In this document: piece after piece, positions 1 through 64,000 of the stretch
How the letters are laid out: each line of letters begins with the position of its first letter
Position numbering within the stretch: position 1 is the stretch's first letter
Made by a program: the position numbers and the translations under genes
Virus record (IMG/VR): IMGVR_UViG_3300042914_002334
Coordinates: 32,001-96,000 of that record
Reading direction: 5' to 3' (one strand)
Length of the DNA: 64,000 bases
DNA from: a virus
The notes under the pieces: generated by a model
What the model saw: the letters and a program-made list of their open reading frames with translations, nothing else
Databases searched by the model: none
What the model was told of the DNA's origin: nothing

Positions 1-2679
1 ATGTATAGGATCAGTAAATGTAAATGTTCCGCTTGCGGTAGCACTACTTGTAGTTCCGCCAACTGCGGTCACGCTATTAGCATAATTTGATGTGCTTGAC
101 ATTCCAGTTACAGTAACTGTATATGCTACAGAGTTATAACTTTGTAGGAATGTGTTGCCAGTTAGACTTCCAAGTGTTGCGCTCAGTGTTGGCGTCGCCC
201 AAGTAACTGATATATTAGCAGTTGACGTAGTATATTCAGCGGTGGTAGTTCCATTGTAGAAATTGAATGCTATGGTTCCTGCTGCACTTCCGCCTGCTAT
301 AGTAGTGCTTGTTGATCTGATAAATGAATCGGCATCAGTTGTAAATGTCTGTGTCCAATCTACAGTTCCCGCTGGAGTAGCAGATTGACTTCCTGCGCTA
401 AATGTATTCAATGCACTTATTGAACCATTTGTAGCAGTTATACTTCTAACGCTTGAGATATATTGATCGGTAATGTCATCTGGGTTTACTGCATTTACAG
501 CAAACGATGTAATTGGTTGATCCCAACTTGGAGATGCTGGTGAAATCGTAGCACTGAGAGTTGGGGTAAAGGTAGCAAGCGTTAAACGAAGTTTGTTGTT
601 AAAGAATTCTGCTACGCGAACTGGAGAAGTAGTCCCATTCTCTTTGTATCCAGTAAGAGTTCTGTATGTTCCACTTGTAGTCCAAATAAGAGGACTATTA
701 TCAGTTTGTGTGGCAACATCTACCCAACTTAGTGTTCCTGCGCCATCTGTTCCTAGAACTTGACCGCTGGTTCCACCGCCAATACTTATGTTATTGACTC
801 CCCCGAACGATACTTTGTTGCTTGTTGCCGTTACATTAGTTACGCCGCCCGGAGTTCCATTATTGTTGTATTGTAGTTGTCCGTTTGTGCCACCAACTAA
901 TGATAGTGACACGGGCCCCCACTTCTGCGTGGCAGAATCATATGCAAGAATCTGTTTATCTTCTGGTGTGCCAACTACATCCAATAGAGCACTAAGTAAA
1001 CCAGATGTTGCTACCGTAGCAAATGTTGGTTTATTTTGTATATTGTTCCAAGTCAAATCTTCGCTAATTACGTAATTAGCATCGTTAGTGAATGTGCTTA
1101 GTCCAGGTGCTGTTCCAGTTATATTTTCCCAAGTTACACTTGATACTGTTATGTAATTCGAATCATTGGTAAATGTGCTTAGTCCAGGTGCTGTTCCAGT
1201 TATATTTTCCCAAGTTACATCTGTTAGTTTTATGTATCCAGTGATTGTGTTGTCGAATATTCCAACAGATGGCGCAGTGCCGGTAAGATTTTCCCAAGTA
1301 ACTGCATCTGATTTAATGTATCCAGCGGTGTTAGTAAAATCACTTAAATCAGTTGGTTTGTTTGTTAAATCATTATAATTACGACTTACACTAATTACGC
1401 CTTCTGTCGTGACATCTATATTAGCGCCTATCTTTACACCACCACGAACGGTAGAAGAGGCAACGGGAACAGGAATACTACTGGTCCAAGAAACATTCAA
1501 TCCATCAGTAATTAAGAACTTGTTCGACTGTCCCTCTTGTGCTGGCAATAAGTTATTGATTGCGGCAGTTGCATTAGTTGCTCCGGTTCCGCCGCTTTCT
1601 ACTGGTAGTGTTCCAGTGAATGATACTGTTATACCTCCAGTTTGTCCGCTAATTGCAATATTACTTCCAGCAGTAAGCGAGGTTACACCAGTGTTGTTTA
1701 TCGTGTTGTCAACGATGCTTATTCCGGTGCCAGCAGTATATACTCCAGCAGCACCAAACTGCGACCACTCGATATCACTCGTTCCAATTTCTATAGTTCC
1801 AGAAGTAACCATTATCCACTGAGTGCTCTTTTGTGTCACTCCGTTTTGTATGAATGTGAAATCGCCAGCACTTACTTCGTTTGCAAAACTGTTGTCAAAA
1901 TCACTTGCTCTAATTAGAGTCCATCCGGATGTGATTGATGCGAGTGTGTATATGCCATTTTGTTTTTCGTCTGTTTGATTTTTTACTAAAATTCTCTGAT
2001 TTAGTTGTATTGTGACACCATCTATTTGTGGGAATGCACCAGAGCCAGTAAGGGTTGCACCTATTCCAGAACTACCGTTGTTATAAGTTGCACTTAAATT
2101 AGTAGTAGTGGCAGCAACGCAAGCCAAATGAACATTTAATCCAGTGGCTACATTGTCAACATATTCTTTTGTTGCGGCTTCGTATGCGTTGATTGGGTTT
2201 GCATATAGAACCAATGGGCCAGTCATTGTATCGCCGCCGATATTTACTGGAGTAAACCCAAGTCCGCCAGTAATTTGACTTGTATTGATGTCAACCCATA
2301 CCGGACTTCCATCTAATGATGCCAATACTTTTCCGTTCGCTGATCCTTGTGATGGCAGCAAATTATTGATTGCTGACGCTGCGCTGGTTGCGCCGGTGCC
2401 TCCGTTAAATATGCCAAGTGTTCCGCCTACTGTAAATGTTCCAGTGGTCGTTATTGGACCGCCACTAAATGTTAGTCCAGTTGCTCCCGGGTCGATACTT
2501 ACTGATTTTACTGTTCCGTAATCTGGTTTTGCATTAAAGAAGTCAATTGCACCCAAATCAGTTTTGTAAAATAACTTCCCATCAGCGTAGTTGATAGCAA
2601 CTTCACCAAATGACAAATCGGTTGTTAAAGGCTGTTTACCACTAACACCCGAACTTTTTAATACAATCGTTGTTGTCAT
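1..2679 (-). CDS. Tail fibre-like virion protein (runs off the left edge of the window)
   Basis: Not in the ORF track. Open frame from ATG 2679 (MTTTIVLKSSGVSGKQPLTTDLSFGEVAINYADGKLFYK) to base 1. Gly/Thr-rich, with GGTGAT, AATKEYVD and LVKNQT..QNGIY fibre modules. Confidence 0.85.
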   Translation of the reverse strand, partial: MTTTIVLKSSGVSGKQPLTTDLSFGEVAINYADGKLFYKTDLGAIDFFNAKPDYGTVKSVSIDPGATGLTFSGGPITTTGTFTVGGTLGIFNGGTGATSAASAINNLLPSQGSANGKVLASLDGSPVWVDINTSQITGGLGFTPVNIGGDTMTGPLVLYANPINAYEAATKEYVDNVATGLNVHLACVAATTTNLSATYNNGSSGIGATLTGSGAFPQIDGVTIQLNQRILVKNQTDEKQNGIYTLASITSGWTLIRASDFDNSFANEVSAGDFTFIQNGVTQKSTQWIMVTSGTIEIGTSDIEWSQFGAAGVYTAGTGISIVDNTINNTGVTSLTAGSNIAISGQTGGITVSFTGTLPVESGGTGATNATAAINNLLPAQEGQSNKFLITDGLNVSWTSSIPVPVASSTVRGGVKIGANIDVTTEGVISVSRNYNDLTNKPTDLSDFTNTAGYIKSDAVTWENLTGTAPSVGIFDNTITGYIKLTDVTWENITGTAPGLSTFTNDSNYITVSSVTWENITGTAPGLSTFTNDANYVISEDLTWNNIQNKPTFATVATSGLLSALLDVVGTPEDKQILAYDSATQKWGPVSLSLVGGTNGQLQYNNNGTPGGVTNVTATSNKVSFGGVNNISIGGGTSGQVLGTDGAGTLSWVDVATQTDNSPLIWTTSGTYRTLTGYKENGTTSPVRVAEFFNNKLRLTLATFTPTLSATISPASPSWDQPITSFAVNAVNPDDITDQYISSVRSITATNGSISALNTFSAGSQSATPAGTVDWTQTFTTDADSFIRSTSTTIAGGSAAGTIAFNFYNGTTTAEYTTSTANISVTWATPTLSATLGSLTGNTFLQSYNSVAYTVTVTGMSSTSNYANSVTAVGGTTSSATASGTFTFTDPIH
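1091..1219. repeat. 48-bp exact direct repeat, 81-bp period, inside the fibre gene
   Basis: 1091-1138 equals 1172-1219. Encodes VTWENITGTAPGLSTF; degenerate copies flank it. Confidence 0.9.
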
Positions 2680-2691
2680 TTATTTTTCCTT

Positions 2692-3666
2692 TTAACCAAA
2701 TGTTCCGCCATTTATCGAACTTACCAAGTTGTCAACATAATATTTATTGACCAAATCTGCATCTGCTAACCCATTAGAATACTGCACTGGTGTTGGACCG
2801 ACAACCGTAACTTTATTGATCGCATCGCTTGCTAATATCATAGCAGTATCTCCTGACTGTGATATTAGATTTAATCTCGAATTTGTTGCTTGTATGTTTA
2901 ATTCTTCGCCTGCATTTGTTTGAAGCGTTGAACTGCCGGTGCCGCTAACTACTATTTTTCCAGTTCCATTAGGTAACAACACCAAATCAGAATCTTCTGC
3001 CCCGGCAGATATCGTGGCATTATTTCCGTTTATTACTACTGGTCTTGTTCCGCCGGCAGTTAGTGTATTTTGTGCTGGATCAAAAGTAAGATTTGAAGAT
3101 TGTCCTACAAATTCTGCTCCAGTTCCATACATTAGTTGATTCTGAACTAATGAAGTTACGCCAGTTCCACCCCGACTGACCTGAACTGTTTCGAGATTGA
3201 TAGTTACTTCTTGATCTGTAACTGTAATTGATAGACCGCCAGTTGCTGTAAAAGTAAGTGCTTGTCCTATTTTTTCCCAAGCACTACCATTGTAAAATTC
3301 TGCAAAGGGTGGAGTAGTCTGATTGTTTATGCGAACCATTCCAACCTGAGCATCTTCTGGTCTGTGTGCGTTGTTTCCAACAGGAATACTAAGTGCTTTG
3401 TTTCCGTTAAACTTTAATACACCCGATTGAAGCAAACTTATTTCAGTTCCATCGATGTCAAAAACGCCATCTGCGCGACTTATAGAAATGTTTCCAGTTT
3501 CAGCAGTTATTGAACTGCCTACGATATTCGCATATTCTGTATCAGTTACTTGTCTTGCACTGAACGTAGAAGTAACGGAATCATAAAATATGAATCCGCC
3601 CTCTTTTCCAAATTGAATCTCATCCGATATGCCAGATAAGCCATAATTTTTTGTATAAGTGGTCAT
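2692..3666 (-). CDS. Virion structural / fibre-associated protein
   Basis: IPVGNNAHRP..GMVRIN, GGTG and NKYYVD fibre motifs; TATAAATA late promoter upstream. Confidence 0.65.
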   Translation of the reverse strand: MTTYTKNYGLSGISDEIQFGKEGGFIFYDSVTSTFSARQVTDTEYANIVGSSITAETGNISISRADGVFDIDGTEISLLQSGVLKFNGNKALSIPVGNNAHRPEDAQVGMVRINNQTTPPFAEFYNGSAWEKIGQALTFTATGGLSITVTDQEVTINLETVQVSRGGTGVTSLVQNQLMYGTGAEFVGQSSNLTFDPAQNTLTAGGTRPVVINGNNATISAGAEDSDLVLLPNGTGKIVVSGTGSSTLQTNAGEELNIQATNSRLNLISQSGDTAMILASDAINKVTVVGPTPVQYSNGLADADLVNKYYVDNLVSSINGGTFG

Positions 3667-3705
3667 GTCTTATTCCTACCTAATAATATTTATATCAAAG
3701 ATTTT

Positions 3706-5796
3706 TCAAACATATGTGATGATTATTTTTGCCGCGCCTTGAGTAACGCCGGCCATCGCTAAGTTTCCAGTAATTAGAATGTCTCCATTTACATTTGCTC
3801 CAGTAGTGCCACCAATTCCAAACTTAGTAGTCCCGTCAATTATATATTTTCCTACCATTTTTAAATCAAACAAATTGTTTGTTGCCAGACCGTCTGCGGA
3901 AACTACTTCAGGAGTTGAAGCAATTTCATATCCTAAACTCATTATTGGAGTTCCGTTAAATGCGGCTGTAACATCTATCAGTATAGACACAATACGAGTT
4001 CCAGTTGTCAATTGTCCGATACTAAACGTTTGAGGTGTGATGTTACTAATACTGTAAGAAAGTGTCTTACTGTCAACAGTCGCAGAACTTTCTCTTCCTA
4101 TGATTGACCAAGCAGAGCCGTTCCACAACCACATACTCCATTGATCTACATAGTTTCCACTTCCGTCGGCGCTGTCAATCACATACGCTTGATCGCCAAC
4201 GAGTGGTCTTAGAGCATCGCGAGCCGTAATATTTGCTACGACTGACGTGTTTCCATTTCTTAGACCCTGTTCGATAAACAAGCCAAGAGCATAGTGTCCG
4301 TTTTGTCCGCTTACTACACCGCAAGTTGTCAAGAATGAACCCTGCTTGTCAATGATAGTCATAGGACCACCATCGTCTCTGCTTAGTTTCAATACTTCGT
4401 TAGCCGTATTAGCAGCAACACTTAGCGCCAAACTTGATGTGCTATTTGGACCCGCAAATGGGTTGTTATCAGCGTCATTTATGCCATTTTGTATAGTTAT
4501 TGATCCGCCAACTTCATTTTTGACAACCAGATTTCCACTATCGTCAGCATATGCTATTATGTTTGGAATATTTGCTTCATTGATGTCTATCGCCATATCT
4601 CCGGCGGCACAGTATGTTAAATCTGCAAAATTGAGTGAGGCATATATATTTGTCTTGAATGACACTGTTACTCCGTTTATCACGGCGGTTGGATTTGGGC
4701 CTGACTGTGGAAGTTTTAGTGCCACGAATTCATATGCACTTCCTAATCCACCAATATTACTTGTAATAATAGTAGCAGCGTTTACTTTTGATGCGGTTAG
4801 TTTATGTTGAGAAGACCCCGCGTTGATTGCATTGATTGCAAAAGTTAAATCATACGTAGCAGATGACGTATTGTTTAATGTTACTTCAACGCCATTCAAT
4901 TGAATAACATCACCAGAATTACCAGTTGGATTTGACCCAGTTCCTATAGAATAGGTTGGGTTAGCGGCGGCAATTTTCATTAGAATTGGTCTTCTACTTT
5001 CATCGCTTGTAGTTAGACCTCCCAAACCATCAGTAGTAGGATAAATGTAATCTCCGACGTTGCCTGGAAGCCCTGGAATAAAATCTACTATTCCGTTTCC
5101 TGGTCTTAGTATGAATTGATTTGGTCCAGGACCTGCACTGACAACTGTTCCAATAAACTTAGACACATTGTCAGCGTCACTCTTTACAAATTGCCCGTCT
5201 TCTATACAAATAGCATCGCCCTGTTTGAAATTATTATCCTTTTTCTCCAATATATAGTTTGTAAGTGGATTCATATAGTTAAATCTGGCCATAACATTAG
5301 AGCCAAATGTAACGCTAATAGTCGGAGGAGAAGGATCAATCATTGGCACTCCTAATTCATTTATTTGAAAGAATACCACATCCCCAACAACGCCAAATAA
5401 TCCGTTTCCTGATGTACTTAAAAAGGTATTGTACCTTAATCTATCTTCAACGATTGCAACTACTTCAGAGTCATTTTTACTGACTATACTAACAACTTGA
5501 AGTACCTTTGCATCCTGTGCTCCTGCAACAAAATCTCCGACTTCTACATCATTACCATTATATTGAAACGGTATTCTTGTTAGATTACTACCGTGTTGCA
5601 TTGGTATTGGAACACTAAAAGTAACCTTCCATCTGTATGGCTTTGGATTTGTACCGAACGCATAGTATGGGTCGCCACTTGAATTTGAATATGGCCAATA
5701 CGCATCTGGAATAGATGCAGTGGCCAAGGCAGAAATTACTTTTGGAGGTTTATTAAGACCTATAAAACTGGTTTTCCAGACATTTATTCCACTCAT
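3706..5796 (-). CDS. Virion structural protein, 696 aa
   Basis: Beta-rich ORF inside the fibre cluster. Confidence 0.55.
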   Translation of the reverse strand: MSGINVWKTSFIGLNKPPKVISALATASIPDAYWPYSNSSGDPYYAFGTNPKPYRWKVTFSVPIPMQHGSNLTRIPFQYNGNDVEVGDFVAGAQDAKVLQVVSIVSKNDSEVVAIVEDRLRYNTFLSTSGNGLFGVVGDVVFFQINELGVPMIDPSPPTISVTFGSNVMARFNYMNPLTNYILEKKDNNFKQGDAICIEDGQFVKSDADNVSKFIGTVVSAGPGPNQFILRPGNGIVDFIPGLPGNVGDYIYPTTDGLGGLTTSDESRRPILMKIAAANPTYSIGTGSNPTGNSGDVIQLNGVEVTLNNTSSATYDLTFAINAINAGSSQHKLTASKVNAATIITSNIGGLGSAYEFVALKLPQSGPNPTAVINGVTVSFKTNIYASLNFADLTYCAAGDMAIDINEANIPNIIAYADDSGNLVVKNEVGGSITIQNGINDADNNPFAGPNSTSSLALSVAANTANEVLKLSRDDGGPMTIIDKQGSFLTTCGVVSGQNGHYALGLFIEQGLRNGNTSVVANITARDALRPLVGDQAYVIDSADGSGNYVDQWSMWLWNGSAWSIIGRESSATVDSKTLSYSISNITPQTFSIGQLTTGTRIVSILIDVTAAFNGTPIMSLGYEIASTPEVVSADGLATNNLFDLKMVGKYIIDGTTKFGIGGTTGANVNGDILITGNLAMAGVTQGAAKIIITYV

Positions 5797-5805
5797 TTTT
5801 ATTCC

Positions 5806-8800
5806 TTAAGTAAACATAACAAACTCAATAACTGCACTTGTCGCCCCAGTTCCGTTTGTCCCTGTTGCCGATTTTGTAAGACTAAGCTTCATAGTATGTA
5901 TTCCAGGATTAAACGCCGAGAATGCAGTTCCGGATCCGTTTGTTCCTATAGTTCCCGAAACCAATAGTTTCGTACTAGTGCCTTCAGAAAATGATCTAAT
6001 GTTATATGCGCCCCCCGATTTTTGTATTCCATAATACAGTATTGATAATGGGGGCGAGCTATATCCAGTAAAGGTAAATGTTACTTCGCAGGCGGTCGAG
6101 GCTACAGTGGTATAGACCGCAGTTCCTGTTCCAGCAAGAATAGTTGGTGTCCCAGCCAAATTACCACTTCCATCGTAATAAATTTCTACAGCAAATCTTG
6201 AGAGATTTCCAGCACCTCCGCCACTCCCTCCGCCACCGCTATACTGAGGAATGTTCAGTGTTCCGTTTGAGAATGTTGCAGGGCCGCTACTTCCAGTTGT
6301 TGTCAGTGTTATAGGAGCTTGATAGTCAGTTCCAGCCGAAGCAGCAGAAACTCCAGTTCCATTACCCTTTAATAGTCCATTTACAGAAGTTGTAAGTGTT
6401 ATTGCTGGAGTAGTTGTGCTATTGGAAACTGTTCCGCCAAATCCATTAGCAGATGTAACGCTTACAGCAGTAACTGTTCCACTGCCACCACCTCCAGTAG
6501 CATCGGTGCTGTTGACCCAAGCAGTTCCGTTGTATTTTAGAACTTGTCCGTTTGATGGAGAAGTAATGGTTACTGTTCCCAAATCAGCCAGATTTATTGT
6601 CGCGGAACCTCCAAGTGAGGCAGAGCGACCGTTAAATGTAACGCTGCTATTTGTCAGGGCGCTGTTAGATATGCCAGATAATGTTCCGCCAAGCGTTAGA
6701 CTTCCACTTGATGTCACGGTTCCAGTTAGTGTTAGTCCATTTACCGTTCCAGTTCCACCGACACTTGTAACGGTTCCGCTTCCACCATCACCAGTTGCAT
6801 CCGTGCTATTTACCCAATTACTTCCATTGTATTTTAGAACTTGTCCGTTTGTTGGAGAAGTGATGGTGACTTGATTCAGATTATTAAGACCAAAAGTCGT
6901 AGAACTTCCAAGAGCAATAGTAGTGCTGTTTATGGTAATGCTATTGTTCGTTAGTGCAGTGTTTGGTATGTTACTTAATGAACCACCCAATGTAATATTT
7001 CCGCTGCCAGTGACCGTTCCAGTTAGTGTTAGTCCATTTACCGTTCCAGTTCCACCGACACTTGTTACCGTGCCGCTTCCACCACCGCCAGTAGCACTCA
7101 GTGTGCCATTACTGTAAGAAAGTCCAGAACCAACAGTAACAGTTGTGAATCCGGAACCATTTCCTGCAACTATACCGTTTAAGGTGGTTGATACTGCAAT
7201 ATTTCCACTCGAAGTTACGGGTGAATTAGATACTGTGAAACCAGTTGGCATAGATAAACCAACACTGGTCACTGTTCCGCTACCGCCACCAGTTACTGTT
7301 CCCCACTCTAAAGCAGTTCCGGCAGAATTTACACGCAATACCTGATTCGCAGTTCCAATATTTGTTAAACCAGTTCCGCCGGAGGTTGTTGGAACGGTAG
7401 ACTGTGTGAACCCAAGTGTTACCGCTCCGTTAACGGTGGTTGCACTTACTGCGCCGCTTCCAGTTACACTTAAAACTCCCTTATTACTAATAGTAGTTCC
7501 ATTGACCTCTATTCCAGTCCCTCCAGTATAGGTTCCTGGGCCGCCAAACTGCGTGAACTCTACATCAGTAGTTCCAGTGTTTATTGCTCCAGTAGTCGTC
7601 ATTATCCATTGTGTGGTGGCAAGAGTTCCTTCTCCAACGAAGAAGGCATCGCCGGCGTTCATGTTTAAAGAATTATTAAAATCAATTGCTCTGGTCAACT
7701 CAAAAGGATTTGATGCAGTCATCAAATATATTCCATTTTGTGATTTAGTTGTTTGATTTTTAACTAAAACGCGATCACCGACATTTACTGTCAATCCACT
7801 AATAGTGTCCAGCGGGCCGGATCCAGTTAGTTTTGCTCCGACTCCATTTGTTCCATTAGTGTAGGTGCCACTAATATTTGATTGAGTTGCTACACGAGCG
7901 GCTTCTTTTATAAACAAGCCAGATACTAAATTATCTACATACTGTTTTGTTGCTGCTTGTAATGATGCGGTAGGATTTGCATTTAATGTTAGTGGGCCAG
8001 ACATAGTATCGCCCGTTTTAGCAACGCCGCCCAGATCAGCAAGAGTTATTGTTCTTGATCCACCAAGCGCAACAGCAGTTCCGTTTATAGTAATGCTGCT
8101 GTTTGCTAATGCACTGTTTAGTATGTTACTTAATGAACCACCGAGTGTCAAGTTACCACTTGTGGTAATCGTTCCCGTTAGAGTTAGTCCATTTACTGTT
8201 CCAGTTCCACCGACACTTGTAACTGTGCCGCTTCCACCACCGCCACCACCGCCAGTAGCACTCAGTGTGCCATTACTGTAAGAAAGTCCAGAACCAACAG
8301 TAACAGTTGTGAATCCAGTTCCATTTCCAGCAACTATGCCGTTTAATGAAGTTGATACTGCTAAAGTGCCGGCCGCAGTTATTGGTGATCCTGTCACGGT
8401 AAACCCAGTTGGCATACTTAGACCAACGCTGGTAACTGTTCCGCCTGTTGATCCTCCACCTCCTCCAGTGCTTGATATTTCTATTGTCTGAGTGTCAAGA
8501 CGATTGATGACCATATTGGCGCCGGCTTTCAACTTGACACTACTAATATGTGTTCCATCAGTGTCGCTACCAGTCAAACGAATTATTGCTCCGTCTGCTG
8601 TGCTTTGAGCTGTTGCAGTATAAACTACGCTCGCGTATGAACTTATTACACCCATTGGGTTTATAAGTATGCTGGTTCCGTCTACTCTTACTCCGCCGAG
8701 TGCAGAGTTTTGACCTGTGCCGGCTGTTGGCAGCGTATAAACAGTTGACGCAAATTCAAGTGCTGTTCCAGCAGAATTTACTTTTAGATATGAATTTGGT

Positions 8801-9477
8801 GAGCCAACTATAGTTAAACCAGTTCCGCCGTGCTCTATGTTTAATACACCATCAAGAGTGAAGTTTCCAGAACTTGTTATTGGATTAGTGGTGCTTGAAC
8901 TAACAGTTAAACCAGTTACGCCAGTGTCAAATCCAACACTTGTTACCGTTCCAGTTCCAGATGTGTTGCCCCAATATACTTGCCCACCGCCTTTAGTAAG
9001 TAATACTTGTCCTGCTGTTCCGCCAGCAATTGACAATTTGGTTATATCTGGCATAGATATAGTTTCACTTACTGTCAAGTTAGCAACAGTTAGCGTATTA
9101 GTGTTCTTGTTATACGCAAAGGTATCATCGCCGCCAAGATCGCCATTGTCATTGAACTGAATTTGTCCGTTAGAACCTCCTGGTTCATCTACATTCAATA
9201 CTTGTTGAAAAGAACGCTGATCAACGCCAGTAATGTATATGTCTTTGTCTGTATTATAGATGCTAACAGTATCGACTGTGACATAATTAGTTTCAGTCGC
9301 GGTTAATCCAGCAATAATTACAGATTTATCTGCTGCTCCGCTCAGTGCGAGTGAACCGGTGTTTAGTCCGCCAAGAGACGATGCATTAATTACAGTTGGA
9401 TTCGCAGTAGAGGTCGTAACAGTAGAAAACGGATCGTCAACTGATACTATTGTTTGGGTTGGGGTAATAATTGCCAT
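5806..9477 (-). CDS. Long Gly/Ser/Thr-rich fibre protein, 1223 aa
   Basis: Repeated GTVTSVGGTGTVNGLTL and NGQVLKYNG..WVN modules; AATKQYVD. Confidence 0.8.
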   Translation of the reverse strand: MAIITPTQTIVSVDDPFSTVTTSTANPTVINASSLGGLNTGSLALSGAADKSVIIAGLTATETNYVTVDTVSIYNTDKDIYITGVDQRSFQQVLNVDEPGGSNGQIQFNDNGDLGGDDTFAYNKNTNTLTVANLTVSETISMPDITKLSIAGGTAGQVLLTKGGGQVYWGNTSGTGTVTSVGFDTGVTGLTVSSSTTNPITSSGNFTLDGVLNIEHGGTGLTIVGSPNSYLKVNSAGTALEFASTVYTLPTAGTGQNSALGGVRVDGTSILINPMGVISSYASVVYTATAQSTADGAIIRLTGSDTDGTHISSVKLKAGANMVINRLDTQTIEISSTGGGGGSTGGTVTSVGLSMPTGFTVTGSPITAAGTLAVSTSLNGIVAGNGTGFTTVTVGSGLSYSNGTLSATGGGGGGGSGTVTSVGGTGTVNGLTLTGTITTSGNLTLGGSLSNILNSALANSSITINGTAVALGGSRTITLADLGGVAKTGDTMSGPLTLNANPTASLQAATKQYVDNLVSGLFIKEAARVATQSNISGTYTNGTNGVGAKLTGSGPLDTISGLTVNVGDRVLVKNQTTKSQNGIYLMTASNPFELTRAIDFNNSLNMNAGDAFFVGEGTLATTQWIMTTTGAINTGTTDVEFTQFGGPGTYTGGTGIEVNGTTISNKGVLSVTGSGAVSATTVNGAVTLGFTQSTVPTTSGGTGLTNIGTANQVLRVNSAGTALEWGTVTGGGSGTVTSVGLSMPTGFTVSNSPVTSSGNIAVSTTLNGIVAGNGSGFTTVTVGSGLSYSNGTLSATGGGGSGTVTSVGGTGTVNGLTLTGTVTGSGNITLGGSLSNIPNTALTNNSITINSTTIALGSSTTFGLNNLNQVTITSPTNGQVLKYNGSNWVNSTDATGDGGSGTVTSVGGTGTVNGLTLTGTVTSSGSLTLGGTLSGISNSALTNSSVTFNGRSASLGGSATINLADLGTVTITSPSNGQVLKYNGTAWVNSTDATGGGGSGTVTAVSVTSANGFGGTVSNSTTTPAITLTTSVNGLLKGNGTGVSAASAGTDYQAPITLTTTGSSGPATFSNGTLNIPQYSGGGGSGGGAGNLSRFAVEIYYDGSGNLAGTPTILAGTGTAVYTTVASTACEVTFTFTGYSSPPLSILYYGIQKSGGAYNIRSFSEGTSTKLLVSGTIGTNGSGTAFSAFNPGIHTMKLSLTKSATGTNGTGATSAVIEFVMFT
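7079..8316. repeat. 74-bp exact intragenic direct repeat (7079-7152 and 8243-8316)
   Basis: Identical ccaccaccgccagtagcactc...gtgaatcc segments 1164 bp apart. Confidence 0.85.
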
Positions 9478-9564
9478 TATATTTTTCCTTATTCAAGTCG
9501 CAATGCGACGAATTACTCATACATATATTTAGCAAAATCCCATATTTTTAATTATACCAATATG

Positions 9565-9597
9565 AAAAAAACAAAACCGTCACGAGGACGGTTTTGT
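9565..9597 (-). terminator. Intrinsic terminator after the glycosyltransferase gene
   Basis: acaaaaccgtc-N5-gacggttttgt stem followed by a T-run on the minus strand. Confidence 0.75.
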
Positions 9598-9615
9598 AGT
9601 AGAAGTGCAGAATTT

Positions 9616-10506
9616 TTATTGCGTTGCTTCTGCGGAATCCTCAATCAACTTGATTTTCCCAGCATTCTTCATTGCTTCGAGATATGCCTGACCAAGACTG
9701 CTAATTAGAGCGTCTTGAACGCTTGCTGAGTAGGAGAAGTTTCCACGCTGAGATAGCATTACACGCTTGTCAACATAAATCTTCCCGCCCATTGAGCGCC
9801 AGTTATCGCAGAAATTCCAGTCGTCATTTACATACAACTCATTTTTGACACCAGACTCAAAGTAGGTTCTTAGAACTGGTTGTTCGGTGCCGACTTCGCC
9901 TTCGTTCTTGTATTGAACGACAGATGGATGCTTAGAAAGCGTATCAAATACTTCACGCTTTACTAACATAAATCCGCTACCAACACGAGAAACTTCGTGA
10001 AGACCGTCTTCACCCTCTTCTGCACCTTCAAAGGTGTTTACTACCCATCTGATTGGAATAGTTTTAGTAGGATACAAACCACCGATAACATCAACTTTTC
10101 TGTTGAGAAGAACCATTAAGTGCCAAGGCTCCCAAGCAATTTCACCGTCGATAAACATCAAGTGAGTGCTATCTGGTTGCTCAAGAAACTTAGATACCAA
10201 GGTGTTCTTTGCACGAGGCAATAGAATATCATTGGTTGAAGTTCCAATAGACCACTCTAAACCGAATTGACGAGCCGCATTAGAGAATTTGATAAAACTA
10301 ATGAACGCTGCTTCGGAGATAGTTCCATTGTTGCAAGGAACAACAATATGAATCTTAGTGGTTCGTAGATAGTCCATATCTACTTTTACAGCATCTTCGG
10401 ATTCTGATGCTACTTCTGGTGTAGCGGTTTCTGCCGCCGGGGTTTGTGCTACTTCCTGTGTGATTTCTACAGGTGCTTTTGACTTTTTGGTCTTTTTAGT
10501 TGCCAT
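9616..10506 (-). CDS. GT-A-type glycosyltransferase-like protein
   Basis: RAKNTLVSKFL..THLMFIDGEI, GGLYP, GSGFMLVKREVF and DDWNFC motifs. The DxD motif is degenerate (DGE). Confidence 0.7.
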   Translation of the reverse strand: MATKKTKKSKAPVEITQEVAQTPAAETATPEVASESEDAVKVDMDYLRTTKIHIVVPCNNGTISEAAFISFIKFSNAARQFGLEWSIGTSTNDILLPRAKNTLVSKFLEQPDSTHLMFIDGEIAWEPWHLMVLLNRKVDVIGGLYPTKTIPIRWVVNTFEGAEEGEDGLHEVSRVGSGFMLVKREVFDTLSKHPSVVQYKNEGEVGTEQPVLRTYFESGVKNELYVNDDWNFCDNWRSMGGKIYVDKRVMLSQRGNFSYSASVQDALISSLGQAYLEAMKNAGKIKLIEDSAEATQ

Positions 10507-10572
10507 ATTTACCTTTCTGTGAGTGTAATAAAGTTATGATAACAATATTTAACAGCAAAGTCAATGGCTAAT

Positions 10573-10752
10573 TTATTTTTCATCTAAATAATCAGCGTTT
10601 TTGGATACACTGGTCTTTTCTTGTTTGTTCTCTTTAAGAACACGAAGAGATTCCTTGATTGTCTTCATCAATTTTAGTTTTTGCTCCATGCTGGCAGATG
10701 CAAGCAAGCCTCTGCTTTCCTGTATTAGTGTAAGAACTTGTTTTCTCTCCAT
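10573..10752 (-). CDS. Small protein, 59 aa, possibly head-internal
   Basis: Hand-translated MERKQVLTLIQES...DYLDEK; fills the gap exactly; carries IQE, IKE and LKE sites. Confidence 0.6.
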   Translation of the reverse strand: MERKQVLTLIQESRGLLASASMEQKLKLMKTIKESLRVLKENKQEKTSVSKNADYLDEK

Positions 10753-10753
10753 T

Positions 10754-11104
10754 TTAATAACTCACAGTAACAAAATTGATGTTTCCTTCGGCCCAGTCAG
10801 TGACTTTGGCTCTAAACAAAACAAAATTACCAGTAAAATTCAAGAATCCATTTTTTGAAGCGGATAAATCAAGTTGCTCTACATCAAACCAATCCGTTTC
10901 TGTTGGTTCTGAATATAGAGTTGCCTGTAAAAATACATTACCAACAAAAGAGTTAGAGAATGACCAAGCAAAAGTTTGCAGCGATCTTCCAGCCACATAG
11001 TAACTTGCTGCTTCTTGTGAATCACCAGTAAGTTGCATAAACTCTCCAGCTGGAGAAGTATGACTACTTGCCGATAACAAATTGATAGCAGTTGTTTGTG
11101 CCAT
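10754..11104 (-). CDS. Small beta-rich virion-type protein
   Basis: FVGNVFLQATL...LFRAKV resembles the C-terminal half of 34330-35127. Confidence 0.55.
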   Translation of the reverse strand: MAQTTAINLLSASSHTSPAGEFMQLTGDSQEAASYYVAGRSLQTFAWSFSNSFVGNVFLQATLYSEPTETDWFDVEQLDLSASKNGFLNFTGNFVLFRAKVTDWAEGNINFVTVSY

Positions 11105-11271
11105 TATCCTCTCTCTACTTCGACTATTACATCATTGCCAAGCAATTCTTGAGCAACTTGCTCAATCGCTGCAATAGTTTCTTCGCTTACTAATTCAATA
11201 TCGCCCTGATCATTGGTTTTAGCTAACTTGCTCACTATGATCACTATCGATTGTTCGTAGATTTTCGCCAC
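11104..11271 (-). CDS. Small hypothetical protein, 55 aa (GTG start)
   Basis: Hand-translated MAKIYEQSIVIIVSKL...VIVEVERG. GAGG SD, ATAAATA promoter near 11296, TAATG coupling to the next gene. Confidence 0.7.
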   Translation of the reverse strand: MAKIYEQSIVIIVSKLAKTNDQGDIELVSEETIAAIEQVAQELLGNDVIVEVERG

Positions 11272-12034
11272 AATTTACCTCATCTGTTTCTGTAGTATTT
11301 ATTCTTTTTTCAATTTTACAAAGTTTCAATACTATTCCTGGATACAACATATTTAGATATGTGGCGTGATAATCATTATTCATATCTATCGTCATACCAT
11401 ACCAAATTCCGTAAGTATTTCTATGTCTCATCCATCGAATAGCAGATAGATTGAGTTTTATATCATTATTTTTGTCAATCAAATATTCTCTCACACAAGT
11501 GAGATCGTTATTTTGTATACGTCGAGTCGCTGATCCAAAATACATTCTGTATTTGTATTTTGGATTTACTTGATAGATGACTCCCTTTTCGAAGTTATCT
11601 AATTTTGTAGAATACAGCAATTTTATACCGAGTTTTGGAGTTTTTATTTCGTCGTATAATGACACGAGTTTAGAAATCAACTCTTGAATCTTGTTTTTTG
11701 TTTCTTCGTGATGATATATCACGATGCTATTTGCCCCGCAAAACACAACTTTTATATCAATCTTAGCGGAAACAAGATCAAGAATGAATTTTTTGATTTC
11801 TACATTTATATCAGAATAATTACTCATTACTTCCAATACTGATTTCTTAGTATAAGATGAGTAACTTACGTAACAATCTTCATTCAGATATTCATTTAAA
11901 TTCTCGATGTTCTTTAGCCGGCGCAACAAGAATAAATTCTCGGTGCGAATATATATTTTGTATTTGTATTTGTCAAAGTAATAATTTGTTTTACTTTTTT
12001 CAAGTGCGTATTCAGTGTAGTGTGATAATTCCAT
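11219..12034 (-). CDS. Hypothetical protein
   Basis: 271-aa AT-rich ORF overlapping the end of clpA. Confidence 0.6.
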   Translation of the reverse strand: MELSHYTEYALEKSKTNYYFDKYKYKIYIRTENLFLLRRLKNIENLNEYLNEDCYVSYSSYTKKSVLEVMSNYSDINVEIKKFILDLVSAKIDIKVVFCGANSIVIYHHEETKNKIQELISKLVSLYDEIKTPKLGIKLLYSTKLDNFEKGVIYQVNPKYKYRMYFGSATRRIQNNDLTCVREYLIDKNNDIKLNLSAIRWMRHRNTYGIWYGMTIDMNNDYHATYLNMLYPGIVLKLCKIEKRINTTETDEVNCGENLRTIDSDHSEQVS

Positions 12035-14291
12035 CTTGTCCTACCATACCAGTTAGTTCTACGATCTTATTGATAACAACAAACTCGATTTTGTCGTTGA
12101 TTAGATTTGCAACAATATTTGCGTTCTTCAACTTTTCGAAGATAATCTTTTTACTCAACGGAACTCTAATCAGTTCATCAATTTTACGAGCAAGAGGTCT
12201 TGCACCCATCTTATCGTCATAACCGACCTTTGCAAGATGCTCAATTACATCTTCGCTTAGTGTCAATGTAATAGCATGCTGATTAGTCAATTGCTTTTTA
12301 AGATCATTTGCAAACTTGACAACGATCTTTTTGATTGCCAGTGTGTTCAACTTGTTGAACTTGCAAACCAAATCAATACGATTACGCAATTCAGGCTTAA
12401 AGAATTCCTTTAATGCTTTTTCATCAGAATCAGTTTTGCGTTGATCGCCGAAGCCAATATTGTTTCGCTCACTATCGGCTGCGCCCATATTGCTGGTCAT
12501 GATAACAATAGTATTTTTTGCATTTACTCTCTTACCATTTGTTCCAGTGATAGTTCCCTCGTCGAGTAACTGCAAAAACAAGTTATAAACATCCGGGTGT
12601 GCCTTTTCGACCTCATCGAACAACAAAATAGCATATGGGTTCTTACTCAAGTCGTTGATGATCTTGCCGCCGCCAAGATTGCTGTCTTCATATCCTACAT
12701 ATCCAGGAGGTGCGCCGATCAAGCCTGCAACGCTATGCTTTTCTTGATACTCACTCATATCATACTTGAGTAGTTTCATATCCAGATGTTCGCTTAACAG
12801 ACGAGCCAGTTCTGTTTTACCTGTTCCAGTGGGTCCAAGAAACAAGAAACTTGCCATGGGCTTCTTTTCATTTGCGATTCCAGCATAACTGACATAAATT
12901 CTATCAAGAACAGAGTCCACCACATGTTCCTGACCGTATAGTTTTTCCTTGATGTTGATATCGATGACTGTAATACGCTCGTTCTTGTCGTGATCCAACT
13001 TGTCTTCCGGAATGTTGGCCATCTTGCTAATTTGTTCTCTGATATCATCGGCCGTAATAAACGCACCAACATTATTTTCGACTCGTTGCTTTGCACACGC
13101 AGCATCAAGCAAATCTATGCTCTTGTCTGGATTCTTTTTGTCGTGAATGTATCTGCTGCCGTATTCGATTGCACTTTCGATTGCATCATCTTGAATGGTA
13201 ACGCTATGGAAAGTGTTCAACTTATCGCTCAAGCCATGCAGAATTTTCTTTGTAGTTTCAAGTGATGGCTCATCCACACTTACACGATAGAATCGACGCA
13301 TAAGAGCACGATCCTTTTCAAAACTATCGTAGTATTCTTCCCAAGTGGTGCTGGCTATGATTTTTAGAGTGCCCTTGGTGATCGCAGGCTTGATCATATT
13401 TGAGAAGTCAATGCTACTGGTAGAACTTCCGCCGGCGCCTCGCATAGTGTGTGCTTCGTCAATAAACAGAATGACATTCTTTTTAGTGTTTAGCGCATCA
13501 AGAACATTCTTGACCTTTTCTTCAAAGTCACCTCGATACTTACTCCCAGCAAGCAAACTGGCAATCTCAAGAGAGAACAACTCGTGTTCCTTTAAGAAAT
13601 CAGATACATCATCATTCACGATTTTGTGTGCAAGACCCTCTGCGATTGCGGTTTTACCAACACCGGGTTCTCCAACCATCAATACATTACTCTTGTATTT
13701 CTTGGCAAGAATATTTACGATGTCATAAATCTCGGTGTCGCGACCAATAACTGGATCAATCTTTCCGTCTCGTGCCAACTGAGTTAGATTCACGGTATGT
13801 TCAGCGAGAACTTCATCTGCTTGTTCTTCTGTCATTTTTGCAGACAACTTTGCATTCTTTGCACTCTTTTGCCAGTGAGCAATAAATTCGTTTCTGGTCA
13901 CACCCCACTTTAGCAAGAAGTAGTGAGCATGAGTATTGGTTTCAGCCATGATACTCAAATACAAGTCAACGATCTCGATCTGACGACGACCAGTGAATAA
14001 CACTTGCGTTACCGCACGATTGAACATTCGTTCCAAAGCAGTAGTTCTTTTTGGATGATAATCGTCAGTTACATTTTTTGCGGCCAAGTGTGTTTGTTGC
14101 TCAAGAAATGCAGTTAGATCAATAATCATTGCGTCTACATCAACGCCAAATGATTCAAGAGTTTTCTTAAAAGAGTTCTGCGATACCAAACTCAGCAAAG
14201 TATGCTCTAAGGTAACATATTTGTGTTTTAGTTTTTTGGAAAAAATTACTGCGTTTTCGATTATTTGCTCAATTTCTGGATTATTGATCAT
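12012..14291 (-). CDS. clpA: ClpA-type AAA+ unfoldase
   Basis: Clp N-domain, two Walker A motifs (GEPGVGKT, GPTGTGKT), GAPPGYVG, IGF loop, MGARPL. Confidence 0.93.
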   Translation of the reverse strand: MINNPEIEQIIENAVIFSKKLKHKYVTLEHTLLSLVSQNSFKKTLESFGVDVDAMIIDLTAFLEQQTHLAAKNVTDDYHPKRTTALERMFNRAVTQVLFTGRRQIEIVDLYLSIMAETNTHAHYFLLKWGVTRNEFIAHWQKSAKNAKLSAKMTEEQADEVLAEHTVNLTQLARDGKIDPVIGRDTEIYDIVNILAKKYKSNVLMVGEPGVGKTAIAEGLAHKIVNDDVSDFLKEHELFSLEIASLLAGSKYRGDFEEKVKNVLDALNTKKNVILFIDEAHTMRGAGGSSTSSIDFSNMIKPAITKGTLKIIASTTWEEYYDSFEKDRALMRRFYRVSVDEPSLETTKKILHGLSDKLNTFHSVTIQDDAIESAIEYGSRYIHDKKNPDKSIDLLDAACAKQRVENNVGAFITADDIREQISKMANIPEDKLDHDKNERITVIDINIKEKLYGQEHVVDSVLDRIYVSYAGIANEKKPMASFLFLGPTGTGKTELARLLSEHLDMKLLKYDMSEYQEKHSVAGLIGAPPGYVGYEDSNLGGGKIINDLSKNPYAILLFDEVEKAHPDVYNLFLQLLDEGTITGTNGKRVNAKNTIVIMTSNMGAADSERNNIGFGDQRKTDSDEKALKEFFKPELRNRIDLVCKFNKLNTLAIKKIVVKFANDLKKQLTNQHAITLTLSEDVIEHLAKVGYDDKMGARPLARKIDELIRVPLSKKIIFEKLKNANIVANLINDKIEFVVINKIVELTGMVGQDGIITLH

Positions 14292-15057
14292 TATGATCCT
14301 TTCGTGTTTGATTTCGTTCGTTGTTTATTGCCAAAAGCAGTTCATCGCTTATATTATCAGGAATTTCTGCTTTAATCAAGATATATTGGTCACCTACTCG
14401 TGAATTATTTTTTAGTCCTCTGCCGGGAATTCTCAATTGATACTCTGGCTTAGTATTAGGTCTAATAGTAATTTCCAAATTGGTTCCATCCAAAGCAGTA
14501 AATTGTATTTTTGTTCCAATTATCAAATCGAATACATTGATAGGAACTACTGAGTGCAAATCCAGTCCGTGTCTGCGAAATTTTAGATGCTCGGTAATTA
14601 GAAATGTGATTTGTAAACTGGCATTAGGAATAACATTCTCATATCTGATTGCCTGCCCATGATCTATCCCTTTTGGAACATTTATTTCCACATACTTCAT
14701 TCCTTGTGGAGTGTTGATTTGTAGCGTTTTTACGCTATCGACCAATATATCTTCAAGCGACAAGTGAATTGCAAAATTATACATTTGCACATTCGTAAAA
14801 TTACGCATATTGAACATACTATTAAATATGTCATTTATGGAATCAAAACCTCCACCGAAGTGCTCGTGATGTGGGTTATCATAAGCAGATCGCTTTTCAG
14901 GATCGCTCAATGCGTCATATGCTGCTTGAATTTGTTGGAAAGTTTTTGTGTCGCCGCCACGATCAGGGTGATGTTTTGCCGCTAACTTTCTATATGCTTG
15001 TTTTATTTCCTCTTGAGAGGAGTTCTTGGATACTCCAAGAGTTGCGTAGTGATCCAT
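14281..15057 (-). CDS. dnaJ: DnaJ/CbpA-type co-chaperone (no Zn finger)
   Basis: J-domain with HPD (MDHYATLGV...KHHPDRGG) plus DnaJ C-domain; start moved to ATG 15057. Confidence 0.9.
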   Translation of the reverse strand: MDHYATLGVSKNSSQEEIKQAYRKLAAKHHPDRGGDTKTFQQIQAAYDALSDPEKRSAYDNPHHEHFGGGFDSINDIFNSMFNMRNFTNVQMYNFAIHLSLEDILVDSVKTLQINTPQGMKYVEINVPKGIDHGQAIRYENVIPNASLQITFLITEHLKFRRHGLDLHSVVPINVFDLIIGTKIQFTALDGTNLEITIRPNTKPEYQLRIPGRGLKNNSRVGDQYILIKAEIPDNISDELLLAINNERNQTRKDHNDQ

Positions 15058-15070
15058 TATTTTATTTTTG

Positions 15071-15120
15071 TGTTGAGTATTACTCAACAAAATATATCAC
15101 AATGTTGAGCAAAAATCAAT
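15071..15120 (-). promoter_or_regulatory. sigma70-type promoter and palindrome upstream of dnaJ-clpA
   Basis: TTGATT-17-TATATT followed by TGTTGAGTA-A-TACTCAACA (15071-15089). Confidence 0.55.
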
Positions 15121-15571
15121 CTTTTCCGGCAATTTTTTCTTTTGTGCGGCCGTATGCAGTAATTCCTATACAAGCACCCATAGATATATGAAACAGCCCT
15201 GCGCCCTGCAAAGTCACGGGTTGCCATTGGCTGACTACACTTCCATTGCTTATTGCTTGTAGTATGGACCATAATACAGGAAATAACATAAAGTCGGTAA
15301 TACATGCTGCTATATAGACCCAGCCCAGCATGGGTCTCCATCTTTTGTTTACCCAATCTTTGTTATCGTTGTCTACCAATACTTCTGCATTTTGAGCAGC
15401 GTTGTCGCCGGCAGTAGTGAGATTCAATTGAGGTTGAGCGGCTCGGTGAGTGCTATCATAACTACTTGATTGAAATTGTGGCATTTCTGGATCAGCGACA
15501 AGCATTTCATATGCTACATCATTTGTGGCCACTGATGCATTACAGTTTCTTTTTGCTAATAGTGTAGTCAT
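15116..15571 (-). CDS. Holin-like membrane protein (3TM / GTA-holin type)
   Basis: W.NKRWRPMLGW motif, hydrophobic helices, terminal YGRTKEK. Confidence 0.7.
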   Translation of the reverse strand: MTTLLAKRNCNASVATNDVAYEMLVADPEMPQFQSSSYDSTHRAAQPQLNLTTAGDNAAQNAEVLVDNDNKDWVNKRWRPMLGWVYIAACITDFMLFPVLWSILQAISNGSVVSQWQPVTLQGAGLFHISMGACIGITAYGRTKEKIAGKD

Positions 15572-15572
15572 A

Positions 15573-16109
15573 TCAATTTATCCCCGCTTGTCGTTGTAAA
15601 TTCAAGATGTCCTCATCGGTTTCGTAAACCTTTGATGTTTTTATTCCAGCGATTTCTCTCCACTCGTTCAAATCTTTGTCATTTTCTTTTTTGTAATCTT
15701 GTGAAGTAAGAGAAATATTATTCGCTATGTTTTCTCTTGTTGCCGGAAATTTGTCGCTCTTAATTTTTAGAGTCCAGTCTTCGCCCTTTACGCCAGTTAA
15801 AGTATCAATATCGTCAAGTATTTCCATTATTTTTCTTGGTGAACTTGGTCTGCGATTTAATTCGGCAAAAACATAGTATTTACCACGCTCCACTTCACCT
15901 GGACTAATATCTGCGTCTATGATAAACTCATAGCCACGTTCAAGCCAAGTAACCAAATCTTCACCTGCTTCTTTTGCAGTGACCATAAAACTCAGCGTGA
16001 TGATTTCGCTGTCATCGCCAATTCTTGACTTGAACTCATCTATTCCGAGCGTTGTGATCAGAATGTCTTTTAAGTCAAGATGTTTTAGGCTTTCATTTAA
16101 TTGAATCAT
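15573..16109 (-). CDS. Hypothetical protein, probably head-associated
   Basis: Begins MIQLNES; ends with two xxAGI helix motifs. Confidence 0.6.
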   Translation of the reverse strand: MIQLNESLKHLDLKDILITTLGIDEFKSRIGDDSEIITLSFMVTAKEAGEDLVTWLERGYEFIIDADISPGEVERGKYYVFAELNRRPSSPRKIMEILDDIDTLTGVKGEDWTLKIKSDKFPATRENIANNISLTSQDYKKENDKDLNEWREIAGIKTSKVYETDEDILNLQRQAGIN

Positions 16110-16741
16110 ATCGGTGGTAATCCAGCCAAATCAGGCGGTAATCCGCCCATAGGTCCTCCCATTGGACCGCCCATAGGGCCTCCCATTGGACCGCTCATAC
16201 CCTGTTGCCCCAGTTCTTGATCCTTTAATGACTCAGTATCATAATCCTTTTGATATGCGTCATCCAAGTCTCCAAGATCAATGGTTTGATCTGCGATATC
16301 TACACTACCTTCTCTTATATCTGACATCAACTGCTTTGGAACGCATATGTTGATGAGCCACACCGTTATAGAGATCATTTTTGGATAGTGTGATCCTGGT
16401 TTGAAATCGCTTGCGCTTTTTATTTCAATGGGTATTTTTATTTTTGTTTTCTTGAATGCCACTTTGCATCCAAGTGGTAGTAATCTTTTTGCTCCTCGTG
16501 GATCAGGCATCAGTGATTTTGGCCACATAAAAGTACAAGATACATCGTATCTGTTTACTACTGGACCATCCACTAATTCTCCGAGTTGCCAATTCTTAAA
16601 CGCATAGATGTCTGCTTCATCCAGAACTCTTTCGAAGTCAAGTAAAGTAGACATTGTTCCATCACTGGTGTATATGCCTTTGATATTATTGACAATTTCG
16701 CTCCAATCTGGAGAATCTAAAAAGGTATACTTCTTTGTCAT
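16106..16741 (-). CDS. Hypothetical late protein with GPMG-repeat tail
   Basis: Start moved to ATG 16741, 7 nt after GATAAATA; 12-bp GGPM repeats near 16143-16197. Confidence 0.65.
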   Translation of the reverse strand: MTKKYTFLDSPDWSEIVNNIKGIYTSDGTMSTLLDFERVLDEADIYAFKNWQLGELVDGPVVNRYDVSCTFMWPKSLMPDPRGAKRLLPLGCKVAFKKTKIKIPIEIKSASDFKPGSHYPKMISITVWLINICVPKQLMSDIREGSVDIADQTIDLGDLDDAYQKDYDTESLKDQELGQQGMSGPMGGPMGGPMGGPMGGLPPDLAGLPPI

Positions 16742-16748
16742 GATAGAG

Positions 16749-16772
16749 TATTTATCAAACCTCTGATAAATA
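16749..16772. promoter_or_regulatory. Back-to-back late promoters (GATAAATA on both strands)
   Basis: tatttatc-aaacctct-gataaata between divergent genes; matches the T4 late box TATAAATA. Confidence 0.75.
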
Positions 16773-16797
16773 CTATTAAACAATAGTGAGACAAATC

Positions 16798-17106
16798 ATG
16801 AAGGTCACCGAATTACTAAAACAATTATCTCAGATGATGTCTGATGTTGATACCACCGAAGTAGTTGAGCCAGAAGAGCCACAACCAGAAGTTGGCGTCT
16901 TTATGCCTCCATTACAAGCAGAATTGGAATTATTCAAAAAATCAAATAATTTGGATAATGTTTATGACAACGAATCTTGTGATGAGCCAGTTGATTACAA
17001 AGAAGAATCAGATGCGGCTCCAGAAGATGAACTTGATCGAATGAAAAAAATGGCTGGTATAGAACCAACCATTATAGTGAAAACTTCTAACACTCCAACT
17101 TTCTAA
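16798..17106 (+). CDS. Small acidic protein, probably head-internal
   Basis: MKVTELLKQ start; EDELDRMKKMAGI motif. Confidence 0.65.
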   Translation: MKVTELLKQLSQMMSDVDTTEVVEPEEPQPEVGVFMPPLQAELELFKKSNNLDNVYDNESCDEPVDYKEESDAAPEDELDRMKKMAGIEPTIIVKTSNTPTF

Positions 17107-17107
17107 A

Positions 17108-18955
17108 ATGGGCACACTCCAAAGAATATTCAGTAGCAGAAGTGCTGCCGATGCTAATTCTTATATAGGGCGCGCTGGTCATATTTTTTACGAAGAAAGC
17201 GATACGCCCGGAGTTGCTCCAATTATAAAATATAGCGACGGTATCACACCTGGTGGTATTCCTATTTCTGGAAATTCAGGTGGCAGTGGTAGCGTGAACA
17301 GCATAGAAGTGAGCGGAGGAACTACAGGACTAACAACAGACGGCGGTCCAATAACCTCATCGGGAACGATAACATTAAATGGAGTCTTGAATGTCGCTGC
17401 CGGCGGGACTGGCGCAAACAATCCAGTAACCGCAAGAACTAACTTGGACGCAGCAAGAAGAGGCAATAACAACGACATAACAAGTTTGAGTGGGTTGACA
17501 ACTCCACTATCCGTCGAACAGGGCGGAACTGGAGCGAATTCATTGGCTGGATATCTCAGAGGAAACAATGCAGATTCATTTACTGCAACTACTACCATTC
17601 CATTCAGCGACATTACTGGAGTTGTTCCAGTTAGTCAGGGCGGAACTGGGCAAAGCACGCTTTCTGCTGGTGTTTTAGTAAGTGATGGAACTACAATCAG
17701 CACCACTAATTTTATATCTGGGTCCGTCATTGACGGAAACATAAGCGGAAACTCTCTAAATGTCACCGGCGTAGTAGAAATAAATCACGGGGGAACTGGT
17801 GGCAATACTCCAAGCAGTGCAAGAATCGCGCTTGGAGTAGCAAAGAGTGGAGCCAACGGGGACATAACAAGTTTAAGTGGACTTACTACTCCTCTTAGTA
17901 TTGATCAGGGCGGAACCGGCGCATCAACTTCCTCAGATGCACTATCGGCTTTACTACCAAGTCAGACCGGAAATACAAATAAAGTTTTGATAACAGACGG
18001 AACCAGTGCAAGTTGGGGTAGTTTTTCTCAGAGTAGAGCCGCAAGAGTGTTAGTAGTAGGAATAGACGCGGCAACCATACAAGAATGCATTGATCTTGCA
18101 AGTAATGTAAGCGCCGCTAATGCATATATAGTTCAAATTCCACCAGGAAGATATATAGAGAACTTGACTTTGCGCGGTGGTGTAATGATTCAAGGTATGG
18201 GTAATCAAGCAGACCCAACCAGTGTTGTTATTACTGGGTATCATACATTAAATGGGGCGGCACTGAATGCACTCAGCAACACAGTATCAGTTGCCAATAT
18301 AGTATTTGCGGCTGATACATCACTAAATCCTGTATTCAGTATTAGCGGAACAACGGCAACACAGTTTAATGTTCAAGGATGCTACATTCAGAATACTAAT
18401 ATCAATACCTCTGCACACGCATTTCAGATTGGCACTAATGTATCACTTTATCTTGACAATTGCAACATTCAAATGGTGGCTGGATCAGGAACTCAATTCA
18501 ATATGAGTGGTGGATCAATATATCTAAGAAATGTTAGATCAAATAGCGGTAGCAAAATCATCAACATGTCGGCGCCTGCATATGCAGAACTTACATACTC
18601 TACTTTAAGTTGTGCAGGAACATCCGAGGCAATTACCGTATATGGAAACGGGGCTGCTGAACCATTTCCACTAAGTGGATTAGTCAGTGCTGGGTGGACC
18701 TCAATACAAAATACAGCGTCAAATGGTAACGGAGTAAATCTTGCTGCAAGTGGAGCAAGCATGCTTGCGTATTCTTGTTCGTTTGATGTGTTGGCTGACG
18801 CTTCTAATTATGTAGTGACTGGGGTTGCGGGAACCAGTTTTGTTCAACTAAACAACAATTACGCTAATATTCCCGGTATATTGTCCAGAAACATAAAGAT
18901 TAAAAATACCGTCGCATTGCTAACCCACAGCAGTTCACTGAGTAGCAGTGCTTAA
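17108..18955 (+). CDS. Tail fibre/spike with a C-terminal beta-helix domain
   Basis: GGTGA repeats, then a TIQECID...IPPGRYIENLTL..GVMIQG pectin-lyase-like cap. Confidence 0.75.
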   Translation: MGTLQRIFSSRSAADANSYIGRAGHIFYEESDTPGVAPIIKYSDGITPGGIPISGNSGGSGSVNSIEVSGGTTGLTTDGGPITSSGTITLNGVLNVAAGGTGANNPVTARTNLDAARRGNNNDITSLSGLTTPLSVEQGGTGANSLAGYLRGNNADSFTATTTIPFSDITGVVPVSQGGTGQSTLSAGVLVSDGTTISTTNFISGSVIDGNISGNSLNVTGVVEINHGGTGGNTPSSARIALGVAKSGANGDITSLSGLTTPLSIDQGGTGASTSSDALSALLPSQTGNTNKVLITDGTSASWGSFSQSRAARVLVVGIDAATIQECIDLASNVSAANAYIVQIPPGRYIENLTLRGGVMIQGMGNQADPTSVVITGYHTLNGAALNALSNTVSVANIVFAADTSLNPVFSISGTTATQFNVQGCYIQNTNINTSAHAFQIGTNVSLYLDNCNIQMVAGSGTQFNMSGGSIYLRNVRSNSGSKIINMSAPAYAELTYSTLSCAGTSEAITVYGNGAAEPFPLSGLVSAGWTSIQNTASNGNGVNLAASGASMLAYSCSFDVLADASNYVVTGVAGTSFVQLNNNYANIPGILSRNIKIKNTVALLTHSSSLSSSA

Positions 18956-19086
18956 TCAGCAATTCTACGCACAGAATAATATTTATCAAAATACTTGACG
19001 AAATAAGTGCATCAGTGTCACATATCACCTGAACTTAAATACATTGTCATCGTCACAATGACATTTAACAAAACAGGAGATATACC

Positions 19087-19869
19087 TTGGGAAGAAGACG
19101 AAACAACGCGATGCGTAAGGAACAAGAGCAATTCAGCATGATCAGCAATAAGCAGACAAAAGCATTTTATCAAAAGCATCAAACAAAACAGGAGTCAAAT
19201 ACTATTCCATTTAATGCAACAAAGATAAAGCGTCAAATTGATTTAATTCCAAAAACACGAAATCAAGAAGCATATATATTGGCCCTTACTAATCCCTCAA
19301 CAGATGTAGTAGTGGTTAGTGGGCCTGCCGGAACAGGTAAAACTTATCTGGCCATGTTGGCTGCAATCAAAGCACTAAAAAACAAAGAGTGTGAGCGTAT
19401 AATTCTTAGCAGACCTGCGGTTGGGGTCGATGATGAAAAACACGGATTCTTACCTGGTGACTTAAATCAAAAAATGGAGCCTTGGACTCGTCCACTTCTT
19501 GATGTGTTGCGTGAGTATTACTCAGTGAAAGAAATCGAGTATATGCTTGATGAACAAATCGTAGAAATCGCTCCACTTGCTTTTATGAGAGGTAGAACTT
19601 TTAAGAATAGTTGGATCATTTTAGATGAAAGTCAAAATGCCACACCAAGTCAAATGAAGATGATACTTACAAGAATTGGCGAAAACAGCAAGATAATAGT
19701 GACAGGCGATATTGAGCAAACAGATCGCAAACGCTTGGACAACGGTCTTCTTGATCTTGAAGATCGTCTTAAAAAGCACAATGTCCCTGGATTAGAGATT
19801 TGCAAATTCGATCTAAAGGATGTTCAGCGACACTCTATCATAGAACATGTGATAAAAATGTATAATTAA
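19087..19869 (+). CDS. phoH: PhoH-family ATPase
   Basis: GPAGTGKT, GFLPGDL, FMRGRTF, DESQN, GDIEQTD; AGGAG SD before a TTG start. Confidence 0.95.
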   Translation: MGRRRNNAMRKEQEQFSMISNKQTKAFYQKHQTKQESNTIPFNATKIKRQIDLIPKTRNQEAYILALTNPSTDVVVVSGPAGTGKTYLAMLAAIKALKNKECERIILSRPAVGVDDEKHGFLPGDLNQKMEPWTRPLLDVLREYYSVKEIEYMLDEQIVEIAPLAFMRGRTFKNSWIILDESQNATPSQMKMILTRIGENSKIIVTGDIEQTDRKRLDNGLLDLEDRLKKHNVPGLEICKFDLKDVQRHSIIEHVIKMYN

Positions 19870-19877
19870 ATTGTGAC

Positions 19878-19904
19878 AAAAAAGCCTGCTTAAGCAGGCT
19901 TTTT
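19878..19904. terminator. Bidirectional terminator
   Basis: aaaagcctgc-ttaa-gcaggctttt between convergent genes. Confidence 0.8.
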
Positions 19905-20162
19905 AGTTTCTTTGGTTTCGTTCAGTAGCAACAATTGTTCTATCAATTCTGGATATACTTTCTGATAGTAATCATTCATTTTCTCGAAACTGGTTGGCAT
20001 AACAGAGCCTCCTATTACACACTTGACCACTTTGCGCTCTTTGTAATCAAGAATTACATTACAAGTTGTCTCGTCATTTTTCTTTAGTCTCTTGCTAAAC
20101 CCAATCTGTTCGTCGATCTGATTGTTGGGTTTTTTATAGTATGTTACAAGTAAGTATCTCAT
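19890..20162 (-). CDS. Hypothetical protein
   Basis: 90-aa ORF coupled (ATGA) to the clamp loader gene. Confidence 0.65.
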   Translation of the reverse strand: MRYLLVTYYKKPNNQIDEQIGFSKRLKKNDETTCNVILDYKERKVVKCVIGGSVMPTSFEKMNDYYQKVYPELIEQLLLLNETKETKKPA

Positions 20163-21091
20163 TGCGTCAACTCAATAATCGTAGCACTTACGCTTATCTC
20201 TGGAATTCCAACTAAACTTAAATTGGCCAATCCATTTCTAATCGTAATGATGGCGGCATCTTTTTTCTCTTGTGTTTTGCCCCACAAGTTCAAATTGGAA
20301 TACATCCATCGATATAGGTCTTCTACTCGCGTTGGATTCAAACTCAAAAATTGAAGTAGTTGTTCACGACCTTCTAAAACTTTACCAGCCTTGAATGAAT
20401 TAGTTATCTCTACCAACAGTGCGTCTTGATCGTTTACGGTATTCTGCGCGGCAAGCAATACTCCAGTGCTGCTATTTACTTGAAGTAAATTCAAACACTT
20501 TCTTAAGTCTGGGTAAGTTGCTGCGACATAATTGTCAAGAGTATCTAACTCAAACTCGATATTTTCTGTCATTAGAACCGTTGCTGCTCTGGCAGTGAAT
20601 TCGATTCTATCCGCTTTTGTAATGGTAAAAACAGGACAACGAGATTTTAACGCTGGAATAATTTTGTGTTCGTAATTACAAGTCAGAATAAATCTGACAC
20701 TACTGCTGTATACCTCAATATCTCCACGCAACATTGCTTGCCCGTTTGGAGTAAGATAGTCTGCCTCGTCAAGCAATACAATCTTGAACTTACCAAATGG
20801 TAATGTTTGAACAAAACTCAACACCTTGTCTCTGATAACTTCTACGCCGTTTTCTCTACTGGCGTTTATTTCGAGAACATCATAATCGTTCACACCCAAT
20901 TCAGCAATTAGAACTTTTGACAAGGTCGTCTTGCCAGTGCCAGGCTCTCCACTGAGTGTTATGTTTGGAATAGTGCCGTTTTTTATCCAATCTTTTACTT
21001 GCTGTTGAAGTCGTTCATCAACAAATACATAATCATTGATGTTGTTCGGGCGATACTTTTCCACCCACAATTTGTTTTTCATGTTCATCAT
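20159..21091 (-). CDS. Clamp loader large subunit (gp44/RFC-like)
   Basis: LWVEKYRP, GEPGTGKT, EINAS, LDEAD, SRC motifs. Confidence 0.93.
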   Translation of the reverse strand: MMNMKNKLWVEKYRPNNINDYVFVDERLQQQVKDWIKNGTIPNITLSGEPGTGKTTLSKVLIAELGVNDYDVLEINASRENGVEVIRDKVLSFVQTLPFGKFKIVLLDEADYLTPNGQAMLRGDIEVYSSSVRFILTCNYEHKIIPALKSRCPVFTITKADRIEFTARAATVLMTENIEFELDTLDNYVAATYPDLRKCLNLLQVNSSTGVLLAAQNTVNDQDALLVEITNSFKAGKVLEGREQLLQFLSLNPTRVEDLYRWMYSNLNLWGKTQEKKDAAIITIRNGLANLSLVGIPEISVSATIIELTQ

Positions 21092-21378
21092 GAACGAAGC
21101 GCCTGTATAGTAAGAATGTGTGCTATTTTTTGTCCAATATCTTCTTTGTCAGTGATTATATACAATTTCGTGACAGATTCGTCGGTCGTTCTGTTATAAG
21201 TGCTGAAGTGCAATACATAACCACCTTCTGCGTGATGTAGACAGAAGTTAAACGGGTTAGATGAACTAATTACATTCGGTTGTTCGCCTTCATATTCCAA
21301 AATTGGTCTTATTTTATGTTTCTTTGATTTTGTATTCCAATGAAATGAAGAGAATACATTTTTTATTGTGTTAAACAT
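21088..21378 (-). CDS. Hypothetical protein
   Basis: 96-aa ORF coupled to both neighbours. Confidence 0.6.
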   Translation of the reverse strand: MFNTIKNVFSSFHWNTKSKKHKIRPILEYEGEQPNVISSSNPFNFCLHHAEGGYVLHFSTYNRTTDESVTKLYIITDKEDIGQKIAHILTIQALRS

Positions 21379-21737
21379 TATATTACCTTGTCACTGAGTG
21401 TGTCATCAATTACGGGCGTGTCACTAACTAACATGATGTCTTTTACATCAACACGACGAACGGTGTGAATACCAGTGTCGTCCTGAATTTGTATTCCTCT
21501 TGTCCAGCGACCGTGCTCTATCAAAATCCATTGTCCAATTTTTACGTCCCGCTGATCTGGGCCGATAGCATACACTTCTGCCCAACGAGGTCTGATGCCG
21601 CTGTTTTTGGCATCGTCGCTAACCAATACGATTCCAGAACTGGTGGTTCGTTCTTGAAAGTTCATATCTTTTACGATAACTGCATCACGCAGTGGTTTGA
21701 GACTTTTTATTTTGTTTGGTTCGTAACTGTGTTTCAT
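21378..21737 (-). CDS. groES: GroES-like co-chaperonin
   Basis: LKPLRDAVIV, TTSSGIVL mobile loop, VYAIGP, VKIGQ. Confidence 0.85.
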   Translation of the reverse strand: MKHSYEPNKIKSLKPLRDAVIVKDMNFQERTTSSGIVLVSDDAKNSGIRPRWAEVYAIGPDQRDVKIGQWILIEHGRWTRGIQIQDDTGIHTVRRVDVKDIMLVSDTPVIDDTLSDKVI

Positions 21738-21738
21738 A

Positions 21739-22128
21739 TTATTTTTTCACTGGTTGTTCATCAAATTCATTAAACTGATTCATTTCTTCGTGAGACAAGT
21801 CTGGTTGCGGAGTCTTTGTCTTTTTTGTCTTAGTTATCTTTGTTGTTTCAGCAACCACTGTCGGCTGAACTACTTTTTCAGCGGGAACTGGTACGCTTCC
21901 TGGTGCAGGCGCAGTTCCATTGCCACTGGCTCCTGGGTTAGCAGTAGTATTTGCGTAAATACGATTTACTCGTTTGGTAACATCACTGATTATTTGATCG
22001 TTGCTGTCAATAACATCTCCTCTGGCATTTACATTCATATTACCAATAGCACGAGTTTTTTCATTCTTTAGAATCAAACTTGCCATATCAAGTGATTTGC
22101 CCATTGCTGTTTTGTAATGTCTACTCAT
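21739..22128 (-). CDS. Hypothetical protein
   Basis: Strong AGGAG SD; GNMNVNARGD motif. Confidence 0.65.
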   Translation of the reverse strand: MSRHYKTAMGKSLDMASLILKNEKTRAIGNMNVNARGDVIDSNDQIISDVTKRVNRIYANTTANPGASGNGTAPAPGSVPVPAEKVVQPTVVAETTKITKTKKTKTPQPDLSHEEMNQFNEFDEQPVKK

Positions 22129-22166
22129 TATTATTTCTCCTATTTTGTTGTGAATATATTTGCGGC

Positions 22167-22673
22167 TTATTTAAGAAAGTCGGAAATAGCCAGGTCAAAG
22201 TAGATACTATTTATACGATGTATTCCGATCAAGTATAAAACATAACTGGCAACACTACTTCCACGGCCTACTCCCCATACGATGTTGTTTTTTCTCATTA
22301 CATCTACCAGATATTTTAGATATTGAAGTAATGGAAATGCGTTTCTGTCGAGATATAGAAGTAGTTCCTTGCCGACTCTGTCACGCTCAACATCAGTAGT
22401 GCATTGATTTAGCAACCATTCTGCGATATCTAAGTTTTTATATTCTTCTGGCATATGCCAATTAGATTGACATCTTTCATCAAATTCTGACTCAGATAAT
22501 TGCTCTGAGTGATATCGTATCAGTTCGGGAATATTGTCAATATTTAATTCTTTAGATATGTTTGGAACGAAATCCATCAAGCACTTTTTTAGTTTAGAGT
22601 CGGAATTGACCATCAATTGGTTGATGATATCAGATTCACTAAGTATAATTTGTCCGTATGCGTCTATCTTCAT
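22167..22673 (-). CDS. DnaE (family C polymerase) fragment, N-terminal part of the palm
   Basis: RVGKEL...NNIVWGVGRGSSVASYVLYLIGIHRINSIYFDL matches the DnaE GPGRGS region. Start set at ATG 22673. Confidence 0.85.
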   Translation of the reverse strand: MKIDAYGQIILSESDIINQLMVNSDSKLKKCLMDFVPNISKELNIDNIPELIRYHSEQLSESEFDERCQSNWHMPEEYKNLDIAEWLLNQCTTDVERDRVGKELLLYLDRNAFPLLQYLKYLVDVMRKNNIVWGVGRGSSVASYVLYLIGIHRINSIYFDLAISDFLK

Positions 22674-22718
22674 AGAGATAGTATATAGAACAGATAACAA
22701 ATATTCAATTGATTTTGG

Positions 22719-22952
22719 TCAATTGATATCTATTTTAGACTTTAAGTTGTCCTGTTTTTTGTTGAACAGTTCGGCTTGTCTCTTGCTGTATTCCTGTTTG
22801 TAAGAATTCAATACCATAATCAATTGATTCATCATGGCTTGATTGTGCATGCGACTTGCAAATGAAACTTTATTGCCTAAATTGGTGATCGTGGTTTGTA
22901 ATTCTTCCAAACTTTTTTCTGAAAGATCGCCTACTAATGGATGTGTAATCAT
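22719..22952 (-). CDS. Hypothetical coiled-coil protein
   Basis: 77-aa ORF in operon position. Confidence 0.6.
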   Translation of the reverse strand: MITHPLVGDLSEKSLEELQTTITNLGNKVSFASRMHNQAMMNQLIMVLNSYKQEYSKRQAELFNKKQDNLKSKIDIN

Positions 22953-22954
22953 AA

Positions 22955-23416
22955 TTAAAACGATATGCTACTAATTTCTATTGTTTGCGGTGATGGCAAT
23001 AAAGACGGTCTGGTAGGCCAGACAACCGACTCTGGAAATGTAGATTGATCAGTAATGTCCAATAATTGCTGTCTGTAATTTTGCAGTTCATTTTTTTGTT
23101 CATCAGTAAAAGATGCCCAACGCATTGGATTCATAACGAGATTATCTAATTCTACCAAATATCCATTTCTTATATTTCTAATGCGAGAGGCTTTTTCTTC
23201 GTTCGTCGGGTCAACAATAGGAATAGGTTCAAATGCCTCTATTTCTCCAAACTCGTTATTTACTATTCTATTGAATATTTCTTTTCCGTGTTCCTCGTTG
23301 TCATATTTATAAGCAACAAAAGGAACTTCTCCAAGTTGATCAAAGTTTACCAAGCAACTAATATATTCACCAGATGCGTCTAAGTATTTGGGATTTTTTA
23401 TCGTTGTATATTTCAT
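22955..23416 (-). CDS. Tail fibre assembly chaperone
   Basis: IRNIRNGYL...YRQQLLDITDQSTFPESVVWPTRP; directly follows the fibre gene. Confidence 0.85.
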   Translation of the reverse strand: MKYTTIKNPKYLDASGEYISCLVNFDQLGEVPFVAYKYDNEEHGKEIFNRIVNNEFGEIEAFEPIPIVDPTNEEKASRIRNIRNGYLVELDNLVMNPMRWASFTDEQKNELQNYRQQLLDITDQSTFPESVVWPTRPSLLPSPQTIEISSISF

Positions 23417-23430
23417 GTCTTATTCTCTAT

Positions 23431-26400
23431 TTAAGCTACTCTAATCGCCAAATATACAATGTATGGCATAATTACAACGCCGGAACTTGCTCCAGCAGAA
23501 ACAACAGTATTATTTACAAAATCAACCACTATGTCGGTGGTTCCTACCGCACCACTCATTATTTTCCATGTTCCGGATAGTTGATGTGTTGACTTTATAA
23601 ATGGTGAAGTAGTATTTTTTGGGTATACCGCAAACTGATTCTCACCAAGGGTAAGATTTAGCGTTGGGGATTCAAATAACACGCCGAAAGAAGTTATCGT
23701 GCCTCCGCGTGTCCATCCATTGGCAGCAGTAACGAGAGTATTAGTGGCTACTTGTTGTGATCCAACTATCATTGAGTAAGCACCTACTGACGTCGATTCA
23801 ATCTGAGATACTGGGGTGTATCCTCCGCTAACTGAACCGACATCATTATCAGTTAAAATTCTTGTCCAAGGTGACCAAGTAGTCTTGTCTTCTGTATCGT
23901 CATTAGTTCTAAAATACACACCAGTTGGAGTTCCACCATTGTCATCCCAATTGAATGCCAATTGCGAAGAGTATACTCGATTTAGACCATCAGACTGACC
24001 ACTTATTGTGATTCCAGAGAAATAATTTCCCGGGAAGTCAGAAGAAGAATAAGCAACAAATCCTCTTATATTGTATTCTGGGAAAAAACTCGGCGTTGGA
24101 CTCGGAGATGCCAATTGAAACAAATCAAATCCAGTAGTCGGACGCGCTGATATCCAATTTACTCCATTCCAAGCAATAATATGTCCTGGTTGTTTGTTTG
24201 TAGTGCTTACATTTAGTAATTCATCCAACGTGTCTCTTTGTCTGATAATATAATCGGTCTGACTTAATATGCTTGTCTGATTAGTTACCATTTTAGATGC
24301 CAACACTCTTTCAAACGAGTTAGGCAACGCGATGTCACTTACTCTTATACCAACTGAATTTCTTGATTCTGGATTCTTAACCAGATAAATGTAATTTGTA
24401 GCATTTGGATTTAACTGAACTGTTTGTGTTGGAACACTGGTGTAATATCCACCTATAAACAGCGGATAATCAACGGTGTATGCAACTAAACCGGTTGTGC
24501 TTTCTGTGCTCAAATAAATCTGATGTCTGGGCGCGGTAGCATTGAACCATTGATCCTCGGTCAATTCTGCGCCCACACCTCTTATATCTTTAGACGAAAT
24601 AAAAACCATTCCAACATAGGCTATTATAGAAGATGCACGATAGTATCCAAGCGTAGTGCTATAACCGAAAGTGCTTCCTGGCCATTGGAACACCGATTTG
24701 TAACCACCTTCTCCCGTTGATTGCGAAGAGAATCGTGTTACGTCGCCAGTGACTACCGCAGCAGAATTTACGTCATAAGATGCCCAGTAGAAAGTTCTTC
24801 CGCCAATAGTAGAAATTGAGAAATTAAATAGTATTCGTCCGTTATTACTCCATACTGGATGTCCAGAATCTAACGCAAGAAATATTTGATTTTCCTGATC
24901 GTTTCTGTTTTGTTTTCCAGCATCTATTTCTGTTTGTAATATATTTGCAGTAGTCAGTGACCAAGCAGAGTTTTGATATCTTGCCATATACACCAGACCA
25001 CTTGAATCTCTTACCGTTGCATATAGTATTGGAGTTGATGTATTTCCATTCCACAAAGTAATACCTACTACGGTTACTCCAGTTTTTCCATCAAGCGTTG
25101 CAGAAACCGCAGGAAACTGAACACCGGTGTCAGTATAAGTTCTTACGTTATTACTTGATGCAGTTATCGTGTATATGTTAAATCCAGGTCTTGACCAGTA
25201 ATATATTGGCGTTGTCCCAGACACAGTAATACCAAATGCGCCCGGAGTCTGATTATCTTTAATAAATTGTGGTGCACCATTAAATGAGTCTACTGTAGAG
25301 GTGGTCGGATCAAGTTTAAAGGTATCATTTGTTTGACCCAGCGCAACTGAACTAAATTCTGTGGTGCTGAATGACGCTTGAATCACTTTCTGACCATATC
25401 TTGTTGATTCACCAGCAAAAAGAATATTGTTGTCGATTATATGTGCAAACTGACTATATACACCCTTAGACCACATTGATCCGTCGGGAATGTATTCTAC
25501 GGCCTTTGTATATTTAGATTCGTTGTTGTTACCAAATGTCTTATATACATATGCATTGCTATAAGACAATCTGTAGATCGTTGCTGCAACAATTGTTGTC
25601 CCGGTGCTGCGAACAGAGTAGTATATATTGCCTTCGTATTCGTCAGTGACTAATGTTGAAACAATACCAGCGCCACCTATAGTGTCACTCATTCCACCAG
25701 TATCAGTGTTCCAAGTGCTGTCTTTTAGTAAGTTGTAGCGGAATGTTCCAGATTTTTGCGGTATCAAAGAAGAAACTGTTCCTGTGCCATTTTCTATCCA
25801 TGTTTTTGGAATAGCCCATGACAAATCCAATGCAACCGAGGCCCCGACATTGTTTCCGCTGTTGTTTTGATAAACATACCATATAGGGAATTGCTGGTGA
25901 AATGTTTGCGTAAATGGATTCCAAGTAAATGAAATATATCCATATGGAGCATAACTTAGTAAAGGGACACTCGATGGCGCTACTCTTCCCTGTCCTGTGG
26001 TATCGGAAGTGTTGAGCATTGCTGCACTATCATACAACACTTGCGTTCTTTGTTGAACTAATAGATTATTGTAGACCGTCAACACGACTTGAGAACTGTC
26101 CGATGCCACCGTAGAGGCTATTATTCTGTCGCCGCTTGAGGTTGGAACTAACGCAAAGTTTGTTCTTCCATTTGCATATTGAGTAACATCGTTTGCAAAA
26201 GTCCAGTCTGCTGGATTAGAAGAACCGTATGTTTTTGCAATTACAATTCGAGTTTGATTCTGTGGATAAGCAATAGTTGCAACTCTTAATGTGACAAAAT
26301 ATGTTCCAAGATTAAGTATGTCGCTGACTTTTTCGGTGGAAGACAAAAAGTTCGGTCTGACCAAGTTATTATCGTATACGAATGGTTTTGTAATGTCATA

Positions 26401-27516
26401 TCTATACGCTCTGGCGACTGATCTGTTTCCTGTAGGTGTATCTACTGAAAAATACAATACCTGTTTTGATTCGCGATCAATAAAGGTAAATGCCATAGAA
26501 GACCACGCGCCCTGAGAGAACGGGAAACTTCCATATATAGGAACAATATTGTCTTTTAGATATCCGGCATACGGAGAGAAGTTCAAATAGTCGCTTGTAT
26601 CTACATACTCTTTAGTTGCGCCGTCTGTTATTCCGTATCCTGCTATTGTTGTTGGCTTGCTTGATATGTCAGCGAAAGGAATAGTAGCAGATGCGGTAAA
26701 GGGCGCGGTTCCGGCACCTTTAACATATCCAGTAAGTGTTGATGCTCCAGTTCCGCCGTTTGTTACCGCTAATGTTCCACCAACAGTAAAAGTTCCGGAT
26801 GCTATTATTGGACCTCCGCTAAATGTCAGTCCGGTTGTACCCGGGTTTATTTGAATATAGGTAACGGTTCCGTTGTTTATCGTGCTTAGATTTGAATTTC
26901 CATCTATTTGTAGTCCATTACCAACTTTTATTCCACCCAATACTGTAGCAGATGCAACAGGGAACTCTCCATATTCCAAGTCAGTTCCTGCAACATTTAC
27001 TCTAAGATATGTTCCGGATGGACCAACTGAACTCTTTCCAGTTCCTCCATTGGCAATTGGCAATACTCCACTTACATCAGTTTCTAACGCAACTTTAGCA
27101 AGCGTGATGTTTGCTCCGTCACTACGAAGAACGGTATTTGGAGTTAGCGTGTTTGCTGCTAACGCATTTATTGCATCTTGTCTTGTTGATTTTCCAGTTC
27201 CACCCTTAGATATTGATAGAGGCGCAGATGATTCTCCAACAGAAAGAGTTCCAAACTCGTCAATTTCAAGTCCTGAACCGACTCTTATTACTCCAACGGC
27301 TGTCGTTGTCGCTATTGGAACTAATTCCCCAGAAATACTCTCGCTTGTAATAATTTCTGTGTTTCCGGGGGTTAGATTATTCTCAGTAGGTTCATTTCCT
27401 ATGTATAATTTTTTCTCGTCATACGCCCAACCCAATTCTCCAGAATCAAGTTGAGGGACTCCATCTGATGCGCTTCCTTTTCTGTTGATAATTTTACTTA
27501 TCTGAACTACTGCCAT
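23431..27516 (-). CDS. Long tail fibre / receptor-binding protein
   Basis: MAVVQISKI..PQLDSGELGWAYDEKKLYIGN anchor, GGTG modules, large beta-rich head. GGAG SD supports ATG 27516. Confidence 0.85.
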   Translation of the reverse strand: MAVVQISKIINRKGSASDGVPQLDSGELGWAYDEKKLYIGNEPTENNLTPGNTEIITSESISGELVPIATTTAVGVIRVGSGLEIDEFGTLSVGESSAPLSISKGGTGKSTRQDAINALAANTLTPNTVLRSDGANITLAKVALETDVSGVLPIANGGTGKSSVGPSGTYLRVNVAGTDLEYGEFPVASATVLGGIKVGNGLQIDGNSNLSTINNGTVTYIQINPGTTGLTFSGGPIIASGTFTVGGTLAVTNGGTGASTLTGYVKGAGTAPFTASATIPFADISSKPTTIAGYGITDGATKEYVDTSDYLNFSPYAGYLKDNIVPIYGSFPFSQGAWSSMAFTFIDRESKQVLYFSVDTPTGNRSVARAYRYDITKPFVYDNNLVRPNFLSSTEKVSDILNLGTYFVTLRVATIAYPQNQTRIVIAKTYGSSNPADWTFANDVTQYANGRTNFALVPTSSGDRIIASTVASDSSQVVLTVYNNLLVQQRTQVLYDSAAMLNTSDTTGQGRVAPSSVPLLSYAPYGYISFTWNPFTQTFHQQFPIWYVYQNNSGNNVGASVALDLSWAIPKTWIENGTGTVSSLIPQKSGTFRYNLLKDSTWNTDTGGMSDTIGGAGIVSTLVTDEYEGNIYYSVRSTGTTIVAATIYRLSYSNAYVYKTFGNNNESKYTKAVEYIPDGSMWSKGVYSQFAHIIDNNILFAGESTRYGQKVIQASFSTTEFSSVALGQTNDTFKLDPTTSTVDSFNGAPQFIKDNQTPGAFGITVSGTTPIYYWSRPGFNIYTITASSNNVRTYTDTGVQFPAVSATLDGKTGVTVVGITLWNGNTSTPILYATVRDSSGLVYMARYQNSAWSLTTANILQTEIDAGKQNRNDQENQIFLALDSGHPVWSNNGRILFNFSISTIGGRTFYWASYDVNSAAVVTGDVTRFSSQSTGEGGYKSVFQWPGSTFGYSTTLGYYRASSIIAYVGMVFISSKDIRGVGAELTEDQWFNATAPRHQIYLSTESTTGLVAYTVDYPLFIGGYYTSVPTQTVQLNPNATNYIYLVKNPESRNSVGIRVSDIALPNSFERVLASKMVTNQTSILSQTDYIIRQRDTLDELLNVSTTNKQPGHIIAWNGVNWISARPTTGFDLFQLASPSPTPSFFPEYNIRGFVAYSSSDFPGNYFSGITISGQSDGLNRVYSSQLAFNWDDNGGTPTGVYFRTNDDTEDKTTWSPWTRILTDNDVGSVSGGYTPVSQIESTSVGAYSMIVGSQQVATNTLVTAANGWTRGGTITSFGVLFESPTLNLTLGENQFAVYPKNTTSPFIKSTHQLSGTWKIMSGAVGTTDIVVDFVNNTVVSAGASSGVVIMPYIVYLAIRVA

Positions 27517-27615
27517 AAATTGCTCCAAATCTATTTAGATTGAACTGTTATCGCATCTACTATTTTAGATAGTAGATGAACTATTATGTATTTATTCAGG
27601 CAGGAATAATTATCT

Positions 27616-28332
27616 CTATGCGTGTTTTAGATAGTATTGCTCTACTCTGCGCCACCACATATCACGATACTTAGAATATTCTGACCCTTCGAGAATAAAT
27701 TCTTGATACTCTGGGTCTTTGACAATTATTCCTCTATCATTTACCTCAGGCTTCACGCACATCATTACAACACCGCGATTTATGTTTGTATTATGTATCT
27801 CATTGTGAGCCTCGGCATAAGCACACAATTGAATAAAGTAGTCATCAATCCATTCTCGCTTTTTTGGCTTGTTTGTCTGCTTAAAGTCAATGATGCTTTC
27901 TTGATTTGTGTGAATACCTGCACAATCAGTTGTTCCAGCATATATCTTAGGGAAATATAAAGGAACTTCTATGCCCCAAAACTCATTGCAGTTTATCAAT
28001 CCGCTATTGATAACTACTCCTGCCATGTGCCAACTCGGTTGATGAAATGGATTTTTAGGCTTTTCATCAATCTGGCCGTTGCGTATGTAGGTTTCTAAGA
28101 AAGTGTGCATTTTGGTTCCACGATTAGCCGCTTCGGTTGTAATCTGCTGTGCCTTTTCTACCCCAACTCTCTTTTTCCATTCGTTTAGAACTTTAACTTT
28201 TTCTGGAGGTTTAGTAGCATCAAGTATGGTAGTGACGCTTGGAAGATATTCACCGTTGGGATCAACATATCTTCTTTTGCCATCTATCTCTTTTTTGTTT
28301 AGTGGTTTGTAATTGAATTTTGGATTATACAT
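27616..28332 (-). CDS. PD-(D/E)XK (Cas4-like) exonuclease
   Basis: LPSVTTIL, RGTKMH, YAGTTDC, IIDFKQ, QLCAYA. Confidence 0.85.
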   Translation of the reverse strand: MYNPKFNYKPLNKKEIDGKRRYVDPNGEYLPSVTTILDATKPPEKVKVLNEWKKRVGVEKAQQITTEAANRGTKMHTFLETYIRNGQIDEKPKNPFHQPSWHMAGVVINSGLINCNEFWGIEVPLYFPKIYAGTTDCAGIHTNQESIIDFKQTNKPKKREWIDDYFIQLCAYAEAHNEIHNTNINRGVVMMCVKPEVNDRGIIVKDPEYQEFILEGSEYSKYRDMWWRRVEQYYLKHA

Positions 28333-28381
28333 ATAAAAACAGCATAACAAATTGTTATGCTGCGTGTCAAGTAATATGGTA

Positions 28382-28711
28382 TTATTTTTTTAGAGTGCTC
28401 TTTGCCATCTTATCAACTAAGTCGGCTTGTTTCTCACCATCTGGTTCTGATTCGACATCATCTGCGCCCTTAAAAACTATATTGTCTCCATCTACATTCG
28501 CAACAATATTGCTTAGTGGGGGATTCTTTATCATTTTAAGAAACAATTCTTTGTCTACATTTAGACCGCGCTCATTTAGAGCGTTGAGAACAACATCCAA
28601 GTTGATTCTGTTTTTGTAACCTGTATCTTCGGAACGATTTTGATATTGACCTACAACTCCCGTGAGAATGGTAGCGTCAACTGATTCAGGCTCAAATTCG
28701 TATAACTTCAT
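28382..28711 (-). CDS. Hypothetical protein, probably head-associated
   Basis: MKLYEF start; coupled to the upstream gene. Confidence 0.6.
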   Translation of the reverse strand: MKLYEFEPESVDATILTGVVGQYQNRSEDTGYKNRINLDVVLNALNERGLNVDKELFLKMIKNPPLSNIVANVDGDNIVFKGADDVESEPDGEKQADLVDKMAKSTLKK

Positions 28712-29427
28712 TATCTGCGCTCGCGTCCGAGTCCGCTCATACGCTGCTTTGGTTCTTCTTCTGGTTCTTCTGGCAACTCTGGCATTTCTCCGCCCATTTC
28801 TGGTTCTTCCATGCCACCCATGTCGTCCATGCCTTCTGGGCCACCGATGTCACCCATGTCGCCCATTTCTCCAGTAGGCATTCCGCCATCACCAGTTACC
28901 GTATCCAACGCACCATTTAGTCCGTCTTTAGCGGTTTTTAGAGCCTCTTGCAAAGAAGACAATGCTTCTCCCGCAGCACTATTAAATTGCTCGGCTTCGT
29001 TTGCTCCAAATTCGCCAGAATTTTTCATACTTTCTACTACAGCATTCAATTCTTCTACATTCATCTTACTGACTTGTTCTATCATTTTTTGAATGTCGTC
29101 GATCATACTCTTTGCAGCAAGTATTACTTGTGATTTTTGAACTTCTTCGTTTTCTACAACGATTCGAGTTTGTGAGCGTAATTCTTGCAGATGCCCAGAA
29201 AGTGCTTGTTCCATCATTAGTAATTTCATATACGCAGGATTTTTGTGACTGCGATAATTACCAGTTGATGTTTTTGATTCTATAATCAAACCTCTAACTT
29301 TTGTTAGCATGCTTGAAGTTTTTTTGATGTTCATGTTGCTCAAAGATAAGTCGTAATCAAAAGATTCTTTTAGCACTTTAGATGCCAACTTGCTCTTTTT
29401 GTTTTCTTGAAGATCGGTTAAGTTCAT
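28711..29427 (-). CDS. Helical prohead-core-like protein
   Basis: LQE, LKE and VVE sites; acidic Met/Gly tail. Confidence 0.55.
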   Translation of the reverse strand: MNLTDLQENKKSKLASKVLKESFDYDLSLSNMNIKKTSSMLTKVRGLIIESKTSTGNYRSHKNPAYMKLLMMEQALSGHLQELRSQTRIVVENEEVQKSQVILAAKSMIDDIQKMIEQVSKMNVEELNAVVESMKNSGEFGANEAEQFNSAAGEALSSLQEALKTAKDGLNGALDTVTGDGGMPTGEMGDMGDIGGPEGMDDMGGMEEPEMGGEMPELPEEPEEEPKQRMSGLGRERR

Positions 29428-29869
29428 TTTGAAATCCTCGTTCTTGGCATATTTTTGCCATTGTAATGTATTTATCTAATTCTCTCTGAAATGTATTTTG
29501 TCTTAAAATGTCTTGATCATGCTTGGTTGTATATATCATATACTCTTCAAGAGTGCCCTTTCTCATTTTGCTGTGAATCATTCTGTCTACGTTTATACTT
29601 TCCAATTTATGATCCAACTCTAATATTCTTCCGGCTTCATAAAACTTGTTATGTTTGTCCAGTATTGCCCATGCCGTGGCGTTTTTTACTCGATTGAACA
29701 AAAAAGTTTTTTCATCTCCATATCTGAATACTACCACATTATCTTTTTGCTTTGTCAAAACATACTTTTCAAACAACACATATGTGTTATTATTTTCTGG
29801 ATAAATCACACAATTTATCAAAGACGAATTTAGTAGCGTCTTAAAACTGGAAATAAGATTGTCATTCAT
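29378..29869 (-). CDS. Hypothetical protein
   Basis: ORF coupled to neighbours; ATG 29869 chosen as start. Confidence 0.55.
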   Translation of the reverse strand: MNDNLISSFKTLLNSSLINCVIYPENNNTYVLFEKYVLTKQKDNVVVFRYGDEKTFLFNRVKNATAWAILDKHNKFYEAGRILELDHKLESINVDRMIHSKMRKGTLEEYMIYTTKHDQDILRQNTFQRELDKYITMAKICQERGFQNELNRSSRKQKEQVGI

Positions 29870-30308
29870 TGTTGTCAACTTCAAAGTGTATATTTTTATA
29901 TTCTGCTGTGGTATTTAGACGAGATATTAAACTCTTACATTCTTCCAAGTTTGTTATCATTGGAACATCATTGCAGTCTAAAATCAAGTTTCCGAGTTCA
30001 TTTACTCCATCGTCAAATACTCCAGACTGATAAACCGTAAACGAAAAACTCCACATACTTTGATTGTCATAAATGTCTTTGTATTCTGACCCCCATTTCG
30101 TGTCATTCGCTGATATCTTTTGTTTTTTAGAATCAGTAATATTTTCTGGCTGACTTCTCAAACTTATTATTTGTATAACTGTTTCGTAATTGACTTGTTG
30201 ATTTCTTTGCTTGACATACTCTGCCGTGCTTTCCATAGTGTTTGGCTTTCTTCTGCCAATATTGGTTTTTGTTATGTCAAAAAGAGTGTAGCATCTTATT
30301 TTAATCAT
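29862..30308 (-). CDS. Hypothetical late protein
   Basis: MIKIRCYTLFDIT; ATG lies 4 nt after TAAATA. Confidence 0.65.
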   Translation of the reverse strand: MIKIRCYTLFDITKTNIGRRKPNTMESTAEYVKQRNQQVNYETVIQIISLRSQPENITDSKKQKISANDTKWGSEYKDIYDNQSMWSFSFTVYQSGVFDDGVNELGNLILDCNDVPMITNLEECKSLISRLNTTAEYKNIHFEVDNNE

Positions 30309-30327
30309 AGAGTATTTACTGGATAAT

Positions 30328-30357
30328 AAAAAACCCAGGAATAAATCCTGGGTTTTT
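30328..30357 (-). terminator. Intrinsic terminator
   Basis: aaaaacccagga...tcctgggttttt stem. Confidence 0.8.
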
Positions 30358-30375
30358 GTTTTCTTCAAACAGTAA

Positions 30376-30765
30376 TTATGCTAAGCCGCCCAATGTGACT
30401 GTTGCACCAGACAAGTCATATGTGTTGACTGTTCCAAGTGCGCGAACTGCTGTTTGCAATGCAGCGGCAGCATCGCCACCTGTTGGATACATAGCAACAC
30501 GATATGTGCCATCGTTGTTGAACTGATACATATGTAGTGTGCTCATTTGTGTCATTACACGCAATACAGCCTCGACTGCGCCGCCAGGACCGAATTGTGA
30601 CTGAACGCCAGTACCACCCAAATCGCCAACATAGAAGTCCAACTTTGGACCCTGTGGTTGAATTGGAATACCAGCGGAACCAGTTGTTGTTCCGTTTACA
30701 TATGCGCCTACATCATATACGGCTACGCCACTTGCATCACCGTTAGTTCTTGTAAAACCTGCCAT
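30376..30765 (-). CDS. Probable abundant virion (capsid decoration-like) protein
   Basis: Own late promoter, TAAGGAG SD and terminator; small Gly/Ala/Thr-rich protein. Confidence 0.55.
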   Translation of the reverse strand: MAGFTRTNGDASGVAVYDVGAYVNGTTTGSAGIPIQPQGPKLDFYVGDLGGTGVQSQFGPGGAVEAVLRVMTQMSTLHMYQFNNDGTYRVAMYPTGGDAAAALQTAVRALGTVNTYDLSGATVTLGGLA

Positions 30766-30844
30766 TTTTAAATCTCCTTAATGTTGTGAGGTTAGTTTCC
30801 TCTACAATTATTTATCACTTTGTCAAAAAAACAAGCAATTAGGA

Positions 30845-31624
30845 TTATATTTGGTGTTCTATTCCGTAATACTTATAGTATCCCGCGTTCAGATATTTGA
30901 TAGTATCAATATCAGAAACTTGAAGTGGCTTAGTGGCGTCGGTAACATCAATCCACTTATCCTCAGTGAAGTTGAACTCGAATGTTCTATTTTGAGTTAT
31001 CAGTGTCGGTTTGTCTGGAATCGGTTTGCCTACTCCAGAACCAGTTGTTGGAATAATGCTTCCGTTGGTTGTCTTGTATGCATTCCAGGATGCCTCTGTT
31101 GGCTCAGAGTTAAGTGCCTTTGCAGATGGAGGGGCCGGCGCTGGCTCAGGACTAGTTGCTCGTTCTTCATTGTATATTGCCCAATATTGATTAGCCAACA
31201 TGTCAGATAATTGACGAGTTAGTCTTTTAGTTGTTCTGTATTGACTACCAAATCGTGTTATAACAGAGTCTAATTCAGTTTCTTGTTCTGGACTGAGTGT
31301 TGCAACTACATTTGCTTCCTTTTTTAGCATATTCAGAATAAATGATTTTACTGCAAACTCTACCGTTCCAGCAGTAAACGCTTCTTTAAGAATTTTTGCT
31401 TCTAATATTGACTCAAAGTGATGATAGTCGGTGAATTCTGTTAGATTTGGTTTTGATCTTAAATATCTATCCAACTCAGCGAAGAACTTGTCATAAAACA
31501 TTTTCTCTGCCATTTCAGAATCTCTTCTTTGAAATGCCAATCGTTGCTGCATGCCACCTAATACGCCGCTGCGTTTAATGGCATCAACAAAACTGCCTTC
31601 ATTGAGAAATTCTTTGCTCTTCAT
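30845..31624 (-). CDS. Probable head-internal protein
   Basis: MKSKEFLNEG leader; ILEAKILKEA sites. Confidence 0.55.
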   Translation of the reverse strand: MKSKEFLNEGSFVDAIKRSGVLGGMQQRLAFQRRDSEMAEKMFYDKFFAELDRYLRSKPNLTEFTDYHHFESILEAKILKEAFTAGTVEFAVKSFILNMLKKEANVVATLSPEQETELDSVITRFGSQYRTTKRLTRQLSDMLANQYWAIYNEERATSPEPAPAPPSAKALNSEPTEASWNAYKTTNGSIIPTTGSGVGKPIPDKPTLITQNRTFEFNFTEDKWIDVTDATKPLQVSDIDTIKYLNAGYYKYYGIEHQI

Positions 31625-31867
31625 TTACTTCTCGTTTCGTTTTAGACTTCTTGTGAATTTTCCTTGATCGCGATTTTTTATAGCAATCAATAGTTTCTTT
31701 TCTAAGATGGCAGCCTGCTCCGAACCAAAGTTTCTTTCAATTACTTCCATTAAATGAATGGCACTTGAAATAACATTGATCGCACGATTTTCAATAATGT
31801 GCTTGGTGTCAACATTTCTGCTAATGGATTCTAATTCTTCCAGTAGACTGCGCGTTTTGTTCTTCAT
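31625..31867 (-). CDS. Hypothetical late protein
   Basis: ATG lies 5 nt after GATAAATA. Confidence 0.65.
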   Translation of the reverse strand: MKNKTRSLLEELESISRNVDTKHIIENRAINVISSAIHLMEVIERNFGSEQAAILEKKLLIAIKNRDQGKFTRSLKRNEK

Positions 31868-31899
31868 AATAATATTTATCGATTTCAGGCTAAATCAGA

Positions 31900-33324
31900 T
31901 TATTGCTTTTTTAGATTGTTCAACATTGCTTTTAATTTTGAACCCTGAGCACTGGCAACGACAGTCTTTTCTGATTCTGTCTGCGTTATTTCTCCTGTGT
32001 TTGAATCAACTTTTACGGTCGGACTTACTGTGCTACTTGCCTTTATCTTATTCAATAATGTGCTTGCACTATTACTTGTTGCAGTATAGCCAGTGCTGTC
32101 CCCATCATCAAAAATTCTAAGAGTTTCAACATTGAATGATAAGTCTACCTTTTGTCCAACACCACTACTACTACGAGTTTTCATTAGTTGTATCTGATAT
32201 TGTCCTCGTTCTCGCATGTGTCTACTTGTAAAAATACCAAACACATTATCTGCGGTGTTGATCTTACTGATACCGCCAGAAATATGACTATGATCGAATT
32301 CTATTTCTTCAACTGCACTACGATTCAACTGACTGGCAGTAACCAATAACACATTTAGTTCCTTGGCAAGATTTCGTATTTCTTCACTTACATATTTGTC
32401 TTTAATAAACAAGTCACTTGGACTTACTTTTGCACTAACTGGCATCAAAAGATCCAAATAATCAATACATACAAAGTCAATTTTAACTCCTGTTTCTATA
32501 CTAAGCGTCTTGATATAGGCTCTAATGTCATTCACATTGCTCTGAGCCGGCATATACTTGATGAAGAACTTGCCGGATTTTTTGGCAATCATCTTGACTT
32601 TTAGTTCAACATCATCGATGTTTTTGAACACCTCTTTAGTAGCGATGTCGGTGGTCATACTATCAATACGCCAAGCACATAATTCTTCGCTAAGTTCAAG
32701 CGTGATGTATACGCCGTTTAATCCAGCGGTTGCCCAATTCACGCTTAGATTTTGCATGAACAAACTTTTGCCGCTACCACTACCGCCAGCAAATATCTGT
32801 AGTTCGCCACGATTGAATCCACCGTATAACTTATTATCGATACACGGCCATCCAGTGCTGATTTGCCCGTTGTTATTTCTAATTTTGTTTAATCTACCTC
32901 GTGGATCACTAAAATAGTCAGTGCCCATATCTTTAGTCAGTGATATCTGAACTGCATCTTTGATTAGTTTTTCAACTGGATCATAATTTCCCTTTTCGAG
33001 CAAGTCTGCACTCTTTAGAATTGCTCGTTCTAATTCCTGTCTTCTGATGAATTTTTCAATCTCATCCAGAAACCAATCAACATCGCTTTGTCGTATGTCC
33101 TCAATTAATTCTAATTTTACTCCAGTAGTGGCCGAAATCTGATTGACATCGGGAACGCTAACATATTTCTCTGCGAATTCTTTGATAAATTTTACCGCAT
33201 CTCTCAGAGATTTGTCAAAGTTCTCGTGATTCAGAATATTACTGATTCTGGTATATAGTTGTGGCTCACTTATCATCATTCGCAAGAATAGCTCTTGCAT
33301 TTCTAAGTTGTATTCTGTATTCAT
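31900..33324 (-). CDS. Replicative helicase (gp41/DnaB-like)
   Basis: GGSGSGKS, ITLEL, IDYLDL, TASQLNR, KTR motifs. Confidence 0.92.
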   Translation of the reverse strand: MNTEYNLEMQELFLRMMISEPQLYTRISNILNHENFDKSLRDAVKFIKEFAEKYVSVPDVNQISATTGVKLELIEDIRQSDVDWFLDEIEKFIRRQELERAILKSADLLEKGNYDPVEKLIKDAVQISLTKDMGTDYFSDPRGRLNKIRNNNGQISTGWPCIDNKLYGGFNRGELQIFAGGSGSGKSLFMQNLSVNWATAGLNGVYITLELSEELCAWRIDSMTTDIATKEVFKNIDDVELKVKMIAKKSGKFFIKYMPAQSNVNDIRAYIKTLSIETGVKIDFVCIDYLDLLMPVSAKVSPSDLFIKDKYVSEEIRNLAKELNVLLVTASQLNRSAVEEIEFDHSHISGGISKINTADNVFGIFTSRHMRERGQYQIQLMKTRSSSGVGQKVDLSFNVETLRIFDDGDSTGYTATSNSASTLLNKIKASSTVSPTVKVDSNTGEITQTESEKTVVASAQGSKLKAMLNNLKKQ

Positions 33325-34283
33325 TTAAATCTCTTTTTTGCCATTTCTACTTTTATTTTACTACTTGTAGCACAAGAAAATATGCTTAGCAAGGTTGATA
33401 GTTTACCGTATCTTTTTACCGCATCATTTACATCTTTAACGTCAGAATGCCATTCTGGTATGCTTACCTTATATCCTAATTCTAATGCTCGGTCGCATAT
33501 CGATAAGCCTGGTTTATCCTGATCAGGAACAACGATGATTGTTCTTCGTAATCTATTTAATAATTCAACTTGACCATCACTGATAGTACTTCCCATATAT
33601 GCACAACCATCTATGCTAAGTGCGTCAAATTGTCCCTCGACGAGAATACAAGTTGTCCATTCTTTTTTCTGTGCATCTATATTGAATATGTATCCGGGAG
33701 TTTGATCCGATAAGTATTTTGGTTTTCTTCCGTCAATGAATCTACAAGTATGCCCAACCATTTCTCTATCGTAGTAATATGGAATTATGATTCCAGGTCT
33801 ACTTGAATCCTCGTCAATATAAAAAGGATATTCTTTGTAATCAATCCCTCTTACTTCGCGTAGATATTTTATATGCTCAAGATGTTCTGGATCGCGCTCG
33901 TCTAATTTTACGCAAGTATCAGAAAGAGATTTTTTGGGAAAGTTTATTACTATTGCTTTCGACTGTTTAGATTTTAGCTCTATCAAACTGCCCTTACTCA
34001 AACTTTCAAGACTTAGTTTATTGATTTCTGATTCATCGACACCACACCAATGTAGCAACAATTTAGTGTGCTTTGTCAGTGACTTTCCGAGAGTAAATCC
34101 TGCCTTAAAGTGGCAATTAAAACAATTGTAAATCCAATTTCTCTCATCATCGAATACTATTCCTCCTCTTCCTCTTGTGTCGGCATTATGCCCACGATGC
34201 AGACAACACGGGGCGTTAAAACTATACCATCCGGATGGAGTTTTACGTTTTTTTCCAGGAATAATAGATAATATATCCAACAT
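33321..34283 (-). CDS. DNA primase (gp61-like)
   Basis: Zn-binding CC.H...CFNC; TOPRIM VEGQFDA and PDQD; KDVND. Confidence 0.88.
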   Translation of the reverse strand: MLDILSIIPGKKRKTPSGWYSFNAPCCLHRGHNADTRGRGGIVFDDERNWIYNCFNCHFKAGFTLGKSLTKHTKLLLHWCGVDESEINKLSLESLSKGSLIELKSKQSKAIVINFPKKSLSDTCVKLDERDPEHLEHIKYLREVRGIDYKEYPFYIDEDSSRPGIIIPYYYDREMVGHTCRFIDGRKPKYLSDQTPGYIFNIDAQKKEWTTCILVEGQFDALSIDGCAYMGSTISDGQVELLNRLRRTIIVVPDQDKPGLSICDRALELGYKVSIPEWHSDVKDVNDAVKRYGKLSTLLSIFSCATSSKIKVEMAKKRFK

Positions 34284-34329
34284 AGATCATAGTCTATAAC
34301 ATTACAAGACTAAAATCAATCTTTATCGT

Positions 34330-35127
34330 TTATCTTACTAAGATTTTGGTAAGATCACCAGATAATGATGAGCCTGTTCCAGAAGATGGGCCTGTTCCAG
34401 AATTTACTATCTTCAATCTGATAAACGGATGATATCCATCTATATTGAAGTAATGATTTCCGCTATCGTTTACATACACCGATTCTGTCCCAATATTATA
34501 TGTCTGAGAAAAATTGGATAGTGTGCTTCCCTGAAATTGTATAGTTCCAGTGAATTGATTTAGTTGCAGTTGAAAGGTATATAGATTTTGTTGCTTAGTG
34601 TAAAAACTACTGCTGTAATGTGTTATTGGTGTTCCAACTACTGGAACTGGATGCGATGGTATGGTCAGTAAATACGATCCAACAAACATCGGCAAAACAC
34701 TATTAACAATTCGTATAACTCCACGAGCGCCACAATTGGCGTCAACGAACACTGGATAGTCGAACTCATCTACTGGAATTTCCAAACTATAGTAGCATAA
34801 TTGAGTTTTTATTTTATCCATCTCCTCGGATGTCACTCTGAGTCCGGCAATTCCAGTTAGCGGAAATATCTCGACTAACGATTTCTGTAGCAGAATTTCT
34901 TTACCACTCGCATCAATGATTCTTGCTGTTATTTCTTTGTTAGAAATATTGACTGGTTTTTGTTCTTGATTCAAGAATGCAAACTCAATCAAGTTGTCGA
35001 TACCACGATTTAATGTTAGTTCTTTGGCGTACACTTTGTTATACCTTATTTTTCCTCGGGCAGCCACATCCAATAAAACCACATGCGTTCTTTGATTGTA
35101 TAAATATACTTGAGATTGGGCTGTCAC
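34330..35127 (-). CDS. Virion structural protein (Ig-like/BppU-like N-domain)
   Basis: RGIDNLIEFAFLNQEQKPVNIS pattern; late promoter and GAGG SD before GTG. Confidence 0.55.
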   Translation of the reverse strand: MTAQSQVYLYNQRTHVVLLDVAARGKIRYNKVYAKELTLNRGIDNLIEFAFLNQEQKPVNISNKEITARIIDASGKEILLQKSLVEIFPLTGIAGLRVTSEEMDKIKTQLCYYSLEIPVDEFDYPVFVDANCGARGVIRIVNSVLPMFVGSYLLTIPSHPVPVVGTPITHYSSSFYTKQQNLYTFQLQLNQFTGTIQFQGSTLSNFSQTYNIGTESVYVNDSGNHYFNIDGYHPFIRLKIVNSGTGPSSGTGSSLSGDLTKILVR

Positions 35128-35149
35128 TTTGTTGTCCTCTCAATTATTT

Positions 35150-35530
35150 ATGTCTAATGATTTTTTTCAAAAACTCACTGTTTCTCATCCATTCATAACT
35201 GTGTTGTCATACGCAGGACAAGAATACATAGGAGTGATTCAGAATCGTGATGATTTCATCACCACCTTCTATGATTACGGAACAATAGTAGATCAAAATC
35301 TAAAAAAGACCTTCTTATCACTCGGTGATCAATGGTGGTGGGAAAGCAACAGATTAATTCCCATAAACATTTTTTTGCGTGACGATTGGAGCGTTTTTAG
35401 ACCGTATCTCAGAACATTCAATAACAAAGGTCTTTCTATACTGCACGGGCCAGCAACTTGTATCAGTGAATTGGCAAAGAAAAGAGTAAAGCGTAAAAGT
35501 ATTACGCTGGTCAAAAGAATTAGCCACTAA
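35150..35530 (+). CDS. Hypothetical late protein
   Basis: ATG 35150; TATAAATA at 35099-35106. Confidence 0.65.
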   Translation: MSNDFFQKLTVSHPFITVLSYAGQEYIGVIQNRDDFITTFYDYGTIVDQNLKKTFLSLGDQWWWESNRLIPINIFLRDDWSVFRPYLRTFNNKGLSILHGPATCISELAKKRVKRKSITLVKRISH

Positions 35531-36083
35531 GCAAATTCATATGCACTGCTACTAAGTGTGCATAACTTATGGCATGTGCCTTTTTGAAGAAATACCCATC
35601 GCCATCTTTTACCCATATCTTTTTTTCTAATTCATTCCACGGTATACCAATAAGATGTTTCTTTCCTGGTCTAATAACACTAAGAAACATAGCCATTTTA
35701 AGAATGCTATCTATCTCACCTGACATGCTCAATATAGTATCGTAGTGATTTCCAATGTGAATAATCTTTTCTACAAACTCACGATTCTTTAACAAAGACC
35801 AATCTGGTTCTTTCATCAGTTCTAACAAATGTGCTTCGCTGGTAACTTGCTTATAAACAAACACATTTAGTAAGTCAAACTTTATATATCCTCGGTTTTC
35901 TGCCTCTACATAATCAATGGCAGCAAGATCGGTCAGTGGATCATATGGAATGTCAGTCACATATATGCCAGTATTGTGCTTCTTAACCGTTTCATCTCTA
36001 ATAGAGGCAGTCACATAGTCTATGTGTTCAAGTATGAGATTTCGGTCGGCAAAGTCTATGTCAATATCAGAAGAAAATTTCAT
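35520..36083 (-). CDS. DnaE (family C polymerase) fragment, minimal catalytic palm/fingers
   Basis: SDIDIDF, KHNTGIYV, GYIKFDLL, IRPG and GYFFKKAHAISYA occur in DnaE order. Confidence 0.88.
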   Translation of the reverse strand: MKFSSDIDIDFADRNLILEHIDYVTASIRDETVKKHNTGIYVTDIPYDPLTDLAAIDYVEAENRGYIKFDLLNVFVYKQVTSEAHLLELMKEPDWSLLKNREFVEKIIHIGNHYDTILSMSGEIDSILKMAMFLSVIRPGKKHLIGIPWNELEKKIWVKDGDGYFFKKAHAISYAHLVAVHMNLLSG

Positions 36084-36802
36084 TTTAATACCTGTTTAAT
36101 AGTTTCGGAAACTTCATTGAACAATTGTCTGTCTCTTGCAAACTTCAAGTTCCATCTTTCTGGATTTATGTATTCCCATATTACTGATCGTTGATCTTCG
36201 TTTATAGTATCCAGAAAATTAAGTCCAGATTCAGACAAATACAGAATCCACGGACTTATCTGACCAGAACTTATCAAACTGCATAACTTATTCTTGCTGT
36301 AGTAAAGCAGTACATCAGACAACTTTAGATGTTCTTTTTCAGAAATGTCAAGCATAGTTTCAATGCTTCTTCTAACCGCATCAAATGGGTCTTCTGTTCT
36401 CAAGTATTGTATGAGATATTTGGTATACTGCTGATCGCGTGCCCAGTTGTCTATCGAGACGTTATTACTCAACAAGTGATTCAAATACTCAGTAGAGTTT
36501 ACGACCTTTACATTTACACAATACAATCCAAATTTTACGAATGCAGTATAGTATGCACTCGTCATGAAAGTTCTGTAATCCTTTTTTTTCTTTCCAGGCT
36601 GACATCTTGAATAGAAAGTAAGCCAGGCGTTAAATGCGATTCTATTCTGCGGCTTTTCTTTATCCTGCCAACGCAACTTTTGCTCACACACATGCTTTAT
36701 CAGTGTGCTTTCTCTAACAAAAGTTCGGTTGCAATGATCGCAGGTATTTAAGTCAGTTTTAGTATCCGTTTTCTGAATCATAGGTTTTAATTTCTTCTTC
36801 AC
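36080..36802 (-). CDS. Hypothetical protein with N-terminal Zn finger (start uncertain)
   Basis: CDHCNRTF..ESTLIKHVC. Confidence 0.6.
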   Translation of the reverse strand: MKKKLKPMIQKTDTKTDLNTCDHCNRTFVRESTLIKHVCEQKLRWQDKEKPQNRIAFNAWLTFYSRCQPGKKKKDYRTFMTSAYYTAFVKFGLYCVNVKVVNSTEYLNHLLSNNVSIDNWARDQQYTKYLIQYLRTEDPFDAVRRSIETMLDISEKEHLKLSDVLLYYSKNKLCSLISSGQISPWILYLSESGLNFLDTINEDQRSVIWEYINPERWNLKFARDRQLFNEVSETIKQVLK

Positions 36803-37346
36803 TAACTAACTTACTTAGCAATTCTATTTCATCAAATTTTAGATTTTTGTATATAGTACCGAGTTTATACTTTAGATTAAAATTGTCAGCAAGAGACTTT
36901 GCAGTTTCGTCTATAACATCGGCAGATTCATTCTTGCATATCTTCTTAAGATAATCGGCTATTTCCTTTTTCTTGGTTGGCTCACTCAGTGTGGTTATCT
37001 TATTACTCAGATGAGGAATCCATTGATGATATTGTTTACCCATGCCGGGACTTGCAGCACATAACATTTTCCACTGCAAGTCAGGATGACTCTGCACATG
37101 TTCATTGAACAAATGAGTATTAGCGCAGATATTGGTGCTCATCAAATAGTAGGAACTGATTTCAGACGATCCCTTTACCGCGCTTATCCAATGTGTCAAC
37201 ATAAATGGAACAAACTTTTTACGCTGTTCTTCACTAAGAGATTGAAAGTAGTCATAGTTCTTTCTGTCTATTTGCTCTATTGCCTGAAACAGATCAAAGT
37301 CTTGACGACTGAACTTTTCGTCTTCTGCTGTTGATTTCTTTGCCAT
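36759..37346 (-). CDS. Clamp loader small subunit-like (gp62-like)
   Basis: FVPFMLTHWIS...QWI pattern, size and context. Confidence 0.55.
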   Translation of the reverse strand: MAKKSTAEDEKFSRQDFDLFQAIEQIDRKNYDYFQSLSEEQRKKFVPFMLTHWISAVKGSSEISSYYLMSTNICANTHLFNEHVQSHPDLQWKMLCAASPGMGKQYHQWIPHLSNKITTLSEPTKKKEIADYLKKICKNESADVIDETAKSLADNFNLKYKLGTIYKNLKFDEIELLSKLVSEEEIKTYDSENGY

Positions 37347-37350
37347 AAGT

Positions 37351-37524
37351 TTACGGTGTATCGTTTTTATATTCTACCAATTTTACCTTTGCTTCCGGGA
37401 AGCATTGAAACAATTCGTTTTGTATTGCCTCGGTGACTTCATCACATCCTGATTTACCGTATAGTTCTTCCCAAAATTCATCGTAACCTTCGGTCACTAC
37501 TACTTCAAATTTGTATGTTTTCAT
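37351..37524 (-). CDS. Small hypothetical protein, 57 aa
   Basis: Hand-translated MKTYKFEVVVTEGYDEFWEEL...; fills the gap. Confidence 0.6.
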   Translation of the reverse strand: MKTYKFEVVVTEGYDEFWEELYGKSGCDEVTEAIQNELFQCFPEAKVKLVEYKNDTP

Positions 37525-37525
37525 A

Positions 37526-38029
37526 TTAAAAAGCCTGACTATAATCTACAACTTCACAATTCTTGCTAACTTCTTTGACAAAGTAAATGCATCTTGGCTT
37601 TGAAGTTTCTTCAATTGGAACGCACAGAAATTGTCCATTTCTCAATCTCGGGGCATACCAAGTAACATCATGATACACATCCACTATCTCAATGTCTAAG
37701 AAATTGGGTCTAAAACTACTAAGTGGGTTAAACTCAAATACTTTAAAGCCACGATCATTGATGCTGGTTAGTGGGACTATTTCCAAATCTCCAAAGTCTG
37801 GTTCACCAATTAGTATTTGCCAGTCAAGTGGCATTTTTATTATCTGATCTGCCACTCTCAATACAAGAGCCGGACTATTAAAACTTTCCAAGAATATAAG
37901 TGGTATGTAATGATAGTCCACTGATTGTGGGTTGCTGTTGTCCATTATTGCAAATCTTAAATCGTCTACCTCTTCTGGTAAATTTTCCAGATTGTAAGAA
38001 CTGTTATCTTCTAATGTTAGTATTTTCAT
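37526..38029 (-). CDS. Hypothetical beta-rich protein
   Basis: 167-aa ORF coupled (ATGA) to uvsW. Confidence 0.7.
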   Translation of the reverse strand: MKILTLEDNSSYNLENLPEEVDDLRFAIMDNSNPQSVDYHYIPLIFLESFNSPALVLRVADQIIKMPLDWQILIGEPDFGDLEIVPLTSINDRGFKVFEFNPLSSFRPNFLDIEIVDVYHDVTWYAPRLRNGQFLCVPIEETSKPRCIYFVKEVSKNCEVVDYSQAF

Positions 38030-39483
38030 TTATATTCCAATTTTTCAATAGTGTAAGGGTAATTTGCTTCTCTGTAGAACTCTTTTCTTTTTGTAAGATG
38101 TCGCTTAGCGAATCTACAACTGCTGGTTATATCCCAGATTTGAACGAAGTCTTTGTCTTCTGCTTTTCTAATGCCTCGCCCAATACTTTGTATAACTCTG
38201 ACAAAGCTCTTTCCGGGCTCCAAAAGAACCAGATTAAAAATACGAGGGATATTAATACCCACAGCGGCCACACCATAAGTCGCCACAATAATCTTGTCAT
38301 CACTAATCGCAACTTCATCATATTCTTCCTTACGCTCTTTTAGTTTTGTTTTTCCGCGAATGAACACGCTGTTTGGCAATCTTTTTACTAATTCTTCTCC
38401 AGCAGCAACTCTATCGACCAAAATCAAAGTATTTCCCGAGTCAACTATCTTTTCTATCAATGACGATATTACATTCAATCGTTTCTCGTCAGTTAGTAAA
38501 TGAGAAAGTTCGCTCTGATAATCTCTGAATTCTGCATTGTCTTGCATCTGCACAACGTTTACATGACACATAGACAGAACGCCAACATTTTGTAATTCGT
38601 TAGCACTGAGTTTGCCAATCACCGAACCTATACAAGTGAATAGTGCCTGACTGGCATATTTATCTTTCGGAATAGTTCCAGTCAAACCCCATCGAATTGG
38701 AATTTTGGACATTACTCCGCTTAATAGAGTTTTGAGTGCGTCGGCTTTTACAGAATGCGCCTCGTCTATCATTATACAGATAACACCATCAATGAATTCA
38801 TCAATCGTAATGTCAGTGTTGCCGTCTTTGGTATTCTTGAGCAAGTTGTTCAAACTTTGCCAAGTGCAAATTGTATGTTTGCGACCGTGCTCTTTTCTGT
38901 CTCCGAAATATACGCCAACATCTAAGCCAAGATTTATGTAATCTGCTTCGGTTTGAGTAACTAATGATTTGTTTGGGACAACAACTATCGTTCTGCCCGA
39001 ATTTTCACAGCAGTAACTTAATGCTGCTGTAATAATCGTTTTTCCACTGCCAGTAGCAATCTCTTGCATGCTCTGCGGATTGTTCAAAAACTTGTTGACT
39101 ATCTCAACTTGATAGTCTCTAAGAACTATAGGCTGTCCCGCAATTGGGTGTCCGGCTGGCCAAGTTTTATGACTGAATGAATTTTCGTTTATCTCGCTGA
39201 ATTCAAAAACGGTAGAGTAATCTCTGGTATCTTCAAGTTCAATGTCGTAATTGCACTCTTCTAAATACGGAAGAATTTCTTCCAGTAAGTTTATGTATGT
39301 GGATCCACCCAATTGAAAGTAGGACGCTTTGCCATCCCATCTTCCTAATCTCACGCTTGGTAAATATTTTGCTCCTGGTATTTCATAACTGAACTTTTTC
39401 ACAAGAGCACGACGAGCATCTAAATCCAATCCCTCTATTTTTGCATTTACTTCGTCGCGAATTATTATTTTACATTTTTTCAT
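38026..39483 (-). CDS. uvsW: UvsW-like SF2 helicase
   Basis: LRDYQ, ATGSGKT, DEAH, GLTGT, QSIGRGIR. Confidence 0.9.
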   Translation of the reverse strand: MKKCKIIIRDEVNAKIEGLDLDARRALVKKFSYEIPGAKYLPSVRLGRWDGKASYFQLGGSTYINLLEEILPYLEECNYDIELEDTRDYSTVFEFSEINENSFSHKTWPAGHPIAGQPIVLRDYQVEIVNKFLNNPQSMQEIATGSGKTIITAALSYCCENSGRTIVVVPNKSLVTQTEADYINLGLDVGVYFGDRKEHGRKHTICTWQSLNNLLKNTKDGNTDITIDEFIDGVICIMIDEAHSVKADALKTLLSGVMSKIPIRWGLTGTIPKDKYASQALFTCIGSVIGKLSANELQNVGVLSMCHVNVVQMQDNAEFRDYQSELSHLLTDEKRLNVISSLIEKIVDSGNTLILVDRVAAGEELVKRLPNSVFIRGKTKLKERKEEYDEVAISDDKIIVATYGVAAVGINIPRIFNLVLLEPGKSFVRVIQSIGRGIRKAEDKDFVQIWDITSSCRFAKRHLTKRKEFYREANYPYTIEKLEYK

Positions 39484-39535
39484 CAAGACAGTATATACAA
39501 TTCAATGCTGAATTGTCAAACATCTTATAGCCAAA

Positions 39536-39754
39536 TTATTTGGCACTGGACTTTTTTAAAATGACCCAATCATTGAATGGCGTTATTTGTTTGCCATTAT
39601 CAAGTAGCAATTTGCTACCTTCGACTGCGGTTACTGTTCGCGTCTCGCCAGTTTTTTTGCTTTTGATAACATCGCCGCGCATTATTCCGCGACCATATGG
39701 ATACTTGCTTTCGCTTCCACCATAACTCTCATTCAATAGTTCTGTTATCTTCAT
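39536..39754 (-). CDS. Small probable head-internal protein
   Basis: MKITELLNES leader; ATG lies 5 nt after ATAAATA. Confidence 0.6.
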   Translation of the reverse strand: MKITELLNESYGGSESKYPYGRGIMRGDVIKSKKTGETRTVTAVEGSKLLLDNGKQITPFNDWVILKKSSAK

Positions 39755-39775
39755 GTAGTTATTTATTCAAAAAGC

Positions 39776-39800
39776 AAAAAGGACTCCGAAGAGTCCTTTT
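39776..39800 (-). terminator. Terminator closing the early cassette array
   Basis: aaaaggactc-TTCG-gagtcctttt with a UUCG loop on the minus strand. Confidence 0.85.
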
Positions 39801-39815
39801 ATTGAGTGCAGTATT

Positions 39816-40865
39816 TCAGCCAGCTCGCATGCAAGTCTCACGAGCCAGACCCTTCCAGTCGGAAGCATCGATCCTGAACAGATCGGCAATCTTGAGACTC
39901 ATACGCAAAGAAATTTCGCGCATCTTGGTGCGATTATCCCACATAAAGTCCATAATCTGGTTCGCTTGATCAGCGTCAAAATCATAGTCAGCAAACAGAC
40001 CACCAACCGAATCCTTGCTGGCATCCGCGTGAACCTGCTTGATACGAAGCATCTTATCACGCTCGGTGTTGATGGTCAGGTCCAGATAGTGACAACGAGA
40101 TTGCAGTGCCTCCAAGTGTGCGGTAATTTTCTTGCTGCGACGATCATTAAAGTCCAGGTTAGTCACGAAGATGCACGAACCATTGAACTCGAAATCGGTC
40201 GGAATGCCTTCCTTACGCAGAAAAGAAGAGTCGCTGTTCCACCAAATCCGGCGACGCTTGCCAGAATCCAGTGCAGCCTTCAGAATGTTGAGTGCATCTG
40301 GGTCATCCCAAACATCGCAATCGTCAAAAACCAGCACATTCTTGCTATCGCTATACTTATACAGCAGAGCATACAGACCAATGGCAGTAATAGCACCCTT
40401 GACAATTTCGAAGCGAGTGCGCTTTCCGGCCAACTTATCGAATAGACTTGCCTTCTCCAGTTGAGTTTCGATACCAAAAGACTTGCCAACGCCAGGAGGG
40501 CCAGTAACAATCATGGCGCGACACTCACCGTTGATAGTGGCCTTGGTCATGGTGTCCAGAATGCCAAAGCGACGACGAATGCGATTCATGGCTTGCTCGT
40601 CCGTCTCGTTAGTCTCCTCGACCACAGAAGCGGGAACGAAAGCGGCAACACGGGCAGAAGAAGAAGAACTCACCAGAACCTCGACATCAGCCGGATTGGC
40701 AATTTCAATATAGACTTGTCGAGAATCGCCTGGCAGTTGACCCTCATTCTTGACTTGAACGCGACCAGAAGTAGATTCGAGCGGGCGAGCCAGCGTGAAG
40801 GTGAGATTTTCCACGGCATAGTTCATCTTACGATACACACCGCGCTTGACGAGAATCTTGGACAT
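39816..40865 (-). CDS. AAA-type P-loop ATPase (early)
   Basis: GPPGVGKS, VLVFDDCD, ALQSRC. Confidence 0.8.
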   Translation of the reverse strand: MSKILVKRGVYRKMNYAVENLTFTLARPLESTSGRVQVKNEGQLPGDSRQVYIEIANPADVEVLVSSSSSARVAAFVPASVVEETNETDEQAMNRIRRRFGILDTMTKATINGECRAMIVTGPPGVGKSFGIETQLEKASLFDKLAGKRTRFEIVKGAITAIGLYALLYKYSDSKNVLVFDDCDVWDDPDALNILKAALDSGKRRRIWWNSDSSFLRKEGIPTDFEFNGSCIFVTNLDFNDRRSKKITAHLEALQSRCHYLDLTINTERDKMLRIKQVHADASKDSVGGLFADYDFDADQANQIMDFMWDNRTKMREISLRMSLKIADLFRIDASDWKGLARETCMRAG

Positions 40866-40897
40866 TTCGAGAACCTTTCTTAACTGTCGATAGATGT

Positions 40898-40926
40898 ATT
40901 ATATACAATAACCGATTTATTGTCAA
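40898..40926 (-). promoter_or_regulatory. Early sigma70 promoter P1
   Basis: TTGACA-17-TATAAT. Confidence 0.9.
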
Positions 40927-40929
40927 ATT

Positions 40930-41679
40930 TCAGGAAATTTTTACCCGAGTCATCTTGGTAACTTGCTTATCAGCATGCGTTTTGACAGTGCCAGTGACAG
41001 AAATCTTGCGACCGATATCAATACTGAATTTCAGAGAAAAGAAAGCCACTTGATCCTCATCCGTGATTACCGTCACAAAGTAGCAGTTCCATTGCTGACT
41101 GAATACCACCTTGAGCACTTCACCAGTGAATGATACTTTGTCTCCGACAACACCAATATGATCGCCACGAGCGTCGGAAATGCGATCCTCTACAGATTGA
41201 CGCACTGTAGCACGTTCGTATCCTGCGGGAAGATACGCAATTGTACCCAGATCACGTTCGCTCACAGTCTCGCCGTTAGCAAGTGCAAGCGCCTTGGCAT
41301 CGAATTCATTCAACACCTTGCCACCAAGAATTTTGAACAACAGACCCTTGTAATGTGTGCGAATCTTCTCGCCCATTTCGCGGTCAAAGTCCGTAAGGGT
41401 AGATTGATCGGCAAGCATTTGGACCATCAGTTCACGGTTGCTTTGCTGCGGAACCATCTTACCTTCACTGTTAGTAGTGAAGGACCCTGCCTTGACATAC
41501 TCATTTCCAACTGCACAGAAAGCAGCAAACGCAACAGCAAACGCGGTGCTGGTATCGTGCATCACGGGCCGAGGGCGGGTATACCGTTGGCTGCGTGCCG
41601 GCTTATAGTCTTCATCTGCTTGACACAGAGTCTTGACTTGATAATCGGTCATACCAGAAACATCAACAAAACCAGCCAT
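40930..41679 (-). CDS. Early protein with a C-terminal OB-fold-like domain
   Basis: VGDKVSFTGEV...VTGTVKTH...TKMTRVKI. Confidence 0.6.
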   Translation of the reverse strand: MAGFVDVSGMTDYQVKTLCQADEDYKPARSQRYTRPRPVMHDTSTAFAVAFAAFCAVGNEYVKAGSFTTNSEGKMVPQQSNRELMVQMLADQSTLTDFDREMGEKIRTHYKGLLFKILGGKVLNEFDAKALALANGETVSERDLGTIAYLPAGYERATVRQSVEDRISDARGDHIGVVGDKVSFTGEVLKVVFSQQWNCYFVTVITDEDQVAFFSLKFSIDIGRKISVTGTVKTHADKQVTKMTRVKIS

Positions 41680-41741
41680 TTAATTTGCTCCGTTGTCTAA
41701 CTCAGTGAATACAGTATATCAGTATTTAGATTTATTGTCAA
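41680..41741 (-). promoter_or_regulatory. Early promoter and leader repeat P2
   Basis: TTGACA-17-TATACT gtattcactgagttagacaacggagca. Confidence 0.9.
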
Positions 41742-42145
41742 AGTCCTAACCCTTTGCAGCCAAAACTTCTCAACTCGGCCGCTGCCTGACTAAGCCTGTT
41801 ATGAGTAACTTCCAAAACAATTTCCTTGCCTCTTTCAACCAATTCATCATACATGTCCTTGGCTTCTTTCAAGCCAAGACCACGCCTATCAAAGACACGA
41901 ATTGCCTTTATGATAGAAATTTTATTTACGTGTGAGCCAAGATTAGTGATAACAATAGAAGAATCCATGCGACCAAGTAGCATGGCTTCAAATGTCCATC
42001 CCTTCAAATCGGGATCAACAGTGTCAGCCAACTGTTCCCACATTTCCATGGCACGGTCGCTGCCGTATACGTTTCCAAGAGCACGAAGAAACATCAAGCC
42101 GGAATCTGTCAGTTCTCTTTTTTGGTCACGCGAAATTTCAGTCAT
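41738..42145 (-). CDS. Protein with a ribosomal bL12 (L7/L12) C-terminal-like domain
   Basis: NKISIIKAIR....LGLKEAKD. Confidence 0.7.
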   Translation of the reverse strand: MTEISRDQKRELTDSGLMFLRALGNVYGSDRAMEMWEQLADTVDPDLKGWTFEAMLLGRMDSSIVITNLGSHVNKISIIKAIRVFDRRGLGLKEAKDMYDELVERGKEIVLEVTHNRLSQAAAELRSFGCKGLGL

Positions 42146-42147
42146 GA

Positions 42148-42642
42148 TTAGGATCCAGTAGACAATATCAAGGTGCGATAATCGTCATCTTCAACAGTAA
42201 AATTCTCAATGAAGATATGATGATTATCATCGCTGGTCTTGATGCATTCGTCTGCGGCGCGCCAGAGAGCGGCCCAAGTGTTGCCCTTAATTGAGGCTTG
42301 CACGGGCTTTGGACCCCAATGATGACGATAAACTACGCGATCTGCGTCACTGAAAGTATGCGGGCCATAAAGATTGTCAACCTCAAGCATAGACCATGCA
42401 GTGCTAAGACCCAATTCTTTCTTCACGGATTCATAGTGACTGTTCTTGCGATTGTATTCTCGCTCTTCCTGTTCGTAGACTCCATTCAGACCATCACGAA
42501 TCAGATTCTTAGCCTTTATCAAAAGTTGATACATTTCCGGATGAAGAACATTTTCCAAGCGGTCACATGCGTGGCGAAGATCGCACAGACCATTATGAAC
42601 TTTCTTGAATTCTTCAAGAGTGAGAGTGGGTGAGATATTCAT
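42148..42642 (-). CDS. Hypothetical early protein
   Basis: ORF directly behind promoter P3. Confidence 0.7.
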   Translation of the reverse strand: MNISPTLTLEEFKKVHNGLCDLRHACDRLENVLHPEMYQLLIKAKNLIRDGLNGVYEQEEREYNRKNSHYESVKKELGLSTAWSMLEVDNLYGPHTFSDADRVVYRHHWGPKPVQASIKGNTWAALWRAADECIKTSDDNHHIFIENFTVEDDDYRTLILSTGS

Positions 42643-42689
42643 TTTATGTTTCGTTGTGAGAAGTATTCAAACCAATTCGTAGACAATAC

Positions 42690-42718
42690 AGTCTATCACG
42701 ATATCCATTTATTGTCAA
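42690..42718 (-). promoter_or_regulatory. Early promoter P3
   Basis: TTGACA-17-TAGACT. Confidence 0.85.
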
Positions 42719-42936
42719 ATTCGCAACAATTGATCAAATTTAGCATTGGTGTTATCTTCCTGCTCTTGAATTTCGGCTAGGGCCTGCTTAAGTGTCTTTC
42801 CAGTAGTACCCACATACTGCACCCCATTTTTCCAGTGCGCGAACATACTCACGCCCTCGCGAAGACCGACGTAGTAGGCAGCTGATTGCCTGAGTTGTAG
42901 ATACTGATCCTGTTCGGGAGTAAAATTCTGAATCAT
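42715..42936 (-). CDS. Hypothetical early protein, 73 aa
   Basis: Start moved to ATG 42936, just after the upstream stop. Confidence 0.65.
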   Translation of the reverse strand: MIQNFTPEQDQYLQLRQSAAYYVGLREGVSMFAHWKNGVQYVGTTGKTLKQALAEIQEQEDNTNAKFDQLLRI

Positions 42937-42937
42937 A

Positions 42938-43366
42938 TTATGCAGCCTCACGAAAATAGTCATACGGCAGACCATTACGATAGCACAGATATTCCCAATC
43001 TTCGCCGCAATCGTCGGCGTCCATGATCCAACGGAGTGCAGTTTCACGATTCTTGGCACCAAGATTGATAGTTTCTTCGATGCGCTTCGAGAAGCGGACA
43101 ACGAATTTAGACTCTTCCTCACGACGAATCTGTTCGGCACTCTCGATAGCCTTGCTCAGGCTCTCCAGTTCTTGACGAAAATCTTCGGCTGTCCAATGAC
43201 CGACATCCTGACCGCGAGGACGAAAACCATACGCATCCTTGTATGCGTCCCACCACTCAGTGTGCAATTGCTCAACCAACGACAATTGGTCCCAAGAAGG
43301 GAACTCTTCGGTTTGGGCCGCCTGCGCTTGGGAGAGAGTGATCTGAAAAACAGTGATTTGCGTCAT
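42938..43366 (-). CDS. Hypothetical acidic early protein
   Basis: WDAYKDAYGFRPRG; behind promoter P4. Confidence 0.7.
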   Translation of the reverse strand: MTQITVFQITLSQAQAAQTEEFPSWDQLSLVEQLHTEWWDAYKDAYGFRPRGQDVGHWTAEDFRQELESLSKAIESAEQIRREEESKFVVRFSKRIEETINLGAKNRETALRWIMDADDCGEDWEYLCYRNGLPYDYFREAA

Positions 43367-43428
43367 GTCGTTTGCTCAGTTGTCTATCTCAATGAATACA
43401 GTATATCAGAAATTGGATTTATTGTCAA
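43367..43428 (-). promoter_or_regulatory. Early promoter and leader repeat P4
   Basis: TTGACA-17-TATACT gtattcattgagatagacaactgagca. Confidence 0.9.
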
Positions 43429-43435
43429 ATTTCGG

Positions 43436-43642
43436 TTACTCAACACGCTGGCGACTGATATGTGCGTCCAAAAACGACATAGCACTCTCGCCAAACTGTT
43501 TGATACCAGCCTCGTAAGCATCGTCATAACGCTCATAGACACCGTAAACTGTGCCACGATAGACAAGAACATTGACCACGCCAGGCTGATCTTCGGGAAG
43601 ACCCAGTGCCCTACGCAATTCTTCTCGGGTTCTCTTTGCCAT
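43436..43642 (-). CDS. Hypothetical early protein, 68 aa
   Basis: GGAG SD; behind promoter P5. Confidence 0.7.
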   Translation of the reverse strand: MAKRTREELRRALGLPEDQPGVVNVLVYRGTVYGVYERYDDAYEAGIKQFGESAMSFLDAHISRQRVE

Positions 43643-43701
43643 CAGTTGCTCCGTTGTCTCGACTATGAATATAGTATATCAAGAAATGAATTTATCGTCA
43701 A
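43643..43701 (-). promoter_or_regulatory. Early promoter and leader repeat P5
   Basis: TTGACG-17-TATACT atattcatagtcgagacaacggagca. Confidence 0.85.
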
Positions 43702-43862
43702 ACTTGAGTCTCGATGTATTCATCTTCGATTTCTTCCATAGAATCGACCTCAGCATACACCCACTGAATAGGAATTTCCATCACTCGTGCGATAATCTGA
43801 GGCTCTTGATCACTTGCAAGACGATCTTGAATTTCAATAGAAATATCTGACATCTTAGACAT
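43698..43862 (-). CDS. Small acidic early protein, 54 aa
   Basis: Hand-translated MSKMSDISIEIQDRL...EEIEDEYIETQV; TAAGGA SD. Confidence 0.7.
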   Translation of the reverse strand: MSKMSDISIEIQDRLASDQEPQIIARVMEIPIQWVYAEVDSMEEIEDEYIETQV

Positions 43863-43881
43863 GTTGTTTAATCCTTAAAAA

Positions 43882-44157
43882 TTACACAGACTGAAGCATC
43901 GAAGCAGGCACCTTCCAGAGCCTGGACCCAACTTGAATCAACATGTTCTTACGATTGACTTTTTGCACCAGACCGATCATGGTCTGACCAGTGCGAGAAG
44001 AAGTAAACTTTACCTCCGTGCCAACAGAATAAGTGTTCTTATTCTGACAAGCCAATTGCGCTCGTGCAAAAGTCACAGCAGAGATAATAGAATTCAGTTG
44101 TTCGTTCGTGAAGTCGCCAAACATGATAGCAGAATTGATGTCCTTGATCGTGTTCAT
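43882..44157 (-). CDS. Early protein with an SH3/KOW-like C-terminal half
   Basis: VGTEVKF...GLVQKVNRKNMLI...WKVPASML. Confidence 0.65.
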   Translation of the reverse strand: MNTIKDINSAIMFGDFTNEQLNSIISAVTFARAQLACQNKNTYSVGTEVKFTSSRTGQTMIGLVQKVNRKNMLIQVGSRLWKVPASMLQSV

Positions 44158-44219
44158 TTAGAATCTCCAGTTGTCTAACTCAATGAATACAGTATATCAA
44201 AAATTGGATTATTTGTCAA
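44158..44219 (-). promoter_or_regulatory. Early promoter and leader repeat P6
   Basis: TTGACA-17-TATACT gtattcattgagttagacaactggag. Confidence 0.9.
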
Positions 44220-44668
44220 ATTTGGGGTTGAAGACGAGCCTTGATTTCCATGAAAAACTGATGATACTTTGCCATGCGGGCAATGTCCTTTTCGCTAACA
44301 CCCTTTAGACGCCGAATGTCGGTATTGTGTCGAAGATCAGCCATCTTGACGCGCATGGCATCCTCATTGGCAAATACACCATTCTTGTATTCTTCATAAG
44401 TCTGACCTGGCAGTTTGGTCAGAGAACGAATGCCATTGATAACTCGGTCGCTGATTCCAGCGTCACGCAAGTCCTTGTAGGTCGTAGAGGTATCTTCGAT
44501 AACATCGTGACCCAGTGCAATGCACATAAGTTCTTCGTCATCGGTCTTGAGATAGTGCATTACCTTTAGCGGATGCAGAATGTAGGGATTGCCCCCTCGA
44601 TCAAACTGGCCAGCGTGAGCGTTGGTAACAATAACCAACATTCTGTCAAGCATTTCGCCCTTTTTCAT
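44216..44668 (-). CDS. Stand-alone HD hydrolase of the SpoT/Mesh1 (small alarmone hydrolase) type
   Basis: HAGQFD..GNPYILHP, LGHDVIEDT, VKMADLRHN. Confidence 0.85.
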   Translation of the reverse strand: MKKGEMLDRMLVIVTNAHAGQFDRGGNPYILHPLKVMHYLKTDDEELMCIALGHDVIEDTSTTYKDLRDAGISDRVINGIRSLTKLPGQTYEEYKNGVFANEDAMRVKMADLRHNTDIRRLKGVSEKDIARMAKYHQFFMEIKARLQPQI

Positions 44669-44693
44669 AATCACCCTTTCTATCTATAGAGAT

Positions 44694-44722
44694 ATTATAG
44701 AGCAATGCTGTTTAATAGTCAA
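44694..44722 (-). promoter_or_regulatory. Early promoter P7
   Basis: TTGACT-17-TATAAT. Confidence 0.8.
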
Positions 44723-44966
44723 TGTCTTCACAACCCAAGCGACGATTGAGAATCTTGCTATCCTCTTCATCACGGCTCTTGACGCGCAGACTGATACTTT
44801 CACCGTAGCACACGTAGCGATTGTCCTGAATGTAGCAGAATCCTGCGCCTATGATTTTGCTACGAGAGAAAAGCGCTCGGGCAACATCGGCGTGACTGGG
44901 GCCAACTTCGCTGAATATCACAGGAATTTGATCATCATTGATGATATACTTTGCCTTATAGATCAT
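44712..44966 (-). CDS. Hypothetical early protein
   Basis: 84-aa ORF behind promoter P8; TAAGGA SD. Confidence 0.7.
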   Translation of the reverse strand: MIYKAKYIINDDQIPVIFSEVGPSHADVARALFSRSKIIGAGFCYIQDNRYVCYGESISLRVKSRDEEDSKILNRRLGCEDIDY

Positions 44967-44990
44967 TTTGCTTTCCTTATCGTATAAGTT

Positions 44991-45019
44991 ATTATGACAG
45001 AAATAACAATTTCTGTCAA
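44991..45019 (-). promoter_or_regulatory. Early promoter P8 containing an inverted repeat
   Basis: TTGACA-17-CATAAT; tgacagaaat-N4-atttctgtca. Confidence 0.8.
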
Positions 45020-45020
45020 A

Positions 45021-45281
45021 TCAGAGTTGATTCAGTTCCAGTTGCAATTCAGAAAAGTTCTTAAAAACTTGTGATCCAGTGCGACTGGACCGCAGAATTA
45101 GAAAGTTTCGATTGTAAATCTCGACCGTGGCGTCAAGAGTTCGAGCACGGCCAAAAGTGATACTCAAAAACTTGACGCCCTTTTTGTTGATATGACTACC
45201 TGTAAGAATTCCGTATGGGGCCGTAAAGTTCTGAGACTTGGCCCACGCTTCTATGGAAGAAAGAATTTCTTGACTGTTCAT
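45021..45281 (-). CDS. Hypothetical early protein, 86 aa
   Basis: Start moved to ATG 45281. Confidence 0.65.
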   Translation of the reverse strand: MNSQEILSSIEAWAKSQNFTAPYGILTGSHINKKGVKFLSITFGRARTLDATVEIYNRNFLILRSSRTGSQVFKNFSELQLELNQL

Positions 45282-45282
45282 G

Positions 45283-45396
45283 TCAGCCGAACTCCGAATA
45301 GATTTCCATGTCAGTTTCGTATCGCTCGACAAATGCAAAAATTGCATCGTCGTCTTGCGACTCTTGAACTTGAGTTTCGATGTTGTCAGAATTCAT
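45283..45396 (-). CDS. Very small acidic early protein, 37 aa
   Basis: MNSDNIETQVQESQDDDAIFAFVERYETDMEIYSEFG; GGAG SD; first ORF after promoter P9. Confidence 0.65.
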   Translation of the reverse strand: MNSDNIETQVQESQDDDAIFAFVERYETDMEIYSEFG

Positions 45397-45419
45397 TTCC
45401 GTCTCCAACTAATAAAGAG

Positions 45420-45448
45420 AGTTTATCAAAACTCTTATTTATTGTCAA
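45420..45448 (-). promoter_or_regulatory. Early promoter P9
   Basis: TTGACA-17-TAAACT. Confidence 0.8.
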
Positions 45449-45900
45449 ACAGAAAAATCCTCCATCCCAGAAACCTTTAGACGAACCAGATGCCCTAACA
45501 TAAAGTTTTTTGACTCTAAACCTTTCATCACTGCAAGATATCTGTTTCTAAGTAATGCGACCTCGTTGCAAAGCATTTCAGTATCGATTACTTCCTTTTC
45601 TCCTTCGACATATCTATCAACATCACGACTTGATAAAGCTCGTTGATAATTCTCCAGATATTTTTTAAAGTAAGAACTTTTGACTTTCTTTAGTTCTAAA
45701 TTAAGAAAATTCAAAACCGCTTCTACGGTTTGAAGTTGACTAAACCTCAAGTCAGTTATTCCTGGAAGTGCGGCAATATTTTTTTCTATGTTTCCTTTGA
45801 TGCTTACTTCCTGCTGAGCCGCCACTAACTCATTATCGTAATAAGAAAGAAAATCTGGCAATAATGCCAGATTTTGAGTGACATTGTGATACCAACTCAT
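45445..45900 (-). CDS. uvsY: UvsY-like recombination mediator
   Basis: Helical 151 aa with LSSRDVDRYVEGE; near uvsX and ssb. Confidence 0.7.
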   Translation of the reverse strand: MSWYHNVTQNLALLPDFLSYYDNELVAAQQEVSIKGNIEKNIAALPGITDLRFSQLQTVEAVLNFLNLELKKVKSSYFKKYLENYQRALSSRDVDRYVEGEKEVIDTEMLCNEVALLRNRYLAVMKGLESKNFMLGHLVRLKVSGMEDFSV

Positions 45901-45907
45901 TTAGATA

Positions 45908-46171
45908 TCATTCATCGTAATCTGATTCATAGTCAATATGATACGAATCATCGTCGTCAATTTCTTCCGAAGTATCTTCGACATAGAATTTAATGGCATC
46001 CAATACCTCGGCGTCACCATCAAATTCTTGTCTAATGTCATCTAAAGAATAATCATTATCCATAAGAATGATAACAAGATTGTCTGCGAGTTGCGCCTTA
46101 TCTTCTGGAAGAACATACTCGCTCATTAGATTCCATACATCCGCAATTGCGGTTAAGGTTGATTTACTCAT
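45908..46171 (-). CDS. Acidic hypothetical protein
   Basis: 87-aa ORF between uvsX and uvsY. Confidence 0.65.
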   Translation of the reverse strand: MSKSTLTAIADVWNLMSEYVLPEDKAQLADNLVIILMDNDYSLDDIRQEFDGDAEVLDAIKFYVEDTSEEIDDDDSYHIDYESDYDE

Positions 46172-47222
46172 CTGCTGTTTCCTCCATAGTTTCTGTAGTA
46201 GTCACTTTAGTTCCAAATTCACTCATTACCAAATCCATAATTCCATTCTCGTTTCTGTTCCACTCTTTTCTGAAATACTTATGAATTTCTCCATTGTTAT
46301 CAGTATAAGTGTAGCGATTGCCTTCTTTCTTGATCAATTGTCTCTTTTCAATTAGATCAAAAAATCCGCTGTAAGGATTCATTCCAGTTTCGTATGGAAT
46401 CTGAATCTGAATATCTTCGAACGGCTTAGCGTATCTGGTCTTCATAATTTTGCATCCAGCACGAATGCCCAATACATCAGTTACCTTGTTGCCGTCTTCG
46501 TCTTCCTTTAGTTTCAATTTCTTCATTGCAACTAAAATAGAACTGGCATATACGAAGCCTTGTCCGCCACTTACTACTGGGTCGGGATTATATGGGTCTT
46601 GAGATGCATAACTATGATTGGTGGCAACTAATCCAACATTATGATTACCAAACATATTGACGCAATTGGTAACCAGTGCCTTGAGAGCCTTTGCCTTTCG
46701 TCCCATATCTCCTTTAAGATCGCCTGCCTCAAACTGATTGAGTTCAGTAGGCGACATCAGCATGCCCAGCGAGTCAACAACGAACAGGACTTTGAAGCGA
46801 CTCTCTGCGGGCAATTCCTTATAGTCACTCATGAACTTTGAAATAGTTTTAGCTACATCGTCGATCATGGACATGTTAAGTTTTAGAATTTTGTCTTCAC
46901 TTGTGTCAACTCCTAACGCTTTGAGCCAGCTTTCGTCAAGCGCATTTTCGGAATCAATTAGAATAACAAAAATTCCTTGCGCTTGCGCGTTACGAACTAA
47001 ATTGCCACTACATATGTAGGACTTGCCGCTGCCGCTTTCTCCAGCAAACACAGTCACCTTACCCAGTGGCACACCCTTATTGAAGTCACCACTAATAAGA
47101 TAGTTGAGTGAGTAGTTGCCCGTGCTGACCCAATCAGTCGGGTCCGAGAAGCCAATGGACAGCCCATCAATTGACTTTGTTATTTCTTTACGGAACTTGG
47201 ATAGATCAAATGGTTTCGTCAT
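46164..47222 (-). CDS. uvsX: RecA/UvsX recombinase
   Basis: GESGSGKS, IDSENALD, VVDSLG, TNH, SGG motifs. Confidence 0.92.
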   Translation of the reverse strand: MTKPFDLSKFRKEITKSIDGLSIGFSDPTDWVSTGNYSLNYLISGDFNKGVPLGKVTVFAGESGSGKSYICSGNLVRNAQAQGIFVILIDSENALDESWLKALGVDTSEDKILKLNMSMIDDVAKTISKFMSDYKELPAESRFKVLFVVDSLGMLMSPTELNQFEAGDLKGDMGRKAKALKALVTNCVNMFGNHNVGLVATNHSYASQDPYNPDPVVSGGQGFVYASSILVAMKKLKLKEDEDGNKVTDVLGIRAGCKIMKTRYAKPFEDIQIQIPYETGMNPYSGFFDLIEKRQLIKKEGNRYTYTDNNGEIHKYFRKEWNRNENGIMDLVMSEFGTKVTTTETMEETADE

Positions 47223-47224
47223 AA

Positions 47225-47370
47225 TTATTTCCTAAAATAGCAATCTTGATATTTTTCATCTGTTGAATTTAATCTTTTTCTAATTGTTGGTTCACTGATA
47301 TTCATCGCTCGGGCAGCCTACATGATACCGTCAAAATCACCAAGTATGTAGGATCGAAGGGTTTTGTCAT
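47225..47370 (-). pseudogene. Internally deleted homing-endonuclease remnant
   Basis: MTKPFDPTYL start, joined out of frame to GDFDGIM*AARAMNISEPTIRKRLNS..., a NUMOD1-like HTH tail. Confidence 0.6.
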
Positions 47371-47372
47371 GT

Positions 47373-47612
47373 TTATTTTCCGTTTACTGCTTGCTTGTTA
47401 TTATACAAGCCAAAGAGTTGTTTGTCTAACAATTCCGGGCAACGATCTGCAAGTCTTTCAAATTCGTATTCCGAAGGATAGTGACGCAATACTCCTCGTG
47501 CTCGTTGTCTAACGATTCCAGGAACTCTTGGTGTTTTACCTGGGTCGCACAATTCTTCTAATAGTTTCTTGCCTTGTTTCAAGGCAAGAAACCTCTCGTC
47601 TGGTAGAGTCAT
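47373..47612 (-). CDS. Small hypothetical protein (BPSL0761-like pattern)
   Basis: MTLPDER...VRQRARGVLRHYP; AGGAG SD. Confidence 0.65.
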   Translation of the reverse strand: MTLPDERFLALKQGKKLLEELCDPGKTPRVPGIVRQRARGVLRHYPSEYEFERLADRCPELLDKQLFGLYNNKQAVNGK

Positions 47613-47632
47613 GTTTTTCTCCTAAAATAGAT

Positions 47633-47656
47633 AGTAGAGGCATTTCTGCCTCTACT
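47633..47656 (-). terminator. Stem-loop after ssb
   Basis: 10-bp stem with a GAAA loop; weak U-tract. Confidence 0.6.
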
Positions 47657-47662
47657 TGTTCA

Positions 47663-48742
47663 TCACGCTGGTTTGTTTTGGCGAGAACGAATCATTGCAA
47701 GTAGGTCTTGCGTCTTGCTGCCTGAAGCAGGCTGCGATGTCGATGCAGAAACTTGACTGACTCGCATAGTTTCATACTCAGTAGTGTCCCAAGGCGGAGA
47801 ATCGTCCTCGACAGTTGATGCAGCCTTTTGAACTGTCTGAGTTGGGTTAGAAACCGGAACACTTACTTTCTTTACAGACTCATAAGAACCTTCTTCGCCC
47901 ACTACATCATCAGAAGATGATCCACCGGTTTGAAGTCCCCATGGCTTGTAGTATGCTGCCCACTTATCTGGGTCATACATGCGTCCGTCAACACTTGCCT
48001 CAAATAGGTCCTTGATGATCTTCAATTCGCTTTCGCTTGGTTCCTTTGGAAGGAAATCACGAAGATTGTAAAGACCGTGCAATTCAATCGCGGCGCGTTC
48101 CGCCTCTGTTAGTGCAGTAGGGCCCTTCATAAATGCCCAATCACTGGTAGACCAGTCGGCATAGCCACCTGGGTTCTTAGTGCGAATGACCTTAAAATCA
48201 AGACCTTGATTGAAGTCGCTTGGCATGACATTAAAGTCGGGGTCTAGCAAACTCTTCTTGATGTTCTTGAAGATTTGAGGAGTTACGATGAAGCGGCGAA
48301 TTGGATTCTCTGGGGTTTCGTCATCTTGAAGACCATTCTGACGAACGAAACCTTGAAGAATATAACTACGCTTCTTCCAATACTTGTTTGCAGTTTCTTC
48401 CAAGGACTTATCCTTATACCAAGTGCGAACTTCTGCAAGAAGTGGGCACTTTTTGGATTCTCCATACATTTCGATGCATGGAACTTGAACCACAACTTCC
48501 TTGTTTTCGTTTTGACCCTTGATGCCAGCGAATGGCAATTTGATCATTTGTCGTTCTGTCCAGAAGTAAACATTTTCTGAGTCTGCATCTGGAAGAAAAC
48601 GAAGCAAAGAACTCGATCCGTCTGTTAGGTTCCAGTGCGGAAAGATGGACTTGTCTCCACCGATTTTCTTAGATTGTTGTTGATTTTGTTGTGAACGATT
48701 TTCTTGTGCCTGTAGTTTGGCACGCAATGCGGCTAATGACAT
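47663..48742 (-). CDS. Single-stranded DNA-binding protein (gp32-like)
   Basis: LRFLPD, VPCIEMYG..CP, YWKKRSY, GGYADW. AAGGAG SD supports ATG 48742. Confidence 0.88.
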   Translation of the reverse strand: MSLAALRAKLQAQENRSQQNQQQSKKIGGDKSIFPHWNLTDGSSSLLRFLPDADSENVYFWTERQMIKLPFAGIKGQNENKEVVVQVPCIEMYGESKKCPLLAEVRTWYKDKSLEETANKYWKKRSYILQGFVRQNGLQDDETPENPIRRFIVTPQIFKNIKKSLLDPDFNVMPSDFNQGLDFKVIRTKNPGGYADWSTSDWAFMKGPTALTEAERAAIELHGLYNLRDFLPKEPSESELKIIKDLFEASVDGRMYDPDKWAAYYKPWGLQTGGSSSDDVVGEEGSYESVKKVSVPVSNPTQTVQKAASTVEDDSPPWDTTEYETMRVSQVSASTSQPASGSKTQDLLAMIRSRQNKPA

Positions 48743-48902
48743 TTTTAATCTCCTTCTAAATTGTAAAAAGTGTATTATAAACCAAGATATAAAGTGTAGT
48801 TGTCGGAGACAACACGACTTATGATTCAAGTATAAGATACTTTCGTCATCTGTCAATAGTATTTATCACTAATTTGGTAAAGTAGATAAAAATGTTCAAA
48901 AA

Positions 48903-50909
48903 TTATGTTTTGTGTCCCATCCACTTTTTTAATTTCTTAAGTTGGATGTCGTATTCCTCAGAGTCATCTGGCTCTGAAGTTTGTTGGTTGGCCTGACTTA
49001 ATGGACTAAGGCTTCCGCCCCCAAAGTAATCTGGATTATCTGCCTCGTTTAGTCCTCCAAGAACTCGATTCAAAATTGCTTTAATCTTTTTTGGTGCCTT
49101 GGCCAATGGATACAAGTCGCTGATAATATCTGTTCTGATGTCATCGTCAGCCGATGTATACATATTTCGTATTTTGCTGGCGCTATCAATAACTTGTCCT
49201 GCAATCTCAAAATCGATTTTTGGAACAATATAAATGTATCCGTGTTTGCTCATTGATTGATCGGAGTCATCTGAATATTGCTGAAAGTAGGAAGGACTTC
49301 CATCCTTTTTTGGAGCAAAATTAAATCTATCGCTGTCCTTTTCACTGACTGCAAATACCAATATAGTATTTTCTGGATCGTAGTTACTTGTAATCTCGTT
49401 TGCCTTATATGGACTCTTTACTTGCACAAATCGGTCTTTTGGAACACCGCTTTGATTGGCAAGAAATTTTTTATCATCAAAACCAAATGGTCGTTCAGTT
49501 TTAGTGTCAGTGGCCGCCACGAACACTTCTCCACTTGGAAATTTATGTGCTAGATGATCAAATACACTTGCGTGTCCTAAGTGAAATGGATGAAATCCAC
49601 CTGGGTAAATGACTAAAACTTTCTTATCGTCAATATTTTCTTTAAGAGTCGGTTGCGCTGATTGTGGTCGTTGTTTGGCTAATCTTGCTTGTGCGTTTTG
49701 TCTGCTAAAACCAAGACGATCTACTATTTTTATTCCGCCACTTACGAATCCTTCTTGACTAGCAGTCATTTCACCATCAGACGTAGTAGATCGTAAATAG
49801 CCCTGTAATGGACTTTGTTGTGCCGCTTTTTCTAGCGATGGAATCAAACTCATTTTGTATCTATAAACTTTTATCCAATTATCCCATATTTTGCTAATAA
49901 TGCTGCGATTTTTTTCGTAGTAGTCAATTAAGGCTTCATATTTTCTACGTGATATTGGAAGCTTTGGTTTTGCCAATTCCGAATCCAATCTCAATTTGTA
50001 AGCAGTATCAAATCCAGAATCTAGTGTTTTTAGATCAAGTTTCCCAACATTGATTAATCCATTTACGTAAGTAGTAAATCTGTTGGCAAAATTAGTAGCA
50101 GATTCGGGCGCGCCTGTAATAAACTTTTTAATCGCTGAGTCATCCGATATAGTTGATTCTGCGACAGATTTTAGTTGTTGATTTACGTTTATAGTTGGAG
50201 TCACTGGCATACGAACAGGCAACAGTGCTACGTTTCCACGACGACGTAATTTTCCTAATCCTGATAGCCAAGTGATATTACTTTCTGTGGTTGCCGCATT
50301 TGGTGGCAAGTATCTATGTATAGCTATTCCAGCAATTTTATCACGTAAATATTCTCCAAGATCGCTATCAACCGGAACACGATACATTAGTCCTTCTGGG
50401 TTAGCTTGAAACTGATAAACCCGATTTGAATTTATATTTTGTACGGTCAGTGGCTTGCTAGGATAGAATATTAAGTCTCCCATATACCAACCAGTATTAC
50501 CACTATAAGAGGCTTCCAATGATTTCCAAAGTGATGCGACTGTTCTAGACAAATCTGTTCTTGCCTTTTCTCCACGAGCCGCTTCTCGTTGTGCGAATTC
50601 TTCTGGGCTATAAACGGCACGATTTTCGCGATTGGAGCTATTAAACATATGCTTGTCTAGTATAGCAAATCTTCCATCTGACCCACTACCGAATACTAGT
50701 GCTGGCCATCCATCTATTTTTATAGTTACCGCTTGTGGACGCTCTATAGTCGCATTTAGTCCAGCTATTGCTTGAGATAGCGGAGTATATACTTGACCTT
50801 TCCCAGCTTCTAGTCCGCCCCAGATCACCATGTCTTCTGGGTGATCCATATGTCCAGCGGCCTCTAATAGAAGCGTTTTATTTTCTAATATAAGTTCTCT
50901 GGACAACAT
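48903..50909 (-). CDS. Fusion of a KxDG (ligase-motif) domain and an HxGH nucleotidyltransferase
   Basis: HMDHPED..TIKIDGWPALVFG...QEGFV..IKIVDR, then YPGGFHPFHLGH...SASKIR. Confidence 0.7.
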   Translation of the reverse strand: MLSRELILENKTLLLEAAGHMDHPEDMVIWGGLEAGKGQVYTPLSQAIAGLNATIERPQAVTIKIDGWPALVFGSGSDGRFAILDKHMFNSSNRENRAVYSPEEFAQREAARGEKARTDLSRTVASLWKSLEASYSGNTGWYMGDLIFYPSKPLTVQNINSNRVYQFQANPEGLMYRVPVDSDLGEYLRDKIAGIAIHRYLPPNAATTESNITWLSGLGKLRRRGNVALLPVRMPVTPTINVNQQLKSVAESTISDDSAIKKFITGAPESATNFANRFTTYVNGLINVGKLDLKTLDSGFDTAYKLRLDSELAKPKLPISRRKYEALIDYYEKNRSIISKIWDNWIKVYRYKMSLIPSLEKAAQQSPLQGYLRSTTSDGEMTASQEGFVSGGIKIVDRLGFSRQNAQARLAKQRPQSAQPTLKENIDDKKVLVIYPGGFHPFHLGHASVFDHLAHKFPSGEVFVAATDTKTERPFGFDDKKFLANQSGVPKDRFVQVKSPYKANEITSNYDPENTILVFAVSEKDSDRFNFAPKKDGSPSYFQQYSDDSDQSMSKHGYIYIVPKIDFEIAGQVIDSASKIRNMYTSADDDIRTDIISDLYPLAKAPKKIKAILNRVLGGLNEADNPDYFGGGSLSPLSQANQQTSEPDDSEEYDIQLKKLKKWMGHKT

Positions 50910-50910
50910 A

Positions 50911-52638
50911 TTATTTAATCCACTTTGCTACCTGTTCTCCAACAATCGTGTCTACCATTTTATCAATTGATTCTCTAAAAAGATCGATAGGGGGTAGTGT
51001 CGATGGCTCATCCGGTTCTAAATGCAACTTTCGAAATTCACGATTAGGTGCGCCACGAGTGTTTAATGGTTCTGGGTTTTTATCACCTTTAGATTTGTCC
51101 AAAAATGCTAAAGTGTTAAGAAGTCTATTTAATTCTAATATTGTGTGTTTAAGAATTATTTTAGAAAACGATCTGTCAGTAGTCAACTCATTTAAACTTT
51201 TAACGCTGTGATTCGACGATAATCGAACTAATAAATGCAACATAATCGCCTCGGTCGTGTCTGCCAACCGAGTATATTTTTTATCACTTTTTATTTTAAC
51301 TAAATCATTTTCCAAGAATCGTAGCACATTAGTGAACAGACGTATAATTGCATCTGCATGCTTATTTTCGTCTTCGTCCGTAGAATCAAGAAGAGAGTTT
51401 AGAGTTAGTACACTCTTGATGTATCGTTCTACAGAGGCTCTGGGAAGCCCAGTTGTGCTCCAAATTTCGTATGGATCAGCCATCTCATTTAACTGATATT
51501 TTTTGTTTTCTTTAAGTTCACTCATTTCTGGCTCTTTTTCAGTTTGAATTTTGCCTGCACCAAATCGTTTTAAGATATTGCGTGCTTTATACTCTGCATC
51601 TTGTTCTTGATCGGGAGTAAAACTAGGCTTAACGTATGGTTCATCTTTTTTTGTTTTCATAGACGAAATTATTGAGATTTTGTCGTTCAGCGCATCAAGT
51701 TTATTGGAAACTGTATCAAAATTTACAGTGGTCGAGTTGACGAAATCGGGAAATTCTTCGTCAGTTACACTCAGAATTTTTGGCAAATCTTTGTTTAAAA
51801 AGTTTTTAATCAAAGTGCTTGCTTGTTTACTTCTCTTACCAACCGCTTTGCGATATTTTTGTGTTCTGTCAGAAGATATTGCCTGTTTAACTTTATCTTC
51901 TATTTCTTTTCCTATTTCTTTTTCTCGTTGCTCTAACTCTTGTTGTTTCTTTTCTATCTGAGCAATTTTTCCACTCACATCTGCTTTTTGTGTTTCTATG
52001 TCTTTTTGCTGTGATGTTACTTTTGCAGCAACATCGCCGAGTTGTTTTAACTTTTCTTTTTCTAATGATTGTTCACCAGACATTGTTTTAATCTGACTTA
52101 CGAGATTAGTAAACTCTTGTGGGTTTATTTTTTCGATATTTTTCTTAGCGTATTCCAAATCTTGCTTTAATTGATTATATTGCTCATCGTTCATTCCTGG
52201 CTTATTTTTTAACTCTTCTACCTGAGCCAGTGCTTTTTCTACCTCTGTTGCATTTACTTTTCTTTGCTCAACGTCAGTTGATATTTTTCCACTTAGAGTT
52301 TTTAATCTGTTTATTTCAGCGTCAGATTGCTCTCCTGATTGAGCAACCGTTTCTAACTCTTGCTGCATTTTTGTTAGATTAGAGGTTAGTTTCGCGTTTT
52401 CTCTTCGCTGAGCGTTTATAACGGCGTTTTGCTCTAAATCTCTCGTGTCAAACTGCTTTAACTTATCGTCCAGATATAATCCAAGAGCCTGATCTTTTGT
52501 TAGTTCTGGATATGATCTTGTGGCCTGATAAACGATATCACGATCACGAGAAATAGACTTTTCTATTCCAGTTTTTGGATTTACAGCAGCCTCGTATATG
52601 TCATTTGCCCAACTTTCAAAATCTCTAAGTTGTTTCAT
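50911..52638 (-). CDS. Coiled-coil protein, probably head-internal
   Basis: Long heptad region; IYE, LKE and LNE sites. Confidence 0.55.
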   Translation of the reverse strand: MKQLRDFESWANDIYEAAVNPKTGIEKSISRDRDIVYQATRSYPELTKDQALGLYLDDKLKQFDTRDLEQNAVINAQRRENAKLTSNLTKMQQELETVAQSGEQSDAEINRLKTLSGKISTDVEQRKVNATEVEKALAQVEELKNKPGMNDEQYNQLKQDLEYAKKNIEKINPQEFTNLVSQIKTMSGEQSLEKEKLKQLGDVAAKVTSQQKDIETQKADVSGKIAQIEKKQQELEQREKEIGKEIEDKVKQAISSDRTQKYRKAVGKRSKQASTLIKNFLNKDLPKILSVTDEEFPDFVNSTTVNFDTVSNKLDALNDKISIISSMKTKKDEPYVKPSFTPDQEQDAEYKARNILKRFGAGKIQTEKEPEMSELKENKKYQLNEMADPYEIWSTTGLPRASVERYIKSVLTLNSLLDSTDEDENKHADAIIRLFTNVLRFLENDLVKIKSDKKYTRLADTTEAIMLHLLVRLSSNHSVKSLNELTTDRSFSKIILKHTILELNRLLNTLAFLDKSKGDKNPEPLNTRGAPNREFRKLHLEPDEPSTLPPIDLFRESIDKMVDTIVGEQVAKWIK

Positions 52639-52639
52639 T

Positions 52640-54064
52640 TTACGCTCCGAATTTTAACCCGCTCAATTTTCTAATTCTTGCCAATTCGTCTTCTTTCAAA
52701 TCTAAAGGAGGAGCAATTCCCATCTTAGAAGATGCTGGTTCCTGACCAGATTTTGAGCCCATTGATTGCGACTTCTGTGGTGATTGTTTCATTGGACTTG
52801 GCTCTGGGACAGGATTAGATGGCTCAGGCTCATTTTTCACTTCATCTTCTGGCTCAGAGAAATTTTCCTTTTCTTGCAATCTGTCAAGCACATTCTTGAA
52901 TTCCGAACGATCATGATGCTCTTCAATCCATCCGATAATAATAGGCTTAGAATCCAAATCTGGGTTTCCAGAAGCCTTTCTTAATCTATCAAACAACTCA
53001 TCGTCATCAATATATTGTTTGATTTGTTCTATTGAATTAATTCCATCTGGTCCCACTGGCAATTCTTCACTCGAAGATAAAAGTTCCACTAATTCTTCTA
53101 CTTGTGCATCATTTGACAAATCTTCTTCTAATGATGCGTCTTCTGTAATTGCAGTTGGCTTAAGACGACTAAGAACGGAGAACGCTGATTCTATTCTTGG
53201 GTCCAACTTTTGTTGAGTAAACATCTCAGTGAAATTAGTTATCTCATTCGACTCTTCCATTAGAGTTGGAGTCCAATTTTCAAAATAATTTCTGAATCCG
53301 CGACTGCTGCGAAGTTTTTTCATTGTTTCTCTCAGTCGAATGTATTCACTTGCCGCTTCGTGAATCATCATATTCACGCTTTCATTGAATTGTCCGTTGC
53401 GGGTTGCTCTAATAAATCCGCCTAATTTTTTAATGTCTTCACACATTTGCGCGATGTGTTTACCACGCTCGTCGTATGGGTTGCCACCTTCTGCGATCAA
53501 TCTTGCAAAAGCATATCCTTCACTTGGTTTCTTAGTTGGTAAAACAAATCTTTCACCAAACTGATTTTCAACAAATATTTGATCCACATGTCTAAATCGT
53601 TGATCGGTTTCTTCCATTTGTTTATTGTGTTTAATAACCATCTTTACTGATTCGGGGGTAGAGTCGCTATAACTTTTTGTTTTTGTTCCAAAGTATCCTT
53701 CATTGATACCCTTTCTATACTCTCTTCTCTCCATCCAGTCATTAAAATTATCAAGTGCGTCTAACTTGAACGATAGTGCCTTTCTGGTTGCCCAATTACT
53801 CATGTCTTCAACAAAATCTGTCCATTGAGGAGTGACCTCTTTGATAGCGTTCTTGCTAAAGAATATAATCAATTCTTTGACATCATTGATTGCCGCAATA
53901 AAGGTTCCGTGTTTTACTTTTTTAGTCTTGAATGTGAATTTAAAAGCAGTAGCGTTTTCTGCATTCACTGAAGATTTCAAGTCTTTGATTCCAATTGGAT
54001 CAAAGTTCTTTATTTGTAGCTCATTTTTGAGTTCAACGTTTAGTGAGTCAATCGTCTTAGGCAT
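52640..54064 (-). CDS. Probable head-internal / virion protein
   Basis: Late promoter; INE, FNE, ITE and LKE sites; ends EDELARIRKLSGL. Confidence 0.6.
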   Translation of the reverse strand: MPKTIDSLNVELKNELQIKNFDPIGIKDLKSSVNAENATAFKFTFKTKKVKHGTFIAAINDVKELIIFFSKNAIKEVTPQWTDFVEDMSNWATRKALSFKLDALDNFNDWMERREYRKGINEGYFGTKTKSYSDSTPESVKMVIKHNKQMEETDQRFRHVDQIFVENQFGERFVLPTKKPSEGYAFARLIAEGGNPYDERGKHIAQMCEDIKKLGGFIRATRNGQFNESVNMMIHEAASEYIRLRETMKKLRSSRGFRNYFENWTPTLMEESNEITNFTEMFTQQKLDPRIESAFSVLSRLKPTAITEDASLEEDLSNDAQVEELVELLSSSEELPVGPDGINSIEQIKQYIDDDELFDRLRKASGNPDLDSKPIIIGWIEEHHDRSEFKNVLDRLQEKENFSEPEDEVKNEPEPSNPVPEPSPMKQSPQKSQSMGSKSGQEPASSKMGIAPPLDLKEDELARIRKLSGLKFGA

Positions 54065-54114
54065 TTTTTAGTCCGTTTATATTATATTTATCTATGTTTG
54101 TTTAGCAAACACGA

Positions 54115-54843
54115 TTACGATGGTCCCATACGACCATCAAACAACGCTCTGACATCGCCTACGGTAAAATATCCGCGCTTTTTGATTTCTGGGCGTTCTC
54201 TAAAAACAGGATTTTGATCCCAAACACTACCGCGATTTAACTTATCAGCAGAAATGCTCTTAAACAACGGAATATTATATTGATTTTTTGCTCCAAGAAC
54301 GAAACTGTCTGGTTTGTTATGAGTTATCACCGCTGGCATAAATGTTGACAGATAGATGTCGCTTGCTTTTGATCCAGGTGGTAGTTTTTTAACTTTGTAG
54401 TATTTTAAAACCCAATCGAGTTGTTCAACCGCAGACATTTTTCTTAATGCTTCTGTTGTTGTTCCAAGATATTGAGCCGTTTTTGGCATAAACTGAATCA
54501 GTCCAGTTGCGCCAATTGCGTTTGTTTTACTTGGATCAAAAGTTCCTTTTGTTTCAAACCATATTACTTTAAACAAGTCTTGCGGATTTACTTGTAATGC
54601 GTTAGCGACTTGCTTTAATTTTGCTTGAAATTTTTCACTACGAGCATGTTCTTGCTCTGGATAATTTTTTTGAAGTCGTTCTACTTCTTGCGCGGTGCTG
54701 TATTTCGAGGGGTCTGATTGTTGATTTTGATAATGTTTATATGCAAGACCACCTATGCCCATACCAGCAGCAATTGCCGCGGCAGTAGCATTTTGTTTCC
54801 ATCCTTCATCTACTTTAGATTCTACTATTTCTTTAACATGCAT
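54115..54843 (-). CDS. Lytic transglycosylase (SLT-like)
   Basis: IWFETKGTFDP...GATGLIQFMPKTA lysozyme-fold motifs. Confidence 0.8.
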   Translation of the reverse strand: MHVKEIVESKVDEGWKQNATAAAIAAGMGIGGLAYKHYQNQQSDPSKYSTAQEVERLQKNYPEQEHARSEKFQAKLKQVANALQVNPQDLFKVIWFETKGTFDPSKTNAIGATGLIQFMPKTAQYLGTTTEALRKMSAVEQLDWVLKYYKVKKLPPGSKASDIYLSTFMPAVITHNKPDSFVLGAKNQYNIPLFKSISADKLNRGSVWDQNPVFRERPEIKKRGYFTVGDVRALFDGRMGPS

Positions 54844-54850
54844 CTATTAT

Positions 54851-56410
54851 TTATGATATAACCATAATAAACGGCATCGGTTCAATCTCTTCGCTATGAT
54901 CTCTAATATGTGCATCAAGATCAACATTATAATTTTGCAAATGTTGCAGCATTCTAACTATTAGAACCAGTGCCATTACAAGATCGTCTGTTTCTCCAAG
55001 TTTGGCGGCATAACTACCCCCACTACTAACAAATGTTTTTAACTCACTTATCAATGGTTTACTTGATACTTTTAATTTTTTGCTTTCTATTAGATTTTTT
55101 AATTTGCTACAGGCACTTAGTTTAGATTTGTTTGTGGTATTAAAACCTCTACGATATCGTCTTGCTGATCCAACATTTTTTGGTTCGCTCAACATAGTCC
55201 CTGGTATGTTTTCTTCTCCATACTCGGCTAATGATATGAGTGCTGCTTCTCCAATAGTATTGTTTTCTAAACTATAATATAAATCATTTGGTTGTTTTGT
55301 ATGCTCAACGATTTCTTTATTGATCGTCGCAAGCAGTTTAATTTGTTCTGGAATAGGCGTTCTATTGTGGGTCCACTCAGCAACTTGCTCAGTGGTATCT
55401 GCTTCAAACACTTGTATGGCTGCTGGATCGCCTCCTGTTCCCAAACTCGGGTCTAATGATACTACATATATGTGATTTTTGGACGGCTTCTTAAACCAAC
55501 GAACTTGTCCCGTTTTATAAATTGGTTCTTTAGATTCTAAATTAGATAAGACTATACTATCTATTAAAGTTTCCTCGTCTATCAAGAATTCACAATTGTG
55601 TTCTCGACGAAATCGTTCATCGCCTATCTTACTGCGTTCTTCTTCTGCCCACTTTTCATCACGATCTGGGTGCTGATTCCATAATGCCATATATGGACTG
55701 AATCCATTTTTGCCTAAATTAGTTGGATTACCGTACGCGTCAACTTTTTTGTTGGCTTCTTTCCATATCTGAGCAAATTGATCCTCGTCGCTATTTGGGG
55801 TGCTGGTAATAATACACTTACCGCCTGTTGCTAACGTAGGAGATATAGAAGTCCAGAATTCTTTTGCAATAGTTGGTCTTACGAATGCGAACTCGTCAAG
55901 ATACAGCAGTGACAATGACATGCCTCGTCCAGTTTTTTCGGTAGTGGCACGAGCAACAATACGACTTTTGTTCTCAAAGTCGATATTTCCCTGATTGTAA
56001 CTTTCTACGCCTGGCTTTAACCACATCGGGCACATTTCATATCCGTATCTAATACGCTGCATGATTTCTTGAGCACCGCTATATTGGTGTGCTGCTATCA
56101 ATATGGTCTTGTCATAGTTAAACATAGCAAACCACAACAAGTATCCTGCGGCGCTGGTGGTTTTTCCTAACTGACGCCCGAGTAACGATACAGAGAATCG
56201 ATTTTCGTGATAATTTTTAATTAGATCGACTTGATAATCATACGGATCGTATAATACTTGTCCCCGGGTTGGGTGTTGAATGTAGAAGTAATTTCTCATC
56301 CAATATTCGTATCCAGTAACTGGATCCGCACATTTCAGAACTTCTACTATTTGATCTGGCGTAAGACTTATTACTGCGCCTTTAGAACGAATAAAATTAT
56401 TATCGCTCAT
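54851..56410 (-). CDS. terL: Terminase large subunit (gp17-like)
   Basis: YDYQ, GRQLGKTT, LDEFAFV, ITSTPN, DPSLG, DDLVMAL. Start ATG 56410. Confidence 0.95.
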   Translation of the reverse strand: MSDNNFIRSKGAVISLTPDQIVEVLKCADPVTGYEYWMRNYFYIQHPTRGQVLYDPYDYQVDLIKNYHENRFSVSLLGRQLGKTTSAAGYLLWFAMFNYDKTILIAAHQYSGAQEIMQRIRYGYEMCPMWLKPGVESYNQGNIDFENKSRIVARATTEKTGRGMSLSLLYLDEFAFVRPTIAKEFWTSISPTLATGGKCIITSTPNSDEDQFAQIWKEANKKVDAYGNPTNLGKNGFSPYMALWNQHPDRDEKWAEEERSKIGDERFRREHNCEFLIDEETLIDSIVLSNLESKEPIYKTGQVRWFKKPSKNHIYVVSLDPSLGTGGDPAAIQVFEADTTEQVAEWTHNRTPIPEQIKLLATINKEIVEHTKQPNDLYYSLENNTIGEAALISLAEYGEENIPGTMLSEPKNVGSARRYRRGFNTTNKSKLSACSKLKNLIESKKLKVSSKPLISELKTFVSSGGSYAAKLGETDDLVMALVLIVRMLQHLQNYNVDLDAHIRDHSEEIEPMPFIMVIS

Positions 56411-56604
56411 ATTGGCTTTTCCCCAGTAAGATATGGCTTTGAAAACCACAAACGAAACCATTCATCAGTTCCGGGTCTGATGTTATTCTCTCTCATTAGT
56501 CGTGCCTTTTCTGCGGCAGTAATACTGATGTTGCTACCTTCAGTGGGATTGCTATGTTTAGTTGTTATTCCAGCAATTACGCGCCATCTGTCTAATTCAT
56601 CCAT
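56407..56604 (-). CDS. Small protein coupled to terL
   Basis: ATGA overlap; MDELDRWRVIAGI...PGTDEWFRLWF. Confidence 0.7.
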   Translation of the reverse strand: MDELDRWRVIAGITTKHSNPTEGSNISITAAEKARLMRENNIRPGTDEWFRLWFSKPYLTGEKPI

Positions 56605-56634
56605 ATTGTATTTATTGACAATATAACAAATTAC

Positions 56635-57015
56635 TTAAAAACCCTTAAATGGTTTTACTGGACTGACATTTTTGACATGCTTTGGCTCTACACTTTTCTT
56701 ACTACTTGTTTCTATTTTCTTAGTAAGACCCATTGTCTTCATTGCCGCGTCTATGTATCCTTCTAATTCTATGCCGTATCCAATTACAATTTCATTTTCG
56801 CCCCATTGTGATTCAGCAGAAATAGAAGAAACTCCATCTTTCTTTCTTTGCTCTTCTCCACGATGACCGGCGACTAACACTCCAAATCTGTATTGACGAT
56901 ATGCATCTTGATTTTTTAATTCTGGAATTGCATACGAATGAGGAAGCGTATCGTAAATATCTGGGTGCGCTTTCTGCTCGTGCTTAGATTCATTGATAAA
57001 TTCTCTGGCTCTCAT
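56635..57015 (-). CDS. Probable head-internal protein
   Basis: MRAREFINES leader. Confidence 0.6.
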   Translation of the reverse strand: MRAREFINESKHEQKAHPDIYDTLPHSYAIPELKNQDAYRQYRFGVLVAGHRGEEQRKKDGVSSISAESQWGENEIVIGYGIELEGYIDAAMKTMGLTKKIETSSKKSVEPKHVKNVSPVKPFKGF

Positions 57016-57022
57016 AAGAATC

Positions 57023-57277
57023 TTAGTTTAGGTCTTGCCATATTTGATCAATCCCATTAAATCCACGAAATTTTCCAGTAAGTGGGTTGTAATATATTCG
57101 ACCTGGCTCAGGATTTACCGGATCAACATCTGATTGCGGTACGATGAAACTTGGCGGTGCTTCACTTAGTGTGTATAACTCAGTAAAATTGCTGTTGATT
57201 TTTTGAAACGCCACTCTGAGAGGATCGCCCTGTCTGTCGTTTGCCTGAGTCCCAACATTGATATTTTGCTGTGCCAT
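57023..57277 (-). CDS. Small protein with the T4 gp9/gp10-type N-terminal motif
   Basis: INVGTQANDRQGDPLRVAFQKINSNFTELY. Confidence 0.75.
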   Translation of the reverse strand: MAQQNINVGTQANDRQGDPLRVAFQKINSNFTELYTLSEAPPSFIVPQSDVDPVNPEPGRIYYNPLTGKFRGFNGIDQIWQDLN

Positions 57278-57311
57278 AAATTATCCAATACATACTATTT
57301 ATCACGTACAT

Positions 57312-57372
57312 AAAAAATAGGTTATCATATTTCTACGATAACCTATTAGTCTTCCCATCCCGATTGTGAAGT
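57312..57372 (-). ncRNA. Candidate late small RNA (about 60 nt)
   Basis: TATAAATA at 57378-57385, then about 25 nt, an 11-bp hairpin and a U-tract; no credible ORF. Confidence 0.4.
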
Positions 57373-57460
57373 ATAAGTATTTATACTTTTTGACCAAAAT
57401 AGTTGATTTAACATCACGCATTGTGTATCCTGATATATATTATAGAAAGCGAATACGTCC

Positions 57461-58918
57461 ATGCGTGATCAAATACTTGAAATTATTAATACTCATCCAA
57501 AACACTATAGTTTATTGATTAAGAAAAACACAGCGTTACACAATTGGATAAAAGATAACTCGCAGATTGAGTGCGATCATTTTCCAACTATGATTTACAG
57601 TGCTGTATACGGAGTTAATCCAATATGTAGTAATAATAATCTAAAAAAGCTAACAAGATGGTCAACAGGGCTTGTTAACTGCGGAGCGGCAAATGTCTGT
57701 GCGTGTACTAAATCTGATATCTCTAAAAATGTAAGCGCAACTAAACAAAATTACAGTGAGCATCGCAAAACAGAAATAGAAGACAAAAGAAAAAGCACAA
57801 TGCTTCTCAATTACGGGGTTGAATATAACAGTCAGCGTGAATCGGTAAAGACAATATTAAAAACATCAAAATTAAAAGAACATCAATTTAACACGTTGAT
57901 TGACCGTGATTGGTTAGAGCGTGAGTATGTAGTAAATAAACGTACTGCCGTTGATATTTCTAATGAAATAGGCTGTCACGATAGTGCGGTTAGACGATAT
58001 GTAGCTCTACACGGATTTGATATTAGAAAATATAGTCAACGAAGTACATATGAATCAATGATTTGCCGTTGGCTAGACAATAACAATATACAGTATGAGA
58101 TTTGTAATAGAACTATTCTGAATGGAGCAGAAATAGACATTTACATACCAGCACACAAGTTAGCTATTGAAGTTAACGGTCTTTTATATCACAGCTATAA
58201 TCCAAATTCGTTTCATATTCTAAGACAAAAAAATAAAAAGGAAGAGCGAACAAGACACCTTAATAAAACTTTGTTAGCAAATGAAAAATCTGTTCATCTA
58301 TTACATCTAAATGATAATCAAATAAAAAATAAATGGGATGTTGTAACCAACATACTATCAAGTAAATTAAAACTACAGAATAAAATATGGGCCAGACAAT
58401 GCGAAATTGTAGAAGTTAATTCTGCTGAGCAACGAGAATTTTTTAATCGTGTTCATATTCAAGGATGGGTAGCATCAAAAAAAGCATACGGGTTATATTA
58501 TAACAGCAGATTAGTTCAATGTATTAGCGTTGGAAATAATCGGTATCGTTCCAATGAGTTAGAGATTTTAAGATTCGCCAGTGAAATGAATACTACTGTA
58601 GTTGGCGGATTGAGTAGATTACTAAAACATATTCAATCAATATTCTCAGATATCACTATAACAACTTACTGTGATAGAGATATCAGTAACGGTAACGGGT
58701 ATATCAGTGCTGGATTTAAAATTATTGAGTATACTAAACCTGGATATTTTTGGACTGATGGCACAGATATTATTAGTAGATACAAAACGCAAAAAACTCA
58801 ATTAAGTAAATGGTTGTCGCAATACAACTCTAATGAGAGTGAAAGTGTAAATATGTTTCGTGCTGGGTATCTGAGATATTGGAATACTGGTAATGTAGTA
58901 TTACGCTATGAGAAATAA
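57461..58918 (+). mobile_element. Free-standing homing endonuclease (Hef/Vsr-like PD-(D/E)XK)
   Basis: YGVEYNSQ, an HTH, STYE, EIDIYIPAHKLAIEVNGLLYH. AT-rich, opposite strand, next to the capsid gene. Confidence 0.75.
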
Positions 58919-58943
58919 AAAGGGAACCGAAGTTCCCTTTTTT
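58917..58943. terminator. Bidirectional terminator after the major capsid gene
   Basis: aaaagggaac-cgaa-gttccctttt (C-UUCG-G loop on the minus strand). Confidence 0.88.
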
Positions 58944-58963
58944 GTTTGAACATAATTCCAATA

Positions 58964-60160
58964 TTATTGAAAAGTGACATTTTGGATTGCGATTTCACCA
59001 ACGTAGTCAGCGGCGTTACCGAAACTACTTGCGGTGTTGGTAAGCTCCACGTAACCATAACGAGTCATGAAGGACACGACTGGTTCGAATGTTGCTGGAT
59101 CCAGAACAACACCACTACTCATCAATGGAATGTATGGGCAGTAGAATGCTGCGGCATCAGTTTCTGAAGAACCCTTGTAACCAACCAATACTGGTGTGGT
59201 GTCGCCAGCGTAGCTGTCAACAAACACGCGCATTGCGTTGTTTAGTGTTCCAACCAACTTGGTGTTGGTAGGTGCTTCGAAAGTTCCTTCTGTTGTGCGA
59301 GCAAATGCACTTGTGGTAGCACTTTGCAGAACAGTTAGAGCCTGACTACTTACAACTGCCCAGTTACCAGCACCACGACGAGTGCGCTGAGCAATCAAGT
59401 TAGCAACACGATTGATTAGAACTGCCAATGCGGCGTGCTCATCACCAACGAATGTAGCGGTTCCACTTACTGTTGCTTGGTTGTAAGTGAATTCTGTAGC
59501 AGCAAGACTGCGTAGTGACAAGAGAATTTCTTGATCAATTTCAGCAGTAATTTCTTGTGCCAAAGCGGCCATGATTTCAGCCTCAACATCGATACCGTGT
59601 TGTGACTGGGCATCTTGAGCGGCTTCAAATGTCCAACGAGCTTGCAATTTGCGGCTCTTGGCTTCTACGGCTTGACGTAGAATTTGGACGCTGATCTGCT
59701 TACCACCATTGCCTTCAAGAGAGGCAGTATCAGCAGCAGTGTATGCACTTGTAGATGCAGCACCACTTGCAGTGCGTGAGTAAGCCTGAGCAATCTTGAA
59801 TGGGCTCAATGCTTCTTCGCCAGCAACAACGCTTGTTCCAGCGGCGCTGTTGTCGGTTAGACTGTTGGCATAACGAACACGCAGAGTGTGAATTTGTCCA
59901 ACTGGTCCTGTCATTGGCTGAACGCCTACCAATTCGTTAGCAATAACGGTTGGCATAACACGACGGATAACTGGAAGAATAACACGATTTAGAGTTGCGA
60001 TGTTACCTGCAACGGTTGTTCCAGCAGAACTTTCTGCCAGTAACTGCTTGCGAGTGTTTTCGAAAATAACACCCATCATTGAACGACGAGTTCCTTGGAG
60101 ACCTTCCAGGAGGGCTTCCTTTGTTTCGCCCCAACGGCTCTCTAGTAATACTTTTGACAT
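58964..60160 (-). CDS. Major capsid protein (gp23-like)
   Basis: GVQPMTGPVGQI, AKSRKLQARWT.E.AQD, EIDQEI, FYCPYIPL, TRYG. Confidence 0.96.
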   Translation of the reverse strand: MSKVLLESRWGETKEALLEGLQGTRRSMMGVIFENTRKQLLAESSAGTTVAGNIATLNRVILPVIRRVMPTVIANELVGVQPMTGPVGQIHTLRVRYANSLTDNSAAGTSVVAGEEALSPFKIAQAYSRTASGAASTSAYTAADTASLEGNGGKQISVQILRQAVEAKSRKLQARWTFEAAQDAQSQHGIDVEAEIMAALAQEITAEIDQEILLSLRSLAATEFTYNQATVSGTATFVGDEHAALAVLINRVANLIAQRTRRGAGNWAVVSSQALTVLQSATTSAFARTTEGTFEAPTNTKLVGTLNNAMRVFVDSYAGDTTPVLVGYKGSSETDAAAFYCPYIPLMSSGVVLDPATFEPVVSFMTRYGYVELTNTASSFGNAADYVGEIAIQNVTFQ

Positions 60161-60188
60161 TTTTTTAATCTCCTTGTTTAATGTCTAA

Positions 60189-61295
60189 TTAAAGCCCTGC
60201 CAGACGCTTGAAAGCGATCAGATTTTCTTGGTCTTCACTCTCAACTTGATGTTTTTTGGCAGTTTTATCACCAGTCACAACGCTTTCAGCAATAATTTTC
60301 TTCTTTTCAGAAGGCGCATTCTTGCTTGTTCCGTTGTTTAATACTGCTGGTAGATACTTATCGAAAGCGACTTTTAGCTTTGGTGTTTGCACGCTTTCTA
60401 GTAAATTACGCATTACTTCAGATTTTTCTTCGTTCAAAGTTCCTAACAATTCTGTCATCATCTTTTCACGAAGATTGGATTCTTTAATAACACGCACTTC
60501 ACGCTCTTTTGATTCAATCAATTTTTTAGATGATTGAATTTGTTTAACAGATTCTGAAATTAGTTTGTCTTTCTTTGCAAGGTCTGCTTGTAATTTTTTT
60601 ACTTCTGCGTTCTCATTTAAATGAGTCACGCTAAATTCAGCAGCAAATGCTTCGAATAATTTTCGTCCAAACGCGTTTTCTCGTGCGGACTTAATGTCTT
60701 CTGTCAACTGACTAATTTCACCCTTTAACTGCTTGGTTACTCCTGCATTTATCTTCTTGGCAGATTCTGCGATGAATTTTTGCTTGAGTGTTTCTAATTG
60801 CTGTTTAGCTTCTGCAACTAATTTAACTTTAGCCTCAACTACCGCTCTCTTATCCTGCTCGAATTCTTTGATTTCACGAGACAATGCCTTTACGACAAAT
60901 TGTTCCAGTTTTTGGCGATTTTCCATTTGTGTTTTGCGATCACCACGCAATTCACTTATTTCTTCTGCCAATTTTGAAACCATAAAATCATTGAACTTTT
61001 TAGCAGATTCGAGCATCTTTGACTGGACTCTAACTCTGTCCTCGTTCAATGATTTACGCTCTTCACGAAACTCGTGAATTTCTGCTTGTAGTCCAGATGT
61101 AACCATCTTGTCAAGGGCTTCAACCATGATGTTTTTGTCATGTTCATACTTATTAGCGTATTCGACTCTGAGTTCTGCTGCGATTTCTTGTTTTGCCTCA
61201 TTTAATTTGGCTTCCCAAGCTTCATTGATCATCTTAGCAGTGTCGTCGGCTATAACGCCACTTTCAAGTAATGTTTTAATGAATTCGGTCTTCAT
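60189..61295 (-). CDS. Prohead core scaffold (gp22-like)
   Basis: Coiled coil between protease and capsid genes; KLFEAF; many LxE sites. Confidence 0.85.
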   Translation of the reverse strand: MKTEFIKTLLESGVIADDTAKMINEAWEAKLNEAKQEIAAELRVEYANKYEHDKNIMVEALDKMVTSGLQAEIHEFREERKSLNEDRVRVQSKMLESAKKFNDFMVSKLAEEISELRGDRKTQMENRQKLEQFVVKALSREIKEFEQDKRAVVEAKVKLVAEAKQQLETLKQKFIAESAKKINAGVTKQLKGEISQLTEDIKSARENAFGRKLFEAFAAEFSVTHLNENAEVKKLQADLAKKDKLISESVKQIQSSKKLIESKEREVRVIKESNLREKMMTELLGTLNEEKSEVMRNLLESVQTPKLKVAFDKYLPAVLNNGTSKNAPSEKKKIIAESVVTGDKTAKKHQVESEDQENLIAFKRLAGL

Positions 61296-61416
61296 TAAAT
61301 GTCCCCTTTATAGTTTATTCCGTATGTCTCCGGAACAACGAGATGCGTCATTTCAACAACTAATTTGTCAAACAACATGCTTGTTGCAGCACTACAAAAA
61401 ACTATACTTGCAGTGC

Positions 61417-62058
61417 TCATTTGATCTTTAATTCCTTGATTAGTTTAATGACTGATTCTTGTAAATATTTTTGAATCTTTGCATCTTTATTGAGTTCGGC
61501 TTCTTTTAGATTTTGAAATATTTTATGACCGTGCTTCATTCCCATTAGACCTTCATATATGGCTTTAGGATAAGCATTCGGAGCACTTGGTTGAGCAACT
61601 ACATCAACAGTAACGATTTCAAAATCACTTACTTTTCCCGAAGAGTCATCAACATTACCACTTCCACGACTACTTACCCCCAATTTAACTCCGCTTTCTA
61701 ACATCGTGCTAACGATTTGTCCCATTGGAGTTGGAAGAATTTTTAGTTTGCCGTATCCGTTTGGACCATCCATCCACATATTACTAATCATGTGACTAAC
61801 ACGATCTAAATTGATTTTTAGATCGTCTGGATGATCAACTTCTCCAAGAACGCTGTGTCCTTCAGATATTTGTCTGTTTAAATCTTCAACGGCTCGTTCT
61901 ATTTCAGACACGGGGTAAACGCGCTCATTTGCGTTTTTAACCCCGCCCTGAATGAAGATGCCCTTCATGTAGAGCGCCTTCTGTTCGCCTTCCTTGACAT
62001 TTTCTACGATCATGCTTGCACGATCAAATGTCAAGTTTTCTCTCAGATATAAAGCCAT
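61417..62058 (-). CDS. Prohead protease (gp21-like)
   Basis: KNANERVYP, GEVDHP, GVSSRGSG, DVVAQPSAPNA. Confidence 0.95.
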   Translation of the reverse strand: MALYLRENLTFDRASMIVENVKEGEQKALYMKGIFIQGGVKNANERVYPVSEIERAVEDLNRQISEGHSVLGEVDHPDDLKINLDRVSHMISNMWMDGPNGYGKLKILPTPMGQIVSTMLESGVKLGVSSRGSGNVDDSSGKVSDFEIVTVDVVAQPSAPNAYPKAIYEGLMGMKHGHKIFQNLKEAELNKDAKIQKYLQESVIKLIKELKIK

Positions 62059-62071
62059 TTACACTGAATCC

Positions 62072-62980
62072 TTAAACTTTGCGTTTCTTACTTAGTTTGC
62101 TTTCTGGAACTGGACTCTTTGCCTTAACAGTTTCGCTTTTTGGCTTAGGTGCAGATTCTCCGTGACCCCCAGCAACTTTCTTTGCTCCATTAGGGGTGTT
62201 TCCAAATTTTCCAGCGTGTGGAAGATTTCCTGCACTACTGGTGTGATATGGAGAACTTGGTCCTTTTGGTCCTGTCGGAACTGTTTCAGATGCTCCGCCA
62301 ATCTTTGTTGGCTTAACAACGCTGCCTACTGGTCCTTTTGCTCCAGCATTTGCTGCTACTGGACTTGTTGCCTTTATAGCCTCATGCTTTGGCTGTGGTG
62401 CTTTTTGAAGTTGAACGCTTTCCATTACTTCTTCTTCTTCGTCTCCCATGCCTTCTTCATCGCCCATGTCTTCTTCATCGCCCATGTCTTCTTCATTGCC
62501 CATGTCCATGTCTTCTTCACCACTCATGCCTTCTTCTCCGTGCATTAGAGATTCAAACTCGGCCATGAGTTCGTCCAATTTGTCTTCTAAGTTCATGATG
62601 TCTGACTTAGAGGCAGGCTCTTCATCACCCATGCCTTCTTCGTCTCCCATGTCCATGTCTTCTTCGTCTCCCATGTCCATGTCATCGCTCATGTCCATGT
62701 CTTCTTCGTCTCCCATGTCCATGTCTTCTTCGTCTCCCATGTCCATGCCTTCTTCGTCTCCCATGTCCATGTCTTCATCGTTTTCTTCCATCATGTCATC
62801 TGAGCCTTCGCTTTCATGTGATATTTCATCTGAAAGTGACTCGACACTATCTCTATCCATTAGACTTTCATAGATTGCTCGACTTTGCTCAACGACAATC
62901 TCATGAAATAATTGTTCTGCTTTTTCTTGATTCTCACTTAAGATAAGATCAATAAGTTTTTCGTACTTTGCTGTAGACAT
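62072..62980 (-). CDS. Acidic prohead core-type protein
   Basis: D/E/M/G repeats then a Pro/Lys-rich tail; lies between portal and protease. Confidence 0.7.
   Translation of the reverse strand: MSTAKYEKLIDLILSENQEKAEQLFHEIVVEQSRAIYESLMDRDSVESLSDEISHESEGSDDMMEENDEDMDMGDEEGMDMGDEEDMDMGDEEDMDMSDDMDMGDEEDMDMGDEEGMGDEEPASKSDIMNLEDKLDELMAEFESLMHGEEGMSGEEDMDMGNEEDMGDEEDMGDEEGMGDEEEEVMESVQLQKAPQPKHEAIKATSPVAANAGAKGPVGSVVKPTKIGGASETVPTGPKGPSSPYHTSSAGNLPHAGKFGNTPNGAKKVAGGHGESAPKPKSETVKAKSPVPESKLSKKRKV
62440..62780. repeat. 18-24-bp tandem repeats encoding MGDEE(DMD)
   Basis: tcttcttcgtctcccatgtccatg units in two blocks. Confidence 0.85.
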
Positions 62981-63032
62981 TTCTTCTCCTTTAAGTAAAA
63001 TGGCTTTACATAAAACTATTTACACCATAAAC

Positions 63033-63063
63033 AAAAAAACAGCGCAAAATGTGCTGTTTTTTT
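63033..63063 (-). terminator. Intrinsic terminator
   Basis: aaaaaacagcgc-N5-gtgctgtttttt. Confidence 0.7.
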
Positions 63064-63098
63064 ACATTTTCTATACTTTTTGATGATAGCAAAAGTAT

Positions 63099-63317
63099 TT
63101 AGAGTGCGGATTGTGCTGGGGGTGCATATTGCTGTCTTATCTTTTTTAGATTCTTTGCCTTTTCATATGCTTGAACTTCGTTCATTCTACGAATTTTGTT
63201 TATGGCAGCCAGAGTGAGTTTTGTTTTTCGCGTTTCTCCCCAACGAGGCTGACTATTATCATTTTCAACATCTTGAAAATTGGTTGGGACTCGATCATAA
63301 AATTCTAATAAAAGCAT
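63099..63317 (-). CDS. Small head-assembly-region protein
   Basis: MLLLEF; RKTKLTL..INKIR; ATG lies 5 nt after GATAAATA. Confidence 0.7.
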   Translation of the reverse strand: MLLLEFYDRVPTNFQDVENDNSQPRWGETRKTKLTLAAINKIRRMNEVQAYEKAKNLKKIRQQYAPPAQSAL

Positions 63318-63331
63318 AAATCTATTTATCC

Positions 63332-64000
63332 TTATGCTGTTGGGACTGGCTCTGGAGGAATTGCCGGGCCCGAGCCTCCAACTCCACCTGGACCACCAAT
63401 TTCTTGTCCTGGAACTTGAGTCTCTCCTTCTTCCGGCATATCTTCGACAGTTTCCAAATCACTCTCTATATCGCTGGTGCTTAGACCTATACTTCTAAGA
63501 TCAGTGCCCTTAGATGTTTTTTCTTCATCTTCTGGTTTGCTTCTTTCTTCTGCCCATAGTTTTTCGTTCTTCTTGATTTCTTCCTGAGATAGTCCAAGAA
63601 ATCTTTCCATTGCAAATCTGACGCTAATATATGGCAGTTGAGCAACTGAATTAAAGACATTTACTCTAACTTGATCAATTTCACTTTGTCTGTATGCAGC
63701 AAAGTTTTGTGGAGGATTAAATGTTAAATCAAAAAGTCCGCTATCTATGTTAAAGCCACGCCAACGCAAGAATAACTTAAACTCTTCGTTTAATTTTCTT
63801 GCCATATAACTTTGCAATCTTTCGCAGTATTGATTAAATCTATATTCTTGAATTAGTGCAGTTCCTACTTTGCCGTCAACTAAAGGTCTTTCGCTATCTT
63901 CTGGCCCAGTTGGCAAATAACTACTTGGAACTCTGAGTCCACGAGCAAGACGATTGTTAAAGTATTTAAGATCGTCTATTTCTCCGAGATTTTGTCCACC
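63332..64000 (-). CDS. Portal protein (gp20-like), C-terminal part
   Basis: GGQNLGEIDDLKYFNNRLARGLRVPSSYL; frame is open to the window edge. Confidence 0.92.
   Translation of the reverse strand, partial: GGQNLGEIDDLKYFNNRLARGLRVPSSYLPTGPEDSERPLVDGKVGTALIQEYRFNQYCERLQSYMARKLNEEFKLFLRWRGFNIDSGLFDLTFNPPQNFAAYRQSEIDQVRVNVFNSVAQLPYISVRFAMERFLGLSQEEIKKNEKLWAEERSKPEDEEKTSKGTDLRSIGLSTSDIESDLETVEDMPEEGETQVPGQEIGGPGGVGGSGPAIPPEPVPTA

Follow-up and report, generated by a model that had tools for sequence, protein, structure and literature searches.

What is the C-terminal helix of a phage head scaffold doing at the ends of proteins that are unrelated to the scaffold? The question is raised by a 64,000-nucleotide stretch of DNA (the window) from the 141-kb genome of an uncultured T4-like phage, for which a first-pass annotation had proposed that the helix is reused as a portable tag of about 12 residues that docks cargo on the inner wall of the capsid. 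The five clear peptides that it had picked out at the ends of unrelated open reading frames were all located (Table 1). Judging from the sequences, the most likely role of the tag is that of an address label, by which its carriers would be loaded into the assembling head. The phage shell genes are present (capsid, scaffold, protease, portal, and terminase), with the scaffold gene flanked on one side by the gene of the gp21-like protease and on the other by that of the gp23-like major capsid protein. This order of protease, scaffold, and capsid is the same in T4, PA5oct, 121Q, RaK2, and GAP32, and the conserved L-x-E of the major capsid protein probably marks the maturation cut.

Table 1. Features of the window that bear on the tag, with coordinates counted from the first letter of the window.
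Feature	Coordinates	Strand	Remarks
178-aa carrier	15573..16109	-	phrog_13138 'virion structural protein' family; two tags, 15642-15680 and 15579-15617
106-aa acidic carrier	16786..17106	+	tag 17023-17061, 14 residues from end
668-aa protein	48903..50909	-	DUF6267 and cytidylyltransferase-like; T4-CTS-like N-terminal motif at start
474-aa carrier	52640..54064	-	phrog_13484 'virion structural protein' family; tag 52655-52693, 4 residues from end
65-aa carrier	56407..56604	-	just upstream of large terminase gene; tag residues 1-13 (56566-56604)
Major capsid protein, gp23-like	58964..60160	-	candidate receptor; conserved L-x-E after residue 43
Head scaffold, 368 aa, coiled coil	60189..61295	-	phrog_10922 match
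Scaffold C-terminal tail	60192..60230	-	amphipathic helix ending K-R-L-A-G-L at stop codon
Prohead protease, T4 gp21 type	61417..62058	-	Peptidase_S77; family match

The last six residues of the scaffold are identical in all 80 of its homologues (56–77% identity), and the linker before them varies. A recognizable related tail is found on the scaffolds of six cultured jumbo phages (PA5oct, where it is gp330, and Atu_ph07, 121Q, RaK2, GAP32, and SCTP-2), and the tail is not described in the literature that we searched. Inspection of T4 itself showed no such tail on gp22, gp21, or gp67; the basic stretch at the end of T4 gp68 bears a loose similarity, from which we conclude nothing.

The other copies are indeed portable peptides of ~11–13 residues, attached by flexible linkers to the ends of unrelated proteins and conserved in orthologues. 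They share a design consisting of an amphipathic helix with an acidic start, a hydrophobic residue at every third position, and two to three basic residues, which ends in a small-Gly-hydrophobic cap. A seven-residue core (hydrophobic, K/R, x, L/I/M, A/S, G, I/L/M) matches five times in 118 proteins (45,350 aa), against a mean of 0.35 in shuffled sequences (Poisson 3e-5) and no match in the reversed sequences of the same proteome. Four of the five matches lie no more than 25 residues from the C-end (binomial 2e-4), so that the claimed recurrence near termini holds beyond chance. It holds more widely: four related genomes contain the core 5, 4, 5, and 7 times, where 0.35–0.6 matches are expected and the reversed proteomes give 0–1, and their matches are again biased toward C-ends. 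The enrichment of the full core is 10- to 20-fold. None of the identified replication proteins (clamp loader, exonuclease, helicases, primase, UvsX, and SSB) contains it. Between copies, only 12–25 of 39 bases are identical and codon usage differs, so the copies do not stem from a recent duplication at the DNA level.

How firmly the tags can be tied to the scaffold tail depends on which sequences are used. In leave-one-out profiles, the tags of the 474-, 106-, and 65-aa carriers score 21–26 bits, with 0.000 windows expected per proteome, and the first of the two copies in the 178-aa protein reaches 15 bits, with 0.11 expected. From the data of this window alone, neither the second copy in that protein, at 3.6 bits, nor the scaffold tail, at 7.9 bits with 2.4 windows expected, is significant. 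When the genome's own scaffold tail served as a BLOSUM probe, the result did not rise above the shuffle null, and a hidden Markov model whose training set was confined to near-identical scaffold tails proved too narrow to lift the carriers above shuffles. Within this window, then, the scaffold tail resembles the other tags modestly, and the apparent link is weak. The addition of profiles from relatives makes it convincing at the level of sequence: a profile derived only from tails of the 474-aa family, with the protein of this window excluded, ranks the genome's own scaffold tail fourth of ~45,000 windows, and, applied to the whole GAP32 proteome, puts the scaffold tail of that phage first. 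The proposed reuse of the scaffold helix therefore stands as an equivalence at the profile level, reached through relatives, which supports placing the tags and the invariant C-terminal helix of the scaffold in the same motif class.

The tags of every carrier persist in orthologues while the linkers diverge, and the comparisons support the view that the tag is conserved under selection. In the family of the 474-aa carrier, a C-terminal tag can be anchored in 108 of 120 homologues with linkers that are unalignable, the main residue class is conserved at 61–90% position by position, and in the logo the positions −8, −5, −2, and +1, counted from the Gly, are hydrophobic. For the 474-aa protein, AlphaFold2 predicts two folded domains and a disordered linker (residues 403–457) ahead of a helix (458–468), and the acidic or Pro-rich linkers noted at first pass are confirmed; a fold search with this model gave no PDB match (best E 0.05), and sequence searches of solved structures matched no relative. 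The tag of the 106-aa carrier is kept in the L084/G001 orthologue, and the orthologues of the 178-aa carrier in genomes G001, G004, and G005 end in the tag. The 65-aa carrier, which gave no match by tblastn against cultured phages, has homologues of 102–118 aa in G004 and G005 that have the C-terminal end in common with it and the tag at residues 29–40, the sole N-terminal copy thus being internal in these two.

The same tail occurs on further unrelated proteins of related contigs. The signal is strongest in contig G005, where the tags are near-identical to the scaffold tail of the same genome: with that tail as the probe, two peptides rise above the shuffle null, one of them the C-end of a 1182-aa amidoligase-domain protein, and three more C-ends come next in the ranking. 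Proteome scans of GAP32 and RaK2 found the scaffold tail kept and no clear reuse on other proteins. The 80 scaffold loci of relatives are without other carriers because gene order differs there.

Such a motif could in principle be nothing but a common way of ending a helix, an amphipathic segment with a Gly cap that arose many times and has no shared partner, serving for example the oligomerization of each protein with itself. Small-Gly-hydrophobic is a generic helix cap, the real proteome contains 17 weak matches at 7.9 bits where shuffles contain 2.4, and a look-alike of the motif is found inside a folded domain of PA5oct gp278. This explanation nevertheless seems unlikely to us, since it leaves unaccounted for the enrichment of the full core and its absence from reversed sequences, the placement of the tags after disordered linkers, the near-identity in G005, and the retention of the tag through a 120-member family whose linkers cannot be aligned.

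The kind of protein that carries the tag points toward the virion. Besides the two carrier families with matches to PHROG families of virion structural proteins, the most enriched upstream 8-mer, whose core A-T-A-A-A-T-A we take to resemble the T4 late promoter, precedes structural genes and three carriers, and lies 21 nt upstream of the 106-aa carrier. The PA5oct record has an ESI-MS/MS note on gp278, a homologue of the 474-aa carrier, and on the tag carriers gp249 and gp281, although such detection is weak evidence of packaging, because the PA5oct mass-spectrometry list includes non-virion enzymes. These observations support the conclusion that the tag sits on proteins that look late or virion-associated.

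The gene neighborhood of the 178-aa carrier suggests another role, in which a chaperone or an AAA+ unfoldase would recognize its substrates by the tag. A block of PhoH, phrog_12928, phrog_13138, and a ClpA-like ATPase is common to the window and PA5oct, where a DnaJ-like gene is added, and C-terminal degrons are likewise short and hydrophobic. However, in the jumbo-phage homologues of the 178-aa carrier, GAP32_330 and PA5oct gp188, a folded C-terminal domain takes the place of the tag, so that the PA5oct protein of this very block is without it, and the other carriers are distant from the ATPase gene. Moreover, an AAA+ degron needs the very terminus, whereas two carriers have tags 14 and 23 residues inward, one tag is N-terminal, and relatives have internal copies. 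A degron would also have no evident use on a scaffold, which in T4-type phages is removed by the prohead protease. We consider this role highly improbable.

The reading to which we lean, by a slight margin over even chances, is that the tag acts as a docking helix, functionally a copy of the scaffold tail, and draws late proteins into the prohead. Within the prohead, the scaffold tail would grip a partner, for which the inner face or the N-terminal arm of the major capsid protein is the most likely candidate by analogy with P22 and 80-alpha. Other late proteins, to which this helix is joined by a flexible acidic or Pro-rich linker, would be drawn in alongside the scaffold. A hydrophobic-x-E candidate cut site precedes the tag in about half of the carriers across genomes, and within the 474-aa family 85% of the members have it 9–14 residues ahead of the Gly, although such sites are fairly frequent by chance in acidic linkers. 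Since many carriers have such a site directly ahead of the tag, their later release by the gp21-type protease is conceivable. Binding, the receptor, and the packaging and cleavage of the carriers are what we infer here.

A prohead address could also work through a different receptor, with the tag docking on another core component, by bundling with the scaffold helices or by contacting the protease or the portal. It would then resemble the T4 capsid-targeting sequence (CTS). The T4 CTS localizes proteins to the core, and a 2023 review considers the localization of T4-type core proteins and the core–shell contact to be still unexplained (PMC9958956); in addition, the 65-aa carrier and its PA5oct counterpart gp281 adjoin the terminase gene. 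The solved precedent, on the other hand, is a tail that contacts the capsid protein: the scaffold of 80-alpha binds it by 16 C-terminal residues, which form an 11-residue amphipathic helix and a hook, and cryo-EM and genetics show that CpmB of SaPI1 copies this tail and binds the same site (PMC5644958). Furthermore, across phages the scaffold tail is nearly unchanged while scaffolds are only 30–39% identical and capsid proteins ~65%, which fits a slowly evolving partner. We therefore regard a receptor other than the capsid protein as rather unlikely.

We view the tag as a variant of known devices for capsid targeting and scaffold mimicry. With 80-alpha and CpmB it has in common a conserved peptide that forms the very C-terminus of the scaffold, a short amphipathic helix with a cap, and the presence of the same tail on other proteins. 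It has no sequence relationship to that motif, however, and the mimic there is the size-redirecting scaffold of a satellite, whereas here it is a diverse set of the phage's own proteins, known from sequence. The CTS of T4 IPII and IPIII is N-terminal, comprises ~10 residues, and is removed at L/I-x-E, and foreign proteins can be loaded into the T4 prohead by means of it (PMC3012670, PMC9958956). The tag resembles it in being a short portable helix on unrelated proteins, in a T4-type phage whose prohead protease is of the gp21 type, and we propose the same address role for it. Unlike the CTS, it is not an N-terminal leader of ~10 residues (five of its six copies are in C-terminal regions), it is similar to the tail of the scaffold itself, and we only suspect that it is removed.

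Two further systems offer partial parallels. In herpesviruses, one C-terminal tail is common to the scaffold and the protease; it binds the major capsid protein, and the maturation protease clips it off. This recalls the arrangement proposed here, but there the sharing results from nested in-frame genes and not from a portable peptide on unrelated ones. Encapsulin cargo peptides, to which the first-pass annotation had likened the tag, are short, C-terminal, placed after a flexible linker, and load an HK97-fold shell. The likeness survives as one of architecture alone, without similarity in sequence: scaffold, protease, and DNA are all absent from encapsulins, the shell here is a phage capsid, and the carriers gave no family match in the corresponding family search.

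If the docking helix works as proposed, proteins of choice could be loaded into phage heads by a C-terminal tag in place of the T4 CTS, and it would be easier to predict which of the unannotated proteins encoded by uncultured large phages are carried in the virion. The invariant scaffold tail, copied by other proteins, also provides a specific, mutable peptide for probing the core–shell contact. A broader and more tentative idea, to which we give somewhat less than even chances, is that a general cargo-loading code operates in a large T4-related clade, from contigs of ~140 kb up to PA5oct-type jumbo phages: the last dozen residues of the scaffold, placed on a flexible linker, would bring about co-assembly into the prohead via the scaffold docking site, with release by the gp21-type protease. 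Were this true, a phage could swap in enzymes or other effectors to be delivered with its DNA, and the first concrete core–shell contact would have been named in a T4-type head.

Two other candidate members were set aside. The end of the 668-aa protein, which had been listed as a looser example, was dropped because a 92%-identical orthologue has the basic helix without the small-G-hydrophobic ending; this tail is also absent among the profile matches listed down to ~8 bits. A 238-aa protein (28711-29427) was considered as an extra member, but its orthologues conserve a different C-terminal ending. As Table 1 indicates, this genome also contains a separate N-terminal motif that is similar to the T4 CTS.

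The window covers bases 32001-96000 of one 141-kb contig from an uncultured phage. Its capsid protein shares ~65% identity with gp23-type counterparts in PA5oct, 121Q-like coliphages, and similar jumbo phages. The T4 order of head genes is kept, with portal, two small proteins, gp21-type protease, scaffold, and capsid gene following one another. The N-terminal 43 residues of the capsid protein are nearly invariant and end in a conserved L-x-E site, the probable counterpart of the maturation cut in T4 gp23. Directly after the capsid gene, on the opposite strand, lies a 485-aa ORF (57461-58918, plus strand); in PA5oct, this position is taken by a Hef-like homing endonuclease gene, and the ORF is probably a homing endonuclease insertion.

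Head genes and candidate tags (window positions; for tags, those of the carrying gene)
Feature	Position	Strand	Remark
Portal	63332-65095		T4-like head-gene order
Prohead protease, gp21-type	61417-62058		Peptidase_S77
Scaffold, 368 aa, coiled coil	60189-61295		Between protease and capsid genes
Major capsid protein, gp23-type	58964-60160	minus	Sequence identity to jumbo-phage capsid proteins
Large terminase gene	54851-56461		
Tag, scaffold	60189-61295		Last 13 residues
Tag, 474-aa protein	52640-54064		At its end
Tag, 106-aa protein	16786-17106		14 residues before end
Tag, 65-aa protein	56407-56604		Residues 1-13
Tags, 178-aa protein	15573-16109		Two copies at its end

The clear tag peptides reported in the first-pass annotation were all recovered on the scaffold and on the proteins carrying a similar helix (carriers). 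Their seven-residue core (hydrophobic, K/R, x, L/I/M, A/S, G, I/L/M) matches five times in the genome, compared to a mean of 0.35 in shuffles and none in reversed sequences, and four of the five matches lie within 25 residues of a C-terminus. In leave-one-out profiles, the tags of the 474-, 106-, and 65-aa proteins score 21–26 bits, with zero windows expected by chance, and the first copy in the 178-aa protein reaches 15 bits. Neither the second copy nor the scaffold tail is significant in these profiles, which draw on window data alone. The copies use different codons, and therefore do not stem from recent DNA duplication. Look-alikes occur inside the 50911-52638 protein (residue 108, 18.9 bits, conserved in the orthologue from the related contig G001) and the 474-aa protein (residue 355, ~10 bits, partly kept in orthologues).

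Within the window, the equivalence of scaffold tail and tags is the weakest link, and would not be proven by these data alone. We therefore rely on relatives. Across all 80 homologues from viral contigs (56–77% identity), the last six residues of the scaffold are invariant, and the 10–15 residues before these vary freely. The scaffolds of PA5oct, Atu_ph07, 121Q, RaK2, GAP32, and SCTP-2, at an overall identity of only 29–39%, end in a recognizable form of the tail, with an acidic start, a hydrophobic residue at every third position, a small-Gly-hydrophobic step, and then basic residues. The family of the 474-aa protein comprises at least 160 metagenomic proteins, and of the 120 members listed, 108 have a tag that can be anchored at the C-terminus. 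Counted from the glycine, the consensus residues are L (−8), R (−6), I/L (−5), K/R (−4 and −3), L (−2), and S (−1), with L/I after the glycine and an acidic stretch ahead of the consensus. A profile trained on these tails, excluding the window's own protein, ranks the scaffold tail of this genome fourth among ~45,000 windows, at the exact C-terminus, and returns the scaffold tail as the top match in the whole proteome of the 359-kb phage GAP32. In the related 189-kb contig G005, two peptides exceed the shuffle null when probed with that contig's own scaffold tail, and three more C-termini fall just below. Tags and scaffold tail are thus one motif class.

Scanning the whole related contigs G001, G004, and G005 gave four, five, and seven core matches, respectively, versus 0.4–0.6 expected, again mostly at C-termini. 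The proteins concerned include orthologues of the window's carriers as well as further unrelated ones, namely a 1182-aa amidoligase-domain protein, a 1050-aa protein, a 373-aa protein, and an 819-aa protein whose two copies are internal. In PA5oct, the tail is found on the scaffold and gp249, and a looser form occurs twice on gp281. The latter protein is acidic, and its gene sits immediately upstream of that for the terminase, as does the gene of the 65-aa carrier here. Proteome scans of GAP32 and RaK2 revealed no clear reuse beyond the scaffold. The prohead core protein gp68 of T4 (gene 68, 3024-3449 in the T4 locus record L089) has a basic stretch and then A-L-G-L-S at its end, a loose resemblance to the tail.

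The PHROG families matched by the 474- and 178-aa proteins are annotated as virion structural, and the PA5oct record carries ESI-MS/MS notes for gp278 (the 474-aa homologue), gp249, and gp281, in a data set that also includes some non-virion enzymes. AlphaFold2 predicts two confident domains for the 474-aa protein, without a fold match in the PDB, then a disordered linker (403–457) and a terminal helix (458–468) that coincides with the tag. The 178-aa protein has its two tags where jumbo-phage homologues have a folded C-terminal domain. None of the identified replication proteins (clamp loader, exonuclease, DnaB-type helicase, primase, UvsW-type helicase, UvsX, and SSB) bears the core in the genome scan. 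A de novo search of upstream words yielded an enriched 8-mer with the core A-T-A-A-A-T-A, which we take to resemble the T4 late promoter, ahead of structural genes, those for fibre and portal included, and of three carriers. The form G-A-T-A-A-A-T-A occurs 19 times genome-wide and lies at most 80 nt upstream of the start in 15 genes, among them those for the portal and the 474- and 106-aa proteins; most of the 15 are structural. It is likely a late promoter related to that of T4. The block at 12012-19869 has in common with PA5oct a PhoH-like gene, 'virion structural' genes of phrog_12928 and phrog_13138, and a 759-aa ClpA-like ATPase; the PA5oct version adds a DnaJ-like gene, and the window version has a holin-like ORF in between.

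The earlier proposal of a portable tag docking cargo on the inner capsid wall is partly supported, in that a motif class is common to the scaffold tail and unrelated carriers; the capsid wall is a candidate docking site. The best reading, to which we give slightly better than even chances, is scaffold-tail mimicry, whereby the helix would dock carriers inside the prohead at the site used by the scaffold's own tail. Another core protein could just as well serve as the receptor, and a prohead address with docking elsewhere in the core is an unlikely but competing reading; taken together, the two readings make a prohead-addressing function likely. Under scaffold-tail mimicry, carriers might subsequently be released by the protease at a hydrophobic-x-Glu site before the tag. 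Such a site occurs in 85% of the 474-aa family; over all carriers, the share is only about half, so that release is plausible rather than established.

Herpesvirus protease and scaffold have a common tail via nested genes. The closest solved case is 80-alpha (PMC5644958). Its scaffold ends in 16 residues, made up of an 11-residue amphipathic helix and a hook, that rest on the N-arm of the capsid protein; the tail used by SaPI1 CpmB is nearly the same. There, however, a satellite mimics its helper's scaffold, whereas here the phage's own proteins carry the candidate mimic. The T4 capsid targeting sequence (CTS) is N-terminal and clipped off (PMC3012670, PMC9958956), in contrast to the mostly C-terminal, scaffold-like tag, and encapsulin peptides share only the architecture. 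We found no description of such a tag in the searchable literature; a portable tag of this kind in T4-related phages is a new form of the known capsid-targeting and scaffold-mimicry devices.

A second motif (Met, basic, two or three residues, Glu/Asp, two hydrophobic, x, Glu) starts five proteins here versus 0.24 expected, with sites including 56635-57015, 48903-50909, 39536-39754, and 30845-31624. It also starts 5–11 proteins per related contig and PA5oct gp333, which adjoins the portal. It looks like a T4 CTS with an I/L-x-E cut site. A lysozyme-like protein (54115-54843), outside the pattern count, starts with a version one residue shorter.

Follow-up and report, generated by a model that had tools for sequence, protein, structure and literature searches.

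Two distant phage genes as predicted halves of a minimal split DNA polymerase III alpha

Known C-family polymerases and the phage gene pair

The phage gene pair studied here most closely resembles a system described from group 2.2 jumbo phages, the minimal split DNA polymerase III alpha (PolIII alpha; Iyer, Anantharaman, Krishnan, Burroughs and Aravind 2021, Viruses 13:63; PMC7824862), which its authors put forward to model the ancestral PolIII module. In that system two distant genes encode the halves, of which the N-terminal one binds NTP and the C-terminal one Mg and template. Other PolIII domains are missing, and the pair occurs together with a family B polymerase. A literature search found no biochemical or genetic studies of the split minimal PolIII alpha. 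For the C family at large, D401, D403 and D555 of E. coli alpha are the absolutely conserved catalytic aspartates, D405 is a DnaE-type signature that is Asn in PolC (PMC3919608), and H760 is the presumptive steric gate excluding rNTPs (PMC8485763). The translated E. coli dnaE gene places the reference motifs at GRGS 361, DFDVD 401, KFD 553, RPG 639 and KSHS 758. Cyanobacterial dnaE is naturally split, its halves being ligated by a split intein, and in Bacillus subtilis DnaE extends primers ahead of PolC. Full-length DnaE genes are also found in phages, as are differently split ones, an example being L174, with a PHP ORF and a 933-aa core.

The window analysed here comprises 64,000 nucleotides (positions 32,001 to 96,000 of IMG/VR record IMGVR_UViG_3300042914_002334). 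Its contig is an uncultured IMG/VR fragment, about 40% complete. The initial annotation had singled out two intact ORFs as parts of a DnaE-like core; its coordinates and lengths are correct, and the strand, which it left unstated, is minus for both.

22167..22673, minus strand, N-half of the split minimal PolIII alpha, 168 aa counted from the ATG
35520..36083, minus strand, C-half of the split minimal PolIII alpha, 187 aa, N-terminus MKFSSDIDIDF

The two genes are 12.8 kb apart, the C-half being transcribed first. With a TTG extension the N-half frame reaches 22700; we take the ATG as the start because homologues begin there (M1 is nearly invariant). The C-terminal stretch of the N-half reads GVGRGSS...DFLK, and the C-half carries KHNTG, KFDLL, RPG and FKKAHAISYA. 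Together the halves amount to 355 aa against 1160 aa for E. coli alpha, in agreement with the first estimate of about 355 aa against more than 1000 aa for DnaE.

The suspicion that similar fragments might already be annotated was justified: since Iyer et al. 2021 (PMC7824862) published the system, the split polymerase of this window is already known. Annotated members of the corresponding families, PHROG 11127 and 11778, occur in RaK2, GAP32, CBB (CBB_328), PA5oct, Paride, Atu_ph07 and Phosso, and the window's proteins share 39-50% identity with them. Nothing essential differs from the cultured group 2.2 relatives, in which the spacing is 34-224 kb rather than 12.8 kb. Added here to the prior description are a fused form, a co-fold, selection estimates and conserved synteny. 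We put at roughly 85% the probability that the two genes are the halves of a RaK2/PA5oct/Atu_ph07-like minimal split PolIII alpha, assembling as a dNTP-specific DNA polymerase beside a family B replicase.

Correspondence of the two halves to DnaE

The N-half is matched by Pfam PF07733 (E 3.1e-8, 34 bits, cut-off 23.9) and by PHROG 11127 ('DNA polymerase', E 3.6e-40). Its residues 126-168 align with alpha 351-393 in hhalign, and residues 69-168 superpose on E. coli alpha 278-393 in VIA-align (Z 8.9-9.6, rmsd 2.5-3.0, 93-96 aligned), the best fold match over these residues reaching Z 10.3. This segment makes up the opening part of the palm and includes the invariant WGVGRGSS triphosphate-binding loop. 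The GRGS nucleotide-binding loop, the N-terminal part of PF07733, is thus present, GRGSS is invariant, and the residues invariant among N-half homologues are W133, G134, G136, R137, G138, S139 and S140. Residues 1-68 form a family-specific N-terminal extension, an addition relative to E. coli alpha that has no DnaE counterpart among the structural matches.

The C-half is matched by PHROG 11778 ('DNA polymerase', E 1.9e-56), and with family matches of this strength the resemblance is no accident. By sequence comparison alone, the evidence linking the C-half to DnaE is weak: a profile search against PDB sequences returned nothing at E <= 1, and hhalign aligns only residues 162-176 with alpha 752-766, a weak match (15 columns, probability 19.7%) that agrees with the VIA-align range. 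The best Foldseek E-value is 6.5e-3. An AF2 model of the C-half has a pLDDT of 88.5. By VIA-align, residues 1-187 superpose on PolC 968-1292 (Z 9.3, rmsd 3.1, 181 aligned), and the protein superposes on E. coli alpha 399-777 (Z 8.5); overall it corresponds to about alpha 397-777. The top 14 chains in the fold search all belong to the C family, and the next, unrelated, chain scores Z 3.2; matches to C-family polymerases have Z 8.1-9.3 and cover 181-183 of the 187 residues. For both halves, the fold matches are exclusively C-family (replicative) polymerases.

The catalytic strand D6-x-D8-x-D10-F corresponds to alpha D401/D403/D405, K68-x-D70 to K553/D555, R138-P-G to R639-P-G, F166-K-K-A-H170 to F756...H760 (the steric gate), and Y174 to Y764. 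D6, D8, D10, K68, D70, R138, P139, H170 and Y174 are invariant in 37 C-half homologues, as is F166. The three catalytic aspartates of a C-family core are therefore in place, in a Pol-beta-like palm, as D6, D8 and D70; the initial annotation was right that all three had been kept. The invariant D10 makes the active-site neighbourhood DnaE-type, without the PolC-type Asn. The pair has the Pol-beta-like palm of DnaE1 (E. coli PolIII alpha, 1160 aa; PDB 2hnh, 5fkw) and PolC (3f2b), and shares with E. coli alpha, collinear and superposable, D401, D403, D405, D555, the GRGS loop, K553, RPG and the K758-S-H760 helix.

Break point, missing domains and assembly

Unlike full-length DnaE and PolC, which are single polypeptides, the phage core is divided between two genes. 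The break falls in the alpha 394-400 loop: the FLK that ends the N-half corresponds to E. coli alpha F391-N393, so that its last residue matches N393, and the DxDxDF of the C-half begins at residue 6. Profile, fold and motif mapping thus bear out the claim that the genes abut at one point in the palm. The further claim that the ERFLNPER arginines are absent stands for the R390 position, which is acidic (D/E), but the break has conserved K/R residues on either side, one closing the N-half and the other at position 2 of the C-half.

The cyanobacterial dnaE, likewise encoded by two distant genes, sets a precedent for post-translational ligation of the phage halves by a split intein. The cyanobacterial split, however, lies at another site and carries intein fragments that mediate ligation, whereas neither phage ORF matches a Hint or intein family at E <= 0.1 in a Pfam profile search, in line with the intein-free reading first made of the locus. 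With the protein ends conserved across the family, and no room for intein fragments because the N-half ends at the N393 match and the C-half has 5 residues before DxDxDF, ligation of this kind is hardly credible.

Relative to E. coli alpha, the phage pair lacks the PHP domain (1-270), the thumb, about 90 finger residues and all parts beyond about residue 777, namely the finger tip, (HhH)2, the beta-clamp motif, the OB domain and the tau-binding region. Alignment of the N-half begins no earlier than alpha 278, which leaves PHP no place in it. The thumb (about 90 residues) is missing, as evidenced by the 58 residues from D10 to K68 in the C-half against 148 from D405 to K553 in E. coli; the fingers are shortened by about 90 residues between the RPG and KxH motifs. 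The C-half stops at about alpha 777, short of (HhH)2, the beta-clamp-binding motif and OB, and the C-terminal tails of its homologues are variable or missing. Profile, fold and motif mapping thus uphold the earlier list of absent parts (PHP, thumb, HhH, clamp-binding and OB). PHP (PF02811) has no match in the window's own contig or in the two complete relatives described below, and is matched in 14 of 14 control genomes; PF17657 gives only a sub-threshold match, inside the C-half gene of a relative; and no other DnaE domains were found in the complete relatives.

So reduced an enzyme might be a non-templated nucleotidyltransferase, acting in tailing, DNA-end modification or the making of a nucleotide signal with nothing but its Pol-beta-like palm. 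Many non-polymerase transferases use Pol-beta-fold palms, the DnaE elements that hold duplex DNA (thumb, HhH, clamp-binding, OB) are all gone, and the finger deletion between RPG and KxH points the same way. Set against this, the finger motifs facing the dNTP and sugar (RPG, K-[AS]-H and Y174) are invariant, every fold match is a replicative C-family polymerase, and the genes lie in conserved replisome neighbourhoods; we consider such an enzyme improbable. The invariance of the steric-gate His likewise makes a template-independent or NTP-using role less likely.

Conservation bears on two further alternatives. Searches by tblastn with the two halves matched phage records (96 and 93) that all belong to jumbo phages of the RaK2/PA5oct/Atu_ph07/GAP32-like clade, at 38-50% identity. 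Both halves occur together in at least 90 of the 96 matching records, always as separate genes, and a fused query found 186 places in 96 phage records, none contiguous. In two 100%-complete relatives of 352 and 385 kb, the halves are 43-61 kb apart. Same-length clusters at 90% identity number at least 7960 for the C-half and at least 7999 for the N-half. Evolution is purifying rather than neutral: the C-half has a median dN/dS of 0.10, the N-half one of 0.17. The motif residues (catalytic Asp, GRGS loop, steric-gate His) do not vary even among homologues only about 40% identical, and conservation extends to the protein ends at the break.

That the ORFs are functionless, decaying fragments of a full-length phage dnaE broken by insertions might be entertained given the full-length and differently split phage forms (L174, with its PHP ORF and 933-aa core). 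Thousands of clusters and no fewer than 90 cultured phage genomes nevertheless repeat the two lengths of about 168 and about 190 aa, and the low dN/dS (0.10-0.17), the conserved ends at the break and the lack of other DnaE domains in complete relatives also oppose decay, which the conservation data effectively refute. A non-catalytic structural remnant, serving as a replisome adaptor or scaffold, would suit the strong reduction of the enzyme and the full family B replicase of its relatives. It would have no need of an invariant active site to about 40% identity, however, and strong purifying selection also weighs against it; this reading is very unlikely.

Returning to the split polymerase, three co-fold runs of the N-half with the C-half gave an ipSAE of 0.91, the best control 0.00. 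Among solved complexes 58 of 80 come up to that mark, among mismatched pairs 2 of 110. The pass may echo solved single-chain PolIII alpha structures on which the model was trained and so speaks to likeness, not binding. Contacts agree to at least 99% between runs and partner pLDDT is at least 91. In the predicted complex, residues 133-134 of the N-half contact residues 9-11 of the C-half, setting the GRGS loop against the Asp strand as a composite active site. A metagenomic protein of 375 aa (P0275), the one fused homologue found, is a natural fusion of N-half, 10-residue linker and C-half, with its junction spanned by PF07733 and PHROG 405 alignments. The non-covalent heterodimer envisaged by the initial annotation therefore has computational support from both the co-fold and the natural fusion. 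In the proposed mechanism, the halves would join non-covalently into one Pol-beta-like palm with a reduced fingers module and a composite active site, the N-half supplying the GRGS triphosphate-binding loop and the C-half the three metal-binding Asp, the KxD lysine, the RPG finger motif and the steric-gate His. Because the active-site elements are divided in this way, neither half should be able to act alone.

Replisome neighbourhood and proposed role

Both halves lie among replication genes of the window:

20159..21091, minus strand, gp44/RFC-like clamp-loader ATPase (PHROG 168 E 3.1e-72; AAA, DNA_pol3_delta2, Gp44_lid)
31900..33324, minus strand, DnaB-like replicative helicase (DnaB_C E 2.2e-21, PHROG 19 E 4.8e-72)
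33321..34283, minus strand, DnaG-type (Toprim) primase (Toprim_2 E 2.4e-6, PHROG 47 E 3.1e-39)
36080..36802, minus strand, Zn-finger, helicase-loader-like ORF, 240 aa (PHROG 11058 E 5.9e-58)
38026..39486, minus strand, UvsW-like helicase (ResIII, Helicase_C, UvsW_N; PHROG 16 E 1.6e-78)

The UvsW-like helicase heads the conserved block that holds the C-half. The helicase-loader-like ORF, which also matches PHROG 269 ('DNA helicase loader', E 9.2e-5) and, weakly, zf-C2H2/C2HC, shares an ATGA with the C-half, its TGA stop running into the C-half's ATG, which points to translational coupling. Downstream of the C-half is the DnaG-type primase, in a gene order repeated in Pseudomonas phage Paride. 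The clamp-loader ATPase follows the N-half by three small genes, and this synteny is kept in Paride and in CBB (CBB_328, CBB_332). Overall, the synteny of replisome genes is retained in Paride at about 46-49% identity.

The initial annotation had concluded that the pair is not the replicase. This fits the family B polymerase ORFs, of 914 and 993 aa, that accompany the two halves in each of the 100%-complete relatives. The window's own 141-kb contig, about 40% complete, has no PF00136 match, and the accessory status of the pair therefore rests on the relatives.

The heterodimer is inferred to be active, dNTP-specific and template-dependent, and it would be of low processivity and without proofreading because thumb, HhH, clamp-binding motif and PHP are lacking. 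It would work alongside the family B replicase, not in its place. With low confidence, we predict short primer extension at the primosome followed by hand-off to the clamp-bound family B enzyme, a role for which gene neighbourhood is the sole basis: it is preferred because the position of the C-half is conserved in the block of UvsW, helicase-loader-like, DnaG-primase and DnaB genes. Gap filling or repair is about equally plausible, and a core without thumb, HhH and clamp-binding parts may be unable to hold primer-template DNA unaided. Bacillus DnaE offers a functional analogy, being likewise a DnaE-type enzyme without intrinsic proofreading that works beside a different main replicase and near a DnaG/DnaB-type primosome. 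It is, however, a full-length, clamp-binding, single chain, and the analogy is drawn from gene neighbourhood only. The more specific proposal of a 'Pol-alpha-like' primer extender in a hybrid replisome, recruited at the DnaG/DnaB-type primosome, beside which the C-half is always encoded, and using its two-chain composite active site to lengthen RNA primers by a short run of DNA before hand-off to the clamp-bound family B polymerase, is speculative, and we think it rather doubtful. Were it true, no known single-chain C-family DNA polymerase would be smaller than the rare fused 375-aa form, which would offer enzymology and structural work a handle.

Although not new as a discovery, the split polymerase is a good experimental target. 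With about 355 aa in two chains, it is much smaller than any other predicted core of a C-family polymerase, and it marks the minimum of palm and fingers that evolution has kept. Metagenomes contain it in great abundance (each half forms at least about 8000 clusters at 90% identity), and it places a bacterial-type polymerase module in one replisome with an archaeo-eukaryotic-type family B replicase.

A minimal DnaE core divided between two genes

The window derives from a 141-kb IMG/VR viral contig with an estimated completeness of 40%, and its GC content is about 39%. Two ORFs, read in the initial annotation as parts of a split DnaE core, are both present on the minus strand:

22167-22673, minus strand: N-half, 168 aa, C-terminal end GVGRGSS...DFLK
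35520-36083, minus strand: C-half, 187 aa, starting MKFSSDIDIDF and containing KHNTG, KFDLL, RPG and FKKAHAISYA

Read along the coding strand, the C-half comes first, 12.8 kb before the N-half, and the C-half ATG overlaps the stop codon of a Zn-finger ORF (ATGA).

The N-half matches PF07733 (DNA_pol3_alpha) above the gathering score (E 3.1e-8); the C-half matches no Pfam family. Against PHROG, the N-half and C-half retrieve families 11127 (E 3.6e-40) and 11778 (E 1.9e-56), respectively, both labelled 'DNA polymerase'. When the N-half alignment is run against E. coli DnaE in hhalign, residues 126-168 fall on alpha 351-393, ungapped, which puts the last N-half residue opposite N393 of FERFLNPER. 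From sequence, homology of the C-half is only weakly suggested, with hhalign aligning just 15 columns, at the FNKSHSAAYA helix of E. coli DnaE. A HMMER profile search of PDB sequences with C-half alignment A1 found nothing at E <= 1, so homology had to rest on fold and motifs.

For AlphaFold2 models of the halves (N-half and C-half input alignments of 40 and 37 rows; pLDDT 85.6 and 88.5), the structure-match lists are headed exclusively by C-family polymerases. Residues 69-168 of the N-half model superpose on E. coli alpha 278-393 with Z 8.9-9.6 and rmsd 2.5-3.0 over 93-96 residues; all 17 chains at Z >= 2 score at least 5, and each listed entry is a C-family polymerase. The entire C-half model (residues 1-187) superposes on PolC 968-1292 (Z 9.3, rmsd 3.1, 181 residues) and on E. 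coli alpha 399-777 (Z 8.5), with 14 C-family entries ranked ahead of the next unrelated chain at Z 3.2. Together with the PF07733 and hhalign matches of the N-half and the motif mapping below, these fold matches support the reading as a DnaE core.

Motif correspondence between the C-half and E. coli alpha (E. coli positions taken from the DnaE translation)
D6 / D8 / D10: D401 / D403 / D405
K68 / D70: K553 / D555
R138-P-G: R639-P-G
F166 / K168 / H170 / Y174: F756 / K758 / H760 / Y764

The split falls in the loop at alpha 394-400, which has seven residues in E. coli and five in the phage. Only 58 residues separate DxDxD from KxD in the C-half, as against 148 in E. coli, which implies that the thumb is gone; likewise, RPG and the KxH helix are 26 rather than 115 residues apart, indicating a loss of about 90 finger residues. 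Since the C-half ends at approximately alpha 777, it also lacks the finger tip, (HhH)2, clamp motif and OB. PHP is absent, and in its place the N-half carries a 68-residue, family-specific N-terminal extension. Neither ORF contains an intein signature, nor is there room for an intein. The residue mapping thus bears out the initial annotation, which had described an intein-free enzyme lacking the PHP, thumb, HhH, clamp-binding and OB regions. Residues 1-68 of the N-half have no counterpart in DnaE structures; M1, D4, G7, D65 and Q69 are nearly invariant in and next to this extension, which touches the C-half in the co-fold described below and may substitute for structural support usually provided by PHP or thumb.

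Co-occurrence, predicted assembly and selection

By tblastn, 96 phage records contain the C-half and 93 the N-half, and the counts per genus match. Every record belongs to a jumbo phage: Escherichia 121Q-like phages, Klebsiella RaK2, Cronobacter GAP32, Pectobacterium CBB, Pseudomonas PA5oct and Paride, Agrobacterium Atu_ph07 and Sinorhizobium Phosso. When the halves were joined in one chain, this fused query matched the 'phages' collection at 186 places across 96 records, never contiguously, which means that at least 90 records have both halves. Two 100%-complete uncultured relatives (352 and 385 kb) also possess both, 43-61 kb apart.

Co-folding of the halves gave an ipSAE of 0.91 in three of three runs, compared with 0.00 for the best control; 58 of 80 solved complexes and 2 of 110 mismatched pairs attain the mark used. 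Agreement between runs was at least 99%, and partner pLDDT at least 91. In the model, N-half residues 133-134 of the GRGS loop contact C-half residues 9-11 of the Asp strand, which predicts a composite active site built from both halves. Because structures of full-length PolIII alpha have been solved, this confident co-fold may reflect likeness to them rather than independent evidence of binding.

Catalytic and substrate-facing residues of both halves are invariant in homologues down to about 40% identity. D401, D403 and D555 are absolutely conserved across the C family, and D405 is a mark of DnaE that distinguishes it from PolC (Timinskas et al., PMC3919608). H760, invariant in PolIII alpha, is presumed to act as the steric gate that keeps out ribonucleotides (Vaisman et al., PMC8485763). 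Retention of the equivalents of all five argues for a dNTP-specific polymerase. Median dN/dS is 0.10 for the C-half and 0.17 for the N-half (pairwise Nei-Gojobori, 81 sequences per half), rough estimates given that dS is near saturation in many pairs (median 1.2-1.3). Co-occurrence, a predicted complex and purifying selection, all checks proposed in the initial annotation, each lend it computational support.

Both halves are highly abundant in metagenomes, where clusters of the same length at 90% identity number at least 7960 for the C-half and at least 7999 for the N-half. One contig (IMGVR_UViG_3300032288_004815, 117,666 bp) has two N-half gene copies, L129 and L130, about 72 kb apart; a repeat, a concatemer and an assembly artefact are all possible explanations.

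Replication gene context

A separate family B polymerase, another feature that the initial annotation had proposed looking for, occurs in each of the two complete relatives (914 and 993 aa). Neither genome encodes a PHP domain or an additional PolIII finger domain, the sole PF17657 signal being sub-threshold and inside the C-half gene. No family B gene is found on the window's own contig, which is only about 40% complete.

Pseudomonas phage Paride conserves both gene neighborhoods, with about 46-49% identity, and CBB_328 and CBB_332 of phage CBB show the same N-half block arrangement as the window. The gene orders are:

C-half block: UvsW-like helicase, small ORFs, Zn-finger helicase-loader-like ORF, C-half, opposite-strand ORF, another ORF, DnaG-type primase, DnaB
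N-half block: N-half, two to three small genes (one GroES-like in the window), gp44-like clamp loader

Other genes of the window, all on the minus strand, include:

12012-14291: 759-aa protein with two AAA+ modules (PHROG 4871 'ATP-dependent protease', E 6.5e-234)
21378-21737: GroES/Cpn10-like co-chaperonin between N-half and clamp loader (Cpn10 E 2.4e-7; PHROG 931 'head morphogenesis')
22955-23416: tail-fibre assembly chaperone, after the 1365-aa ORF (PF16778, E 2.1e-11)
23431-27528: 1365-aa ORF, no Pfam or PHROG match
27616-28350: 244-aa exonuclease (PHROG 298, E 1.8e-52; also PHROG 69 and 1706; exonuclease and Cas4-like families, the Cas4-like hits weaker; no Pfam)
48903-50909: 668-aa protein (DUF6267, E 6.1e-24; weak C-terminal cytidylyltransferase-like signal)

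Together, the 1365-aa ORF and the tail-fibre chaperone resemble an inserted fibre cassette that separates the N-half from the replication genes. The exonuclease was considered as a proofreading partner and dropped, as no DnaQ signal was seen in it. The AAA+ protein is a phage-encoded ClpB/Lon-like chaperone or protease. The DUF6267 protein adjoins a gp32-like SSB (47663-48856) and a UvsX-like recombinase (46164-47222).

Prior description and a natural fused form

The initial observation is correct and its interpretation supported; what it independently rediscovered is a system already published and defined by computation. Exactly this split system was described by Iyer et al. 2021 (PMC7824862), who suggested that it cooperates either in making one of the strands or in repair, and that it serves as a model of the ancestral module. 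A truncated 172-aa alpha-like protein had already been noted in the CBB paper, and in GenBank both halves carry annotations as DNA polymerase or 'DnaE-like DNA polymerase III alpha'. We found no biochemical or genetic study of the split enzyme, and the main text of the PA5oct omics paper makes no statement on the two genes; that it is active, and that it serves in primer extension, in help on the lagging strand or in repair, is inferred. Added here are a residue-level map of the break and deletions, a co-fold predicting a composite active site, estimates of purifying selection, conservation of synteny with primosome and clamp loader, the family's scale in metagenomes and one natural fused form of 375 aa.

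A word-indexed search for longer forms (953 candidates) found none. No fused form was found in IMG/VR, nothing in the 'phages' collection covered at least 80% of the fused query, and in JGI metagenomes only ordinary long DnaE-type genes aligned across the junction. A DnaE split at a different point was seen on a 32.7-kb metagenome contig (OKRZ01000398.1; L174:2366-6382), where a 382-aa PHP ORF (PF02811, E 8.5e-30) is directly followed by a 933-aa ORF with PF07733, a finger domain and HHH_6 but without PHP.

The fused form, P0275, surfaced later by exhaustive phmmer, which returned 390 representatives at E <= 1e-3; it is the sole fusion among the 150 listed. Its gene (L163:1066-2193) is internal to an ENA metagenome contig of 2415 bp, with genes on either side. 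Residues 15-181 correspond to the N-half profile (hhalign probability 99.6%) and 190-372 to the C-half, with a 10-residue linker and every motif intact. Alignments to PF07733 (E 4.8e-16) and to PHROG 405, which represents full-length phage DnaE (E 6.1e-15), run through the junction. P0275 falls among stand-alone C-halves (SH-aLRT 82-93) in a midpoint-rooted tree with no outgroup, which suggests a secondary re-fusion without deciding the matter. Among single-chain C-family polymerase cores, P0275 would be the smallest.
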